Below are positions 1 through 64,000 of a stretch of 64,000 nucleotides of DNA, piece after piece. Position numbers and translations under genes: made by a program. The notes under the pieces were generated by a model. The model was not told the DNA's origin and did no database searches. It was given only the letters and a program-made list of their open reading frames with translations. Every line of letters begins with the position of its first letter. The stretch's first letter is position 1. This DNA comes from Hydrolagus colliei (taxonomy: Eukaryota): NCBI GenBank assembly GCA_035084275.1, contig CM068760.1, positions 1,302,001 to 1,366,000 on the forward strand, written 5' to 3'.

Positions 1-1858
1 TCCCACTTATTAAACATTAGACCGATGTTCAACACAGTTGATTGTGATTTTTCAGCCTAGTCGGTTTCCTGTGTCCATTTTATTTAATCCTTTCTTTGTA
101 ATCTGGATCAAACCATTACAAGTTTCCATGACAAAAATAGAAATTCTGTAAGTAGATCTTGATTTGAAATGGGCTTGGCTCTCTATTCTTTCCATATGTA
201 GTAATTGCCCTCTTGAGAGGCTACAGAGATGAAACTGCTCATGTTCGCCCACAACACGTGGTCATTCCACTTTACAGTATATTATCCTGTGAAGCTGTTT
301 AAGACGCCCTCCTGATGCGAAAAGCACTATAGCAAATGTATGTACTATGCTTGTAATGTGGGCAAAACGCTGTGGTTGAATTTCAAGCCACGTTTTTTTA
401 ACACAAGCTATGAAACTGATGACGGATACTCATATCAGCAGGGAAGGTTAGTCTGTGTGAATTGTGTTGTGGACAGGCCTGAAAGGTGTGGCACCCACTG
501 AGGTCAAAGAAACAGCGTTGAAAGGGACAGATATATTACAGGACTACATGAAGGCAAATTAACAAATATTCATATGCATAGCTGCTGATAATCTGTTCAC
601 ATATATGTGATCTATGGGGCTCTTTGTTTATGTGGAGCAGAGTTAGTTGAATAGCACCACTTATAAATTCTGTTTGTGAATAACATCACTTTGGGTGTGG
701 TTAATAAAGTTATTCAGCAAATAATGGTGTGGAGTTAGTCTGTACAAGCTTCTGATTATTTGCTAGTCCCAATGGAAGTGTGATTGTGGTTAGTACAGGA
801 ATGTAGTTCTCGATAAGGTGACAAACTAGTTTGCAAGTCCCCCACGCCATCATAATTAGGTTTGTCTGCAGCTGCAGAACACTCCCGGGTGCTGTGGGGG
901 AAGCAGTGCTCACTGATGTTCCACTAAAGTTTAACCAGCTTTATCTGCAGCCCAATTTTCCCAGTGATCTTTCTGCATAGCAAAGGCTTATCTGTCTGTT
1001 TGAAATGGAAATGTATAACCGTGCAGACACATATCAGCGCTGCTTGTGCTATCTGAAAATAAGTATTTGTTTTAATGCTCTTTAATTGGTTTTATTGAGT
1101 AGTTAGATATTTGGGGGGGTGGTAAGACTTTCAACAAATTGTTCCACGGTAGTTAACTTCTCAGTTAAATGCAAATGAATCCTACATTTGTATTGATATT
1201 AAGACCAAAGAAGTTTTAAATGGGGCAGTTAAATCTGATTGAATCTAGCCCTGCCAAACCAAATGTTTTCTTTGACAATCTTTGGATTTGTGATATTGTA
1301 GATGATGTATAGTTTTGACTTGGCTAGGCTCCTTCCTGAGGTGAATGGCGCTATACAAATGTAAATTATTGTTAAATCAAAGCAACAGAGCCTTTGGCTT
1401 GTTAATCAGCTGGGAACTTTGTTTTCTCTTGTCACACAGAACTGTTTTTTAAACGTTGGATGCAAAGTAGCAAGAAGTATAAATTGCTCCACATCACTGT
1501 GTGCTGGTAGTAGCAGTCACATAGATTTCAGTCGTATAAAGATAGCCTAACACTGATTGGAAACGTTTGTTTGAAGTGCCAAATGTATTCTTCTGCAGCA
1601 AAGCTAGCCTTCAATGGTTAAGTACTCATTTGAATATAGGCCAGGGGGGGGGGGTCATTGTGACATTACACCAGAGCTGTGAGAATTCTGTGAATTTGTT
1701 TCTCAAATTTCCTTGCACTAAACTAGGGATTCCATCATTACAAGCACTTCTGCCATCTAGAGGGGAAATCAGAGCAAAAACAGTTGAATTAATTTATCTA
1801 ATCGATTTGCTGCTGCTGTGAAATCCAGTGTTTTTGATGCAATTCCTTTGTTTTTAAG

Positions 1859-1976
1859 CTATTGAAGCAATGAAAAATGCACATCGCGGGGAACTGGAGC
1901 GTGAACTGGAGAAGGTGCGGAAATCACAAAACAGCAACTTAAATGCTGATCTGGATGAAATCTGCAAACAGCACGA
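1859..1976 (+). CDS. MPRIP-like gene, internal exon (AIEAMKNAHRGELERELEKVRKSQ...)
   Basis: tttttaag| acceptor and |gtacgt donor; peptide matches recalled MPRIP AIEAMKNAHREEMERELEK; phase joins the next exon. Confidence 0.93.
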
Positions 1977-2890
1977 GTACGTGAGGGTCAAGGGTGTGGG
2001 CACGAATGAAAATTTAATGCTCCTGATGACATCTGGCAGAAGCCACAGCGGTTAAAATAAAACTGAGTCTTGCACAGCCATAAGTTTACTCGTTCCCTTG
2101 CTGACAGCCTTGTGCTCAGTGAGCTAATTTCATTACAGTTTATTCCTGGTGCATGCTAGTTATTGATTTGTGTGGCTGGGAGAATGTGTGGCTGAATACT
2201 GAATACCGGTACCCGGCTGCTTTGTCAATTTAAGCAGTCACGTAGCTTGTGACGCATGAGGTAATAATGACACATGAGGTATGAGGGCATTATGGTGCTG
2301 TACTCTAGCAAATCACTGTATTCACTGACTGAGGAAGAGTCTGGTTCCAGCTCAGATATTATTGATCCCTTAATGATTTTTGTGCTCCCTGCCTGCAATC
2401 TTCCACTAACCCATTTGTGGATCTGGCTTGCATTAAAGTGTGTGACCCAAGCGTAGAGGCTAAGTGACTAAGTGACACCTCGTGGTGGCAGAGGCAGAGA
2501 ACATTGCCTTGCCAGGCACGCCAGTTTCACAACAGCCCTGGCAGAGAAGAGAAACACTCGCTCCTTCTCCACCCCACCCTTTTGTTTGTGTGAAGAGAAT
2601 GGTCTGTAAGGATCTTGCCGTCATAACAAATGACTTCTGTGCAATTGCTGTCCCTCCACAAACCATTTTCTGCCTGAAACGCCAGCAAGTGACCGACTTC
2701 TGTCCATTCTTATTCCCATGGCAGTCACTGACGTTATTGAGCAATGGTACCACAACAATTTGCACTTCTATCGAGTGTTTATGTTGGCAGAAAGTCTCTT
2801 AAAACATTTAATAAAATTACATTCAAGAGCAGGAATAATTACTGAATAATTGTTTGAGGTGGGACATAATTTATCATAATTTATCCACAG

Positions 2891-3050
2891 GGAGGAGCTG
2901 ACATCGCTGCATCGAGAAATTGAAGTGCTGTCAGAACAATACTCTCAGAAGTGTTTAGAGAACGCCCACCTCGCTCAGGCTCTGGAAGCAGAACGCCAGG
3001 CACTACGGCAGTGCCAGCGTGAGAACCAGGAACTGAACGCACATAACCAG
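2891..3050 (+). CDS. MPRIP-like exon (EELTSLHREIEVLSEQYSQKCLENAHLAQALEAERQALRQCQRENQELNAHNQ)
   Basis: ccacag| and |gtatga; near-identical to the recalled MPRIP coiled coil. Confidence 0.96.
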
Positions 3051-3439
3051 GTATGAGGAACCCTCACCCGCTCAAAACATTTGTAAATCCGCCGAACGCG
3101 GGGGGTACTTTCCTGGAAATTCCATTCGGTAAGCTGGCGGCTTCCTCCCAACTGCGCACGCGCAGGGCCAGCCAGCGCCTGAACTCAAACTTTACTCGTG
3201 TGCCACAAAAAAAGTGCCGCATTTATTTCTTCACGTAGAAGTCGAATTTGCGCTCAAGAAAGTCGCGTTGGGAAGGGTCGGCTGTATACTCGGCTGATGT
3301 GACGAAGCATATCTAATATGCTTTGAACTGGGTAATTCCCAATTAGGAACAGATTGACCGTATTGGGTGTCACGAGACTTCAATAAATAAACATCCTGTT
3401 GTTAAAATATTTCAAGGGGTTCAAAAACCTGGATTTTTA

Positions 3440-3657
3440 TGCTTTATGGAATGCATTGCCTGAAAAGGTGGTGGAGGCCGATTCGATAACAACTTTTAAA
3501 AGAGAGGTAGACATTTATTTGGGGAGGACGGGTTTGCGAGGTTACGGGGAGAGAGCTGGGCAGTGGGATTAAATTGCTCTTTTTAAAGAGTCAGCACAGA
3601 CTCGATGGGCCGAATGGCCTCCTTTTGTGCTGTAAGATTCTATGATTCTATTATTCT
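3440..3657 (+). mobile_element. CR1-type LINE 3' end fragment
   Basis: tggaatgcattgcctgaaaaggtggtggaggc...tgggccgaatggcctcct followed by an (attctatg)-type tail. Confidence 0.75.
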
Positions 3658-3693
3658 AATTTGCACCTGATTTTTTTTGTTTGTTTTTCACAG

Positions 3694-3807
3694 GAGCTGA
3701 ATAATCGCCTAGCTACAGAGATCACACGCCTTAGAACAATGGTCTCCAGTGATGGCAGTGGGGATGGTACAGGCATTTCGCAAGGCAAAGAAGTCTATGA
3801 ATTAGAG
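3694..3807 (+). CDS. MPRIP-like exon (ELNNRLATEITRLRT...GKEVYELE)
   Basis: tcacag| and |gtaaac; 114 nt, phase 0/0. Confidence 0.95.
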
Positions 3808-4457
3808 GTAAACTGTATGATTGCAGCAACAGAGCATTACAGTCAATGCTTTAAAGGTTCATGTGGGCACATTGCTCAAGGTCTTGCTTAATTCCTAAAT
3901 TGTGAATTGCATTCTTATGAATGCAGCACAGACTTTATAAGGGAACCCATCCCCTCTTTCTGGTTCCTGTCCCCTGACAGATTAGCTACTTGGTGTCTCG
4001 TTTTCGCTGTTAGTAATGGCGGGTTGGGATGGTGCATTTGCTGTCAGGTTACTGTTGGGATTTGATCCTATGCGGATGTAGATTTGAAACTCAAGTATTT
4101 TAGACTTTTGTGATTTACTGAGCTGCAGACAGAAGAGTCCGTTTTACATAAGGACATAAGAATTTTCTGGCGGAAGAACAAAGTCCATCTAGTTTGCCTT
4201 CCACTATCCTGGCTGTCGCTTGGTGTGTCGTGTCCCAAGTTATACACCGTATCCTCAGATATTATTTTCACACAAAAATCTGTCTTAAAACAATCAACAT
4301 TTTCCACCCTGAAATCACAGACTCACCCAGTGTCTGTCCCCCCGTCCCCCCCCCACCATCAGAGGTTGTTGGAGATGATGATGAAAAGTGAAATTATTGA
4401 ACTCTGGGATTGTATGAAACGTTTAAACACTAAATCTGTTTCTTGCTCCATATCCAG

Positions 4458-4544
4458 GTCCTGCTGCGGGTGAAGGAGTCTGAAATACAGTATTTAAAAC
4501 AGGAGATTAATTCTCTGAAAGATGAATTGCAGACAGCTCAGAGA
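4458..4544 (+). CDS. MPRIP-like exon (VLLRVKESEIQYLKQEINSLKDELQTAQR)
   Basis: atccag| and |gtaagt; MPRIP/TRIOBP family motif. Confidence 0.96.
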
Positions 4545-5913
4545 GTAAGTTTATTGCTTCAGCTCTTGGTATTGTTAGAATCTTCTCAAAGTATTTAGGC
4601 TACTTTATCAATATTTTTTTTAAATCCTTGCATTTGATATAGCGCTTCTCATATCTTTGATATATTTCAAAGCTCTTCACAGAATAAAGTAAAGAGAACT
4701 GACAGTATATTTTGTGGGCAAAGCGTGGCAGCCAATCACAAAGTAATATATTGCCTATTTTCTCCCAAATGAAAGTTAGTTTGTCACCTCAAAAACTTGA
4801 TAAGTGCTTCTGTCAGGAGTGGTAATATGAAATTTTTGCCTGATCCTCTTGTGCACCATCTAGTGTCCAGATATAGAGTAACAGGAACGTGTGGTATGAA
4901 TTGCAGTATTAACAACAAAATGGCATTTGTATAGCACTTTTCATGTAGGTAGGGAGGACATCCCAAGGCGCCATAAGGAAATCTTTAGATTTTTTTTTTT
5001 TAATGGACACAAATCAGAGCCTGGAAGGGAGTTAACACTTCAAAATGATTACCAGGAAGGATGGGTGGTCGAGGCCAGAGCATTGGGGATAGTAGAAACC
5101 AGCTTGATACTGTAATGGGAAGATGGGTGGATCCTCTGGAAGTTTGAGATCAAATGAAGAGCCTTTGTGGGCTGAACCTCACTTATGATTATAGCCTAAA
5201 CACATAGAATCCACTTGTTTGTTTGGGTCTTTTAAAGATCTACTAATGAAGGTTTAATTTGCAAGGTTTATCAAGTGGTTTATGCTGTGGCTGCTCTAGC
5301 TATTGTCTACTCTGTGTGGACCGTACCCAACTAATCTCTTGAGGGGAAGTTCTACCTAATACTCTATGACTTCAAGGAATTTTGAGTAGAATTCAAGAAT
5401 CTTCCCCTCTTCAGCCTTGCCTTTCCTTCGCTCTCACCATTTACAAACTTAATATTTTCCTACTGTTTCGGTGCCATCTAGTGTTATAAAATTACACTTG
5501 TGGAATTCAACAGTGTATAGCATAGAATATATAGTTTAAGCGCTCTGAGACGCTGTCCGGCGTGGGGGGCGCTATATAAATCAAAGTTGTTGTTGTTGTA
5601 GTTCAGTGACAACTTGCATTTCTACAGCGCCCCTTCACCCAGGGTGGATTCCCAGAGCGCTCGACAGTTGCGGAACATGACGCCACACCTGGGGGAGAAG
5701 GGAGATGTCTGTAGGCAGGGTTGAAGAAGATGGTCTTCAGACGCGATCAGGAGATAGGGAAGGAAGGGGCAAGGTGGAGGGATAGAGGAAGAGTGTTTCA
5801 GAGTTTCCCGAAGTGAAACACATTGTATCAAAAGTTTATTTTTAGAAAATGATTATGTCTTATTGTTAAAAGTCTGTGCAGGAATTCTATAACCAGTACA
5901 TATCCTTCCACAG

Positions 5914-6076
5914 GATAAAAAGTACGCCACAGATAAATACAAGGACATCTACACAGAGCTGAGCATCGTCAAGGCTAAGTCGGAGCGTGATTTAAACAGA
6001 CTAAAAGAGCAGCTGCAATTGGCACATGAGTCCCTGGAAGAGCAGCCAATGGACGAAACCGAGCACAGCAGATATG
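5914..6076 (+). CDS. MPRIP-like exon (DKKYATDKYKDIYTELSIVKAKSERDLNRLKEQL...)
   Basis: ccacag| and |gtacag; matches recalled MPRIP DKKYASDKYKDIYTELS. Confidence 0.95.
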
Positions 6077-7462
6077 GTACAGCAGGCTTGAGGCGTTCAA
6101 CTTAACCGTTGTATCTTTCTGGCTTAGTTCAAGCCAATTGTAAAGAGTCTCTCCTCGTGCCAGACTGGAGTATGTGCTGAATCGCTCACTTGCAGGGGTT
6201 CATGTCTCCGTCCCCACTGAATTCATTGATCACAGTCAAGGCTGATTGAGAGTATAGCAATCATATCACGAGAGCTTGAGAAGCAAAAGGCCCCCTCCTT
6301 GTTCTTTTGATTTCAACTGTCCAGAAAATCTACCCTAAGGCCTTCTTGTTACATCATCAATCTCTGCTTTTAAGCACTCCCAGTGCCCTGGCGACTACTG
6401 CCCACCTTTTCTCACCACCCATTCCACCAACCCTCGGTGTAAAGTAGTAACTTTCAGACATCTGTCTTAACAGTGCCCATCAGACCCTACAGTATATATT
6501 TCATAAAAACACAGAAAGACATCACATCATCCAGAGCCACACAAACTATATCTTAATTTAGGCTTCTGCCACTGTCAAGCACTCCGGGGTGCAAGTTGTT
6601 GTTGTAGTTGTGGGAACAATTACTTGCATCCCGGAGTGCTTGACAGTGGCGGAGTCTAGAAATAGTGCAGAAATGCGCACTGAACCCCAATGGTAATCGA
6701 GGAAAGACTTCACAATGTTCCCCCATCACTAAATTTCCACAAATCAACCCCTCAAATCAACTTCAACAGATAACAATTCTCTTCGACCCACCACCATCAC
6801 CTCCACCACCATGACACAGAATAATCTTTGTTTTTCCTAAACTCGGGAAGATCCAAATCAGCCGTACGATGATTGAATGTGGTGACACCAGTTAATAACG
6901 TGGTTATGGATGTGAACAGAATTGACCAGTTGAAATGTCAGCGTCCTCTTTCTCTCACCCCCCCCCCCCAGTGGACCATTAATCTGCTTGTGCTAATTGT
7001 GCTAACCCTTTGAATTCAAGTGCTCCCTGAGCTAATGGAACTGTAGCTAAACAGAAGTAAGGAGGAGAAGATGAGGCAAGGGGAGAAAACAGAACGGTAC
7101 AGAGAGAAATTGATTTCCAATAGTATGGCCATCGAGGTAGAAAGATTAGATGGTCTGTTGAATTCTTCATCCTGAAGCTATTCCCCAATTATGCTGTTTT
7201 ATTTACTCTGTGGAGGCAAACCTTTACCATGTTCTTCATGAAAGATGAAACGGTTTTAAAGTGATAGAGTTACACTCATGTTGACAGGCGGATTCGAGTC
7301 TGCCTATAGATGAGTTTTGGAAGGGGAAGGGAGTGTGCACTAAACGGACACTTCAGCTTTGACAGAAGGCAGTACGATACACCTTGAACCTAAGCCCTAG
7401 ATTCGCTAAAGGCCCAGATTAAACAAGTAGTCCGTTTTACAGAACAAAATATATTCTTGCAG

Positions 7463-7545
7463 ATATAATGAAATCGAAGAGCAATCCAGACATACTGAAG
7501 ATGGCAGCCGCAGCAAAGCGAGCGGAACGAACAATGAGGTCCAAG
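7463..7545 (+). CDS. MPRIP-like exon (DIMKSKSNPDILKMAAAAKRAERTMRSK)
   Basis: ttgcag| and |gtatgc; DIMKSKSNPD...RSK is MPRIP-type; phase fits. Confidence 0.93.
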
Positions 7546-8907
7546 GTATGCTGTAGCCCCGACAATGTGTCTGTCACTTGTCTCTGCAATGCCATTAGGC
7601 CTTTGCTCTGCAGAACCCACTCCTTTTTAGTCCCATCATCGTTCAACTCAGCTGAAGCTGTTTTAAGGTCACTCTCGCTCATTAGCGCAGGAATTCTGAC
7701 CGTTTCCATATCATAATTTGGCTCAATGCAGTCTTTTGTTGTTTCAAAGCATTACTATTGCTTAGAGACTGCAAGGAAACCAGTTATATATATATATATG
7801 ATATACTGTGTGTGTATATATATATATACTGTATAATATAAATTCTCAGCTTTACCCTTTCACTCTTCCAGCCCTTTCTGTCTCACACAGGAAAGTTTTT
7901 TGAGCAGAACTGCATGTTTATCCAATAACCAGTTATATCCATTAAACTTCGGCCTCATAAATTAGCATTGGTGAGAACATCATCTTTCCTGTGGCCAAAT
8001 GGCAATAACACACTTCTCTTTTATTTATGAACTGTAATTGTGCTTTGTTAATATTCATTTTGCATCATTATTTTACAAGTATTTCACCTAACTACAAAAA
8101 CGCCTCTCGTGTGAAATACAAGGCCTCACCCCATCTGTGATTTTTTTTTCTTTTCCATTCTCGCCCCCCCTTCCCCTCCCCATTGCATCTGCTTTTACAA
8201 TGCACGGTTTCAAGTTATTCATGTGTTCGTTATGTCTTCGCTGTTGATTTATTTTGGTAACTGCCATTTAATGCAAGTGTTCTATTTCTGTTTGCATGAA
8301 GCTACTTTGTGGATCCTGTGAAATGTCATCATTACATGTGTTTGCTCACAACTCTGACCGGAGACACTTTTCTGGGTGAACCAGCACCACAGCAGCACAA
8401 TACCTGCCTTTTATCTTGACTTCCCCACATCTCTCCGCCCCCTCCCACCCCAGCCAGTGTTTTCATGTGTTCTCTTAGCGAGATACTGAATGCAAGGATT
8501 GATAAAGGACACACTGCCAACATCATTCGTGCAGTTGTAGTGAGTTTAGAGCACTAAAGGAGGCCTTAGTTGCTGCTGCTCACACATGTTTGTAAACCCT
8601 GGTGGTGGGCAATGAGGAAAAGGCAAGGAAAGGGAAGAATGGCGGAGGGTGTGTTTTTTTAAAATCTAATAATGCATTCATGAATCTATACAAAGTAGGG
8701 CTTTGGACAATTTTAATATAGTCTGGTCTGGGGTGTCCACCGTATGTGAATGAGAATTAAATAGTTAAAGTTCAGGTATCGCATGTGATCTACAGTTCCA
8801 CAAGCTCAGGAGAATGCCAAGTTCATAACCTCCCTCAATTCAGCAGTGAGGAGAAATTCCATGTAAATACTACTCCTTTTTTTAATCTTTCTGGCTTTCG
8901 CTCTCTC

Positions 8908-9085
8908 NNNNNNNNNNNNNNNNNNNNNNNNNNNNNNNNNNNNNNNNNNNNNNNNNNNNNNNNNNNNNNNNNNNNNNNNNNNNNNNNNNNNNNNNNNNNN
9001 NNNNNNNNNNNNNNNNNNNNNNNNNNNNNNNNNNNNNNNNNNNNNNNNNNNNNNNNNNNNNNNNNNNNNNNNNNNNNNNNNNNNN
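8908..9085. other. Assembly gap
   Basis: Run of N. Confidence 1.
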
Positions 9086-10246
9086 GTTCGTTTATTTTCG
9101 GGTATCTCAGATCCAGTTCCCCTTATTAATGTTAGGTGTAACTGGCTGTCCCATAAACTGGTCTTCGAGGTGATGTATTCTGTGACCCTTCAATCTGATT
9201 TAATTCTGACCGACTTGCAACAGTTTGTCAAAGTGGTAAATGTGGTACAAATGCTTTTTCTAAACAGCCCAAAGCAGGGAGCTGGGAACGACAACGTGTG
9301 CACTGTTTACTTTTGATCATCAGTATAAATTTTGAGGAGCAGGAGGTATTTCCAAGGGCCACAGTTATTAAAGTAAATTGTTAATTAAAGGAGCCTTTGA
9401 TGAACAAAATGGATGCAGGTTTTGACCTTGTTTCTGCATTTGGCACAAGGGCAATGGACCAGGTTTGCTCAGGAGCTAAATCTCTCAGTGACTGCTCTGG
9501 TTGCCTTCCTCTCAATTGTGCATATGTGGTATTCACACTGGCTGCATCCACACTTTCAAGAGTGAGGTTGATAAATTTTTGGTAGGTCAGGGTATTAAGG
9601 GATATGGGGAGCAAGCAGAAAATTGGAATTGAGAGAATTTGTAGAACTACAGATCAGCCATGATCTTATTAAATGGTGGAACAGGCTTGAAGGGCAGAAT
9701 AGCATCCTGTTCCTATTTCCCATGTACCACACTACCCTGTGGGTTTCAGTAGGAAAAATTAATGGCAATGATGAAAGACGATGGATTCTGATTTTAGGCA
9801 ATAAGTTTCTCAATTCGAGCTGCGGATTCTCAATCGAAAGTGACGTGTTTACCCACCCAGTTACTGAGGGGACCATTCAGATATGATCTGTTCCCAACCA
9901 CATTGTGTCACATCAAAAGACGACAGTTCTGGGGTGTGACCAACCTGATCCAGGAAAGCAAAGCAGGGCAGGCGATGTGAGATACTTGCAGCTAATCCGA
10001 ATGCTTTAATGAGCCCCTTTTTGTTGAGCGATTTGCATGATTAGCTTGTTATGAAGAACGAGTACATTATGTCTTGAGCACTAGTTAAGATATTTATATC
10101 TTATATACTTATAACACTACAAGGATCCAGGCACATTGCAGGTATTTTAGTCTGAAGTTCACAAGTGAAATTTTGAACCCTTTATTGGTGATGCTTTACT
10201 TTCTAACCTTCCTTATTGAATTTTGCTCCCCTTTCTCTTCTTTTAG

Positions 10247-10279
10247 TCTGTGAGTAAAGAGCTGGCCTGGGAGAGCTAG
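10247..10279 (+). CDS. MPRIP-like stop-containing cassette exon, SVSKELAWES* (exon 10247-10310)
   Basis: Strong pyrimidine tract then ttttag|; donor |gtaaac at 10311; resembles the MPRIP alternative C-terminus SVIEQVSWDT*. Confidence 0.8.
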   Translation, partial: SVSKELAWES

Positions 10280-12342
10280 AACTGCTCGATGATTGACGCC
10301 CTCCCTTTAGGTAAACCACTGTTGGTCATCGTCACTGACTCGAGACATGTCACTTTGAGTTAGAACATTTTGTGTGCACATGCGATTAAGTCTGGGTTTA
10401 TTTCCTAGACTTGCTTTAGCCTGTGAACAATTAAATCTCATTGCTGCATCTGCAGAGGCTTATTTTGCAGTTATGGTGAGGTGAACATGAGATCTTATTC
10501 ATTCTCCCAATAGCTTCAAATGGACCCCAATGTTGGAGGTCGATTAATTTGCTTTCTTTTAAAAAAAATGTAGACCTCGGGCTGGGCCTCAAATAAGTCC
10601 AGTAAGAATTGTTGTGGAGATCCCACAGTACATTTGTTAATGCTTGAAGTGTTCAGAGAGATCACGGTAGCCAGTCTTGTCATTAATCTAGTAACAGCAT
10701 TAGAGGTTTAGTGTATTCACCTGGCCTGTTTTCTTTGTGCTTTGTTGTCTGTATGTTGGTCATGTGTCCAGTGTTTTGCCAGGTAGGTACGATGTTAGGC
10801 TGCAGTTATTCTAACCTGTAGATTTGGTTGTGGTGTTACGTTGGGAGTTTGTTCTGATCTGTGCATGCATTATTCCAGACAGTGCTATAGAATTAAACAT
10901 TTTGTACTTTGGATCCACATTGCAAACATTCTCTGCCAGTAGTTTAGTTAGAATACTAATCTCAATTAGGCCATCTTTCCCTCACCTGAAGCTCAAATGA
11001 TTCTAACATTGACCCACAGTGGAGCGTTTGAACTCTCAGATCTAGGGCAGCCTGGTGATGCTACATATAGTTTATATTAGATTTATTTACTGAGGAAAAA
11101 GTCTGTTTTTTAATTGTAAAATCTGATCCAAACGCAGCAGCAGCAGCAGCTAACCAGGCATTTCAGTTGTATTTTGCCTTTGGCAATGGATGAAATATTG
11201 TTCAACAGTTGTGTTCTATTGGTATGGAACTATGCAATATATTGTACAATACAACCACTGTGTAGCACATGACTGAGCAATTGTGTCCTGACCAATGACC
11301 TCAACTTGTACGTGTTTTTGAAATCCGCTTGACCCTGGTGTAATTTTCAGATAGCTCTGTAATAGTGACCCCCCCCCCCCGCCAAACTAGCTCAGGCTGC
11401 GGGCTCTAGTTTAGGAGCCAATGCATATCAATATTGCTTTATTTAAAACCAAACTTCTGATATGGGATCTCTCTCTCACACAATACACAACTCAAGAAAC
11501 CTCAAATGAGTTAGTGCCAGGGGTCTAAAACCACAGGTGACATAAATTGGTAGTTTCACAGCTCACAACAAACTGTAAGGATGGCTAATTAAACAGTGGT
11601 GGGAAATTAAAGTCACTATTGTGAGGGCTAGAGAGTAGCCGGCGGTCCAAAATGTTGTTATTAAGTGTTATTGGGGAAGTTTGATCCTAAACCATCCTCA
11701 ACCAATCCTGGCATTGAATTGGAGAAAATGTTCTATTCCTCAGCATATGTCTTCCTCAAATACAAAATCAAACTAAGACTTTTTCATTAACCCTTTTTAG
11801 ATCGTTGTGTTTAATGCTTGATTTTCTTCCCAAGTACAGTATTGCTGATCTGGCAGTACAGCTGTTATATTGTGGAGTCTGTATCGTTCTGCTTGAGTAA
11901 CTTGCAATTGGCTTCAAGTTTACAGGTGAAATTTAGTCTCACTGATGAAAGAGACTGTGTTTTTGTTCCAAGTTCTCTGGTGCCCATTTTAATAACTGGC
12001 TTGTGTTGTTGTCTTTCTCTTGCTCTGTCAGCCTGAATGTGCTAACCACAGACCCATCAGTTTGATGCAGAAAACAATACAAGCTAAGACTCTATTTGCA
12101 GATCTAGCATTAGGTGCACCCAGAGAGCTGTCTTCAGATTACAGTCGCTCTGATTAATTTGTTTGTGGCAAATAGGTATATTGAGGGGGAGAGGAGTAAC
12201 AGATGAAATGATCATCAGAATTTGCATGCAGCAATGTACATTAACCCTTCTCACTCCCCGGAATTCTTTGGTGTAATACGATGATTGGATTTGTCAGGTG
12301 GTCGACTGCACTAACGGTTCCTTTCCCTCCTTTCCTTCACAG

Positions 12343-12414
12343 AGCCTCAAAGAAGGACTTTCTGTTCAACAGAGGTTTCACCTGTTTGAAAACAAGGAGT
12401 CAAAAGAATTTTAA
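12343..12414 (+). CDS. MPRIP-like terminal coding exon, SLKEGLSVQQRFHLFENKESKEF*
   Basis: ccttcacag| acceptor with upstream actaac branch site; homologous to MPRIP SLKEGLTVQERLKLFE. Confidence 0.92.
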   Translation, partial: SLKEGLSVQQRFHLFENKESKEF

Positions 12415-14204
12415 CCTTCCAGTGTTGAGGTCTCCTTTGCATGTAAGAGGCAAGAGTCCTAATCATTGCGGAGAAATCTCACTGCTCCCAAAACAGCCTC
12501 TGATGAGATACTCGAGATTGTTGCAGCTGTGCTATACAAGCTGTTTTTTTTTAAAAAAACTCTCGCACACACACACTCTCTCACTTGCACAGACACGCGC
12601 ACACTTCCCTTTAGATTATTATTGTAAAGTTATAGCATTTACTTTTTAAGTTCCATGCACTGCAACTAGTCTTACTTTGATCTTATTGTAAATAATACTT
12701 TGGGAATAGCTTTTTTTTTTTTGGGGGGGTGGGGTGGGGGGGTTTGGACTTGGAGGGGGAGGTAAATGTTGGCCCTCTCACAGTCTGTAAAGCTGATTTA
12801 TATACACTGCTGTATAAGCTACTGTGCAAACAGATTGGAAGTCCTTTTAAAAAAAAAGTACGGACGACACTACCTGTATATAACCACAGAGTAAGGGATG
12901 CTTGTGTTATTGGTTATTGGCCTGAAAGTTTGGTCTGGATGTTGGGAGTATTTTCAGTAGGTACAGGTGAAGAGACAGTATCCCATTTTCTTGGTCTATT
13001 TTGGCTGCAGGTTAAAACTCTTCATGCATTAATATATATATGATATATATTTATCAAAATATGTATTATATATGTATATACACATACATGGGTACACATA
13101 AATACACAGCATCTTCCCAATTAATCCTATAAAAATGTCATAGGTTTCTAATAATTTTATTTGAACCTTTTTAAAAAAAAATCCACCCTGTTAATCAGGC
13201 TTTGAGCAAAATTCAGAATTTGGAACCTTTTTAAGGTTCAGTGTTTTATTTTCTGGTCTTGAGCTTTTTGCCTTTGATATTGTGAACTGCATCATAATGT
13301 TTGTACTGCTGCTAGCTGGTAACCTACAATGTAGTAAGTAATTGTGGACTGTGAATTTTATAGGGGCTTCAGAATTATGACAAAAGTATAAACAAAACCA
13401 AATGAAAAATGTTGTACTGTTAATCCTTTCATTAACAATCTATAGATTGAACAAGACACATGGATTGCATTTACCTATATTTTTAACAGTAAGACTGTGT
13501 GATTACATTGTATTCTGCTAAAAATGTGTATTAAACGTTTTTTTTTTAAATGGTTAAGTAACAGACCAAGCATTAAAAAATGGACAGTCACTAAGAACAG
13601 AGAACATCATGGGCAGGTGGGTGGGTGAAATGGGTTAAGAGTAATTTTGCTTATTGTGTGTAATTACAATTAACATTACATGAAATGAATAACCATGTGA
13701 ACCCAAGCTTACCTTTTTGTTTAGAGCATTGGTTGATGCATCAAAACCAGTTCTTGGCAGGCAGATGTGTACTGCAAGTGATGATAGCTGATTTATGTGG
13801 TACTACTGGTATGTTTGAGTAAATGTGCGTTACACTACCTTGATGATAAAGAGCCTGAATTATGTGAAGGAGCATGCTGATGTTTTGATAGTTTAATATT
13901 CCAGCCTTGTTGGTCGACAAAAGGGATACTGTTTCTCAGAAAATAAAACCGTGCGGAAATCCAAAGCCCTTGGTACGATTTTTCCTTTATATACAGTAAG
14001 GATTATCATCCTACGGTATACGAGAGAGCGAGCGTGAAGAGAGAGAAAGGTATGTTGGGTAGCTTTTGTAGCTACTGCCTTTGGCAGGCCCTGTATTTAC
14101 TGTATTTAATTGTGCTGAATTTGCTCCCTTCCCAGTCATAGGAAACTGCTGTCTGTTGTAAATACACAGTAAATACCACACCACCTAACTTTACATATGT
14201 TAGC

Positions 14205-14210
14205 AATAAA
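14205..14210 (+). terminator. Candidate poly(A) signal of the MPRIP-like gene
   Basis: AATAAA at the end of about 1.8 kb of AT-rich 3'UTR-like sequence; other AATAAA at 13942, 14427 and 14611. Confidence 0.45.
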
Positions 14211-14669
14211 ATATTTTTGCACCATGTCCAAATGTGTATGAGTATTCATAAAATATTCCAATGCCAACTTTCCTTCCCTCATTTCAAACTATTGATATTT
14301 TCCTGAATAATGTTGAATATTTGTTTAAACAGAGAATCCTGTCAGCTTGAAAATGTAACCCACCTTGAGAATCAAGTTATGTATTCACATGAAAAACAAG
14401 TTGTCAAGATTTTGAGTTTATGCATCAATAAACATAGGGTTCAGTGCTGCAGGATAGAATACCAGTTCCCATCTTTGTTAATTTAATCCTATTTGCAGCT
14501 TTTGTATTTGTTTTGAGGTGGAAAATCCCAGTAAATTTTTTAGGAAGGTTTGCCTTTTGGTTTTCTAGTTTGCTCATCCAGCCTTTTTGCAATTCATACT
14601 TTTATTTAAAAATAAACATAGGGTAAAATTCTATATGGTCGGCCTCCCTCTAAACCACCATTCATTAAG

Positions 14670-14778
14670 AGATATGGGGATGAGGTGGTTAGATTAAAAG
14701 ACCAGCCTTGGTCTTATTGAATGGCGGGGAAGGCTCGAGGGGCCGATTGGCCTACTCCTGCACCTAATTCTTATGTTT
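14670..14778 (+). mobile_element. CR1-type LINE 3' end fragment
   Basis: ggctcgaggggccgattggcctactcctgcacctaattcttatgtt is a typical CR1 tail; a related copy lies near 9580-9725. Confidence 0.7.
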
Positions 14779-14782
14779 TTAG

Positions 14783-15457
14783 TAGGGAACGGCGATATGG
14801 GAATTTTCCGGATATGGATATATCGGTTGGCTCATATCGAGATATACCGAAATACTGATATTTTCAGTTTTTTCGTACTGCGCATGCGCGCGCGCATCGG
14901 AGTGCGCGCGCATTCGGGGCCTATCTTCTCAGGAGGTAAATATCTTTCTCTCTCTGTCTCTCACTCTCCATCCCTGTGTTTTTCTGTCTGTGTCTCTCTC
15001 CCTCTCTCACACCCCCCCCCCATCTCTATCTGTATATTATCACATCCACCCCGTCTCCCCCCCCCCCCCGCCGTCCCTCTCTCCCCCACCATCACCCCAG
15101 CCATCTCTTTCTCCCTCCCCCCACTCCTCCCAGCCGTCTCTCTCCTCCTCACCCCCCCCAGCAGTCTCTCTCCACCTCACCCCCCCCCCTCCCACCCACA
15201 GCCATCTCTCTCCCCCCACCCCTTGCATACCTGTATATTGTATTCGAGGACTATGACTACAAGATGGCGGCTTTGCACCTCGGTCTGTACATTGTGTATA
15301 GAGATGAGCATTCTGGGTCTTGTAGTTGATTGTGCTCGCATCCCGATTTTTTACCTCGATATACCGTTTTTCGATATATTGGTATTTTTAAAATGTCTAT
15401 ATCGGCATATCGATATGAAAATCATATCGGGTTTTACCGATATATCGCTGTTCCCTA
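14783..15457. mobile_element. Non-autonomous hAT-superfamily DNA transposon (MITE-like, 675 bp)
   Basis: TIRs TAGGGAACGGCGATAT and ATATCGCTGTTCCCTA (15/16 complementary); perfect 8-bp TSD GTTTTTAG at 14775-14782 and 15458-15465; subterminal GATAT/ATATC repeats; no transposase ORF. Confidence 0.92.
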
Positions 15458-15585
15458 GTTTTTAGTATAATGCACTTTTCTTGTATTTTTCTATTAAACA
15501 TTTGAGAAAATATTCACCTCCTGGAGGGGCACATAGTTCCACATGGACTTTGAATAAAATTGCATCTCATACAAACATTGTTAGA

Positions 15586-15614
15586 TTTATTTCCAAAACC
15601 TGCTCATTTTTATT
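15586..15614 (-). terminator. Candidate poly(A) signals of the RAI1/TCF20-like gene
   Basis: Two AATAAA on the minus strand (TTTATT at 15586 and 15609), ending about 3.8 kb of 3'UTR-like sequence. Confidence 0.45.
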
Positions 15615-18600
15615 CATGGAAAGAAATATACAGAAATGACATGAAACTATCAACTTGAATCAAGGCTGTTTTTCTTTTTTAAAAAAAGCACAAAATTCTT
15701 GCAGCCCAATTTATGAGAATTGTTTGCTTAAAAAAACAATCCTCACAGTTCATTCAGTTGAAGACCAGTGGCCAGCACAAAGGGGACAAAACAGAATGTG
15801 AAACGCCATTCAATCGCAAGCCGTGAACTTGACTTTTCAGCAAGGTTTTCTACAGGAAACCAATAGCAGAGGCTCCTGTTCTGTCAACAAAAGGTAATGA
15901 ACGAATGTTTCCCAGAGACCTCTGGTGCTAATCAGTGCTTCCGCCTGCTGAGCTTTCAATCACTGTTTACTTCTTGCGACAATCTGCAGTGGAACAGTTC
16001 TGCATTTTTAATTACATAAAGCAGGAGGATGTACTGCAAGTCTGCTCACAAAGCAGCTGTACAACGTTTAAATCCATTTTAATATGTTCTTTATTGGTCT
16101 TATCCCCCCTCCCTCAATCTGCCCAGAATAGGTGCACTTCCTGTCTGCTATGAATCAATGCATGAAACAAACAACCCATTAAAGCACAGCTGAAATTGTT
16201 ATAAGCTTTGCTAAAGACTCCAGTATCAATAGCAATGGGAATAGTGTGAATGGTGTCTGTCTGACCTGATACAGCAATTCACATTGACACTTGAAAAAAA
16301 ACTAATGGGACAAGGTAAGTAAGCCATTAATGCAGATAGCACTGGAAATGAAGAAAGAATCTTGCTGCTAACAGATCGATTTCTGCACAGAGGTCACAGC
16401 AAAATACAAACATTTGTAGAATCGAAGGTCAGCACAGGAGAGACTGCCATGAGGAAAATGCAGTGACGTACATGGTGGTTTGGTTGACAACATGCAAACT
16501 GCCTTAAAATGCCTAGCTGACTACAACACAAAACTATACTAACATTTGTAAACGTTCTTCAGAACAATTCAGATACATTGACAAAGTGATGGAAGGAAAA
16601 CAGAAAATGTGAATTGTTCAAAAACATTTATAAAAGCTGTTTTAACCCCCCTCTCCATTAAACAGACTCATTTGTTTTTGCATCTACCATACATGCAGGT
16701 TTGTTTTCAGCCTGCTTCCCATTTTGATAACTGAATACAAAGTAATAGCTAAACACCGTAAGCATTCAGAGAAAGTGGTTGAAACTATGGTTACCTCAAA
16801 CATCCAGTAAGGGGTCTCTGAACTGGCTTCACGGTGTGTCACGCCTGGCTGTGTCCATCCAGGGAGAGTGCACATTCCATTCTGACCATCTATCTCTGGG
16901 ATTTCCATTTGGAGGTTGGACGCATGGAAATTTCAACTTGGTTTGGATACGTTTAAGCACGGTGATGGGTTTCTACTTGTGTAGAGTCACCCGGCTGGCC
17001 AAAAAAAATCCAATGAGACTCACACTAAGCTACAGCCCTACACAACTGACATCCGAAACCTGTTGCAGTTACTGATAACTGCATTAAACCTCAACGTTAA
17101 ACAACATCCCCTCTGCAATCTTACCTATTTCTATTCCCGTCGGGCCATATGCTCCAAATTACTTCTAATAAATAGTTATTCATTTTCCACATGAATGGGT
17201 CTTTGAAAGACCCTGCTCTCAATGGTAAGATGTTTTGCTAGTGCTAACGGTACACTTCCCTACTGTTACAGCATGCAATGCAAGTATGAGGAGGAATGCA
17301 AGTGAAGCCTTAAAAGAGTGGAAGATATTGCCATGAGAGGAAAATAGATGAAAGGGAAAACAAAGGAAACGCCGGAAAGAATGAATATGGCAATAAAACA
17401 GAATAAAAGATAGGGAAAACAAAGAGGTAACACTTTAGGCTTGCTCATACTCCTTGTAACTAGCTATTTTCACAGAACTATATAAAATAAATTGTGCAAC
17501 TGCTGCTAGATGGTCCTACTATAGTTATTCCAAACATATACAACAACAACTTGCATTTATATAACACCCTTCATGCAGGGCACTGTCTGAGCGCTTAATA
17601 CAGCAAAATAACATTGCGTAAATTTATACAAGACCCCAGAGGGTGGACATTGTGAAGATAAAGGAACAGATGCAACATTATCTGCTCACCAAAGCAGCCT
17701 TTAACATAATTCACACAGTTCACATCAGATTCATGGAAAGAAAATTGCACTTCTGGGCTTAACTAAACTGGTCTATTACAAAGGTAGGTGACCAATATGT
17801 TTAAATTCGTTAGTTTAACATGGGTTAAACTAACGAAGTGGGAGTTTTAAATTAGTCCATATTATGGTTGTCAAAGCCATCCTTAAATAAATGGCTGTCC
17901 ACCATTGTTGCTAACCAGTCATTTGTACCAGTGTATACACGAATGGCTCAATCCAATTAATAAAATCATTTTGAATCAGAAATGTCAGACTGATTTAAAA
18001 AAAACGATAACTTCATAAACAATCTGATAAGAGATGATGCAAAAAGTACAGAACTAAAAGTAGAAATGGGAGTATAAGAAATCACTGCTTATAATGAAAA
18101 GGATTACAGAGTTTTGTGGGATTGCCCATTGAACAGCACAACTTTCAAAAAGAATAATTCAGGACTAAGTGTATTAGAAAATCTCAGCGAGCAGGTTATT
18201 TTGTTTAGTAGCTGTTTGACATACTTTTTAAATTAAATTTTTCCAAAAGGTGTCGACTGCAATTGGTCACAGCACAATGACTGAATCATATATAATTAAC
18301 CTAACTCAGTACTAATTCTTTCAAAAAAAATTATTTCATCACTCAGTCCACGAGTGTTTATGGGACCTTGCTGTGCGTTTAACCCACAACAAATTCAGTC
18401 AATTCACATTACATTATATTGGGTGAAGCGCTTTGAGACGTCTTGAAGATGTGATAAGGCGCTATATCAAATGCAAAGATTATTATCAACATTACTATGA
18501 TGTGAACTGCCAAGCCACGCTAGCTCATCTCAACAGCAGAACACTGGTCACAAGTGCAAGTTAGAAAGACTGTTCGTATAGGTCAATGCTGCACATATAA

Positions 18601-19391
18601 TTAGGTCTACAGAGTAATGAGAGAAATTCAGGTGCTACAAGTACTCTCCATTACAGGCAAGGGCATTCTAGATCATGATGTACATTACAGCACGATACCA
18701 TGATGTATAAATATTCTAAATGTACGTAATACATCTCAAGCAAGACCACTGGTCATTTCAACCCTGCCAATACACATGGAAGCAATATCTATATAGGAAC
18801 TAATGTACTGGGTATCTAGATCACTTTCTATTCTAGTTTGTGCTCTGATCGGACTATGAACATCAGGCTCGTCTTCTTGAAACAAACCTGCAGTTGTGGC
18901 TTCTTCTGGTAAACGTAGTGGATTTCTACTGAATTCTGGAGTAAAGCACACAGACAGACAATGCAGATAAAATCTAGAACAGGAACGGAAAAATAATCTT
19001 AAATGAAGTAGAGTCATCTTGGAAGTATGAATGTGAACCAATTTCTATTTAGCATAACGGCTGCAATAAAGGGCATGGGAGACCACAGTGTTCTCTGTCA
19101 GTATCTTCCGTTTGTTTCATTGCAAGAGCAACATGCAAGTTTATTTCTCCCTCAAATAGGACATCCATCTCAAACAAACTGTAGGAGAGAAACATTAGGA
19201 GAATGTTAGCTGGTAAACCATTGGTTGACAAAAATGTACATTTTTCCCACAATATACAATCAATTTTAACTTTACAGGAAAGCGCTTTGAGACATTTTGA
19301 AGAGGTGATAAGATGCCATCACCGACTAAGCAATCATTTGAATCATTGGATATACTTACAGCTGAAGCAAATTTAGGCTGCAGCGTCACTG

Positions 19392-19439
19392 TCACCTACT
19401 TTCTCCTTTTGCTGAAACTGATCCTTTCAGAACTTTGTC
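19392..19439 (-). CDS. RAI1/TCF20-like terminal coding exon, DKVLKGSVSAKGESR*
   Basis: Pyrimidine tract ttttttcttccttatgtcccag|; phase 0; resembles the TCF20 tail NKTAKGSLSTEQSERG*. Confidence 0.75.
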   Translation of the reverse strand, partial: DKVLKGSVSAKGESR

Positions 19440-20111
19440 CTGGGACATAAGGAAGAAAAAATTATCATTTTCCATGTGGTACTTAATTCTAAAATCCCAT
19501 CTTACATTGTCACATCTCAGATGCCCCCAGGGATCAACTAATTTGACTGTGGTACACAAGGAGGAAAATGTCAATCACATTCAGGACATTAAAACAAAAT
19601 GACAACGCCCAATATATTGACACGATCACTGTAGCTTTACATCTAACTGCACCTGAAATCTGAATAAAGAAACACTGACTGGTGATCACATCTCATTATA
19701 TGGCTGGTTTGGATGTTATGTCCCAAACTACCATGTTATACAACAACAACAAAATTACATTTATAAAGCACATTTCACTTCGGGAGGATGTGATGTTATA
19801 ACAGGACTCTTGTACTGTACATACAAATACTTTGAAGACACAGAGGTAGTCAAATAAGAATGTAATTCCTATGCAGACACATTGCAATATTATCACAACA
19901 AGTTTTAAGTTTATTTAGGCATTGTATTAATACAGTACTAGAATCTACAAGTTTAGGATTAAAACGTGGTCTGAGCACTCCCTCAGTGCTCTTGTGCTTA
20001 ACCATACAGAGCAGGCGGACACAGCTTTGAATCCTGGCCCTTTGAAATCGCAAATTAATTAACAGAGCAAAACATTAATGAAATGCAAAGTGAACTGCAC
20101 TTTCATCTTAC

Positions 20112-20161
20112 CTTGTGTTTTACACATTTCATTGAGAAATTATCTTCATTTAGCAAACATT
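20112..20161 (-). CDS. RAI1/TCF20-like ePHD exon (CLLNEDNFSMKCVKHK)
   Basis: 50-nt exon, ctacag| and |gtaaga; matches recalled RAI1 CIFIEENFSLKCPKHK in sequence and size; not in the ORF track. Confidence 0.95.
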
Positions 20162-20959
20162 CTGTAGTAGAAAAACAAATAGAGGCCAATCAGGATTCCT
20201 TCCTTTGTTATTATATCCAATTAGAACAAACATTCAGGACAGCAACTGCAGAGCCCAAATGCAGGTTGATGGGCCACAGACAACAAGACGAGTAGAAAGA
20301 TAAAATTCACTGCTTCACAGCAAACAAGTGTCAATTTTCAGTAGATAAAAACACAACAATGGTTTAAGAATGGATCATAGCACCTGGCACATCATACATC
20401 AGCACAGATTCAATTAACTGTTAACCACAATCTTTCATTGCAGGTTCTGTGGGTGTACTTTAACTATCTTTATATTCTTCAGCAACTGAAATTAATTTGC
20501 CATGAATCATTTGACTTCCATCACATTAATTCACCAAACAAAATAAAAACACAATAAAAAAAATTAACAAATACTGATTTAGTCATGTTAAATATTCGTC
20601 AAATACTTCAAATGAAACCCTAAAATTTGGAAATTTACTTAAAGATCTGTTAAAGATGCATAAAATATTGTTACTGACAAAGCTAAAATGAGATATGATC
20701 CATTCTTCACTTTTATTTGCTTTACACTTCCCATTTGTTTTGCCCATTCGCAATTGAATTTGCAAATTGGAATTTTATTAACTGAACAAAAGAAGATGAA
20801 AATGACATTAAAATATTGCTAAATACAAATAAGAAGCCACTGGGGATTAAAGAATGGGATTTTAATTACAGATTAAAAAGATTTATTATTTCCAGCACAA
20901 CAAACATTTACCTTCCTTATCGTAAACCATTTAATGATGAACAACAGAAAGATACTCAC

Positions 20960-21053
20960 TACTTTCTACAGCACAGGCATAGTGGTACTTAAGAGGGCAA
21001 CCTTTAAAATAGCAGCCTAAAGTGGCACCAGTTTTCTGGCATTTGGAGCAAAT
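20960..21053 (-). CDS. RAI1/TCF20-like PHD exon (ICSKCQKTGATLGCYFKGCPLKYHYACAVES)
   Basis: 94-nt exon, caacag| and |gtgagt; CxxC-GATLGC-C-YHYxCA PHD motif; not in the ORF track. Confidence 0.96.
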
Positions 21054-21979
21054 CTGTTGAATAAAAAAGGTCAGCATTAGAATGGTATGAAAAGCTAAAG
21101 ATACGAAACAACACCTTGGCTTGGCCTACGAGACTATTGCATTTTCAAACAGTACAGAATCCCAGCAATATCTGTAACCCTATCAGATTCTGGAAGCCAG
21201 TTTTGTGCAGTTGTTAAAAGTTAGCTTCCAAATTAAGATTGAAATATGCACACATCTTACCCAATTCTGGAAAGTACTGTATTAGGCATGGTTAGCAAAA
21301 GTCAAGGCCTAACTAAGGACCCCAACAACAAAATTACATTTGTAAGCGCCTTTCACGTCAGGAGAGCTCCAGAGCATGCATTGGATAGTGCTGGAGTTTA
21401 ACCAGAGTACTAATACTGTCTGGGACCAGCTAGGACCACCCAACAAGATAGTCAACCTCTCCAAGTCCTGCCATTGAGCTAGGTGGTCTATTATATACAG
21501 TTATTTGGGAACAGCACAGTTATCTAGCTCAGGACCACCAGCCAAGTCAGCTGCAGGATTCTTTTACAGTCAATATTCCATTATCAGGCACGTTACCGTG
21601 GAACTAGCTAAACCACAAGGAGACCTTGGGTACCCCTCCCATCCACCGAGATAATCACTGGTTGGATATTAAATCAACAAATATGCCTGGAAATACACAA
21701 TCACGATACACTAAAATCAGATAAATTGTTTTGAGACATTGGCATGGTGGTGAGTGGCCTTAATGGGAGGCAGCTGGGTGGCCTAAATTAGCTCCAGGCT
21801 TGCCACAATAAGCTACCGTTCAATGAAAGGAGCAGTTAAAGCATCACACAATTGGGATGTTCGGTGCAGAAACTATTTTAGTTAGTTGTTCAGTTATTAT
21901 TGTGTGCTAACAATCATACTGCACAAGCTTATTAACATTTCAACTGTTTGAGACGATTGTTAAATGATAAATATTGTAG

Positions 21980-22545
21980 GATGCAAAATTTAACATTCTG
22001 AAGACAGCTGTAAGTCCAACCTGACTCCTAGGTTACCCACCTGTTTAGTAAGTCTGAGGAAGGTCTTGAGACAGATATTGAAGGAGGTGAGGGATGGGGA
22101 ACTCTGGAATGGAGTTCCAGAGAGTGGGGGAGATGAAAACTTGACACTGATAGTGGGGTGGGCAAGGTGGGAGGCATACAGCAGAACTGAAGGCACATGT
22201 GGGTTGGTGGGATTTAAGGATGGGCAAGACCTTGGAGGGATTTAAAAGTGAGCATGAGGATCTTGAATTCAATCCTCTGAGGATGGGAGCCAGTGGAGCT
22301 GGGCGCGGACGGGGTGATAGGTTTAGAGCCTAATGCGGGAGAGGCCACAAGCTGCAGTTTTGGTTGGTCTACAGCTTGTGGAGAAACGAGTTGGGAAGTT
22401 GGATGAGCAGAGTTGGTGTAGGCTAGCGTGGGAATGAAGAAAGCATTGATAAGGGTGTTAGGGCCCAAGTGGAGAGGTAGTGGTGGAGGGAGGTAATGTT
22501 GTGGAGGTGTGGGAAAGCTGGACAGATCAGAGTTGAACAACACAG
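21980..22545 (-). mobile_element. Degenerate L2 LINE fragment (RT C-terminal region)
   Basis: Frameshifted remnants such as NLGVRLD, LINAFFIPTLAYTNS and RIEFKILMLTFKSLQGL. Confidence 0.75.
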
Positions 22546-23982
22546 GAAAAAAAAGGAATAAGGGATAGAGAATGTGGAATAATATCTCAGATATTTACTG
22601 TTAACTTGAGAACTGCTCACAAAGTAAAAAAAAATTGAGCTCTGTATTAAATGGAGGTAGCCATGATCTGCCCAAATTTAATTCAAATGACATAGAAATA
22701 ATAGTCAAGCTTAATTATGACAATCTCACGGGGATTGGCAAATCTGTTGCTCTGATCAGACATTCATCACATCATAGTTTGAGCCCTTCTACTGACTACA
22801 ACAGAATTTCTACTGGGACTGTATCTATTCAAAGCAACTTCAAACAATAGATTGTGACAACATGGTTCCACACAAATTCAACTAAAAAGAAGCAAGCAAG
22901 GCTGCCTGTCCCTGTGTGATTCAAAAGCTAGGGATCAGGCAATCAGAAACTACAAAAGTCCAGCTGCACTTCCCTGCAATGGCTAGACTCCAAAATAACA
23001 AGATAATTACCATATTTACTTGAACCAAGGCACCAAGAACATAAGGCATTGGCAGATTTAAGGGACATAGGGGCAAGGGACTTTATTCCAGTTTTACAAT
23101 TCCATTGCTTCCAAAGAGCATCCTGATTACGGAAAATTTATGATAAACTTTCACTTTCAGAGTTAATATAAATAAATTCTACTTTGTTTATCAAAGAAAA
23201 CAGGAACCTGCCTGTTCCATGTTTTAGGTATTTCAACACACTGCACCACAGAATAGGAGTACATGAGAATGTAACTGCACTACTTCATTGAATTACTGAC
23301 TCCACTATTTTAAACTGAGGTTATTAGGAATACTGAAATGAAGAGACATCTCAAATTCTAGTTGTGAACCTCATATGGCATTGCTTAATGGCCTGTGTGG
23401 AACAGGGAGATATTTTAGGATGGAATCCCAGCTTTAGCAAAATGTCATTGTCTGAGGGCAGATAGGAAAGATATACCCACGTTTGCCTACAAAATACACA
23501 CACTACACTTTACTGTAAGTATTGTGAGGTGCCTTGAGAAGTCCTCAATCATGAAAGGCGGAATAGAAAATGAAAGTGACAAGTGGAGCCTCAGTAGACT
23601 TGTAATTTTTTTCCTTCAGGAAGCTTTGTTCCTCCTAAGGTGTTGATGCCTTGACAATTGTATTGTTTTCACTGCGTTGCGTTTAAATTTAATTACACAA
23701 TATATGAGGTAAAATTGACTAAATTTAGCAGGGCTTCATGTGGACTAGATGAAAAGCAGCTGATTGAATTATGCAAAGCTGAATGTAGCGCAAATAATTC
23801 AATGCAGTATTTGCAGCTTTCTCCACAAGGATAGCTTTTGAATGTTTTGACATTTGTATCGTTAGCATCACTACCATCATGAGTAATCAAAGTTCAAGGA
23901 ATAATACAAGTCTCAACATATGCAATAAAAAGTATTTACAGTTGCATAATATAACAATTTCTCCCTCCACCACCCCACTTAC

Positions 23983-26900
23983 CGTCTCTTGTGCAAGATT
24001 GACAGCTTCCAGCAAACCATACAACTTTCCTCTCACAAGAAAAACACCAGCACACCATGTCACACAGTCTTCATGCATCCAGTGTTCATTAGTATCCATT
24101 GGGACCAAAGGCGGCTGGTACCAATCTTCCAACGAGAGCTCATTGTTAGGCTTCTTAATATCTGGACCCTTTGCAGACTCTTCAATACTATCACAACTTT
24201 TTCGCTTCTGTCCTCGAGTTATTGTTCCCTCCCTTGCACTAGATTCCTGATTTTCTCCCAAAGTTGTATGTACTGCATTCTGAGGGGAACTACAACTAGA
24301 ACTAAAGGTATTACTATTTGTTTGATCTATATTCATTTTTGTCTTTGTCCGTGAGTTTTGGACATTTGGAGGGCTATACCCGAGAGGATAAAATGGTCCA
24401 AAAAGATCACCTAATTCCTTAGCATTTGCAGAATGGCCACACAGACAGCAGATCAGAAAGCTTTTTTGGTGAGTGTCATGAATAGTTGGGCCCAATAACA
24501 AGCAAGATGATTTGGGAACTGAACCATGAGATTGGTGTTGGGAATGTTTCTTTTGCTTAAGGTTGTTGTTATCCTCCTCAGGATAGTTCACTACAGTACA
24601 TGTTGCATAATCTTTAACTTCTAGTCTTACATAAGGTGAAAAACTATCATATCGGCCATCCCGTCTGTCATCGGTTTTCAGAGTCAATGCTCTTAACCTT
24701 ATTTCAGGCTCATCAGGAGCAAACATTGACGAGTGTAGACCCCGCTGCCTATTTCGCTTCCGACTTGCTGACTTGCATGGTCTCTTTCTCCCGGTAGCTC
24801 TTCTCCTTGGTTGGGAGGTTTTCTGCTGTGATAGTGCACCAGCCTTCCTGGAGCATTGTCTGGAGTTACTTCCGTTACCATTTAAACACTTAGCATCAGA
24901 GTCACCACGCTTTCTTGAAGCAGGCCCCTCTCGGTAATTCTCGTTTGATCGTTTTGAAGACGAAGCAGGGCAGGAGGATGTGGCGGGGGAATTTGGAGTG
25001 CTTAGTTTTGTTGCATGTTCTTGGCGAGAGCCTGGAGTTGAGGTAGATGTGTTTTTGTTCTGTTTTTCTGCAGCTACTGAATCTGCTTGCCATAAACGTG
25101 CTTCGTTCTGCCCTTGCAATGAACATTCCAAAGCAAGGTTTTCCTTGAGGGAAACCACCAAGTTATGAGAAATCCCAGCATCACCATTCGCCCTCTGTTT
25201 AGCGGCAGAGCCGGATTTTCGCCTCGGTGGCTGAAACCTGGTAGGAGTAGGAGGTGTATTCCGGCTTTTTCTGTGTCGTTCCCCAACATTACCGGACACT
25301 CTAGACTTCGGTTGTGTAATAATATTTTGGACGATCTGCTCCAATCTCATTCCTCTTTTCTGTCTCGCTGGAAGAATCTTCCTTTCGAAAACCTTTCGAT
25401 TAGAATTGCCGTCCCTCTTCTCTTTAGAATTTTGATTTAAATGCTGTTGACAAGCTGCCCTCCGTTTTTTATTATTTGACGATGTACTTTGATTTTGACT
25501 TGTATCTGTTTTGGAGACAGGTCGACTAACATCATCCTCTTCAATATCAGAGATGTAAATGACTTCTTCGTCCTCATATTTCGTCACCAGAGTCTGCTTT
25601 CTCCTGCTGGGACGATGAGACCCTCCTGGGGCTGGCGACTCTTCACATTCATCACCACCACTAGAGTGGCTACCCTTCTCATTACAAACCTCATCAAGCT
25701 CACCTTCCACTACACAGCCAGCACTTTCTCTCGACTTGGCTAAGGAAAGGCTCATTGAAATACTGCATGACATTGGTGTAACATCATTCGTCTTCAGATC
25801 AATGACATATCCTCGCACATCACACTTCCCATCAGTTTCAATAACATTCAGCTTATGCAACTTGAGAGAACAAGGCTGTACCCTAGGCAGGTTATTCTCA
25901 GGGCTCTGTAATGAGAGAACAGTTACTTTGCTGAATGAAGCTGGACTTCTACTGCTTTCACATACACTGTTATTTACTTGCATTGAATTAGAAATTTCAT
26001 TCACATTCGGCTTGACTACAGAAGGAGCATCGGTTTCATCAACAGTAGAACATTGTTGATTTGCTTCCCAGCAGCTATTCTCACTACACAGAGAATGTTC
26101 AGTTATTTTCATATTTGGTTTAAGATCTGCATTATGTGGAAAAATATGACTTTCTATTGAATTGTACCTGACCTGATCTGCTTTGCTATTTTCAGCGCTT
26201 GTGGCATCATTCCCTGAACAAGGCATCTCTCTATACATTAGGTCAGATGTTAAAGCTGCTTCTTGGTCATGTGATTGCTCTCCAGTTTGTGTAACCTGTG
26301 ATGAACTGTTAGTTTTTTGCATATTTTGAAGAACTGCAGTGTTTGAAAATGTTCTACCATTGGTTGAACTATTCAGCATATTGTGTGCCGTCTCTACATT
26401 TAGTACTAGTCTACATGTTGATGACATATTGGTTCCAGCACTATTTTGGCACATCCTCTGGTAACCATCTATACTTAAACTATGTGATTGTTGGGTAAAA
26501 TTTGAAGAATTTGTATTTACATGACGAGTTAATAAAATATTTTGTTCCCCTTCTGCCGAATCTTCTGGCCAAGTCTTATCAAGAGTATCCTTGTCTTGTT
26601 TTTCCTCTGACTCGACGAGCGCTGATTCCCCGGAAAACTCAACTGCATTTTCTGCTCTCGTGGTCGCCTGATCTTTGTAACTCTTGCTCAAGTCGAAGCC
26701 GTGTACAGGCTGATGTTTTCTCTCTGCTTGCTGCTTATTTAAACACTTCACTTCAGTGAACATACTTGTACCATTTCTTGTTTCACAATGTTCCACCCTG
26801 CCCAGCAGGTTTCTGTTGTCGTGCTGTTCTGTGTTGTTCGGTCTGCCCTCTGGGGCCAGAGACCCAGTTAGTTTTCTTACGAGTAATCCAGGGTTTTGAA

Positions 26901-27651
26901 CCACTGTTTCAGCAGGACTGACAATATTATCCCCCTCATCTGTGTGATTAATTGCTCCAGAAAACTGACAGACCAAATCCTGGGCTTCCATGTTACTCGG
27001 TTCCCCATGTAAAATTTCCTCAGCTGTGTCAAACGCCTGTTCAAGTGATCCACTACACGATCCAGATCCATAGACAGTAGCAGCAGCTAATGGTGAATCG
27101 AAATCCAACTCCGTCACTAAGTGCTGGTTCATAGTACTACATTCTATTTCATTTGCAAGGCCTCTCTTAATAGTTTCCAGATCACTAGATTGTGCCAACA
27201 CAGAGTGTTCATATGATGGATGAACAAAATCAGTAGGTACAGAGGGCTCAAATGGAGCTGGCAGCATGTGCTGTGCTTGCACACAAACAGATGGAATAAA
27301 GAGTGAAGGCAGTTGTTGCTCGTGCAAGGAATGTCGCATTGTCCTCTGGGAAGGAAATAGATGAGATTGGTTGACATAGTTGACGGTGATACTTGAGATC
27401 GCGTCATCCCCGTGCATCTGGTCAGTGTGAGATACAGAAAATGCCAAATTGGTCTCTAAATCACTAGGTGTGTTTTTTGTGCACATGTTATATTGAGTAT
27501 CTGTGGGTGATAGTTCGAATGACTTATTTGCCTGTATTCTTCCTCTTTGTTTTCTTACACAGTCAACAGAATAATCCACAGGGATGTCAAAATGAACCAA
27601 GTTGTCTTTTTGGTTATGCAACCCATCAGCTTGATCCTGTCCTGACTCCAT
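23983..27651 (-). CDS. RAI1/TCF20-family gene, giant first coding exon (1223 codons)
   Basis: Long ORF with family motifs GMRLEQIVQNI, PEIRL, FSPYVRLE, CTVVN, LGP, CCLC..ANAKELGDLFGPFYP, EHWMHEDCVTWCAGVFLVRGKLYGL; donor ACG|gtaagt at 23983; acceptor at 27673 or 27678 just upstream of the ATG. Confidence 0.95.
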
Positions 27652-28324
27652 TCCAGGAATTTGGCTGCTTCACCTGTTCTGGAGAAAGAAGCAAAGCCTT
27701 AATTAAAGCCTTTTTTTAAATATGTACTTAGTGCAGCAATGAGTCAGCACCAATATTACATTTTGCATGTATAATGTTATATTAAAACATGTTATAACAT
27801 TTTCTAAACACCGATTACTCAGTTTCACCACCAAAATGTACAGTTAATTCACTTTACAGTATATTCTGTGAAGCACTTTGAGACATCACAATGTGATATG
27901 GTACTATATCAAATGAAAGGATAATTATTATTGTGTTAATATTATCTATACCCATCTTTTTATCTTTATGGGAAATAATGGAGTTTAGGAAGAACTTTCA
28001 CGCAGAGTATAATGAGAATGTGGAACTCAATTCTTGAAGCTGTAGTTGAAGTAAAAATCATCAGTCTATGTAAGCAAAAAGAGTGTATACACGAGACAGA
28101 AGAGATAGAGGAGAACAGGAAGGGCGGCGGCTCACGTGGAATATGAACTCAGCGCAAACTATGTAATTATAAAGTATTGAATAATAAAGTAATAATCATG
28201 GCACTTTGATATGTCTGTAAAACCAAGAACATTTTAAAAGCATCACAAAGCTTCTGTAAAAGATGGTATTTGTAGGTGAACACAATTAATATCTGATAAT
28301 AATCCCTCTAGAAAAAAAATAATA

Positions 28325-28490
28325 GATTGGTCATTTCAATCCTCGACTTTGTGGGACACTACAACTGGCTGCCATGTTTCACCCATAAATATACAGTCAA
28401 TTCACTTTACAGTATATTCTGTGAAGCTCTTTGAGACGTCTATCAGACGTGAAAAGCGCTATATCAAATGCAAGGATTATTTATTATTAA
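28325..28490 (+). mobile_element. SINE 3' part, same family (other copies near 250-335, 4625-4745, 18350-18485, 27840-27930, 36110-36195, 41090-41210, 55355-55465)
   Basis: Recurring string cagtcaattcactttacagtatattctgtgaagcgctttgagacgtc...gcgctatatcaaatgcaaggattatt. Confidence 0.85.
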
Positions 28491-30367
28491 TGGTATAACT
28501 AATTTGTTTCTCGTAATGTCCCGCAAACATAAAGTTAATGGCAAATTCTATCTGGAAGAGTGTTGGTTAGGTCACTGGGAGAAACTCCTTTCTATTTTTG
28601 AATAGTGCCCACGGGATCTTTTGCATTTACCTGAACAGACAAGACAAACCTCAGTTTAACATTTCATACCATGAACATCCCAGCTGACAATGCAGTGCTG
28701 CCCAGTGCACTGCAGTCTACTATCAGATTAGACAATGAAAGAATAAAATAAGGCATAGAATTTTCAGCAGGGAAGATTGAGTAGGCTTATGAGTCTTGAA
28801 TGCAGGATTTTAGTTTTCATTTAAAACAACTTTTTCTTTAGCTTTTGTGCAACCATTAGATTTGGAATATAGCAACTGATTTGCAAGAAATGCATACTGC
28901 ATTGTGTATCATTAGGAATGAAAATCAGACTCAAAAACAAGCTATTCCCTCGTGCTCTCTTGCTAGTGTGATTATTTTTGTTTGACATGAAAAATACGAT
29001 AACAAATCACTGCGATCAAATTTATACTTTACCTGAAAGCATATTTTGCTATAAAATTAAGCATTTTACAGCAAACCATACCTTAAAACCCCAGTTTAAC
29101 TGCAGATTCTTAATAAAATCTTTAACACTCAGAGTACTTGACAGCTTTTATCGCTTTACACTGCACCCCCATACTCAACCAAAACAGCAGACAAAGACTG
29201 TCTATGAAAAGGCATAAAATCAGCACTATTCTTACTAAAAGTTTAAATATCACAATAAAATAACAGAGATTAATAGTAAAATAGTAAAGCTGGGAAAAAA
29301 AATTCAGACCGGTGTAGTGTTATCCTTTGTCCTGATTGAGGAGCTTTATAAAGACACAAAGACCGTGTATCCATGCACAGACTCATTCATTTCTACTAAT
29401 TACCATAGCGCACTGAAGAGCTGCATTCTAAGTGGATGAAGCAAGGCACCACACGTGACCTTAGACCAGACATGTAGCACATGTATAGCATAGCACTGAA
29501 ATGCAGGATGCGAACCTGCATTTCTAGATAAGGAACTTGGTGTGGTGGAAGGGAGGTGCCTTGTGGGCAGAGAAGAATGTGTTCAGAATTTCGATCTACA
29601 GTAGTTTGCATTTTACTTGTTCAACAGGCAAAGTAAAAATGCCTGGAATTAGACCTTCAGCTTTTAAAGCTTTATTATCAATAAAATCCCATTGGGGCAA
29701 ATGAAGCAAGTAGAATTATCTTGGATATAAACTGTCTCCAAGATTACATGCTCGGCAACAGAATGTCGGCATTGATTCAACTCTTGTTCCAATCTCGGTT
29801 CTCTGTTGCTCAGCCAGGTGGGTCCACAATATTCCAGGTCACTGCAGATGACAGCCCAGACAGTTGGGCTCATTGCTGAACCACTAAATCGGGGCAGGGA
29901 TACTTCACACTCAGCTCCTGTTTAACCCTGCAAGCCAAATAGGTAGGATTGTCCTAGCTGGTCAAGCAGCAGGAGAGTTTGCCAGACAGTGCATTCAATC
30001 GTAAGTTATACATGTTTGTCTGGTTAGATTGTAGCACTTCCCAGCCTGTGCCTAAAACTGGGAATACATAAGTAGGATGTATCCCTCCAGGTAGAATGTG
30101 TGCATTCCATTCCAATTTCCATGTCTAGGTGGGATGCAGGAATCTCAGTTTGGTTTGGATTATTAAGCATGATTATATATCGCTGCATGTGTCAAATACG
30201 TGATCAAAAGTTTAAATCAACTTGGCTGATCCCCAAAAAATTATAAACAAAACTTACCCAAAACTTAATTAAGGCTAGAAGAGCAATTTGTCTAGATTGT
30301 ACAAAAAAGACTAAAGCACTTCAAATCTTCTTAAAATGGGCAAAGTTTTCAACTATATCGCAACTTA

Positions 30368-30678
30368 ATAATAGTAATAATCCTTGCATTTGATGTAGCA
30401 CTTTTCACATCTTCTAGATGTCTCAAAAGCACTTCACAGAATATACTGTAAGGGTAACTGACTATATACTTGTGGACAAGCAAAACATAGTATCCAATTA
30501 CGCACATCAGTGTCTCACAAACAGTCATGGATTGAAATTATCATTTTTTTTGAGGGATTATTATCAAGCGTGTGGAGTAAAATAAGTAAACTGCCCAAGG
30601 TTTTGTCTTGGCCTGGAATTGAACCCAAGTCTCTCACGTGCAAAGCGAGTGCTCTAATCACTAAACTGCAGGACTCCA
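30368..30678 (-). mobile_element. Near full-length tRNA-derived SINE with L2-like tail
   Basis: Minus strand shows A-box and B-box (gggttcaattcc) head, a body shared with many copies in the window, and a tail ...gtgctacatcaaatgcaaggattatta. Confidence 0.85.
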
Positions 30679-31419
30679 CAAGATGTGGAGATAATGCTCT
30701 CAAGTCACTTCCGTATCCTATCCATAAACACAAGAAATTTAGCAAACATAGTTTATAAAGCAAAGGCTTATTGATTCATCGATTTTCATTTGTACTACTA
30801 TTTTACTACTTTGGCTGTGAGGGAGGTAGTGACTTCAGTTTACAATGGTCACTATTTTGTCACAATTATTTTATAGAAAATTCAGTTTCTAAAATCAGTT
30901 TTTAAAAAATATTACTTGGCTGCTTATGTATCCCAAATCCCGAACGAAGCGTCTGCAAAATGCACCCACACACTGCGCCAGATATGTGTCATTACTTTTA
31001 TCAATAGGGTACACGCCATTCCCCATTCTGATAGCTCAACTCATGATCTGGAACAAAGAACCCTTTAGCTGTAGATTCCAAAGAGATAAACGGATAAGAA
31101 TCATTCAAACGGCAATCTGTTTTTTTTAAAAAAAACAATGAATTGTATAACAAAGAACGACGGTACTTTAACGTTCACAGTTATGGAAACAGATCAAAAT
31201 ACACCACTGAGACAATTTTGGGGGAAAAAAATCATAAGATGTAGTGTTAAAAATAGAGCTCTTCATACAACAGACTGAATTTTTTTTTAAAAAGTCACAT
31301 AGCAAAGAAGAGTGAAACCCACATGGGGCGAATGTGGTCATGAATGAGTGTGTTCGGTGGAGAAATGTGTTAGTTAATGAGTAAGCCAATTCGGAAGTGT
31401 TAGTTAGTGGATTTTCAGG

Positions 31420-31940
31420 AGTATGAGAGTGAGTGAGTGTGTGTGTGTATGTATGTATGTATGTATGATGAGTGAGTGAGTGAGTGTGTGAGTGAGTGAG
31501 TGATGGTGAGTGAGTGATGGTGAGTGAATGTCAGCGCCTTGGGACGTCCTCCTGACGTGAAAGGCGCTATACAAGCGTGATTTTGTTGTTGTTGTTTGAT
31601 GGTGAGTGAGTGTAAGACAGTGAGTGAAGAATAGTGAATGAATGAGTGTACCTACGATGGTGAGTGAGTGAGTGAGTGAGTAAATGATAGTGAGTGTATG
31701 ATGGTGAGTCTAAGATAGTGAGTCTAAGATAGTGAGTGAGTGAGTGAGTGAGTGAGTGAGTGAGTGAGTGAGTGTATGATGGTGAGTCTAAGATAGTGAG
31801 TGAGTGAGTGAGAGGATGAATATGATAGTGGATGAGAATATGATAGTGAGTGAGCGAGTGCGTGTATAATAGTGAGCATCTGATAGTGAGTGAGTCCGTG
31901 TGAGAGTAAGTGAGTGAGTGATAGTAAAGTGAGTGTAACA
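31420..31940. repeat. Degenerate (GAGT)n / GATAGTGAGT simple-repeat tract with an embedded L2/SINE tail
   Basis: Directly visible gtgagtgagt arrays. Confidence 0.95.
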
Positions 31941-32020
31941 GTATACACAGTAATACACCTTATTTAAAAAAAATAAACATTGCAAACACCGACAGGCAGC
32001 AGTTAAAAAAAACGTGTTAA

Positions 32021-32090
32021 ACTCACTCACTCAATTCACACTCACTCACTCAATTCACACTCACTCACTCAATTCACACTCACTCACTCT
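32021..32090. repeat. 19-bp tandem repeat (actcactcactcaattcac) x3+
   Basis: Directly visible. Confidence 0.95.
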
Positions 32091-32399
32091 CCTAAACAGT
32101 CGGGATTGTATTGTTTCTCACCCCCTCAAGCCTCTAGTGTCCTCCTCTCCTCAGTAGAAACACAATCTAACACAACAAAACCAAACCCGTCTTCCTGCAA
32201 ATAATGAAGAGGCGCCGGTCAGTTCAGGCTGTAACTCTTCTCCTCTCCTTCACTCACTCACTCTTATCTAAAACACACACACACACACAAATACAACATA
32301 CACACCTCGACACACTTTTTTTTTGTGTGTATATATATATATATAGAGAGAGAAAGAGAGATAAATATCTAATAAACTCTCCAAAGCTGCCAGCTCTCC

Positions 32400-33460
32400 A
32401 GACTCGCTGACTCACGCCCTCGCCTTCGGTCGCTCACACTCCAGTCCCAGGCTGTGTAGGCCGCAAACAGGGCCTCGCGGTGACTGGAGACAAAGGAGGG
32501 CGGGAGGGAGGGAGGGAGGGCGGAGATGGGGGTGGGAGGGGGGGGGGGGGGGGGAGGAGAGAGGCGGGATGGAGGAAAGGGGTGGGGGGGGGAAGAGGGA
32601 GGGAGGAGAGTGGAAGGCCGGAGCTGACAGGAATTGGACAAAGGATTGATTTTTCTCGACGGCCGCCTCCCGCTTCTAACCCCCCCCCCCCCCCCCCCCA
32701 CCAACCCGTTTGTTATCGTTATTATTATATCATTATTTTAATGTACCGATTATTATTATTATTTTAAAAAAAACAGTTGTAAGGTATAAAAAAGTTTTTT
32801 TTACCTGAGGGAGGGAAGGAGGGAGTGTTTTGTGCGTGTGCGTTGTGTGTGAGAGGGGAGGAGTGAGAGGGTGTCGGGCCGCCTTGTCAGTCAGGCCCCT
32901 GTCTCCATGGTGACGGCTCTTCCACCAACCGCCCCCCGGGGGCTGGCGCCGCTGCTGTTGTTGTTGTTGTTGGCCTATCACGTGTGCCCACCCCTACAGC
33001 CCGCCCCTCGGCTCGCCAGGCAGCCACGGCGCACGCGCACTCTCCTTCGCCGGCGCTACTCGGGAGCCGGGTTGGGCGGGAGGGAGCAGTGTTGTGCGGG
33101 TTGTGTAATGTAATGTTGTGCAATGTTGGGCGGGTTGTGCAATGTTGGGCGGGTTGGGCGGGCGGTTCTCCCGCCCACTTGGGCGGGTGTGTGTGTGCGT
33201 GTTTGTTCTGTGTGTATGTGTGTGATAAACGGCCTCCCTCCTCCTCTCCCTCTCTCCTGTCACTAACACTCCGGTCGGTCGGTGGGTCGGTGTGTGTGTG
33301 TGGGCTGGGGGAAGGAGCGAGGAGCGATCGGATAACCGGGATAGCAGCTTTCCCTCCCTTCCCGCCAGCACCATGAGGACCTCCCGGGCTGTCCGCTCTC
33401 TCCTGGCCGGGGTTTACCTCAGGGGCGTCGGCCTCCACAGGCAGCACCTTCCCGGTGAGA
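32400..33460. promoter_or_regulatory. CpG island and probable bidirectional promoter of FDXR (+) and the RAI1/TCF20-like gene (-)
   Basis: GC/CpG-rich; several GGGCGG boxes 33070-33190; NRF1-like GCGCACGCGCA 33029-33039; E-box CACGTG 32979; RFX-like GTCTCCATGGTGAC 32901; minus-strand donors after 32416 (gtgagt) and 32805 (gtaaaa). Confidence 0.8.
33373..33454 (+). CDS. FDXR: FDXR exon 1 (mitochondrial presequence MRTSRAVRSLLAGVYLRGVGLHRQHLP)
   Basis: gcaccATG; Arg-rich peptide with no acidic residues; |gtgaga donor; phase 1 fits exon 2. Confidence 0.85.
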
Positions 33461-33461
33461 C

Positions 33462-33618
33462 AGTAATACTAACCCTAACAGTAGTACTAACAATAACATT
33501 AACACTAATAGTAACACTAACAGTAATACTAACATTAATACTAACACTAATAGTAACACTAACACCAATACTAACATTAATAGTAATACTAAAAGCAATA
33601 TTAATAGTAACATTAATA
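33462..33618. repeat. Low-complexity hexamer repeat (ACTAAC/ATAGTA/ACATTA) at the start of FDXR intron 1
   Basis: Directly visible 6-nt periodicity. Confidence 0.95.
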
Positions 33619-33803
33619 CAGCACCCTCGGGACCTGGCCAGTGCCGGTTAAAGTGCGTGCCGGATATTCAGCCGAAAACGAAAGAAAAAAGCATTTTTCC
33701 GGATAAATTCCGGTTAATCGAATGCGGACCTTTTTTTTAAAAGAGGTGCCGGGTTGTACGGAAGTTACGGTTGATCGGGTGCCGGATAAACGAGCTTTTA
33801 CTG
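33619..33803. mobile_element. Possible Tc1/mariner (Tigger/pogo-like) MITE remnant
   Basis: ta|cag ... ccggataaacgagcttttactg|ta ends; repeated CCGGATA/CCGGTTA motifs; left TIR degenerate. Confidence 0.45.
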
Positions 33804-34084
33804 TAATATGAATTTTAAGAAAATACTTTCTTGAGGGGAACCCCGCAAATGTATTGTGCAACAGCTGTCTGCGCCTTTGTCTGGAAAGATAACGTAAATG
33901 GGTGAAGTCCACCATAGAATAATGTTGTTTACAGTGGAAGGATCGGGTTGTTAACCTTTGCTGTGGGCCGGCAAAGCTTTGCTGTGGGCTCCTGCTTTTG
34001 GATTGAAATGACCCAATTTTTTATATTATTGTGTTGTTTTTTGGAGGGATTATTATTAGGCGCGCGTGTGTGTGTGTGTGTGTG

Positions 34085-34212
34085 TGTGGAGTAAGGAAAC
34101 TTGCCCAAGGTTTCGCCCTGACCTGCCTGGATTCGAACACGGGTCTCCCCCAGCTTGGTCTTCCAAGCTTGCAAGACAAGTGTGCTCTAGCCACTGAAGC
34201 CACAGGAGCTCC
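34085..34212 (-). mobile_element. SINE 5' tRNA-like head
   Basis: Minus strand tggcttcagtggctagagc...gtgttcgaatcc...aaccttgggcaagtttcc, shared with other SINE copies. Confidence 0.75.
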
Positions 34213-34376
34213 GAACGATGGGCAAATGTGGCAGACGATAAACTTCTAAAACATTAATCCTACCTCCTCCACATTAATAATAATGACTGGAAAACAGTTG
34301 TCATCGGCCAGATACATATTGGCATGTTCCCGAGTTGCCTGTCATTTGTCCCAATAATGTAATCCCCTCATTTTAG

Positions 34377-34474
34377 GAGTCCACGAGTTTTCCTCATTGG
34401 CAGAGTCCAAGCTCCAGGTGTGCATCGTCGGCAGCGGTCCTGCTGGTTTCTACACCGCACAGCATGTTCTCAAG
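34377..34474 (+). CDS. FDXR: FDXR exon 2 (FAD-binding VCIVGSGPAGFYTAQHVLK)
   Basis: ttttag| and |gtaatg; GxGxxG motif of adrenodoxin reductase. Confidence 0.97.
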
Positions 34475-35156
34475 GTAATGTTATGTCCCTCGGGTACACA
34501 AATGTACTCTTTAAGACTAATCGGAACACCTGATTATTTACAACGTGAATTTTTTGGGGGGATTTCGCAAATATTGTGCAGAACGTACAGAAGGAAGTGC
34601 GCGCGTGGGGGGAAAGAAGAGAATAGGTATAGGGTGGAGTATAAGCAATGGAGTAGTAGGGCCAAATTCACTAATTGATTCATGCAGTCATTTATTATTA
34701 TTATTAATTGTCTTTGTAATTCTATGAAATTGTGAGTCTTGCAGGTAGAGTGACAAACCATATAACTGATGACTTCTAGTTTTACATTGGGGTTGAAAAT
34801 GCTGCGGTTTGCCAAAATCCATTTAGATTTTCTCACTGAGAATCCTATTCTCATGGTTAACCAAACGTTAATATTGCACAGTAATACGGCTTCTTTTTGC
34901 ATCTCTCTTTCCTGTAATTGCATTCGATAGAATTATAAAAGAAAGAAGTGTGTGTAGCACTTATTTTATTGAAATTGATTTGAAATGCCTTTATAATCGG
35001 CTTGAATCAATTTGCTTATTTGTAATTTGTGCAGTTCCCCCAAATTAATGTATATTGATTTTCTCCTTCCACCTGCAGCGTATTTTGGAATTTGTGATTT
35101 TTCTAGACATAATGCCTCAAATACATTTCTAACGTGCGTTTATTCTGCTGCTCCAG

Positions 35157-35252
35157 CTCCAGAAATCTGCCATAGTTGATATCTATGAGAAGCTACCCGT
35201 CCCCTTTGGCCTCATAAGATTTGGTGTTGCCCCTGACCATCCAGAAGTAAAG
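35157..35252 (+). CDS. FDXR: FDXR exon 3 ([26 protein letters not shown])
   Basis: GVAPDH motif; an alternative in-frame acceptor starts the exon at 35163. Confidence 0.95.
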
Positions 35253-35459
35253 GTTAGCACAATCTATTGGTCCGCCAACGATATACAACTTTTCTGAGAC
35301 ACGAATGGAGAATGTAATGTTTTCAAATATAATCCTTGCATTTTCATATTTGATTTAGCGCCTTATCACGTCTTTGAGAAGGTACAGAACATGCTATTCT
35401 CTGTGTAGAAAATTTAGCGTAATACAGAGTATTTGAACTTGATTTCTGTGAAAGGGTAT

Positions 35460-35705
35460 TAATAATAATGATATAGCTATTTGATATAGCGCTTTACATG
35501 TCTTCTAGACGTTTCAAAATGCTTCACAGAATATACTTTTAAAGTGAATTGATTGTAAATTTGTGGCAAAACGTGGCAGTCAATTGCGCACAGCAGTCGT
35601 GGGTAGAAATGACCAATTAATTTTTTTGAGGGAGTGTGGAGTTAGGAAACTTCCCCCAAGGTTTCGGCCTGCCAGGAATCGAACCCAGGTCTCTGGCTTG
35701 TAAGG
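35460..35705 (-). mobile_element. SINE copy in FDXR intron 3
   Basis: Same tail, body and B-box as the 30368-30678 copy. Confidence 0.8.
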
Positions 35706-36398
35706 CCTTCTATTCTGTTAGATTAATTTAATATGTCAATCTATTGTAAGGCCTATTTGTTCTGTTAGATTAATTTAACATTTCTCTGCTCTGCAGTCTG
35801 ACTAACTTGTTATCTTGAAACAGGTTTTTTTCCTTGAACAACCTCCAATCTGATGCTGAAAATGATTGCTTATATGCTTAAATGCTTAGTCAGTGTCAAC
35901 CACAAGGTTTTATGCATCACTTTGGAGAAATGTGGCCTTGACAAATAACATTTCCAATGAAAAGCAAATACAAATAGTCTTCAGTTCAAGGACGAATGGC
36001 GCAGAAAGTGGAATTGATTTACAATATAACAAAGCCTCAAAGCGCTTCACAGAGTAAACTGTAAACTATTTTCAGTAGTACTGAGTAGTTATTTTTCACA
36101 AAATATATGGTGAATTCACTTTACAGTATATTCTGTGGAAGCGCTTTGAGACGTCAAAGACGTGATAAGGCGCTACATCAAATGCAATATTATTATTATC
36201 TATTGTAAGATTGTTTTAAAATGTAGAGGAAAGAACTATCACACACACTACTAGTCTCTGTTTCATCAACAAAATTACATTTGTATCGCACCGGCCATGT
36301 TGGGAGGACATCCCAAGTAGTTTCATAACATCGTATTGAAATGCAATGACTTATTGACAATGGTTTCCAAGAATAACATGCACATTTTTCACCCACAG

Positions 36399-36521
36399 AA
36401 TGTTATCAACTCATTTACCCAGACAATGCACAATTATCACTGCTCGTTTTATGGGAATATTACTGTTGGGAAGGATATTAGTGTGGAAGAGCTTAAACAA
36501 GCATACCATGTAGTGATACTG
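36399..36521 (+). CDS. FDXR: FDXR exon 4 (NVINSFTQT...GNITVGKDISVEELKQAYHVVIL)
   Basis: ccacag| and |gtaaga; 123 nt. Confidence 0.96.
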
Positions 36522-36849
36522 GTAAGAAATATTGGTAGCAAGTAAAATACCATCATTTTCTCAAGTATGGCGGCTTCTACATATTCAGCGTGTCTGTTTT
36601 TAAGTTACATTTGCCAAACTGACCCTGGCAGTTGCAATATTTGACCAACAAAGAAAAATATGAAGTGAAATAATTCTCGAGAAGGTTTCCATTCCATTTA
36701 ATTTTTTTGCTGAAAAATCAAATCAGTGATGAACTGCAATTAAGCATTTCTCCAACACTTATGGAAAAAGATGGGTGCTGGAGGGGTGGGGAGAGAAATT
36801 TAGTAAAAATCTCAATTAAATGTGAAATTGTTCTTAATTCTCATTTTAG

Positions 36850-36963
36850 GCCTATGGAGCACAGGATAATCTGATGCTTGAAATTCCTGGGGAGAGCTTG
36901 CATGGCGTCTATTCTGCACGATCGATTGTAGAATGGTACAATGGTGTACCTGAAATTCAAAAT
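36850..36963 (+). CDS. FDXR: FDXR exon 5 ([15 protein letters not shown]...[17 protein letters not shown])
   Basis: ttttag| and |gtaagt; 114 nt. Confidence 0.96.
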
Positions 36964-37557
36964 GTAAGTGATCTAAAACCTTCATTTTCTTTTAACCATA
37001 TGCCATTATTGATATCTAGTTAAAATGTTGTTCAGGACTTCAGATGAAGGAGTAATCAAGGGCTCAGTTAAATCACTTTGTCAAAATCTGTGAGTGTGTT
37101 GTTCAAGCTTTAGTATAATTGTAGAGTTCTTCAAACATCCATTTTGGAAATAAGCTGTCAAATTACAGTGCAGAATTGGCTTCTGCGTTTTGCCCACAAA
37201 ATAAAATCATTGTGTATCATGTGAAGTGCTTTCATATGTCTCAACAACGTGATAAGGTGCCAAATCAAACTCAGCGATTATTATAATTAAATATATTGCT
37301 GCTTTTCGGATGCCTGTAGTCCAAAGGTTGGAATTTCTCACCAACTCTTTTGTGTAGAGTATTTGTTTAAAAGGAGTTGGTTCATGTGCATGGTTTCAAG
37401 GACATCTTTTAGATCCGTTTGATGGTGATGGGGGACATGGTGAGGGTTATGAGATAAGAAGAGATGGTATTTGAAAATGGGATCAGTCAGAGGGACAGAA
37501 GTATTCTTTGGTTCCTTATGTTCCTGAGATATTTTACTAATGGTACCTCTTCTGTAG

Positions 37558-37659
37558 CTGAACCCAGACCTGAGTTGTGAGACAGCTGTTATCTTGGGAC
37601 AAGGAAATGTAGCCCTGGATATTGCCAGGATCCTCATTTCTCCTATTGACTTGCTTAAG
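37558..37659 (+). CDS. FDXR: FDXR exon 6 (NADP-binding [17 protein letters not shown])
   Basis: ctgtag| and |gtacgt; GxGxxA motif. Confidence 0.97.
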
Positions 37660-37958
37660 GTACGTCCTGTCTATAAATTTCTTTTGAATCATTTGTGCTC
37701 ACCTGCCTCTTAGGTGGAACAGTTATTTTTGACTTCCTCTAGTATTAAATCATCCTCTTTCCCCCATATTACAGTGATAAAGCTAATCAACTATCAGGAT
37801 GGCGTTACTGTAACATTAACTCTTAAGTAGAAAGACCCCATTGGAGAAAAATGAAAACTTTGATTCCTGTCGCATTCTCTACAGTGATTTTGTATGGAAA
37901 TTCTAACTTCAGAATATTCTAATGAAGGTAACCTAACATGAGTACATCTTTCTTATAG

Positions 37959-38066
37959 AAAACCGATATTACATCATATTCTCTGGAGGCAATCGCTGCT
38001 AGTAAACTGAAGAGGATCCTGATTGTTGGAAGGAGAGGGGCCTTGCAAGTAGCCTTTACCATTAAG
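37959..38066 (+). CDS. FDXR: FDXR exon 7 (KTDIT...VGRRGALQVAFTIK)
   Basis: ttatag| and |gtgttg; 108 nt. Confidence 0.96.
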
Positions 38067-38578
38067 GTGTTGTATTTTCATGGTATTGTAAACGCTCTGA
38101 AACGTTAACCTGCCTGCAGGACTATAAGTGCTAGATGATGCTCGATTATACTAAAAGTTCATTGATTCTGCTTTTCCTTTGATTTTAAAGTGTGCTGTGG
38201 TTAAGACAAAGTTCGCATTATTAGAATTAGTACTTGTAATATTACAAATAATTCCCAGCGTTGCAGAATTGAATCGCTCTCTTCTGTTATCTACTTCGGT
38301 TCTCACGGTCTTTGACATTATGCGCAGTTGCCAATGATTTTCCCAGTAAGATTTATTAATAATAAATGCAGGCTTTAGATCATAAATCTTAAGAAATATT
38401 CAGGATCACTCGTTTTGCTTTGCCATAAATGATGAATTTGTCTACAAAATAGTCACTATAGTTTAAGGGTAAATCTGCTAGAGTGAACTAGAGGTATATC
38501 AGATGCTAGGATTGTTATATATAATGGCTGATTTTAATTTATATTGAAGATTTATAGCTCCTATTATTCCTCACTCAG

Positions 38579-38663
38579 GAGCTGCGTGAGATGGTTAATT
38601 TGCCTGGTACTCGACCTTTGTTGAATCCTAGTGATTTTGAGGGCCTGAAGGAAATCGTTAAAG
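38579..38663 (+). CDS. FDXR: FDXR exon 8 (ELREMVNLPGTRP...)
   Basis: actcag| and |gtgaga; 85 nt. Confidence 0.96.
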
Positions 38664-38804
38664 GTGAGATTACAATACCTTTACTACTTTGCAACATGCT
38701 ACATGACAAGCCAAAACATTAAAAGATCAGATCCAATTTAACTTTAGAAGAGGCTTATGTAAATTTAAAGCCCGGTCTGAATCGATCTATAAAAGGATAC
38801 AGTT

Positions 38805-38970
38805 TAAATTATAGAATTTTATAGCACAGAAGGAAGCCATTCAGCCCATCGTGCCTGTGCCAGCTCTTTGAAAGAGCTACCTACCAACTAGTCCCACTTC
38901 CCCGCTCTTACCCCATTAACCTGCAAACTTCTTTTTTAAATACCTGTCCAATTCCCTTTTGAAGCTGTTA
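38805..38970 (-). mobile_element. CR1-type LINE 3' end fragment
   Basis: Reverse complement of the 3440-3657 type (agaaggaagccattcagccc...). Confidence 0.7.
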
Positions 38971-39523
38971 TTTATTGTTATTAATAATAAGTGAGAAATT
39001 AGAATTTGGACAGGAATACTCTTGAGTGAATTATCGCTGCAGCAATTTCTAACTTCTGATTTATGATGGAGAAACTCAGGCGCAAAACTGTAAATTTTTT
39101 ACAACGTCGACAGCGGTGTATTTCCTCAACAGCTATATTTTAAATTTCTCTGAAGGTTAAAGGACTCAGGTTTATGAATGTTTCAGAATCAAGATCAGTC
39201 TGGTCATCTGGCGGCCATGAAATCCAGAGAATCTAATGCGCTTCTTTTCTGTGCGTCATTGCACTCGAGTGACTGCAGTAAATGCAGTGGCCTTCATTGT
39301 AAGATGAAAAGTTTTCTAACAGGGTAAATAACTCCATTGCCAATAGTGAATCAGATCTATTGAGTGAATGTGCTTTTTTTTAAAAAAACTAATGTTAGCA
39401 CATTGACTTCTCTGTGTTCAGATCTGACTGTTAATTGCTGTATGAGTGACTAATATAAAATGGGATTACCAAATGTGATCTCTCTCCTGCTGCCTAACAA
39501 AACTGCTAGTTTACTACTTTCAG

Positions 39524-39723
39524 ACATGCCAAGGCCAAGAAAGAGGTTGACTGAGCTAATGATCAAAACAGCCCTCGAAAAGCCTTCACCAAAAGAAGCA
39601 GAACGATGGGAAGCAGCGACCAGAGAATGGGGTCTTCGGTTCTTACGCAGTCCCGTGCAGGTTTTGCCGACTGGTGATGGAAAAAGCGTGGCTGGAATAC
39701 GTCTGTCGATAAATAAACTGGAG
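39524..39723 (+). CDS. FDXR: FDXR exon 9 (MPRPRKRLTELM...WGLRFLRSP...NKLE)
   Basis: tttcag| and |gtaggc; 200 nt. Confidence 0.96.
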
Positions 39724-40136
39724 GTAGGCGTTACATTTGGGGTTCTGAGTCGATCATACTCGTAAATATACTACACGTCACGCTGATAAGACTCAGCACT
39801 TGTCCTCCTGACATGAAATGCACTTGATATAAATGTAAGTTGTTGGGGGGGATAAGCAAGCAGCTCCTTTGTGGGCTGAACTTCAGCCAAGGTGGAGGAC
39901 ATGGTTGAGGAATTCCGAGTTAATTAAAGTCAAAAGTAGCGTTGTCACACCTGTTAGCTTTGTAAACTAGAGATATGTCTGTTTTGTATGTATTTCGATC
40001 CTGACTGCTTTGACTATAAATAACTGGGATAACGTCTGATAAAATATATATACACATACACACAGACACAAAACTCAATTGTCAAGCTGTGTGTATTGTT
40101 TGGTTTGGTTACTGGAGATTTCTTCTCTTTACTGAG

Positions 40137-40308
40137 GGTTCAAGAGAGTCTCCTAAGGCCATTCAGACAGAAGAGTTTGAAGATGTGGAGTGTGGTTTGG
40201 TACTGAGCAGCATTGGCTACAAAAGTCATTCCATCAGCTCCTCTTTTCCATTTGATAATAAGAAAAAAGTTATCCCAAATCACTTGGGTCGAGTCCTGAA
40301 CAGACCGG
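40137..40308 (+). CDS. FDXR: FDXR exon 10 (CGLVLSSIGYKS...PFD...IPNHLGRV)
   Basis: actgag| (GAG acceptor) and |gtgagt; 172 nt. Confidence 0.92.
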
Positions 40309-40845
40309 GTGAGTCGTTATACAACAACTTGCATTTGTGTAGCCACCGTTCACACAGGACAGCGTCCGGGAGCGCTTCACAGTAGCGGAGGCATACGAGC
40401 CAAGGGAAGAGGGAGTGGGGAAGTGACCATAAGCACAATTAAAAAGGAAAGTCTTTAGGCGGGACTTGAAGTTGGGGAGGGAGGGGGCAAGGTGGAGGGA
40501 TTGAGCAAGAGCTATGTGTAAAGCAGAGAAGATTCGCTGTTCTGTCCCTATGTTCTGGTGAGAACCGCTCTTGTCAGCTTACCTTATTACTGGGCTAACT
40601 GCATTATGAATACATTTATTTTTGTTTCGAGAAACAGCCCGGATACGACAGAAGTGAATGCCCTTACATTCCTGTGGTTCTTAAGTTATCCGGACTTTGC
40701 TTATATCGGAACTGAAAGTTGTGTTCTCACCTGATATACACTTGAATTATTCCTGAAAGTAATGGGTTGGATGTTGCATCGCTTTGCTCCATTCACCTGA
40801 AGATTAATCGAGATTATTTTCCATTTGCTTCCCCAAACTAATTAG

Positions 40846-41019
40846 GTCTTTACTGCAGCGGCTGGGTAAAGAGGGGACCGACCGGAGTCATATTGACCAC
40901 AATGAACGACAGTTTCGAAACTGCGGAGTCTGTGGTGGAGGATGTCAAGTCGGGGTCACTGAATTTGTCCGTTCCAAAGGCAGGTTTCAATGCCGTGCAG
41001 TCTTTGCTTCAGCAAAGAG
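40846..41019 (+). CDS. FDXR: FDXR exon 11 (GLYCSGWVKRGPTGVILTTMND...)
   Basis: aattag| and |gtgggt; conserved GWVKRGPTGVI motif. Confidence 0.97.
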
Positions 41020-41241
41020 GTGGGTGCACCGCTCTCCTTCGTGAAAGTTTGGCCACGAATAATAATTTGACCACTCGTCTCACGACTGTTTTGTGGGATT
41101 GTTTGCGCTTCGCCAACAAAATATACTGTCGATTCAATATTCCTGTGAAGCGCTTTAGAGGCCTCGAAGACAAGATAAGGCGCTATAAAGAACGCAAGTC
41201 GTCGTCATTGTTAATATTATTTTCGAATGCTGCTTGTTTAG

Positions 41242-41372
41242 GTGTGCGCCTGGTTTCATTCCCCGGATGGGAAAAGATTAACGAGGCTGAGCTCGTGAAA
41301 GGAGCAAAACTGGGAAAGGGCCGAGAAAAACTGTCGAATGTGGAAGAGATGCTACGGGTGGCAAATGAATGA
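41242..41372 (+). CDS. FDXR: FDXR exon 12, terminal (VRLVSFPGWEKIN...EEMLRVANE*)
   Basis: gtttag|; the assembled CDS is 1485 nt (494 aa) with all phases consistent. Confidence 0.95.
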
Positions 41373-44300
41373 AGCAGCGCTCGAGCGAGAAGGCCCCAGT
41401 GAGACTGACAGACTGCCTTGAACTCAACCTCGGAATGGTGACTTCTGCCTCAGTGGCAGTTTAATGTAGAAAGGTTTAAGTTCTTTATTTTCTTGATTGA
41501 AAAGACTTTTGTTCGTCTAAATGGGTTAACTTGAAGATACCCTTCACCACTGGTGTCCAACACTGTTCTTTCAATGGTTAATTTTATAGCCTCTCTCCCG
41601 AGAAGAATAATTCCAAATGAATTGTACAATGGGACAGTGTTGAAAATGTGAGAATGTGCCTAATGATGTCCCAAATCCCTTTGAAGTCATCAAAAGTGGC
41701 ACTTGAATGCTACTCAAAAATTTGAGTAATCCTTGAAAGAAAACAATTGTTTCGAGAAAATGTGAAAGATTACCGATCCACTCGTTCGGGTTCAGCTAGA
41801 AATGTGATAGAATCGGTTAAAAAGCTTAATTATTTGTGTAAACCTATCAAAAGACCTTAAATCATGTGTACATATTTAAGCTTGGTTTGCGAGCAAGAAA
41901 TTGTGTTTGTTTGCTACCCTCAGCCGTGGCTAACATAAACCATGGATCAGCACAAACCCCAGCCTTGATTTACAGTTAGTTTCCAGAAGCGGAGACAGGC
42001 CCACGGTTGATTAACTTTAGAATATTTAATACATTGTCCCTTACGGTATAGTTTACGGGTTTTTCAAACGGTTGTGCCTTATCCAACCTGTGTAGCCTCC
42101 ACCTGGAATTATAATGAGCATATTGCGTAACTAGCTTTACGAGGCTGGGAACGGTCCTGGTAATCCAGCACATTGTAGGATTCCGTCTCAATGTTTTTTC
42201 GTACAAGTTGAAGTGAGATTAAAAGAGGTTGAAATTACCTTGTATCTATTGGCTTGAGTTTCTCCCATGTTTCATATCTGGGAGAATATATTCCCTACGT
42301 AGTCAGGGTTCAGTGAGCGCAGTCATGGGCATTTGCCACAAGTCTGCGGTTATCCTGCCTGCAGTACAGTATGTTACATACGCGTAAGCTAACCCCAATT
42401 TAAATGAGGGTGATGGGCGTTCTGCCTTGAATCATCAGTGTGTTTTTGCCATCTATTTGTGGAAAGTTTTTTTTTTAAACAGAAAATACATATGGATGGG
42501 TTCTTAGATTGGGGCTTTATCTGCATTCTGGACTGGATCCCTTTTAGAAAATGTTTTGTCGATTGTCTCGCCTTTTCACAGCTGACATGTGCAATCATCC
42601 CTTGTGGCCATTTACTTAGAGAGGATCCAAAAGCTTATTGAAAACAATTTTGACTTCTTCCTACAATTACTAATTGACCACAAGGGAAAAAAACAATCCA
42701 GGTTAGTTTTGCTTAATTTGTTTTTTTTAAAAAAAAACTATTCTACATGAATGACAGATTCCAGTTCTAGATTAAGATACAATTACCTACTAATAATTGA
42801 TTATTGATGAACAAAACGATGTGAACCATCCAAATCTGCGACCTGCTGAAACCTATCTCTTGTAAGAAAGGCTGGTGTGACGAGAGGATTGGGATTAAGT
42901 TGCATTGTTTGTAAGACCGTCTCAACTCTTCCAGGCTGGATATCAGAAATGGGGAGAGCATTCTGACATTACAGAGAAAATAAACAGTCGGGGAAAATTG
43001 ATACTTAAGAAAATAATAATTAATGTAAACTCAGTCTCTCTAATTGGTTATACTCGGTTATACCCCTGAGTCTTACGGGGACATGTGTTTTATATTAATT
43101 CGGCCCTTATCTAAAGCTATTACTTTTCAAATACCCGTTTCTTCTGGTTTCACAAATGAGGCTTTAAAAAAATTCAATTTTTTTGTCAAGAGATCTTAAC
43201 CCCAAAAAATGGATTTTGGGGGGGAAAAAATCCCTTTCTCGTTCCTGTTGTAATTTGGACGAAATCAACAAACTTAACCATGCCTGTTCTAGTCTATCAA
43301 ACGTAATAATCACAGTCACCTGTATGATGAATTGACGAAACATTCAGTTCATAAAATAATTGGTAATCCTACAAAACCAATGAGCATCATGAGAAGCACA
43401 TCTTTCCACACAAGGTGGAGCTGTTCAGCTTCCCAGTGCAGTAACTGCTGTTTAAACAAAAGGAAAAATATCACACTTCATTTTATTCAAGTGACTCTCT
43501 CCAATAACAACACTCCTTACATTTGATACAGAACATGTCATGTTGAAATGTCTGAAAGTGCTTTGCGGTCTAGTGTAGTGACTATTTGTAGTCAAATGTG
43601 CACAGGAGTTCATGTGTGTGTGTGTGTGCCCCTCACACACACACACACACACAGTTACTAGATGATTGATGAATTTATCTAGAGAATCGCTGGCTTCACA
43701 CCACGAGAAACTCACTTTTATTTTAGAGTCGTGGTATAGGATCTTTAACGTGTCAGTATCTCAGTTGCATCCAAAGCACCTCTTAACAATGCTACTCTCC
43801 ACTCACCCTGTACTGCTGTTTTTTTTTCCTAATTGTTGTTAACTCGGACCTTGATCAAAACCTGGAAAGCACACCTGTAGGAGATGTCACACCGCAAAAG
43901 TCTTAGATTTATAAGACCTATACTCCTAAACAATACTTTCACCCTTGTCACTCCGTTTCTGTTTCCTATCGAGACGACAAAAATGAATAATAATCACCGA
44001 CACGCTGAGAATGTTCTCTATTTATTTTTAAAGCATAATTTAAAATTCATTTTTTTAATCTACATAAAAGTAGGGGCTACTGCGTAAACATTTGAGGGGG
44101 AAAATCGGGACGCAATTTTTATCTAAAAGGAACCAACGTTTTGCACAAGAATATGGAGCAAAAATGCTGTAGTTAAATACAAGGAAACACTTCCCACTTG
44201 AAATACATCCTCTGCTTCCCGGAGTTTCCTTGGTCTCTTTCAAAAACGGCTGCAGAAAAAGAGTGAAGCTCTCGTTGGTTTTCACTTCAGAGCGAAATCT

Positions 44301-47300
44301 GACATTTTCAGACATTTTCAAGAGCTCCCTCACTTATTTATAAGCCGGCAGGTGGAGTGGAGTGCAACACTGAAAATTACCCTGTTACTCACCATGTGAA
44401 AAAGTCAACAATTTCTAGTGTACCCTTTTTTTTGTGTGTGTTTTTAAACCTCAATAATTGTACATTATATTGAACGTCGACAGGATTCAACCTGTGTCTA
44501 TTATATATACTATCGAATACATTGTTCAATTTCTTAAAACATACTTGACTGAAGAGGTATTGTATATACAGTATACATATATATTGACAGACTAGGTACC
44601 CCGTACTGTGCAGATAGATAAACCACAGAGAATTGGATGAAAACCCTTGACAATCACAAAATAAACTTTAACCAGTGTTTCAGTAACAACCCTGAAAACG
44701 TAGGCTGATGGAAGTATTTGCTAACCCAACAAACAGAATGACTGACCCCCCACTACAGCAATCAAATAATAGCCAACCAATACAATACTGAGATTTAATA
44801 ATATTAATAATCCTTCATTTAGATAGAGCTTAAAGCATATTAACGCTTCACTGATTTTTCCGGGTAGTGACTGTGGGTTTCTAGGCAAATGTAACCACAA
44901 ATATTTGCACAGCAACTTCACGCAAACCAGCTGTGAAGTGAACAACCATGTTTTTTTCCTCTCTCTCTCTAGGAGATTGACACTGGGAGAAAGCCACTTT
45001 CCTCTCCAAATAGTGCCGTGAGAACTTTTTATCTAAGATCTTTTAACGTCCCTCCTAGTCAATGACCTAACACATCCTTGTGGGGTGGGGGAGTCTTTCT
45101 AAATAGTCTTTCTGGCAGCTTTCAAACCTCCTTGCGATGGGATTTATTAATAAGGGAAAAAAAAAAGATTGTGTTTTTCCCTTTCCTGGTAACTGGCTGA
45201 GCATTATTCATGATATTCCACAGACCAAATATAGATCCCGTACCAGCCAATCTCCCGTGAATTAGAATAATGGCATCCCTTTTTATTAAGTCTCATTGAG
45301 AAATCAGCGTTGCTGCAGCTGCGTTTGCCTACAAAATACAGTCACACACAAGTCATTCCTGGGAAACTCTTTTGAGAGGTTATCCCAATGTTGAAGGGCG
45401 CCACGTCAAAGTCAAACGCAAAGATTCTTCTGTGCTAATGTAAATGTGTGATGCAAATCCCACAAGGGTCATGGCTACAATACGGGTGAAAATGATGGTA
45501 TTTTGAAGCTAACATGTCCCTGCTGGCTCACAACAGAAAGTCATTTTACACTGAATGAGTATTGTAGTAAAATATTATTTTCTATATATATATATAGCAG
45601 TATATAGTTTTGAAACACAAATCACATCACTGGTTACTCTTCAATGCTGATCATAAATAAATGCCTGAGAACTGATTATTCTATCCGAATGACCTTAAAC
45701 AGTGTACTGAGTACTACAAGCCACTTTTTAATTTTTTTTAAATCTTTTTTTTTTGCAAAAATAGTCTCTTTTGCGGTTTCGAATGTCGTACAACAATTCT
45801 TTCGAAAAGAAAGATGTACAAATTTGAGATCAGTTCTTTCCTGAATCCAATTCCTCTGAAGTTCTCATCAGCCTTAATCCTCCCCCCCATCCCCTCCCCC
45901 ACACTCCACTCCCCCCTTCCCCACACTCCCCTCCCCCAATACAATTTAACTGTTTTTTCTATTAAAAAAACTACATGCAGATATATATTTTTTTGGCTGG
46001 GGGTGGGGGAGGAGGGGGAATTGTTTTATTAATGAACCACGTTTTTGGACAAAGGACAGGGTCGCTCCGAGCTAGTTCCTGTTTTCTGTGACAGAACTAC
46101 TATTTTCAGGGGAAAGTTTCACGAGCGAGAGAGAGAGAAAAAAAACCGCTAGAATGGTTAACGTGAAACCACACTCATTTACTCATTCACCCATTCATCA
46201 GCCAACCAACCACTCCACGGTCTCTAGGACTGCGTTCACGGACGACTCTTGTTTCACACCTGGACTTCATCGGAACGTTTGCGAATTATTCTTTGGCAAA
46301 TACAGACTCGGGAGATATTCGTTCCTCAAAAGAGGGAGACAATCAGGGGCTTTGATGCACATTATCTTTTACTGGTCAATTTTCTCCCCCCCCCCCCCCC
46401 CCACTTTCACTCCTGAAAACGCAAACTGACTCTCTTGTTGGGGTTCCCCTAGCTGGCTAGCTACTCTGTTGACTCCTGTACTCTACCACTAAACGTGCAA
46501 AGGGCAATGTACAGGTCGTTTAGTGATACCCAGCGTTGAGAGAGGGAGGACATCCATCGTTTTTTTTTGGTGTCTCAGAAGTAAACCCAGGTATCAGCAA
46601 TTGATCCATCCATCAATACATTCAAATCGCCAATTAATGTGTGTCTTCTTTTGACCGCTTTTGAAATTCTCCCGTTCTCCCGAAGGCATCGACTCCTCCT
46701 CACACTGAGTTTACTGGTTGGCTTTCCCTAATCCAGATCGTTATCTACAACAACAACCAACAACAACTTCAATTTATATAGCGCCCTCCACGCCGGACGG
46801 CGTCTCAGAGCGCATTGATTTGTGTTAGCCATCTACGTGGCTAACACAAGGCAGCAAGCAGGCAATCCGGCAGAAATTCAACTTGATCCTAGACTCTTAA
46901 AGACTATTTTCTTAACCTTTAAGAAATTAAATGCAAACGGATTCAAAAAAAAATTAAATCTGAATTTAATATCTTCCTCCCCACCCCAATTTTTTTTACA
47001 CAATCTGAAATGTCATTAAAGATTGGCTGAGCCTAGAACCAGTTGGGTCTCCATGGCTGATGGTTTTTTGGCCCTAGTGTAGGATTGATGAAGTCAACTA
47101 CGACAACCAAATACTCACGGAACACGGATCTCTCTTTGCACGTCTGCGTTGTTCACTTTCACACTCGACAGTGAATCTACTAACTGGGTCTTTGAGGGAG
47201 TCCCTAAAAGTGATTGCATTAGACACTTTGTGATGTAGAGCCACAAGCTTCAACACATCAAATGGAGTAGATTAGATGCACTGAACACTGAGGGAAGGGT

Positions 47301-50300
47301 TTAATATGTGTGTACACGGTCGTATTTATAGTCTAAATATAACATTTTTGACAAAAGAATCTCTCCAAATGTAATGGAAATTACAAATTGAAACCTTCTT
47401 AAAAGTGTCAAGGAGTGCAAATGTTCTTTGTAGTATTATTATTATTAACACATTCACTGCCCCATCAGCAAGTTTTAGTTCACTGAAATAACATGGCACA
47501 AATGGGGAGAGGTTTGGCAGAACAACGAGGCATTTTTGTATAATTTTTTCATTCCTCCTTTGAAATTCTGACTATTGATGTCTTTTTTTGGGGGGGAGGC
47601 CCAAATCATTACATTTGTATTGTAAGTAGGCTTTGAGACATCTGGTTGATGGGTGTTATATCAAATGCAAGGATTATTATTATTTTTATTATTTTTATTT
47701 TGTGTTTCCATGAATCAGCACCAGCAGCTACAGTAAAACCAATCCCACCCTTTTCTTTCACTAATCTTTTCTTTCACTAATAATGAACCATCTGTTGTAG
47801 TGACTTCCAACCTCTACGCACTTCACAGGAATTGCTGCAAAGTGAGGTGAGTGTGTACTTTGTAGGTAAATGCATTAAAAGTGCTGTACAGTACTGTACT
47901 TTGAACAGAAAGTGTGCAAATCCGTGACCTTTTCTGTGTCCCTCTGAAGAACCTTTGTCGACTTATGTTGAATGAGCGAGTGGTTGGGGAGTAAGAGGAG
48001 GAATGCTTTTAAACTCTCCCGCCCAACTCTCTGACCTCCCCGGTAAGATCTCTGCAGTATAAATACAACAACAACAACAACTTCAATTTATACAGCGCTC
48101 TCCACGCCGGACGGCGTCTCAGAGCGCTTCAAATATTCCTCATTTGCATGAAAAGCAGAACCATGATGTAGACCACACGTTGGTTGGTGGGCGAGGTTTT
48201 TGCCTTGTCGCCAATTTTTTTAGGAACCACTTCACAACCAGCAAGCAATGCATCCAAATGGAATAACGCCATCATGCAAAGTTATACGTATACCGACGTA
48301 TACCGTCTTGTGAATTCAAGACAATTCCTGCCATAACTGAAAGGATGTAGCCATCCCAAATCATTTTCCCATTGAGTAGCCACCAGCCGTGTTGCCCTAT
48401 ATTGCCCAGACCCATTATTTGGTCAAAAATACCTGAATACAGAATAGAATTGAATAACTATTAAATACAACTTCTCTCTAATATACACTACATAAATATT
48501 AACATTGCACTTTCACTGTACCTGTTTTGATTGGTACTTTCTCTGTGATGTGTCCATCTACGGAAGATGCATGATAGGAAGAAAACAAGTTGGAGTAGCA
48601 TCTACTCCTCTTAAACCTTAGACCTTTTTACATTTTCAGAATCATTTCTTTTGCGCCAAGTGCATTCAATATGAGACCATTTTAAAAATACTTACATTTA
48701 AATAAAACATCGATTTTAGCTGATAGAATCTGAACCAGAGTGGTTTCTAGAGAATGTGCAACTCTTGTAGATACAGAATCCAAAGAATTCTGGCAATTAT
48801 GCTTACACACTCACATACATACATACGCACACACACACACACGCACACACTAACTATCAATGGTAGAGCTCACTGTGATGCTCATTGTACTTAGTCCATC
48901 TGCATACAGTATTCTGCAATGTTAAAGTGCTGGTGTGCTTTCAACTAACCAAATCAATGTGATTGAGCTACAAGGGTACAACATAGAATGTTTGTCTACA
49001 AAGATCTTGCACACGTATAGCACTGGGAAGCTCACAGTTGGCTACTAAGCCCAAAAGATAAGGACTGAAATACTGTCTCATACATTGGGCGTCGTTAGAA
49101 CTATCTGCGTATCAAGACTCATCAATATTCCCACCAAAATTGTGTTTCCAATGGAACCTCGTCTTCTATTTGGTCTGCCACATAAAACAAGATGACTTGG
49201 TAATTCTGATTGGCTGAAACCTGTGCTGAGGTTTGTGAGCACCCAACAGCACCCTTCTGCTGGGTGCTGAAGGGGTTCAGATAATCTGCAAAATCCTTTG
49301 ATTGGCTGTCCTACCGTCTAGATTCTAGAAGAAACATTAACCATTACTGATGAAATCAATGTTTCTGCAGGACACTGGCAAAGGTTGGCAGGCAGGGCCT
49401 ATACAAGTGTGGATTGTTTACAACAAGCTATAAGGAATTATTGGATTTTTTTTAAATACATCGGAGCAAAAATTACTTTCTAATATAATAAACATTTTTA
49501 AAGTAAATTCTCTTTCTGGAACTCACTTGTGAAGTCAGACTCTAATCACTATAGGTCACAGTTTTGACTGGACTGGAAGCAGTGAAACTTCAAACTGGGT
49601 ACAATAAATATTCAGGATTCGATTCCCAATTAGATGCGATGAGTATAGTTGCCTGGAGGTAATGGGATAATAGCACTTCCATCTGAGAAGTGAACTCTAA
49701 GCAACATCATTTTTTTTAAATCAAAAGTTATTGGAATTTTTAAGGAGCAAATGAGCCTAACTATCACAGTACGATATGAAATAATTGGATCCTCCTCTTT
49801 ATTGCATCGCACGCTAGAATGACGAAGGAACGCATCAGATATGTCCACTCTGATCTGGGATAATTTTTCCATTCTGCAGAACAAGTGCTATGGCAGCAAA
49901 TTTATTTTGTGACCATTTCGGTGGAACTTTACCTAATGGGAGTGGGATTTTGGTACTACAGTGAGTGATGACAGTGACAGTCTCTGGCCTCGTCTCTGGC
50001 CATTGCACTTCCCTCTTCTGCCTCGCGGGACACTTGGGGACACGTGTCACTCCATTACTAAACGCACATGTAAGGACACGCCCCGCGTTCAATCGCGCTG
50101 TTATCGATCAAACCGTTTTCAGCCAGGGCTGGAATCGTTAAAAAATATATATTTTAAAACTGGGCAATCGGGGGAAACAGTTTCAGAATGTCACCTGCAC
50201 TGTGAACATCTCAAATTGCTTCTAACTGGATGGGACAAAGTCACCAATCCTAGGCACAAATTAATGGCTGCAAGTGTAATTGTGATGCAAGGTCAACTGA

Positions 50301-51095
50301 TATTATAAGAATCAAAGTCATCAAATAAATAATACAAGATAACAGATTAGGAAGTAAACATCAGAAACAACAGTACCCTGTAACAGAATTCTAACCCATA
50401 CGACTGGTACAGTATTAAAATCACAACTTAGCAATAATACTTTTCAGTAACTTTTGAGAAATGCCCAACTAAGTCAATAATACAGTGGAGTGCCATTTTT
50501 TCAATAGGAGATCAATCAATCATCTCAGTTAACCACACAAATTAGGCAAATATTGTATTTGATTTCATTTATAAATATTATTCTTTCTTTTTAAATATAT
50601 TAATAGCTGGATTTTTGCATTGTGCTTTTGGGACAAAAAAGAAAATTATGAATTGCCCCGGAAATATCCAGGGTAATTTCAGCTATCTGAGCCTTTCAAT
50701 TGAACATTCTTCCCCCGCCCCCCCCCCCCCCCAAAAACAGATACAATTTACCCCTCCACCACAAACCAAATTGCAGTATCTGGTTAAGGTATCTCACTGA
50801 GGAAACCGTATCCATTACATATCAATTTAACTTAACGAAAAGTGACTCTCCACTGTTATGGACTACCTAGGTTTGAAGGCTTAGTCAGCCACCCAATTGC
50901 GTTCCCTCAAATCTACAATGTGGATTCGGACTCGTCTGTCAATTGTTGGTGCTTCGTTTGTGGAAGGGGAGGAGGGTCAAAGGCTGCTTATCCACCAGCG
51001 TTGGTCAGAATCCAGGATTCTTACATGTTTGTTTGTTTGTTTTAAACATTGGGAAAGGAAGAAACACTTTTTTTTTTTTGGCAAATTAAATATCA

Positions 51096-51950
51096 TCAGT
51101 GGTCCACCTCAGGCTGATCCAAGGAGAAACTGGGAAGTGTCAGTAAATCTCTGATTGGGGAAGGGGAGGCAGGGGTGACCTCAGGAAGCAGTGGGTCCAC
51201 AAGCTCCCCAGAATCTTTGTGGGGGACTGAGTCACAGGACGGAGCCCGCCTTCTCAGACACATGCTGCCGTCGGCGTTAGCTTGCCCGTGCGACCCTTGT
51301 ATTGTTCTGAGGTGCTCATCTGGAGGGTCTATAGAAATGCAAGGTGGGCTCATTTTCTGCTTCTGGCGAGACGTTTGTAAGCCTTCCAGTTCTGTCACTC
51401 CCTGGGTGATCAGGCCGCAGGACGAGGAAGGAAAATGACGTGGCGGGCTGACGTCAACAGATGAGCAGATTTCGATCGAATGTCTCCGAGGGTCATCTGA
51501 CCACGACACCGGCTTGGCCAAAAATCCCTGGGTGTCCACACTGTAGAACCTCTTGATGTCCTTCATTGTGAGGTTCCCTGTGCTGCTGCAGCTTTTCATG
51601 GGCAGCGGAGGGGACAGAGGCGACCTAGAGGGTCTCTTGTTGCCGCTATTGATCTGAGAGACTTCCTGGTCGGCTGGGTCGGGGACCTCCTGGAAAGGGT
51701 TCCTGGAGAGATGCGGGGAGGCTGACGCGGAGTTGGTGATGTTGCATTGGTTGTGGCTGTGCTGCTGGATGTGGATGCTGTGTTTGTTCGGTGCGTTGGG
51801 TGTGGCAGGAACCAACACCACAGAGGGTCGCAAAACAGTCACGGGAGGTACAGACACGTTGGAAGCTGGAGGCTGCTCACCAGGCTTCACGTGCATGCTT
51901 TCCTTAGGCTCCACACACAGCGGTTCCAGAGGTTCATTGGTCACAGCCAC
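51096..51950 (-). CDS. CACNA1G: CACNA1G terminal coding exon (distal C-tail)
   Basis: actcag| acceptor; Cav3 tail motifs DIKRFYSVD, RRHSIEI, KMSPPCISIDPP and LRRRAPSCDS. Confidence 0.9.
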   Translation of the reverse strand: MAVTNEPLEPLCVEPKESMHVKPGEQPPASNVSVPPVTVLRPSVVLVPATPNAPNKHSIHIQQHSHNQCNITNSASASPHLSRNPFQEVPDPADQEVSQINSGNKRPSRSPLSPPLPMKSCSSTGNLTMKDIKRFYSVDTQGFLAKPVSWSDDPRRHSIEICSSVDVSPPRHFPSSSCGLITQGVTELEGLQTSRQKQKMSPPCISIDPPDEHLRTIQGSHGQANADGSMCLRRRAPSCDSVPHKDSGELVDPLLPEVTPASPSPIRDLLTLPSFSLDQPEVDH

Positions 51951-52020
51951 CTGAGTTGGGTGTTTAAAGGTCGGGGAGAGTAAGAGGAACAAAACAGGCC
52001 AAACAGGTTAGCGTGGAACT

Positions 52021-52290
52021 GAATTACAACAACATCAACAGCAACATCATAACAAAATAACTCTTGAACAGCGCCTCTCACGTCAGGAGGATGTCAAAAG
52101 GCGCTGGACAGTCATCGTTTCAGACCCGAGCTGGGGACGGGGAGGGTGGAGGGAAAGGGAGGGATTTGGAGTGGCCAATGGGGCTGTCGAAGAGGAGGGT
52201 CTTGAGGCGGGAAGTGAAGGAGGCCAGGGAGGGGGGGGCGAGGTAGAGGAACTGCGGGTTGGAGTTCCAGAGGTTGGGGGTAGAGTATTA
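52021..52290 (-). mobile_element. L2 LINE 3' end fragment (related pieces near 5590-5810 and 40320-40510)
   Basis: tggaactcc...ttcacttcccgcctcaagaccctcctcttcgac...gaggcgct then a (ttg)n-type tail on the minus strand. Confidence 0.7.
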
Positions 52291-52693
52291 ACACCACAGA
52301 GGGTTAATACAATATTACATTTGTATAGCGTCGGGACGATGTCCCTCACGCAGGACAGCGCGTCACCATCAAAGATGGTAGGATAGATGTTCTGGAAGGA
52401 TGAAATCAAATGGGCCAAAGAGCTTTCTTCATCTGAACCAATTTGGGGCTGTTGGAGTTTGGGGTGCAATAGAACTTAATACGATACATTGTGCGATACA
52501 GTAAAATAAAGTACAATACTGTACCACACTGTAAAAAAAAACTGTGCAAAGCATTATCTTAATAAACGGCTCTGGACTATGGGGTATAAATGGAAGCCGA
52601 GAATAAATTAATTTGACACAAAATGGCTCTTCAAGGGATCTGGCAAATTCCAGCCCTCTCCTGGGTGTGGGAGAGGCTGTTCCTGACACCCAC

Positions 52694-52863
52694 CTGCCTC
52701 CGGAGCATCCTGTGAACACTTGCAGATCTCACGGGGGGAGGAATTTTGGGAATGTTTTCGGCATCAAGACTGCTCTGAGGGCTGACTGGACGGAATAGCT
52801 GTACAGGAGCCTGGAGGTTGGAAGCACTGTCTGTTGGCTGTGACCGCACCGATGTGGTGGAAC
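52694..52863 (-). CDS. CACNA1G: CACNA1G exon (GSTTSVRSQPTD...IPKIPPP...HRMLRRQ)
   Basis: ccacag| and |gtgggt; phase 1/0; LRRQ exon end as in Cav3.1. Confidence 0.9.
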
Positions 52864-53316
52864 CTGTGGAGTGGAGACAATTTACAGCAAACAGTTGGTA
52901 CAGTTCAGGGCAAGGAGGACAGTTCCCATCTTCGCGCATGAGATGCAAAGCCTCTCATCCGTCTCCTGCATCCGGGTACAGTTCATACAGGACTGGAAAA
53001 CACCATCAAAGTCTGTCTGGTTTCCTTTCCAAATGTCATCTCAAATGCCCACTCTAATACCCCCAATGCCGTTCATCTTTGGGACATCCTCTCCTCACTC
53101 AGTGTCCGAGTGTCCTTGGGCGAGGGTTTTGGGGTTCAGAAGTGGGTGTGGAACACTAGTGATCTTCTGACACGTATATGAGAATGCTACCAATTGGGAC
53201 AGGCTGACATCCACCGTTAACCTTTCTGCCCGAAAAGAGAACAACAACAACAACTCGTAGTTGCATAGCGTCCCGCACACAAAGTAGAGTCCCAGAGAAC
53301 TTTGTCAGGGACATAC

Positions 53317-53500
53317 CTGACTGGTATCTGTGGCTGTTGTGAAACTCTTGTAGACCTGGTGAGGGAGCTGGGTCAACAGGCTGGAACATGTAGCTGTCAT
53401 TGGGCAACGAATGGGTCCTGCCAACGAAAGGTCTCCTCACCGACAGGAGGTTCTTCTCCGGAGATTCCCGTTGAAGTTCGCTCTCCTGAACGTACTCAGT
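53317..53500 (-). CDS. CACNA1G: CACNA1G exon (LLSVRRPFVGRTHSLPNDSYMF...QS)
   Basis: ttgcag| and |gtatgt; RTHSLPNDSYM Cav3 motif. Confidence 0.94.
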
Positions 53501-55937
53501 CTGCAAGACACGAAACAAAGTGAGGGTCAGTGGGACGAGACCAGCGAGCCGAAGGAAGCTTTGTTGCCGATATGTAAAAGACAAGCATGCGGCAGGTCAC
53601 TGCTACAGTAGCACCAACACAAACAAAACAGTAAAAGGGACTGAGGAATCTGAGCAGGATATATTTTTCTGCACATATTCTAAGCCAATGGATCACATTA
53701 TAGTCTCACTGTGGCTAATGAAACAGAGTGTGTCACACAGAACTGGTTGTAAGACCGAGGGTGGTGGGTGGAGCGGGGGGGAGAGGGTGTGGGGGGGGGG
53801 TCGGGGGGGTTGCGGGTTGGTGGGAGGACTCAGTGTGAAACACATGAACCATGACAATGCCAATTCCATCAATCAATTGCTTCATGCAACAAGTCAACTT
53901 CTTACATAAGAACATCTAGTTGGGCATCCACCTTCCTGAGGGACGCATGTGACTTCTTACAAGAGTGACTCCTTTCTCTCATTAAAATGCAACCACTTTG
54001 AAATAACTAGGCATTTGACTAGTTGGGACATCCTCCCCAAGAAAAGCGCTCTATTAATGTAATTCTTCTGTTGTTGTTGTTGAAAGGCAAGGACAATGGG
54101 AAGAGTTAGGTATTGCAACTGACAAGAAAAGCGCAGTTGTTGGATGTTGAATATAACTGAGTATTATCAGGGAGGCTGTAAATGATCAAAATTAATGAAA
54201 AACTCAAACGTTTCAAGGAGAACAACTCCTCTTTGAGCTGAAAATACAGTGGACATTACGTGTCTCACCATTGGCAGTTTCAGCCGTTAATGGGATTTCC
54301 ACGTTATAATCTCCTAAGAGTCTACCATCTGCTAGAATTTCAACCCACTTGCCCCCAAGTGCAGTGCTTGTGGCCCAGTGCGTTTGCCTTTATCACCCAC
54401 TTTGTGTTAAAAATTATGTTAACACAGAAGTCTGAAAACATTTCCTTCTTTCAGTCTTAATTTGGAAGCCACTCGTCCGGTATTCTCAAAAATAAACCAG
54501 TCTCCAAATTGAGATTGAATTTAAATCTCCATCTTTTCTGTTGAAAAGAACTGACTCTGATTTTTGTTATAGAATAGTATTTAATTAACAGAAAGAGAAG
54601 TTACAGGTGAACTGGGAGACCGGGGGCAAAAATTATAATTAAGACTAAATGGGATTCTCTGCACATATTCATTAGATCTCAGTTCCATTAGACTAACAAA
54701 CAAAAGAATCTCACTTGCGCTGGAGAACCATTGCTCCTGTTAACACATCTTCTTCATTCACGAGACCTAAAGCATTGAGATGTGTCATCAATGTCTTCCA
54801 CTAGTGCATGAAGCATGGCTGGGAATAGCAATCATTGTCTTGGTCACCAGAATACATCGAAGCACAACAGCATCTCTACAGAACTCTACCACAGAAGGTC
54901 ATGGTCAACCAACAATGGAACGACGATCACAAGAAGCACAGCTACACCTAACAGATAGAATGGATCCAGATAGAGATTGGTTGCAACCAAGGATCTGTTG
55001 GGCCACAAAACAAAAGCACTAGTCTACACAACAGTTTGGAAAAGTTGAATGCTGGACTCCAAAGAGGAGCAGATGGTTATATACAAATCAGGGCTAGAAA
55101 TACTCTTTGTCCTCTCAGAATTCAATTCATTACCAGCTCAATGCTATATGGATGGAATTTTATAGCCATAGATGATTTCCCCATGGCTTTTCGGTGCTTT
55201 CACTGGGAAATGTACCAGAGATATCAGCTGTCAATCACACCCCAACAAGGAAAATCCATACACTCCGTTATAATTTTGCTTTTCTTGATTTTAGTCTCTT
55301 CTATAGATACCATTAATTGTAGAGTACAATGACTATAAATAATATTACTGTGTCTCGCCCACAAATATACAGTCAATTCACTTTACAGTATATTCTGGGA
55401 AGCGCTTTGAGACGTCTAGAAGACGTGAAAAGCCGCTAGATCAAATGCAAGGATTATTATCATTATTGCTTGCATCTAAAATTGCTCACGAAGAAGACAA
55501 AAGAACCTTCTCTTTCATGAACAATACTGAGCCTGAACTTTCACCTCGTCTTCCCCGGTGAAACCATTTTGCCTTAAACTTTAAGGTGGGGCAAAATTGT
55601 GCAAAAATCTCCTAAATTCAGCCTCATGATTGAAGTAATTTTTTTTCCCGAAAACGAAACCATTTTCCAAATTGAGAATTCAATTAGGTTTTAGATGCAA
55701 TCAGATTCAAGATTTTTCCACAATTATACGCCATCAATGACTATCAACTCAAACATTTCAAAATGGAGTGGTCAGTCAGGGTTTTGGTGGGCAGTGGTCA
55801 TGGTATTTTTGGCCGTGGAGGGAACACATAGCTTGAACTTCTACATAGACGACAAGTGCATGTTACGTTTTGCATAAAACACACAGTAGAGTATTTCGAG
55901 CCCCGTGATAAGCAAAATACAGGTTTGGAATATGTAC

Positions 55938-56072
55938 ATTGCTTTCCAGTGTATTTAGCAAGAATACATTAGTATCATCGGGAAAAGAGTCATCCGTCAA
56001 TGCTAACGACCAGGATTTCTCAGACTGAATATCAGATGTCAGAGAAACAGCCTCCATCTCAGCTAGAGGGAT
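55938..56072 (-). CDS. CACNA1G: CACNA1G exon-35-like cassette ([33 protein letters not shown]...LESN)
   Basis: gtttag| and |gtacat; 135 nt; matches recalled human [14 protein letters not shown]...[12 protein letters not shown]...LESN. Confidence 0.92.
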
Positions 56073-58097
56073 CTAAACAAGGGAGAGACGACCAGGCATA
56101 AGAAACTTAGGAAAGAATTCACAGAATGGACTGACACTGTGAAGAAAAGCTCTTCTCAGAGCTGTGTAGCACATTCACTCAATGGCACATCCACTAACCC
56201 TTTAAACAGATAAAGAATCATCTATATATCAAAGTCACAATGAAATGTTGCATTTTAAGCCATTCCAATGACTTACTGATAAAGAGGTTCCTTGAAAGCT
56301 GGAAGAGATAGAAGTTGACTGTCTAAGATTTCCTAAATCTTCCAATTTCTAATGAACACCATCATTCTGTCATTCTAAATCCCAGTAGAGTGAACAATAA
56401 TAATTTGACTGCTTCGTTCCTTGCCCCCTTCTCTCTTTCCCCCTCTTCGCTGTCTCTAACTTGCTTTCACTCCCTCCTTCCATCTTTCTCTCTCTACCCT
56501 CTGGGTAATGATTGGCCGCCGAAGGATTCTGTTGTGCAGTTGTCGCTGGATCACGATGCACGTACAGCGTAGGCCTCACTTACACATCAGAACACTTAAA
56601 GACAAGATTAGGCTTAAGATGGTGCTCCTTACCAAACGTGCTGCTAGCAAACTACACCACACCATTTTCAATCCGGCATGCAAAAAGAAAGGCAAGTCAG
56701 TAGAATGAAGAGAGACAAGAAAAATGGTCAGTGGAACATCGCTAGATATTACATACGCATACATATGCATATGCACTGTACATATATATAGAGATATTTA
56801 TAAATATATGGAAAGTAATTGAGTCTATTTGTCAGGTATAGCCAGCTTCATCGATCAAATTAAACTAAAGTTTTCCCATTAACTTTAAAGTTCCTGTGCA
56901 AGGTTACAACTCACCTGAGGCTCCATTTCCCCACCTTAAGATCAAGAGGGTGCAGAACTTTGGAAATGTTTCAAATCCAGTTTTAATTTGCAAAGCCAGA
57001 AACCGGCTTCCAAACGAAAATTTAACTAAAATTTGCATTGATATAACGCCTTTGGATGGACAAACGCCTTTGGCCCATTTGATCTCACCCTTCCAACGGC
57101 TTTCTTTCACACGAAAACCAAATCAGTCTTGGGTGTGTGCTGCACGACAGCCTTTGTGTAATCATTAGGGCTCCTCGATAACAAGTCCGGCTAATAAGCT
57201 TGCCAATCAAGACATCTTCTGTATGTGGCAATTTTGGTGAAGGGGTTGGTGATTGTGTCACTTTATGAAGCTTCCAATAGCCGGCTACCTACTCCACCTT
57301 CACGGCATTATTTCCAAACGGATTCTAAAAGTCAGTGTTATGCGTTGCGAGTGCAGAGATATAATGGCATGATTAGAATTCTGCCTTTGACGCATTAAAA
57401 CCGTCTGCTCCGACGCCGAGAAAAGCAGCCCTGCCGAAGCAATCAATCCCATTGCAAGCGGATGGCCCACAAATGAGTGGTGGAACGTGCTAAGGTCCGC
57501 ACTTCATTAAGTGGAAAGCAGTTTGATCGCGTCACTCTGAGGTAATGACCTTCTGATGGAATTAGAACCACAACGATTTGGGAATCTGCAGCAGAGGAGG
57601 ATTGGAAATCAGCTAACAAAACAGACTTAATAGTGTCTTATATGAATAAAAGCAACAGTCCTCTTATCCTGATCGGTGTCACTGTAACCAGCAGCTCAAA
57701 GCTGAAGTATTATTATTACTGGGCTGTTCCAGAGACCTAGTAACATTACTGTACACCCCCTTCACCCTGTCCAATTGCGAATATATTGTGGATTAGGTAA
57801 TGTGTTTAGTATTGTGTTCCCATTGTCTTGGCATACGCTGGTACTGGACAATTATCATTTAGTTTTCAGGATGGTATGCTTTATGGCAATGTCCTCTGAG
57901 ACAAGGAAGGGAAACTTTTGGGGGTAAAACAGGTCAGACTGAGGGAGAAATTAACAACTGAAGATCTATCAGCTTTCTCAATTGGTGGGTTTGTCCAGTG
58001 TAACAAATTAAGCATTTTTTTAAAATCACAAAAGTAGTGGAGCTCCACCAGAGAGGGACAATAAATTGGAGGAAATAGAGAGAGTGAGGGAAAGAAA

Positions 58098-58431
58098 NNN
58101 NNNNNNNNNNNNNNNNNNNNNNNNNNNNNNNNNNNNNNNNNNNNNNNNNNNNNNNNNNNNNNNNNNNNNNNNNNNNNNNNNNNNNNNNNNNNNNNNNNNN
58201 NNNNNNNNNNNNNNNNNNNNNNNNNNNNNNNNNNNNNNNNNNNNNNNNNNNNNNNNNNNNNNNNNNNNNNNNNNNNNNNNNNNNNNNNNNNNNNNNNNNN
58301 NNNNNNNNNNNNNNNNNNNNNNNNNNNNNNNNNNNNNNNNNNNNNNNNNNNNNNNNNNNNNNNNNNNNNNNNNNNNNNNNNNNNNNNNNNNNNNNNNNNN
58401 NNNNNNNNNNNNNNNNNNNNNNNNNNNNNNN
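58098..58431. other. Assembly gap
   Basis: Run of N. Confidence 1.
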
Positions 58432-59305
58432 TGCAGACACCACGCGGAATGAAACCAAAGTATTGCAACCGTTGCATTCAACGAGTACAATTCTGAAAAC
58501 CGCTAAAGTTCCAGCAAGAGGATCTAGATGGAGAAGTGCAATCACACACCATGCAAGGCAAAGTGTCCCGTTTCCAGCCCAGAAACCTCAGGCTAACTGG
58601 CAGACCAAGCCTCAGCGGCCAGGGTCAGTCCTGTCTTGCGATAGTCCTAGGGATTGGAAAGTTGGGTTTACAGTGAATTATTGCCATGTTTTGATGTTAT
58701 CGGTGCGGTATCAAATGAGGGACTGTAACACATGCCTGGCACAGGCAAGGGAAATTTCTTAGGGTACGAGGTTTTAAACTAACTGTGAATGTTTCGCTCT
58801 ACACTGAAGCCGCGGGTGGGTAGGGTTATTGAAAAACCCTGCAGCCAGGTTTACCCAATAAAACTACGCCCGGTGTGAGCTGGAAGTTCGACCACGTAAC
58901 TTTGAAACTAAAAGACAAAACGTGCCACTGAATTGCACTGAGAATCAGCTCCGAGAATAGTAATAAATTAGTCGTTTGGGGACATTTATCTTCAAGAGAT
59001 TATTACATCAGAAAAGCGATCCCCCTTTCGACTAACAGTCGGGCTCCTACTAAATTCTGGAGTTAGGAAACTTGCCTAAAGTTTCACCCTGCCTGGGAAT
59101 CTAACCCAATCTCTCGCTTGTGACTATCATAATAATAATAATGATTTGATTCCATTCCTCACTGTGGGAAATATCACTGGCTTTTATTCTCAACACAATC
59201 TCGCTGACACCAAAACTGTCCCCTCGATAGATCTTGGTCTTTTGAGTTCCTTTTGACTTCTGGGTCTGAACACAGGACTTTGCCAGAGAAGCCAGAATTA
59301 TTAAC

Positions 59306-59446
59306 CTGTTTCTCAATGGAGCATTTGTTTTGCTGAGGGCTGGCGTAGTTGTAGCAAACAGAGCCTGAGAGGTTGTCCATAATGGTGAGTTCTCCTTCCA
59401 GTGACCCTTGGATCAGCAGGGACACGTTGTCAAAAAACTGCTTTTC
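59306..59446 (-). CDS. CACNA1G: CACNA1G exon-34-like cassette (EKQFFDNVSLLIQGSLEGELTIMDNLSGSVCYNYASP...EKQ)
   Basis: gcacag| and |gttaat; 141 nt, phase 0/0; SLLIQGSLE motif. Confidence 0.9.
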
Positions 59447-59684
59447 CTGTGCGTAGGGCGTGAAGGAGGGAAAGGAGGAGGGTGTGGAGTTGGGAACATC
59501 AACAGTCCAAGGTTTGGGTGGGAGACAAAAGGGGAAAAAGAAAAGAACACGCCGATAAACAGAATCCACACTCAAAAACAGTGCACACACATTGCTCAGG
59601 GTGCATCAACAACAACAACAAGTACAAATCTGCTTCATATGCACTTCATCCCTGCTATTATTAATTACTGTCTGCGTTAAGAGG

Positions 59685-60085
59685 CATCACAAGGCCAATG
59701 CAGTCGGCCGAGGATGGGGGAGATGGGGTCACGAAGGTTGGAGCGGTAGAGGACATGGGCCACGGAGTTCTGGATTATCTGCAGCCTATGGAGCGAGGAA
59801 TTTGGAAGGCCAACAGGCAAGGCGTTGGCGTAGTCGAGCCTGGATGTGATGAAGGCATGAAGGAGGGTTTCAGCGGCCTGAGGGGTGAAGTAGTGGCGGA
59901 GTCGGGCACTATTGCGGAGGTGAGGGAAGGCAGAGCGGGTCATGGCTTGGACGTGGACGTGGTGGAGGAAAGACAATCGAGGATCGAACAAGACGCCTCG
60001 GTCCATGTCTGGCTTGGTGAGGTTGTGCGCGCAAACCGTGGAGGTTGATGCTGCCAACGCCTGATGTGTGAAGGTCCTGGCGCGA
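59685..60085 (-). mobile_element. L2 LINE ORF2 C-terminal fragment
   Basis: ORF GVLFDPRLSF..H....AFPHLRNSARLRHYFTPQAAETLLHAFITSRLDYANALPVGLP...LQIIQNSVAHVL is typical of L2 RT ends. Confidence 0.9.
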
Positions 60086-60912
60086 GCCAATCAGGGGGGC
60101 CTTGGTCTTGTATTAATAATACCAATATTAATCATCCTATTAATCAGCAGGGAATCAAATTCAAAGTGATTTAAAAGAGAAAGCTTTTACAATAGGGACA
60201 CCTTTGTGACAAGTTCCATTGTTTATAGTACGATTATACGAGTGTACCCTTTTGCTAAAGTCCATCTTTATTTAATTCCTATCTTTTCCAAGTATTCTCT
60301 TCCTCTGGGAAAATGCTAAGTAGTTTGACATCATTAATGTATCAAGCTCTTGCATAATATATTGTTCCAGCAAAACTCTGGGGGTCAAATAATGCGTTCC
60401 ATTTCTGGTTATTATATAACTAGTGGCTTATTATATAAAGGATCTATTCAACAACAAAATTACATTTGCCTAGTGCCTTTCACACCAAGAGAACAACCCA
60501 ATTTATAGAATATGTGTCATACAAACCAATCTCCACATATTGAGGAGTTAAGTACACTGATCACTAAAAGTTGCCACATTTTCACTCTGTCTTTATAACG
60601 GGATTTCTCTTCATAGAAACCATAGTAAAGGCTTGCTCTGCTCAATGAATAGTCCAAGACACCCACAACTATGCAGTCGGTTGTATCCCATTCTTAACAG
60701 AATGTACAATTCATGTCTTGTTAAAGATTCCTCTAATAAATCACAGAATAAATTGAAAGGAGTCTCAGATTAAGAGTTGATCCGTTCTCTGCGAATGTTT
60801 ATTTGTGCCCTGCTCGTGATCTGGCAATCGTTAAACAACATAATCGTCTGCATATTTCTATAAAACCCTCAAAGGCTTTGTAAGAGAATCAGCCCGAGGG
60901 TCGGTTCCTTAC

Positions 60913-61254
60913 CAGCGGTGGCTCAAACAAAAACGGTGAATCCACTTTGATATGGAGTGACTGGTCTGGACTCCCCGGGCTTTCCCCCACATCTCCCCCG
61001 TCGCTGCCTCCCCACACCACACCCTCCACTGGGGCTGGGTTGGCGTTCAACATTTTCAACTCCAGCTCCAGCTCGGCCTCCAGCTCGGCCTCCTCTTTGG
61101 CCTCCTTGTTGCTCTCCTCCAAGTGCTTCATCAGCACAGCGATCACCACGTTCACCAGCACAAACTGGGCTGTCAGCACAAACGAGACAAAGTAGATTGG
61201 CGACACCACTGTGTTGTAGCAGGTGCCTTCCTGGTTACAGTCGCGCAGGGTGTC
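60913..61254 (-). CDS. CACNA1G: CACNA1G exon: IVS6 and proximal C-tail (DTLRDC...[43 protein letters not shown])
   Basis: cgacag| and |gtaagg; 342 nt; Cav3.1-type sequence. Confidence 0.97.
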
Positions 61255-61779
61255 CTGTCGATCAGACAAAAGGAAGCCATTCAACCCGAGCACTGTCCAA
61301 GTAGGCACTGTTTGCCGCCGAGTGAAGAAACTGGGTTCTCTCACACACGGACCCCGGTAGCGTCCCATTTCAGACCCAGGGTCAGTGCTCGAGTTTCCCG
61401 ATCTCAGTCTGCACAGCGACGGAAGCGCGAACCACCGGCTTCGGTCTCTTCGTATCGACGACGTTGCTTCTATACGTTGTCTGTGCCAGGCAACGTGCAG
61501 AAGCAAAAGCTTGAGGCGTGCATGAGGGGAGAGGGAACAGAGACATGGTGAGAGGGTTGGGGGTTGCTGCGGAGTGTAAACACCAGCGCAGGCTGAGTTA
61601 AGCTGATGGGTTTGTTTCCGTGACGTATCATTCGATGCAAGGTGAGATTTGAGCCTCCTACTGTATACTCTCTGACTTGGGAGGTGAGAGATGCTAACAC
61701 CTGAGCCAGGCTGACACCAATGTTTGGGACCATTGCCAACAGTGGGGAGGAGGGGGTGGGGGGGGAACAAGTTCATTAC

Positions 61780-61901
61780 CTTCATTATTCCGTTCCAGTT
61801 ATCTCCTGTTGAAACCCGGAAGAGGGTGAGGAAAGCCATCCCAAAGTTCCTGAAGGTGGCATGTCTCCCCAGCCCTTCGCAGGGATGGTAAGTGTTGCAT
61901 T
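61780..61901 (-). CDS. CACNA1G: CACNA1G exon: repeat IV pore loop ([36 protein letters not shown])
   Basis: STGDNW carries the repeat IV Asp of the T-type EEDD filter; attcag| and |gtaatg. Confidence 0.97.
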
Positions 61902-61944
61902 CTGAATATTTGAGGCAAAATATTAAGGTGAATAATAATGATAA

Positions 61945-62210
61945 TCGTAATAATAATAATCCTTGCATTTGATATCGCGCTTTTCACGTCTTCTGGACGT
62001 CTCAAAGCGCTTCACAGAATAAACTGTAAAGTGAATAGACTGTATATTTGTGGGCGAAACATGGCAGCCAATTGCGCACAGCAGCGTCCCCTACAAACAG
62101 TCGTGGATTGAAAATGACCAATTTATTATTGGGGGGGTTTTCAGGGATTATTATCAGGCGTGTGAAGTAATGAAACTTGCCCAAGGTTTCACCCTGACCA
62201 GCCGGGAATT
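61945..62210 (-). mobile_element. Well-preserved SINE copy lacking the start of its tRNA head
   Basis: Closest match to the string shared by all SINE copies in the window, with a (TAA)n tail. Confidence 0.85.
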
Positions 62211-62702
62211 GAATGGATGGTGACTTCAGAATATGTTTCAGTGGTCAGCCCCTGAAACCCATCGCCAAGTGTCAATACCCAAACCAAACCCACTGATGAA
62301 AATGGCAATTACATTGTGTGATTAGGAGCTTCTCATCTCTGGCCTGACAGGTAATAAACCTTTACTGACCCTCATTAAAATGTGTGATGTTTTCGAAGGG
62401 AAAGGGAGGGTGATTCAGGATGCATTCCGAGGAGGACGAGGAGTATGAATTCTGCCTGGGAGTGTGAAATCTGAACTAAACAAGTACTATACGACTGTAT
62501 AACTGTTCCCAGTCAGGATCGATCAACCCGTGCCCCAGACCTTGACAACCCTCTCTCCTTTTGTGTGGTTGCTAGATGCCACAGAGGCCTGCCGCAATTT
62601 GGAGTTCGTGGCTGACAGCAGCTTCGGTAAAATGAAGAGCAAAAGATCTCAACGGGCGCCAAGCGCGGGTTGTGAAATGTGAACTCCATGTCCGTGGCTT
62701 AC

Positions 62703-62781
62703 CCAGGTCCCCAAACAGCTCCACCCCGAGAGCCGCAAATATGAAAAACAGGAGCATGAACAAGAGGCCGAGATTCCCAAC
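62703..62781 (-). CDS. CACNA1G: CACNA1G exon: IVS5 ([26 protein letters not shown])
   Basis: ccgcag| and |gtaagc; 79 nt. Confidence 0.97.
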
Positions 62782-63206
62782 CTGCGGGAAGGATGGACGT
62801 GTGTGAGCAACACAGTTACCGGGACGCTACTCCCCCACCATCCCGTCTCCCGCCAGCAACTCGCACGTTTACAGCGCCGTTCACGCAACAGAAATTCCAC
62901 CCCCCGCCCCCCCTTTAAAAAGCCCTTTACAGAATGCGATTAACTGAAGCGAATGTTGTCACAGAGGCAAGCGGGGCAGGTAATTTGTGTCGGCGATGTC
63001 CTGTGGACTACCCACTAGGTAAGCAGTAGAAGTGCTGAATTGAATTTGGATGAGCAGGGAATGTAAAGCAGAATCACTGGGAGGTCATTTTTTTGTTTGG
63101 AGCGTGCGAAGAGGCTTTGTGCTGTGATGCTAAAATTATAATACATTGTGCGTTATACATGGGGCTTGCAAAACACTTGCCTGGCTCCCAACTGAAGGTT
63201 TCTTAC

Positions 63207-63277
63207 CTGCGGCAAAGCCTGAATTACAGTGTTCAGCAGTGATCGCATTCCCACTGCCATTTTCAACAGTTTCAAGA
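63207..63277 (-). CDS. CACNA1G: CACNA1G exon: IVS4 and S4-S5 linker (VLKLLKMAVGMRSLLNTVIQALPQ)
   Basis: acaaag| and |gtaaga; MAVGMR is the Cav3.1 form, whereas Cav3.2 and Cav3.3 have MATGMR (recalled). Confidence 0.96.
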
Positions 63278-63417
63278 CTTTGTTTGGGGACAAAAATGGA
63301 AAGAGATTAGAGCAACGAATGCGGTCAAAGTAAAATGGGAATAGCTGTACAGGTAAAGTTACGACTTTACAGTGTCCCGCTTTACACAGTACAGGTGTAA
63401 GACATGCCTCTACTGAC

Positions 63418-63551
63418 CTCTGGCGATTCTCAGGACTCTCATTATTCTAATGATGGTGGGGTTGATTGGCAAAGACGCATTCACCTCAATCTCTTCAAGG
63501 GTAATACCCATAATGGACAGCAACACTATCGCAAGATCCAGCTGGTTCCAT
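63418..63551 (-). CDS. CACNA1G: CACNA1G exon: IVS3-S4 ([44 protein letters not shown])
   Basis: ctccag| and |gtcagt; 134 nt. Confidence 0.97.
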
Positions 63552-63784
63552 CTGGAGAGAGAGAGCAGGAAAACAGGCATCACATTCAGTGACTGAAACA
63601 ATAGTCTAACATTAGTGGTATTCTGATGTTAATTTGGTCAATGTCTTATGGAATATTGGAAGTAGTTTGATGTGACATGAAAGAAAGAGACATTCTCTCA
63701 ACATGAAAGGTACTTTACAAATGTAACTTGCGATGTGCTGCACTATATTAACACTAAATTACCAGACATCCAGAAGTATTTTAC

Positions 63785-63894
63785 CTGTCCTTGAAGAACC
63801 GGCGAAATCCAAAAGCGACCAGTTTGAACACGGACTCAAGGACAAAGATAATCGTGAAGATGTAATTGCAGATCCTCAGGGCTTTGTCGAGTTC
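63785..63894 (-). CDS. CACNA1G: CACNA1G exon: IVS2 ([37 protein letters not shown])
   Basis: ctccag| and |gtaaaa; ICNYIFT and LESVFK are Cav3.1-type; the gene continues beyond the window. Confidence 0.96.
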
Positions 63895-64000
63895 CTGGAG
63901 AACGTGAGAGAGATGGAGATTGAATCTGCTACATCCGTGGCCAACAGTCGTGCTTCAGACATCAACGCACCAGTTCTCTGCTCTATATCAGTTAGCTGGT

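What the first reader, a model, noticed from the sequence alone, without database searches (positions are those of the whole stretch)
1859..63894. MPRIP-like + RAI1/TCF20-like + FDXR + CACNA1G: possible third ohnolog block absent from mammals
Seen: the four genes lie within 64 kb. Recalled knowledge, to be verified: human MPRIP and RAI1 are on 17p11.2 (with CACNA1H on the same ancestral block in chicken), TRIOBP, TCF20 and CACNA1I are on 22q13, and CACNA1G and FDXR are on 17q with no MPRIP- or RAI1-family neighbour. Inference: these two genes are third whole-genome-duplication paralogs from the CACNA1G block, not the true MPRIP and RAI1. Automated annotation could easily mislabel them.
Basis: partly seen in the sequence, partly recalled or inferred. 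Interest (0 to 1): 0.7.

Follow-up and report, generated by a model that had tools for sequence, protein, structure and literature searches.

The report
Third MPRIP and RAI1/TCF20 gene copies
This chimaera (ghost shark) window holds intact third copies of two gene families that mammals are thought to have only twice; they are kept side by side in sharks and bony fishes, likely date from the early vertebrate genome doublings, and the fish gene databases call "mprip" groups with this third copy rather than with the frog, lizard and bird MPRIP.

Summary
Confirmed. The window (holocephalan genome, contig C27) carries an MPRIP-like gene, a RAI1/TCF20-like gene (1286 aa), FDXR and a Cav3 gene best read as CACNA1G. 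The same genome has separate loci: MPRIP, RAI1 3' exons beside a SREBF gene, and a second Cav3 on C25; TCF20-NFAM1-RRP7A on C43. ML trees give three MPRIP-family clades. Frog, gecko and fulmar MPRIP group with the C25 copy (97/93). The window gene groups with shark, coelacanth, bichir, gar and teleost proteins that NCBI mostly names MPRIP (98/99); joining it to tetrapod MPRIP is rejected (AU p=0.0003). The RAI1-like gene forms its own clade (100/99), sharks to lungfish; it keeps the split ePHD zinc finger but lacks the Q/Y-rich N-terminus and AT-hook. The two third copies share a contig in 14 of 18 species and have consecutive locus tags in tarpon. No tetrapod copy appeared, but that test is weak and no mammal genome was searched. 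Branching order of the three copies is unresolved. This is an ordinary kind of event (ohnolog lost in tetrapods), apparently undescribed for these families, with a real naming consequence: fish 'mprip' is likely not human MPRIP's orthologue.

The parts
1859..12414 (+). Third MPRIP/TRIOBP-family gene, last seven coding exons (1859-1976, 2891-3050, 3694-3807, 4458-4544, 5914-6076, 7463-7545, 12343-12414), encoding the C-terminal coiled coil. The two PH domains and a 1294-codon open frame (probable long-isoform exon) lie upstream of the window (C27:1206808-1301352).
   Evidence: Exon join open with AG/GT ends; 99% identical over conserved blocks to C. milii P0105; tree; long frame
19392..27651 (-). 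Third RAI1/TCF20-family gene, CDS exons 27651-23983, 21053-20960, 20161-20112, 19439-19392; 1286 aa with a C-terminal split ePHD zinc finger
   Evidence: model, alignment, tree 100/99; best hit C. milii si:dkey-94l16.4 at 91%; contigs from runs of a relative stop at the 23983 donor, and stranded RNA reads cover the large exon
32250..33750 (.). GC- and CpG-rich stretch between the head-to-head RAI1-like gene and FDXR; likely a shared bidirectional promoter (inferred; 5' UTR exons not mapped)
   Evidence: GC up to 0.62 and CpG observed/expected 0.55-1.04, against about 0.40 GC for most of the window
33373..41372 (+). FDXR (adrenodoxin reductase), 12 coding exons, about 490 aa
   Evidence: PDB 1CJC match E=7e-20; sequence; exon join (exon 2 frame)
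51096..63894 (-). 3' part of a T-type calcium channel gene, best read as CACNA1G; continues beyond the window to at least C27:1423734
   Evidence: Pfam Ion_trans; PDB comparisons; own-genome searches

Best explanation
The window's MPRIP-like and RAI1-like genes are intact third members of their families, separate from MPRIP/TRIOBP and RAI1/TCF20, and likely arose in the two early vertebrate genome doublings on the CACNA1G chromosome. Shown: three family members coexist in holocephalans, each forms its own clade, and the two third copies stay linked from sharks to teleosts. Inferred: the three blocks (C25 = bird chr14/human 17p11-16p13-7p22 type, C43 = human 22q13 type, C27 = bird chr18/human 17q type) are 2R copies of one ancestral segment, and the C27 pair was lost on the line to tetrapods after the lungfish and coelacanth splits, while FDXR and CACNA1G stayed. 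Inferred function: the third MPRIP is likely an F-actin and myosin-phosphatase scaffold like M-RIP (two PH domains and the coiled coil are kept; role recalled). The third RAI1 is likely a nucleosome-associated cofactor acting through its ePHD finger, without the AT-hook DNA contact of TCF20 or the Q/Y-rich N-terminal region of RAI1/TCF20.
For: Separate loci in the genome: MPRIP C25:7.76-7.79 Mb; RAI1 last exons C25:8.89 Mb, 81% and 94% identical to skate RAI1, tail-to-tail with a SREBP-type bHLH gene 15 kb away; second Cav3 C25:14.5 Mb; TCF20-like 1588-codon frame on C43 with an AT-hook core, followed by NFAM1 and RRP7 domains. SoxE genes on C25 and C27. C. milii has all three MPRIP-family proteins (P0225, P0105, P0292); Latimeria, Erpetoichthys and Trichomycterus each have both MPRIP and the third copy. 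Trees: MPRIP 97/93, third 98/99, TRIOBP 100/99 (27 rows); 99, 88, 100 under the mixture model (39 rows, quick search). AU test rejects third + tetrapod MPRIP (p=0.0003) and a chimaera-only duplication (p=1.7e-45). RAI1-family third clade 100/99. Linkage: same longest-contig length for both third copies in 14 of 18 species shared; Megalops locus tags MATL_G00209890 and G00209900 are consecutive. Zebra finch CACNA1G/H/I lie on chr18/14/1A (PMC6679542 supplement).
Against: The order of the three MPRIP-family clades is unresolved: MPRIP+TRIOBP p=0.137, third+TRIOBP p=0.203, third+MPRIP p=0.041; cyclostome rows move between trees. The RAI1 tree has no invertebrate outgroup, no tetrapod row and only one TCF20 row. 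TRIOBP, CACNA1I and a third SoxE gene were not found in this assembly, and RAI1's large exon is missing beside a 200-N run, so the 22q13-type block is only partly seen. Third copy and RAI1 share a contig length in Narcine, Conger and Synaphobranchus. Four of 18 species do not show both third copies on one contig. The last Cav3 exon favours CACNA1H. No mammalian MPRIP is named in the trees. Tetrapod absence is weakly tested: one search also missed tetrapod RAI1/TCF20 and any coelacanth copy.
Confidence: 0.88

Rival explanations
1. The third copies are real but came from a small segmental duplication of a linked MPRIP-RAI1 pair in the jawed-vertebrate stem (or before the genome doublings, with later differential loss) and were moved next to FDXR-CACNA1G.
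For: Branching order unresolved; MPRIP and the third copy are 71% identical over conserved blocks, closer than either is to TRIOBP-type rows at about 55-62%; no SREBF or TOM1-type gene was seen beside the C27 pair within the window.
Against: Cav3 and SoxE paralogues are split over the same two chromosomes, C25 and C27. TRIOBP's lower identity fits its long branch. The MPRIP and RAI1 copies on C25 lie 1.1 Mb apart with many genes between, so a small duplication would not take both.
Confidence: 0.08
2. The window genes are the true MPRIP and RAI1/TCF20 orthologues, as database names say, rearranged or misassembled beside CACNA1G.
For: NCBI names the shark and teleost relatives MPRIP, and some gar, bowfin and bichir relatives TCF20. 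Gecko and frog MPRIP are slightly more identical to the C27 copy (79%) than to the C25 copy (77%, 76%).
Against: The C25 copy has the longer branch, which explains the raw identity. Trees place tetrapod MPRIP with C25 and the AU test rejects the alternative. RAI1 beside SREBF and TCF20 beside NFAM1/RRP7A exist elsewhere in the genome. Linkage in other species rules out misassembly.
Confidence: 0.02
3. The ohnolog reading holds, but one or both third copies survive in some tetrapods (amphibians or reptiles), so the loss is later or patchier than the fish-tetrapod split. This is compatible with the best explanation except for timing.
Against: None of the 90 named hits is a tetrapod, and the 14 unnamed ones lie nearest to fish or lungfish rows, although teleost copies at 32-36% identity were found. 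The unnamed long-branched rows nest among teleosts, with Megalops and Xenoophorus. Darvekar 2013 reported only two vertebrate clusters among 64 sequences.
Confidence: 0.2

Closest known systems
RAI1 and TCF20/SPBP (Darvekar et al. 2013, PMC3799622; read: parts 2 and 3 of 5)
   Same: [quoted passage not shown]
   Different: Only 32-39% identical to RAI1/TCF20 in the C-terminal region; shorter (1286 aa against 1540-1990); N-terminal Q+Y content 0.08 against 0.15-0.23 and no [RK]GRP AT-hook core. The paper describes two vertebrate clusters, not three.
MPRIP (M-RIP/p116Rip) and TRIOBP
   Same: Two PH domains (Pfam on P0105), the RSKTFDWAEF segment and C-terminal coiled coil, and a long internal coding frame also present in the C25 MPRIP; 71% identical to C25 MPRIP over 543 conserved columns.
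   Different: Own clade on another chromosome, next to the third RAI1 copy, FDXR and CACNA1G; slower-evolving than the chimaera's true MPRIP; keeps the first PH domain, which the TRIOBP rows mostly lack.
NCBI fish 'mprip' and zebrafish-named si:dkey-94l16.4 / si:ch211-165g14.1
   Same: These are the orthologues: all 120 listed hits are closer to the C27 copy, and proteins with these zebrafish names fall in the third RAI1 clade.
   Different: The sequences are annotated, but the names hide that they are third paralogues. True fish MPRIP appears under names such as 'protein outspread', 'trichohyalin-like' or also MPRIP. No zebrafish protein itself was in my set.
2R ohnologs kept in cartilaginous and ray-finned fishes and lost in tetrapods or mammals (for example nanos1, Acsl, Kazald; seen as search listings only)
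   Same: Same pattern: chromosome-level paralogy, differential loss and misleading names.
   Different: Here two unrelated neighbouring genes share the pattern and stay adjacent.

Membership tests
RAI1/TCF20 (SPBP) family | [quoted passage not shown] | tested here: met
   Alignment; PF13771 over its cut-off on the C. milii orthologue P0001
RAI1 orthologue | Groups with named RAI1 and lies beside SREBF1 | tested here: not met
   Separate clade 100/99; the RAI1-type exons and a SREBP bHLH gene are on C25; naming it SREBF1 is recalled from human synteny
TCF20 orthologue | Conserved AT-hook; neighbours NFAM1 and RRP7A | tested here: not met
   No GRP core in the window protein, present in the C43 frame; NFAM1 (E=4e-4, under cut-off) and RRP7 (E=3.5e-15) domains follow it on C43. 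Human gene order recalled; no named TCF20 protein was in the set
MPRIP/TRIOBP/outspread family | PH domains plus the conserved C-terminal coiled coil | tested here: met
   amphioxus and Ciona homologues recovered and named
MPRIP orthologue (tetrapod) | One clade with tetrapod MPRIP | tested here: not met
   AU p=0.0003; frog, gecko and fulmar MPRIP group with the C25 copy; no mammal row named
TRIOBP orthologue | Inside the TRIOBP clade | tested here: not met
   TRIOBP clade 100/99 holds a different C. milii protein, P0292
2R ohnolog | Duplication after the invertebrate chordate split and before the shark/bony fish split | tested here: met
   All three MPRIP-family clades contain chondrichthyan and osteichthyan rows; amphioxus and Ciona fall outside. 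RAI1 family has no outgroup
2R ohnolog | Copies lie on paralogous chromosomes that share other gene families | tested here: met
   C25 and C27 share MPRIP, RAI1, Cav3 and SoxE families; four families only, not a genome-wide test
2R ohnolog | Tree order fits the 1R/2R relations of the chromosomes | tested here: inconclusive
   Two of three pairings are not rejected
Ohnolog absent from mammals | No copy in mammalian genomes | not testable with these tools
   No vertebrate genome other than G000 can be searched; rests on recall, PMC3799622 and passages of PMC11728296, plus weak negative results

The most novel reading that the evidence does not exclude
An undescribed third RAI1/TCF20 chromatin reader and a third MPRIP have stayed adjacent since before sharks and bony fishes split and were lost together near the origin of tetrapods. 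The fish gene named mprip is not the orthologue of the human Smith-Magenis-region gene, and fish carry an extra ePHD protein that could buffer rai1 or tcf20 mutants and mislead fish models of these disorders.
Probability: 0.55. Interest if true: 0.55.

Novelty: new member of a known kind. Interest (0 to 1): 0.42.

Why it matters
RAI1 (Smith-Magenis syndrome) and TCF20 are dosage-sensitive neurodevelopmental genes described in the papers read as a pair. A third vertebrate member, still present in teleosts under clone names, is an unrecognised candidate for redundancy in fish models. Fish 'mprip' hits in transcriptome and proteome studies are likely read through the wrong human gene. The pair also marks the ancestral gene content of the CACNA1G chromosome and shows that MPRIP and RAI1 family members were neighbours early. 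The kind of event is well known, so the surprise is modest.

Tried and rejected
No PDB structure of MPRIP or TRIOBP turned up to compare with. The third homologue search, with a 51-aa C25 exon, returned only five C. milii proteins. Both Atlas calls (30, 91) gave phylum-level taxa only and say nothing on tetrapods. A search for NAGA as a TCF20 neighbour found one NAGA/GLA-type gene, on an unplaced contig, which is uninformative. U2AF2 gave one locus only. The weak C6:24.34 Mb hit was not supported by tblastn. No RNA holder on record was listed for the exon. The careful mixture-model tree did not finish; the quick one is reported. Paper searches found no description of a third member: TCF20+RAI1+paralog+WGD (1 unrelated paper), MPRIP+TRIOBP+paralog+phylogen, mprip+zebrafish (listings only), dkey-94l16.4, clone names and '-like' names (no relevant hit), Cav3 synteny. 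The ohnolog database paper PMC13450315 (outline, first part of Results) has none of six gene names in its one held supplement; its web database could not be read and may already list these genes. Misassembly was rejected because of linkage in other species. Raw identity was rejected as an orthology test because the C25 copy evolves faster.
Full report
Setting. The window is G000:C27:1302001-1366000; the genome is 1.0 Gb and C27 is 12.85 Mb. The best protein hits are to Callorhinchus milii at 91-93%, so this is a holocephalan other than that species (inference).

Observation. The four genes are there. The MPRIP-like gene ends with seven exons at 1859-12414 (+) and the RAI1-like CDS has four exons at 27651-19392 (-), 1286 aa, both open with canonical splice sites. 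FDXR (33373-41372, +) matches adrenodoxin reductase and starts head-to-head with the RAI1-like gene across a CpG-rich stretch. The Cav3 gene runs from beyond the window to about 51096 (-). Two loop exons favour human CACNA1G over CACNA1H more strongly than the same exons of the C25 Cav3 gene do. The last exon favours H, and the H construct in PDB appears to lack one loop, so this assignment is relative.

Other copies in the genome. A 53-aa exon finds two MPRIP-family loci, C27 and C25:7.79 Mb. The ePHD region finds C43:2.36 Mb, and PF13771 finds a further exon at C25:8.89 Mb among 29 matches. The C25 exons are 81% and 94% identical to skate RAI1 and lie tail-to-tail with a SREBP-type bHLH gene 15 kb away. 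RAI1's large exon was not found in 240 kb of C25; a 200-N run lies 3.6 kb upstream of the small exons, and beyond it are NUDIX and MAD domain genes. The C43 frame has an AT-hook core and is followed by NFAM1 and RRP7 domains, the recalled human TCF20 neighbourhood. A second Cav3 gene and one of two SoxE genes are on C25; the other SoxE gene is on C27. TRIOBP, CACNA1I and a third SoxE gene were not found; C. milii does have a TRIOBP-type protein, so an incomplete assembly of that chromosome is likely. Zebra finch CACNA1G, H and I lie on chr18, 14 and 1A (PMC6679542, supplement rows only).

MPRIP family tree. Sequences came (120 of 1584 listed; 5; 150 of 1861 listed; 30 named). A FastTree of 142 rows and IQ-TREE runs on 39 rows (mixture model, quick search) and 27 rows (careful; 12 rows dropped: Ciona, two long lamprey rows, lungfish TRIOBP and eight shark and bony-fish rows from groups already represented) agree on three clades. 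MPRIP: C25 copy, C. milii P0225, whale shark 'outspread', Latimeria, frog, gecko, fulmar, reedfish and a second teleost set (97/93). Third: window gene, sharks, Latimeria P0189, bichir, gar and teleost 'mprip' (98/99; 88). TRIOBP: 100/99. Holding the third clade with tetrapod MPRIP is rejected (p=0.0003), as is a chimaera-only duplication. The order of the three is unresolved. Against my reading at first sight, gecko and frog MPRIP are 79% identical to the C27 copy and 76-77% to the C25 copy; the longer C25 branch accounts for this.

RAI1 family. One search returned 104 proteins: sharks and rays at 64-68%, sturgeons, holosteans, bichir and lungfish at 43-45%, teleosts at 32-45%, and named RAI1 at 28-33%. 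In a 30-row tree the third clade has 100/99 and the C25 exons group with shark RAI1. There is no outgroup and one TCF20 row. The window protein meets the family criteria of Darvekar et al. (PMC3799622, parts 2-3 read): long loop between ligands 2 and 3 and both tryptophans. It lacks the AT-hook core and the Q/Y-rich N-terminus. That paper reports two vertebrate clusters; a 2024 review (PMC11728296, passages) also treats them as a pair.

Linkage. Of 18 species with a contig length in both searches have both third copies on a contig of the same length, including a 386-kb seahorse scaffold. Astyanax, Plectropomus, Epinephelus lanceolatus and Labeo do not; different assemblies or teleost duplicates may explain these. 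In Megalops atlanticus the locus tags are consecutive. Contig length is a proxy for identity. In Narcine, Conger and Synaphobranchus the third copy and RAI1 share a contig length.

Expression. Four of 12 listed runs were laid on 15500-33400. In three runs guessed to be RNA, from a relative about 93% identical, a contig piece stops at the donor 23983; one has 94 further letters, the length of the next exon. In one raw RNA run, depth over the large exon is 5.9-7.6 on one strand and 0-0.1 on the other, and zero in the bin 22664-23260 inside the intron. This supports transcription in relatives, not in this individual.

Absence from tetrapods. None of 90 named hits is a tetrapod and the 14 unnamed lie nearest to fish or lungfish, but that search also missed tetrapod RAI1/TCF20 and any coelacanth copy. 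Absence from mammals is recalled, not tested.

How it likely works. Inferred from kept domains: an actin and myosin-phosphatase scaffold, and a nucleosome-associated ePHD cofactor without its own AT-hook. Neither was tested.

Verdict. These are third paralogues, very probably 2R ohnologs, already in databases under misleading names. Nine paper searches found no description of them; subscription papers and the ohnolog web database were out of reach. Earlier notes of this scan record similar third copies elsewhere in this genome, which suggests the pattern is common here; I did not test them. Interest is moderate.

Noticed in passing
G000:C27:1175000-1184200 (L062, L012): A U2AF2-like gene lies about 23 kb upstream of the third MPRIP; it is the only U2AF2 match found. 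Human U2AF2 is recalled on 19q13, so this could be a reciprocally retained ohnolog.
   Followed up: partly
G000:C27:1160191-1164300 (L063, L062): Short-chain dehydrogenase gene resembling DHRS7C by recalled motifs; its paralogue DHRS7B is recalled on human 17p11.2.
   Followed up: partly
G000:C27:1145266-1158044 (L064, L063): Four tandem single-frame sulfotransferase genes (Sulfotransfer_2), three nearly identical and one of them shorter.
   Followed up: no
G000:C478:1-19446: Unplaced contig 99.3-99.6% identical to window 46642 onward (3' part of CACNA1G); probably an unpurged haplotig.
   Followed up: partly
G000:C25:8894439: A 200-N run separates the last RAI1 exons from a NUDT1/MAD1L1-type gene region; the large RAI1 exon is missing there, so the join may hide or misplace it.
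   Followed up: partly
window 32250-33750: The RAI1-like gene and FDXR are head-to-head across a CpG-rich stretch, a possible bidirectional promoter that might help keep the block together.
   Followed up: partly
P0022, P0026: The lungfish third RAI1 is about 1930 aa, against about 1280 in sharks and mostly 700-1000 in ray-finned fishes, through a long acidic, loosely repetitive insert.
   Followed up: no
G000:C43:2323571-2331311 (L045, L046): Retrovirus-like element with gag/pol-type frames in several pieces, 27 kb upstream of TCF20.
   Followed up: no
G000:C27:1192000-1200000 (L011): Leucine-rich-repeat gene on the minus strand between U2AF2 and the third MPRIP; not identified.
   Followed up: no
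P0057: A Pristis protein named 'transcription factor 20' groups with RAI1, another misname in this family.
   Followed up: yes
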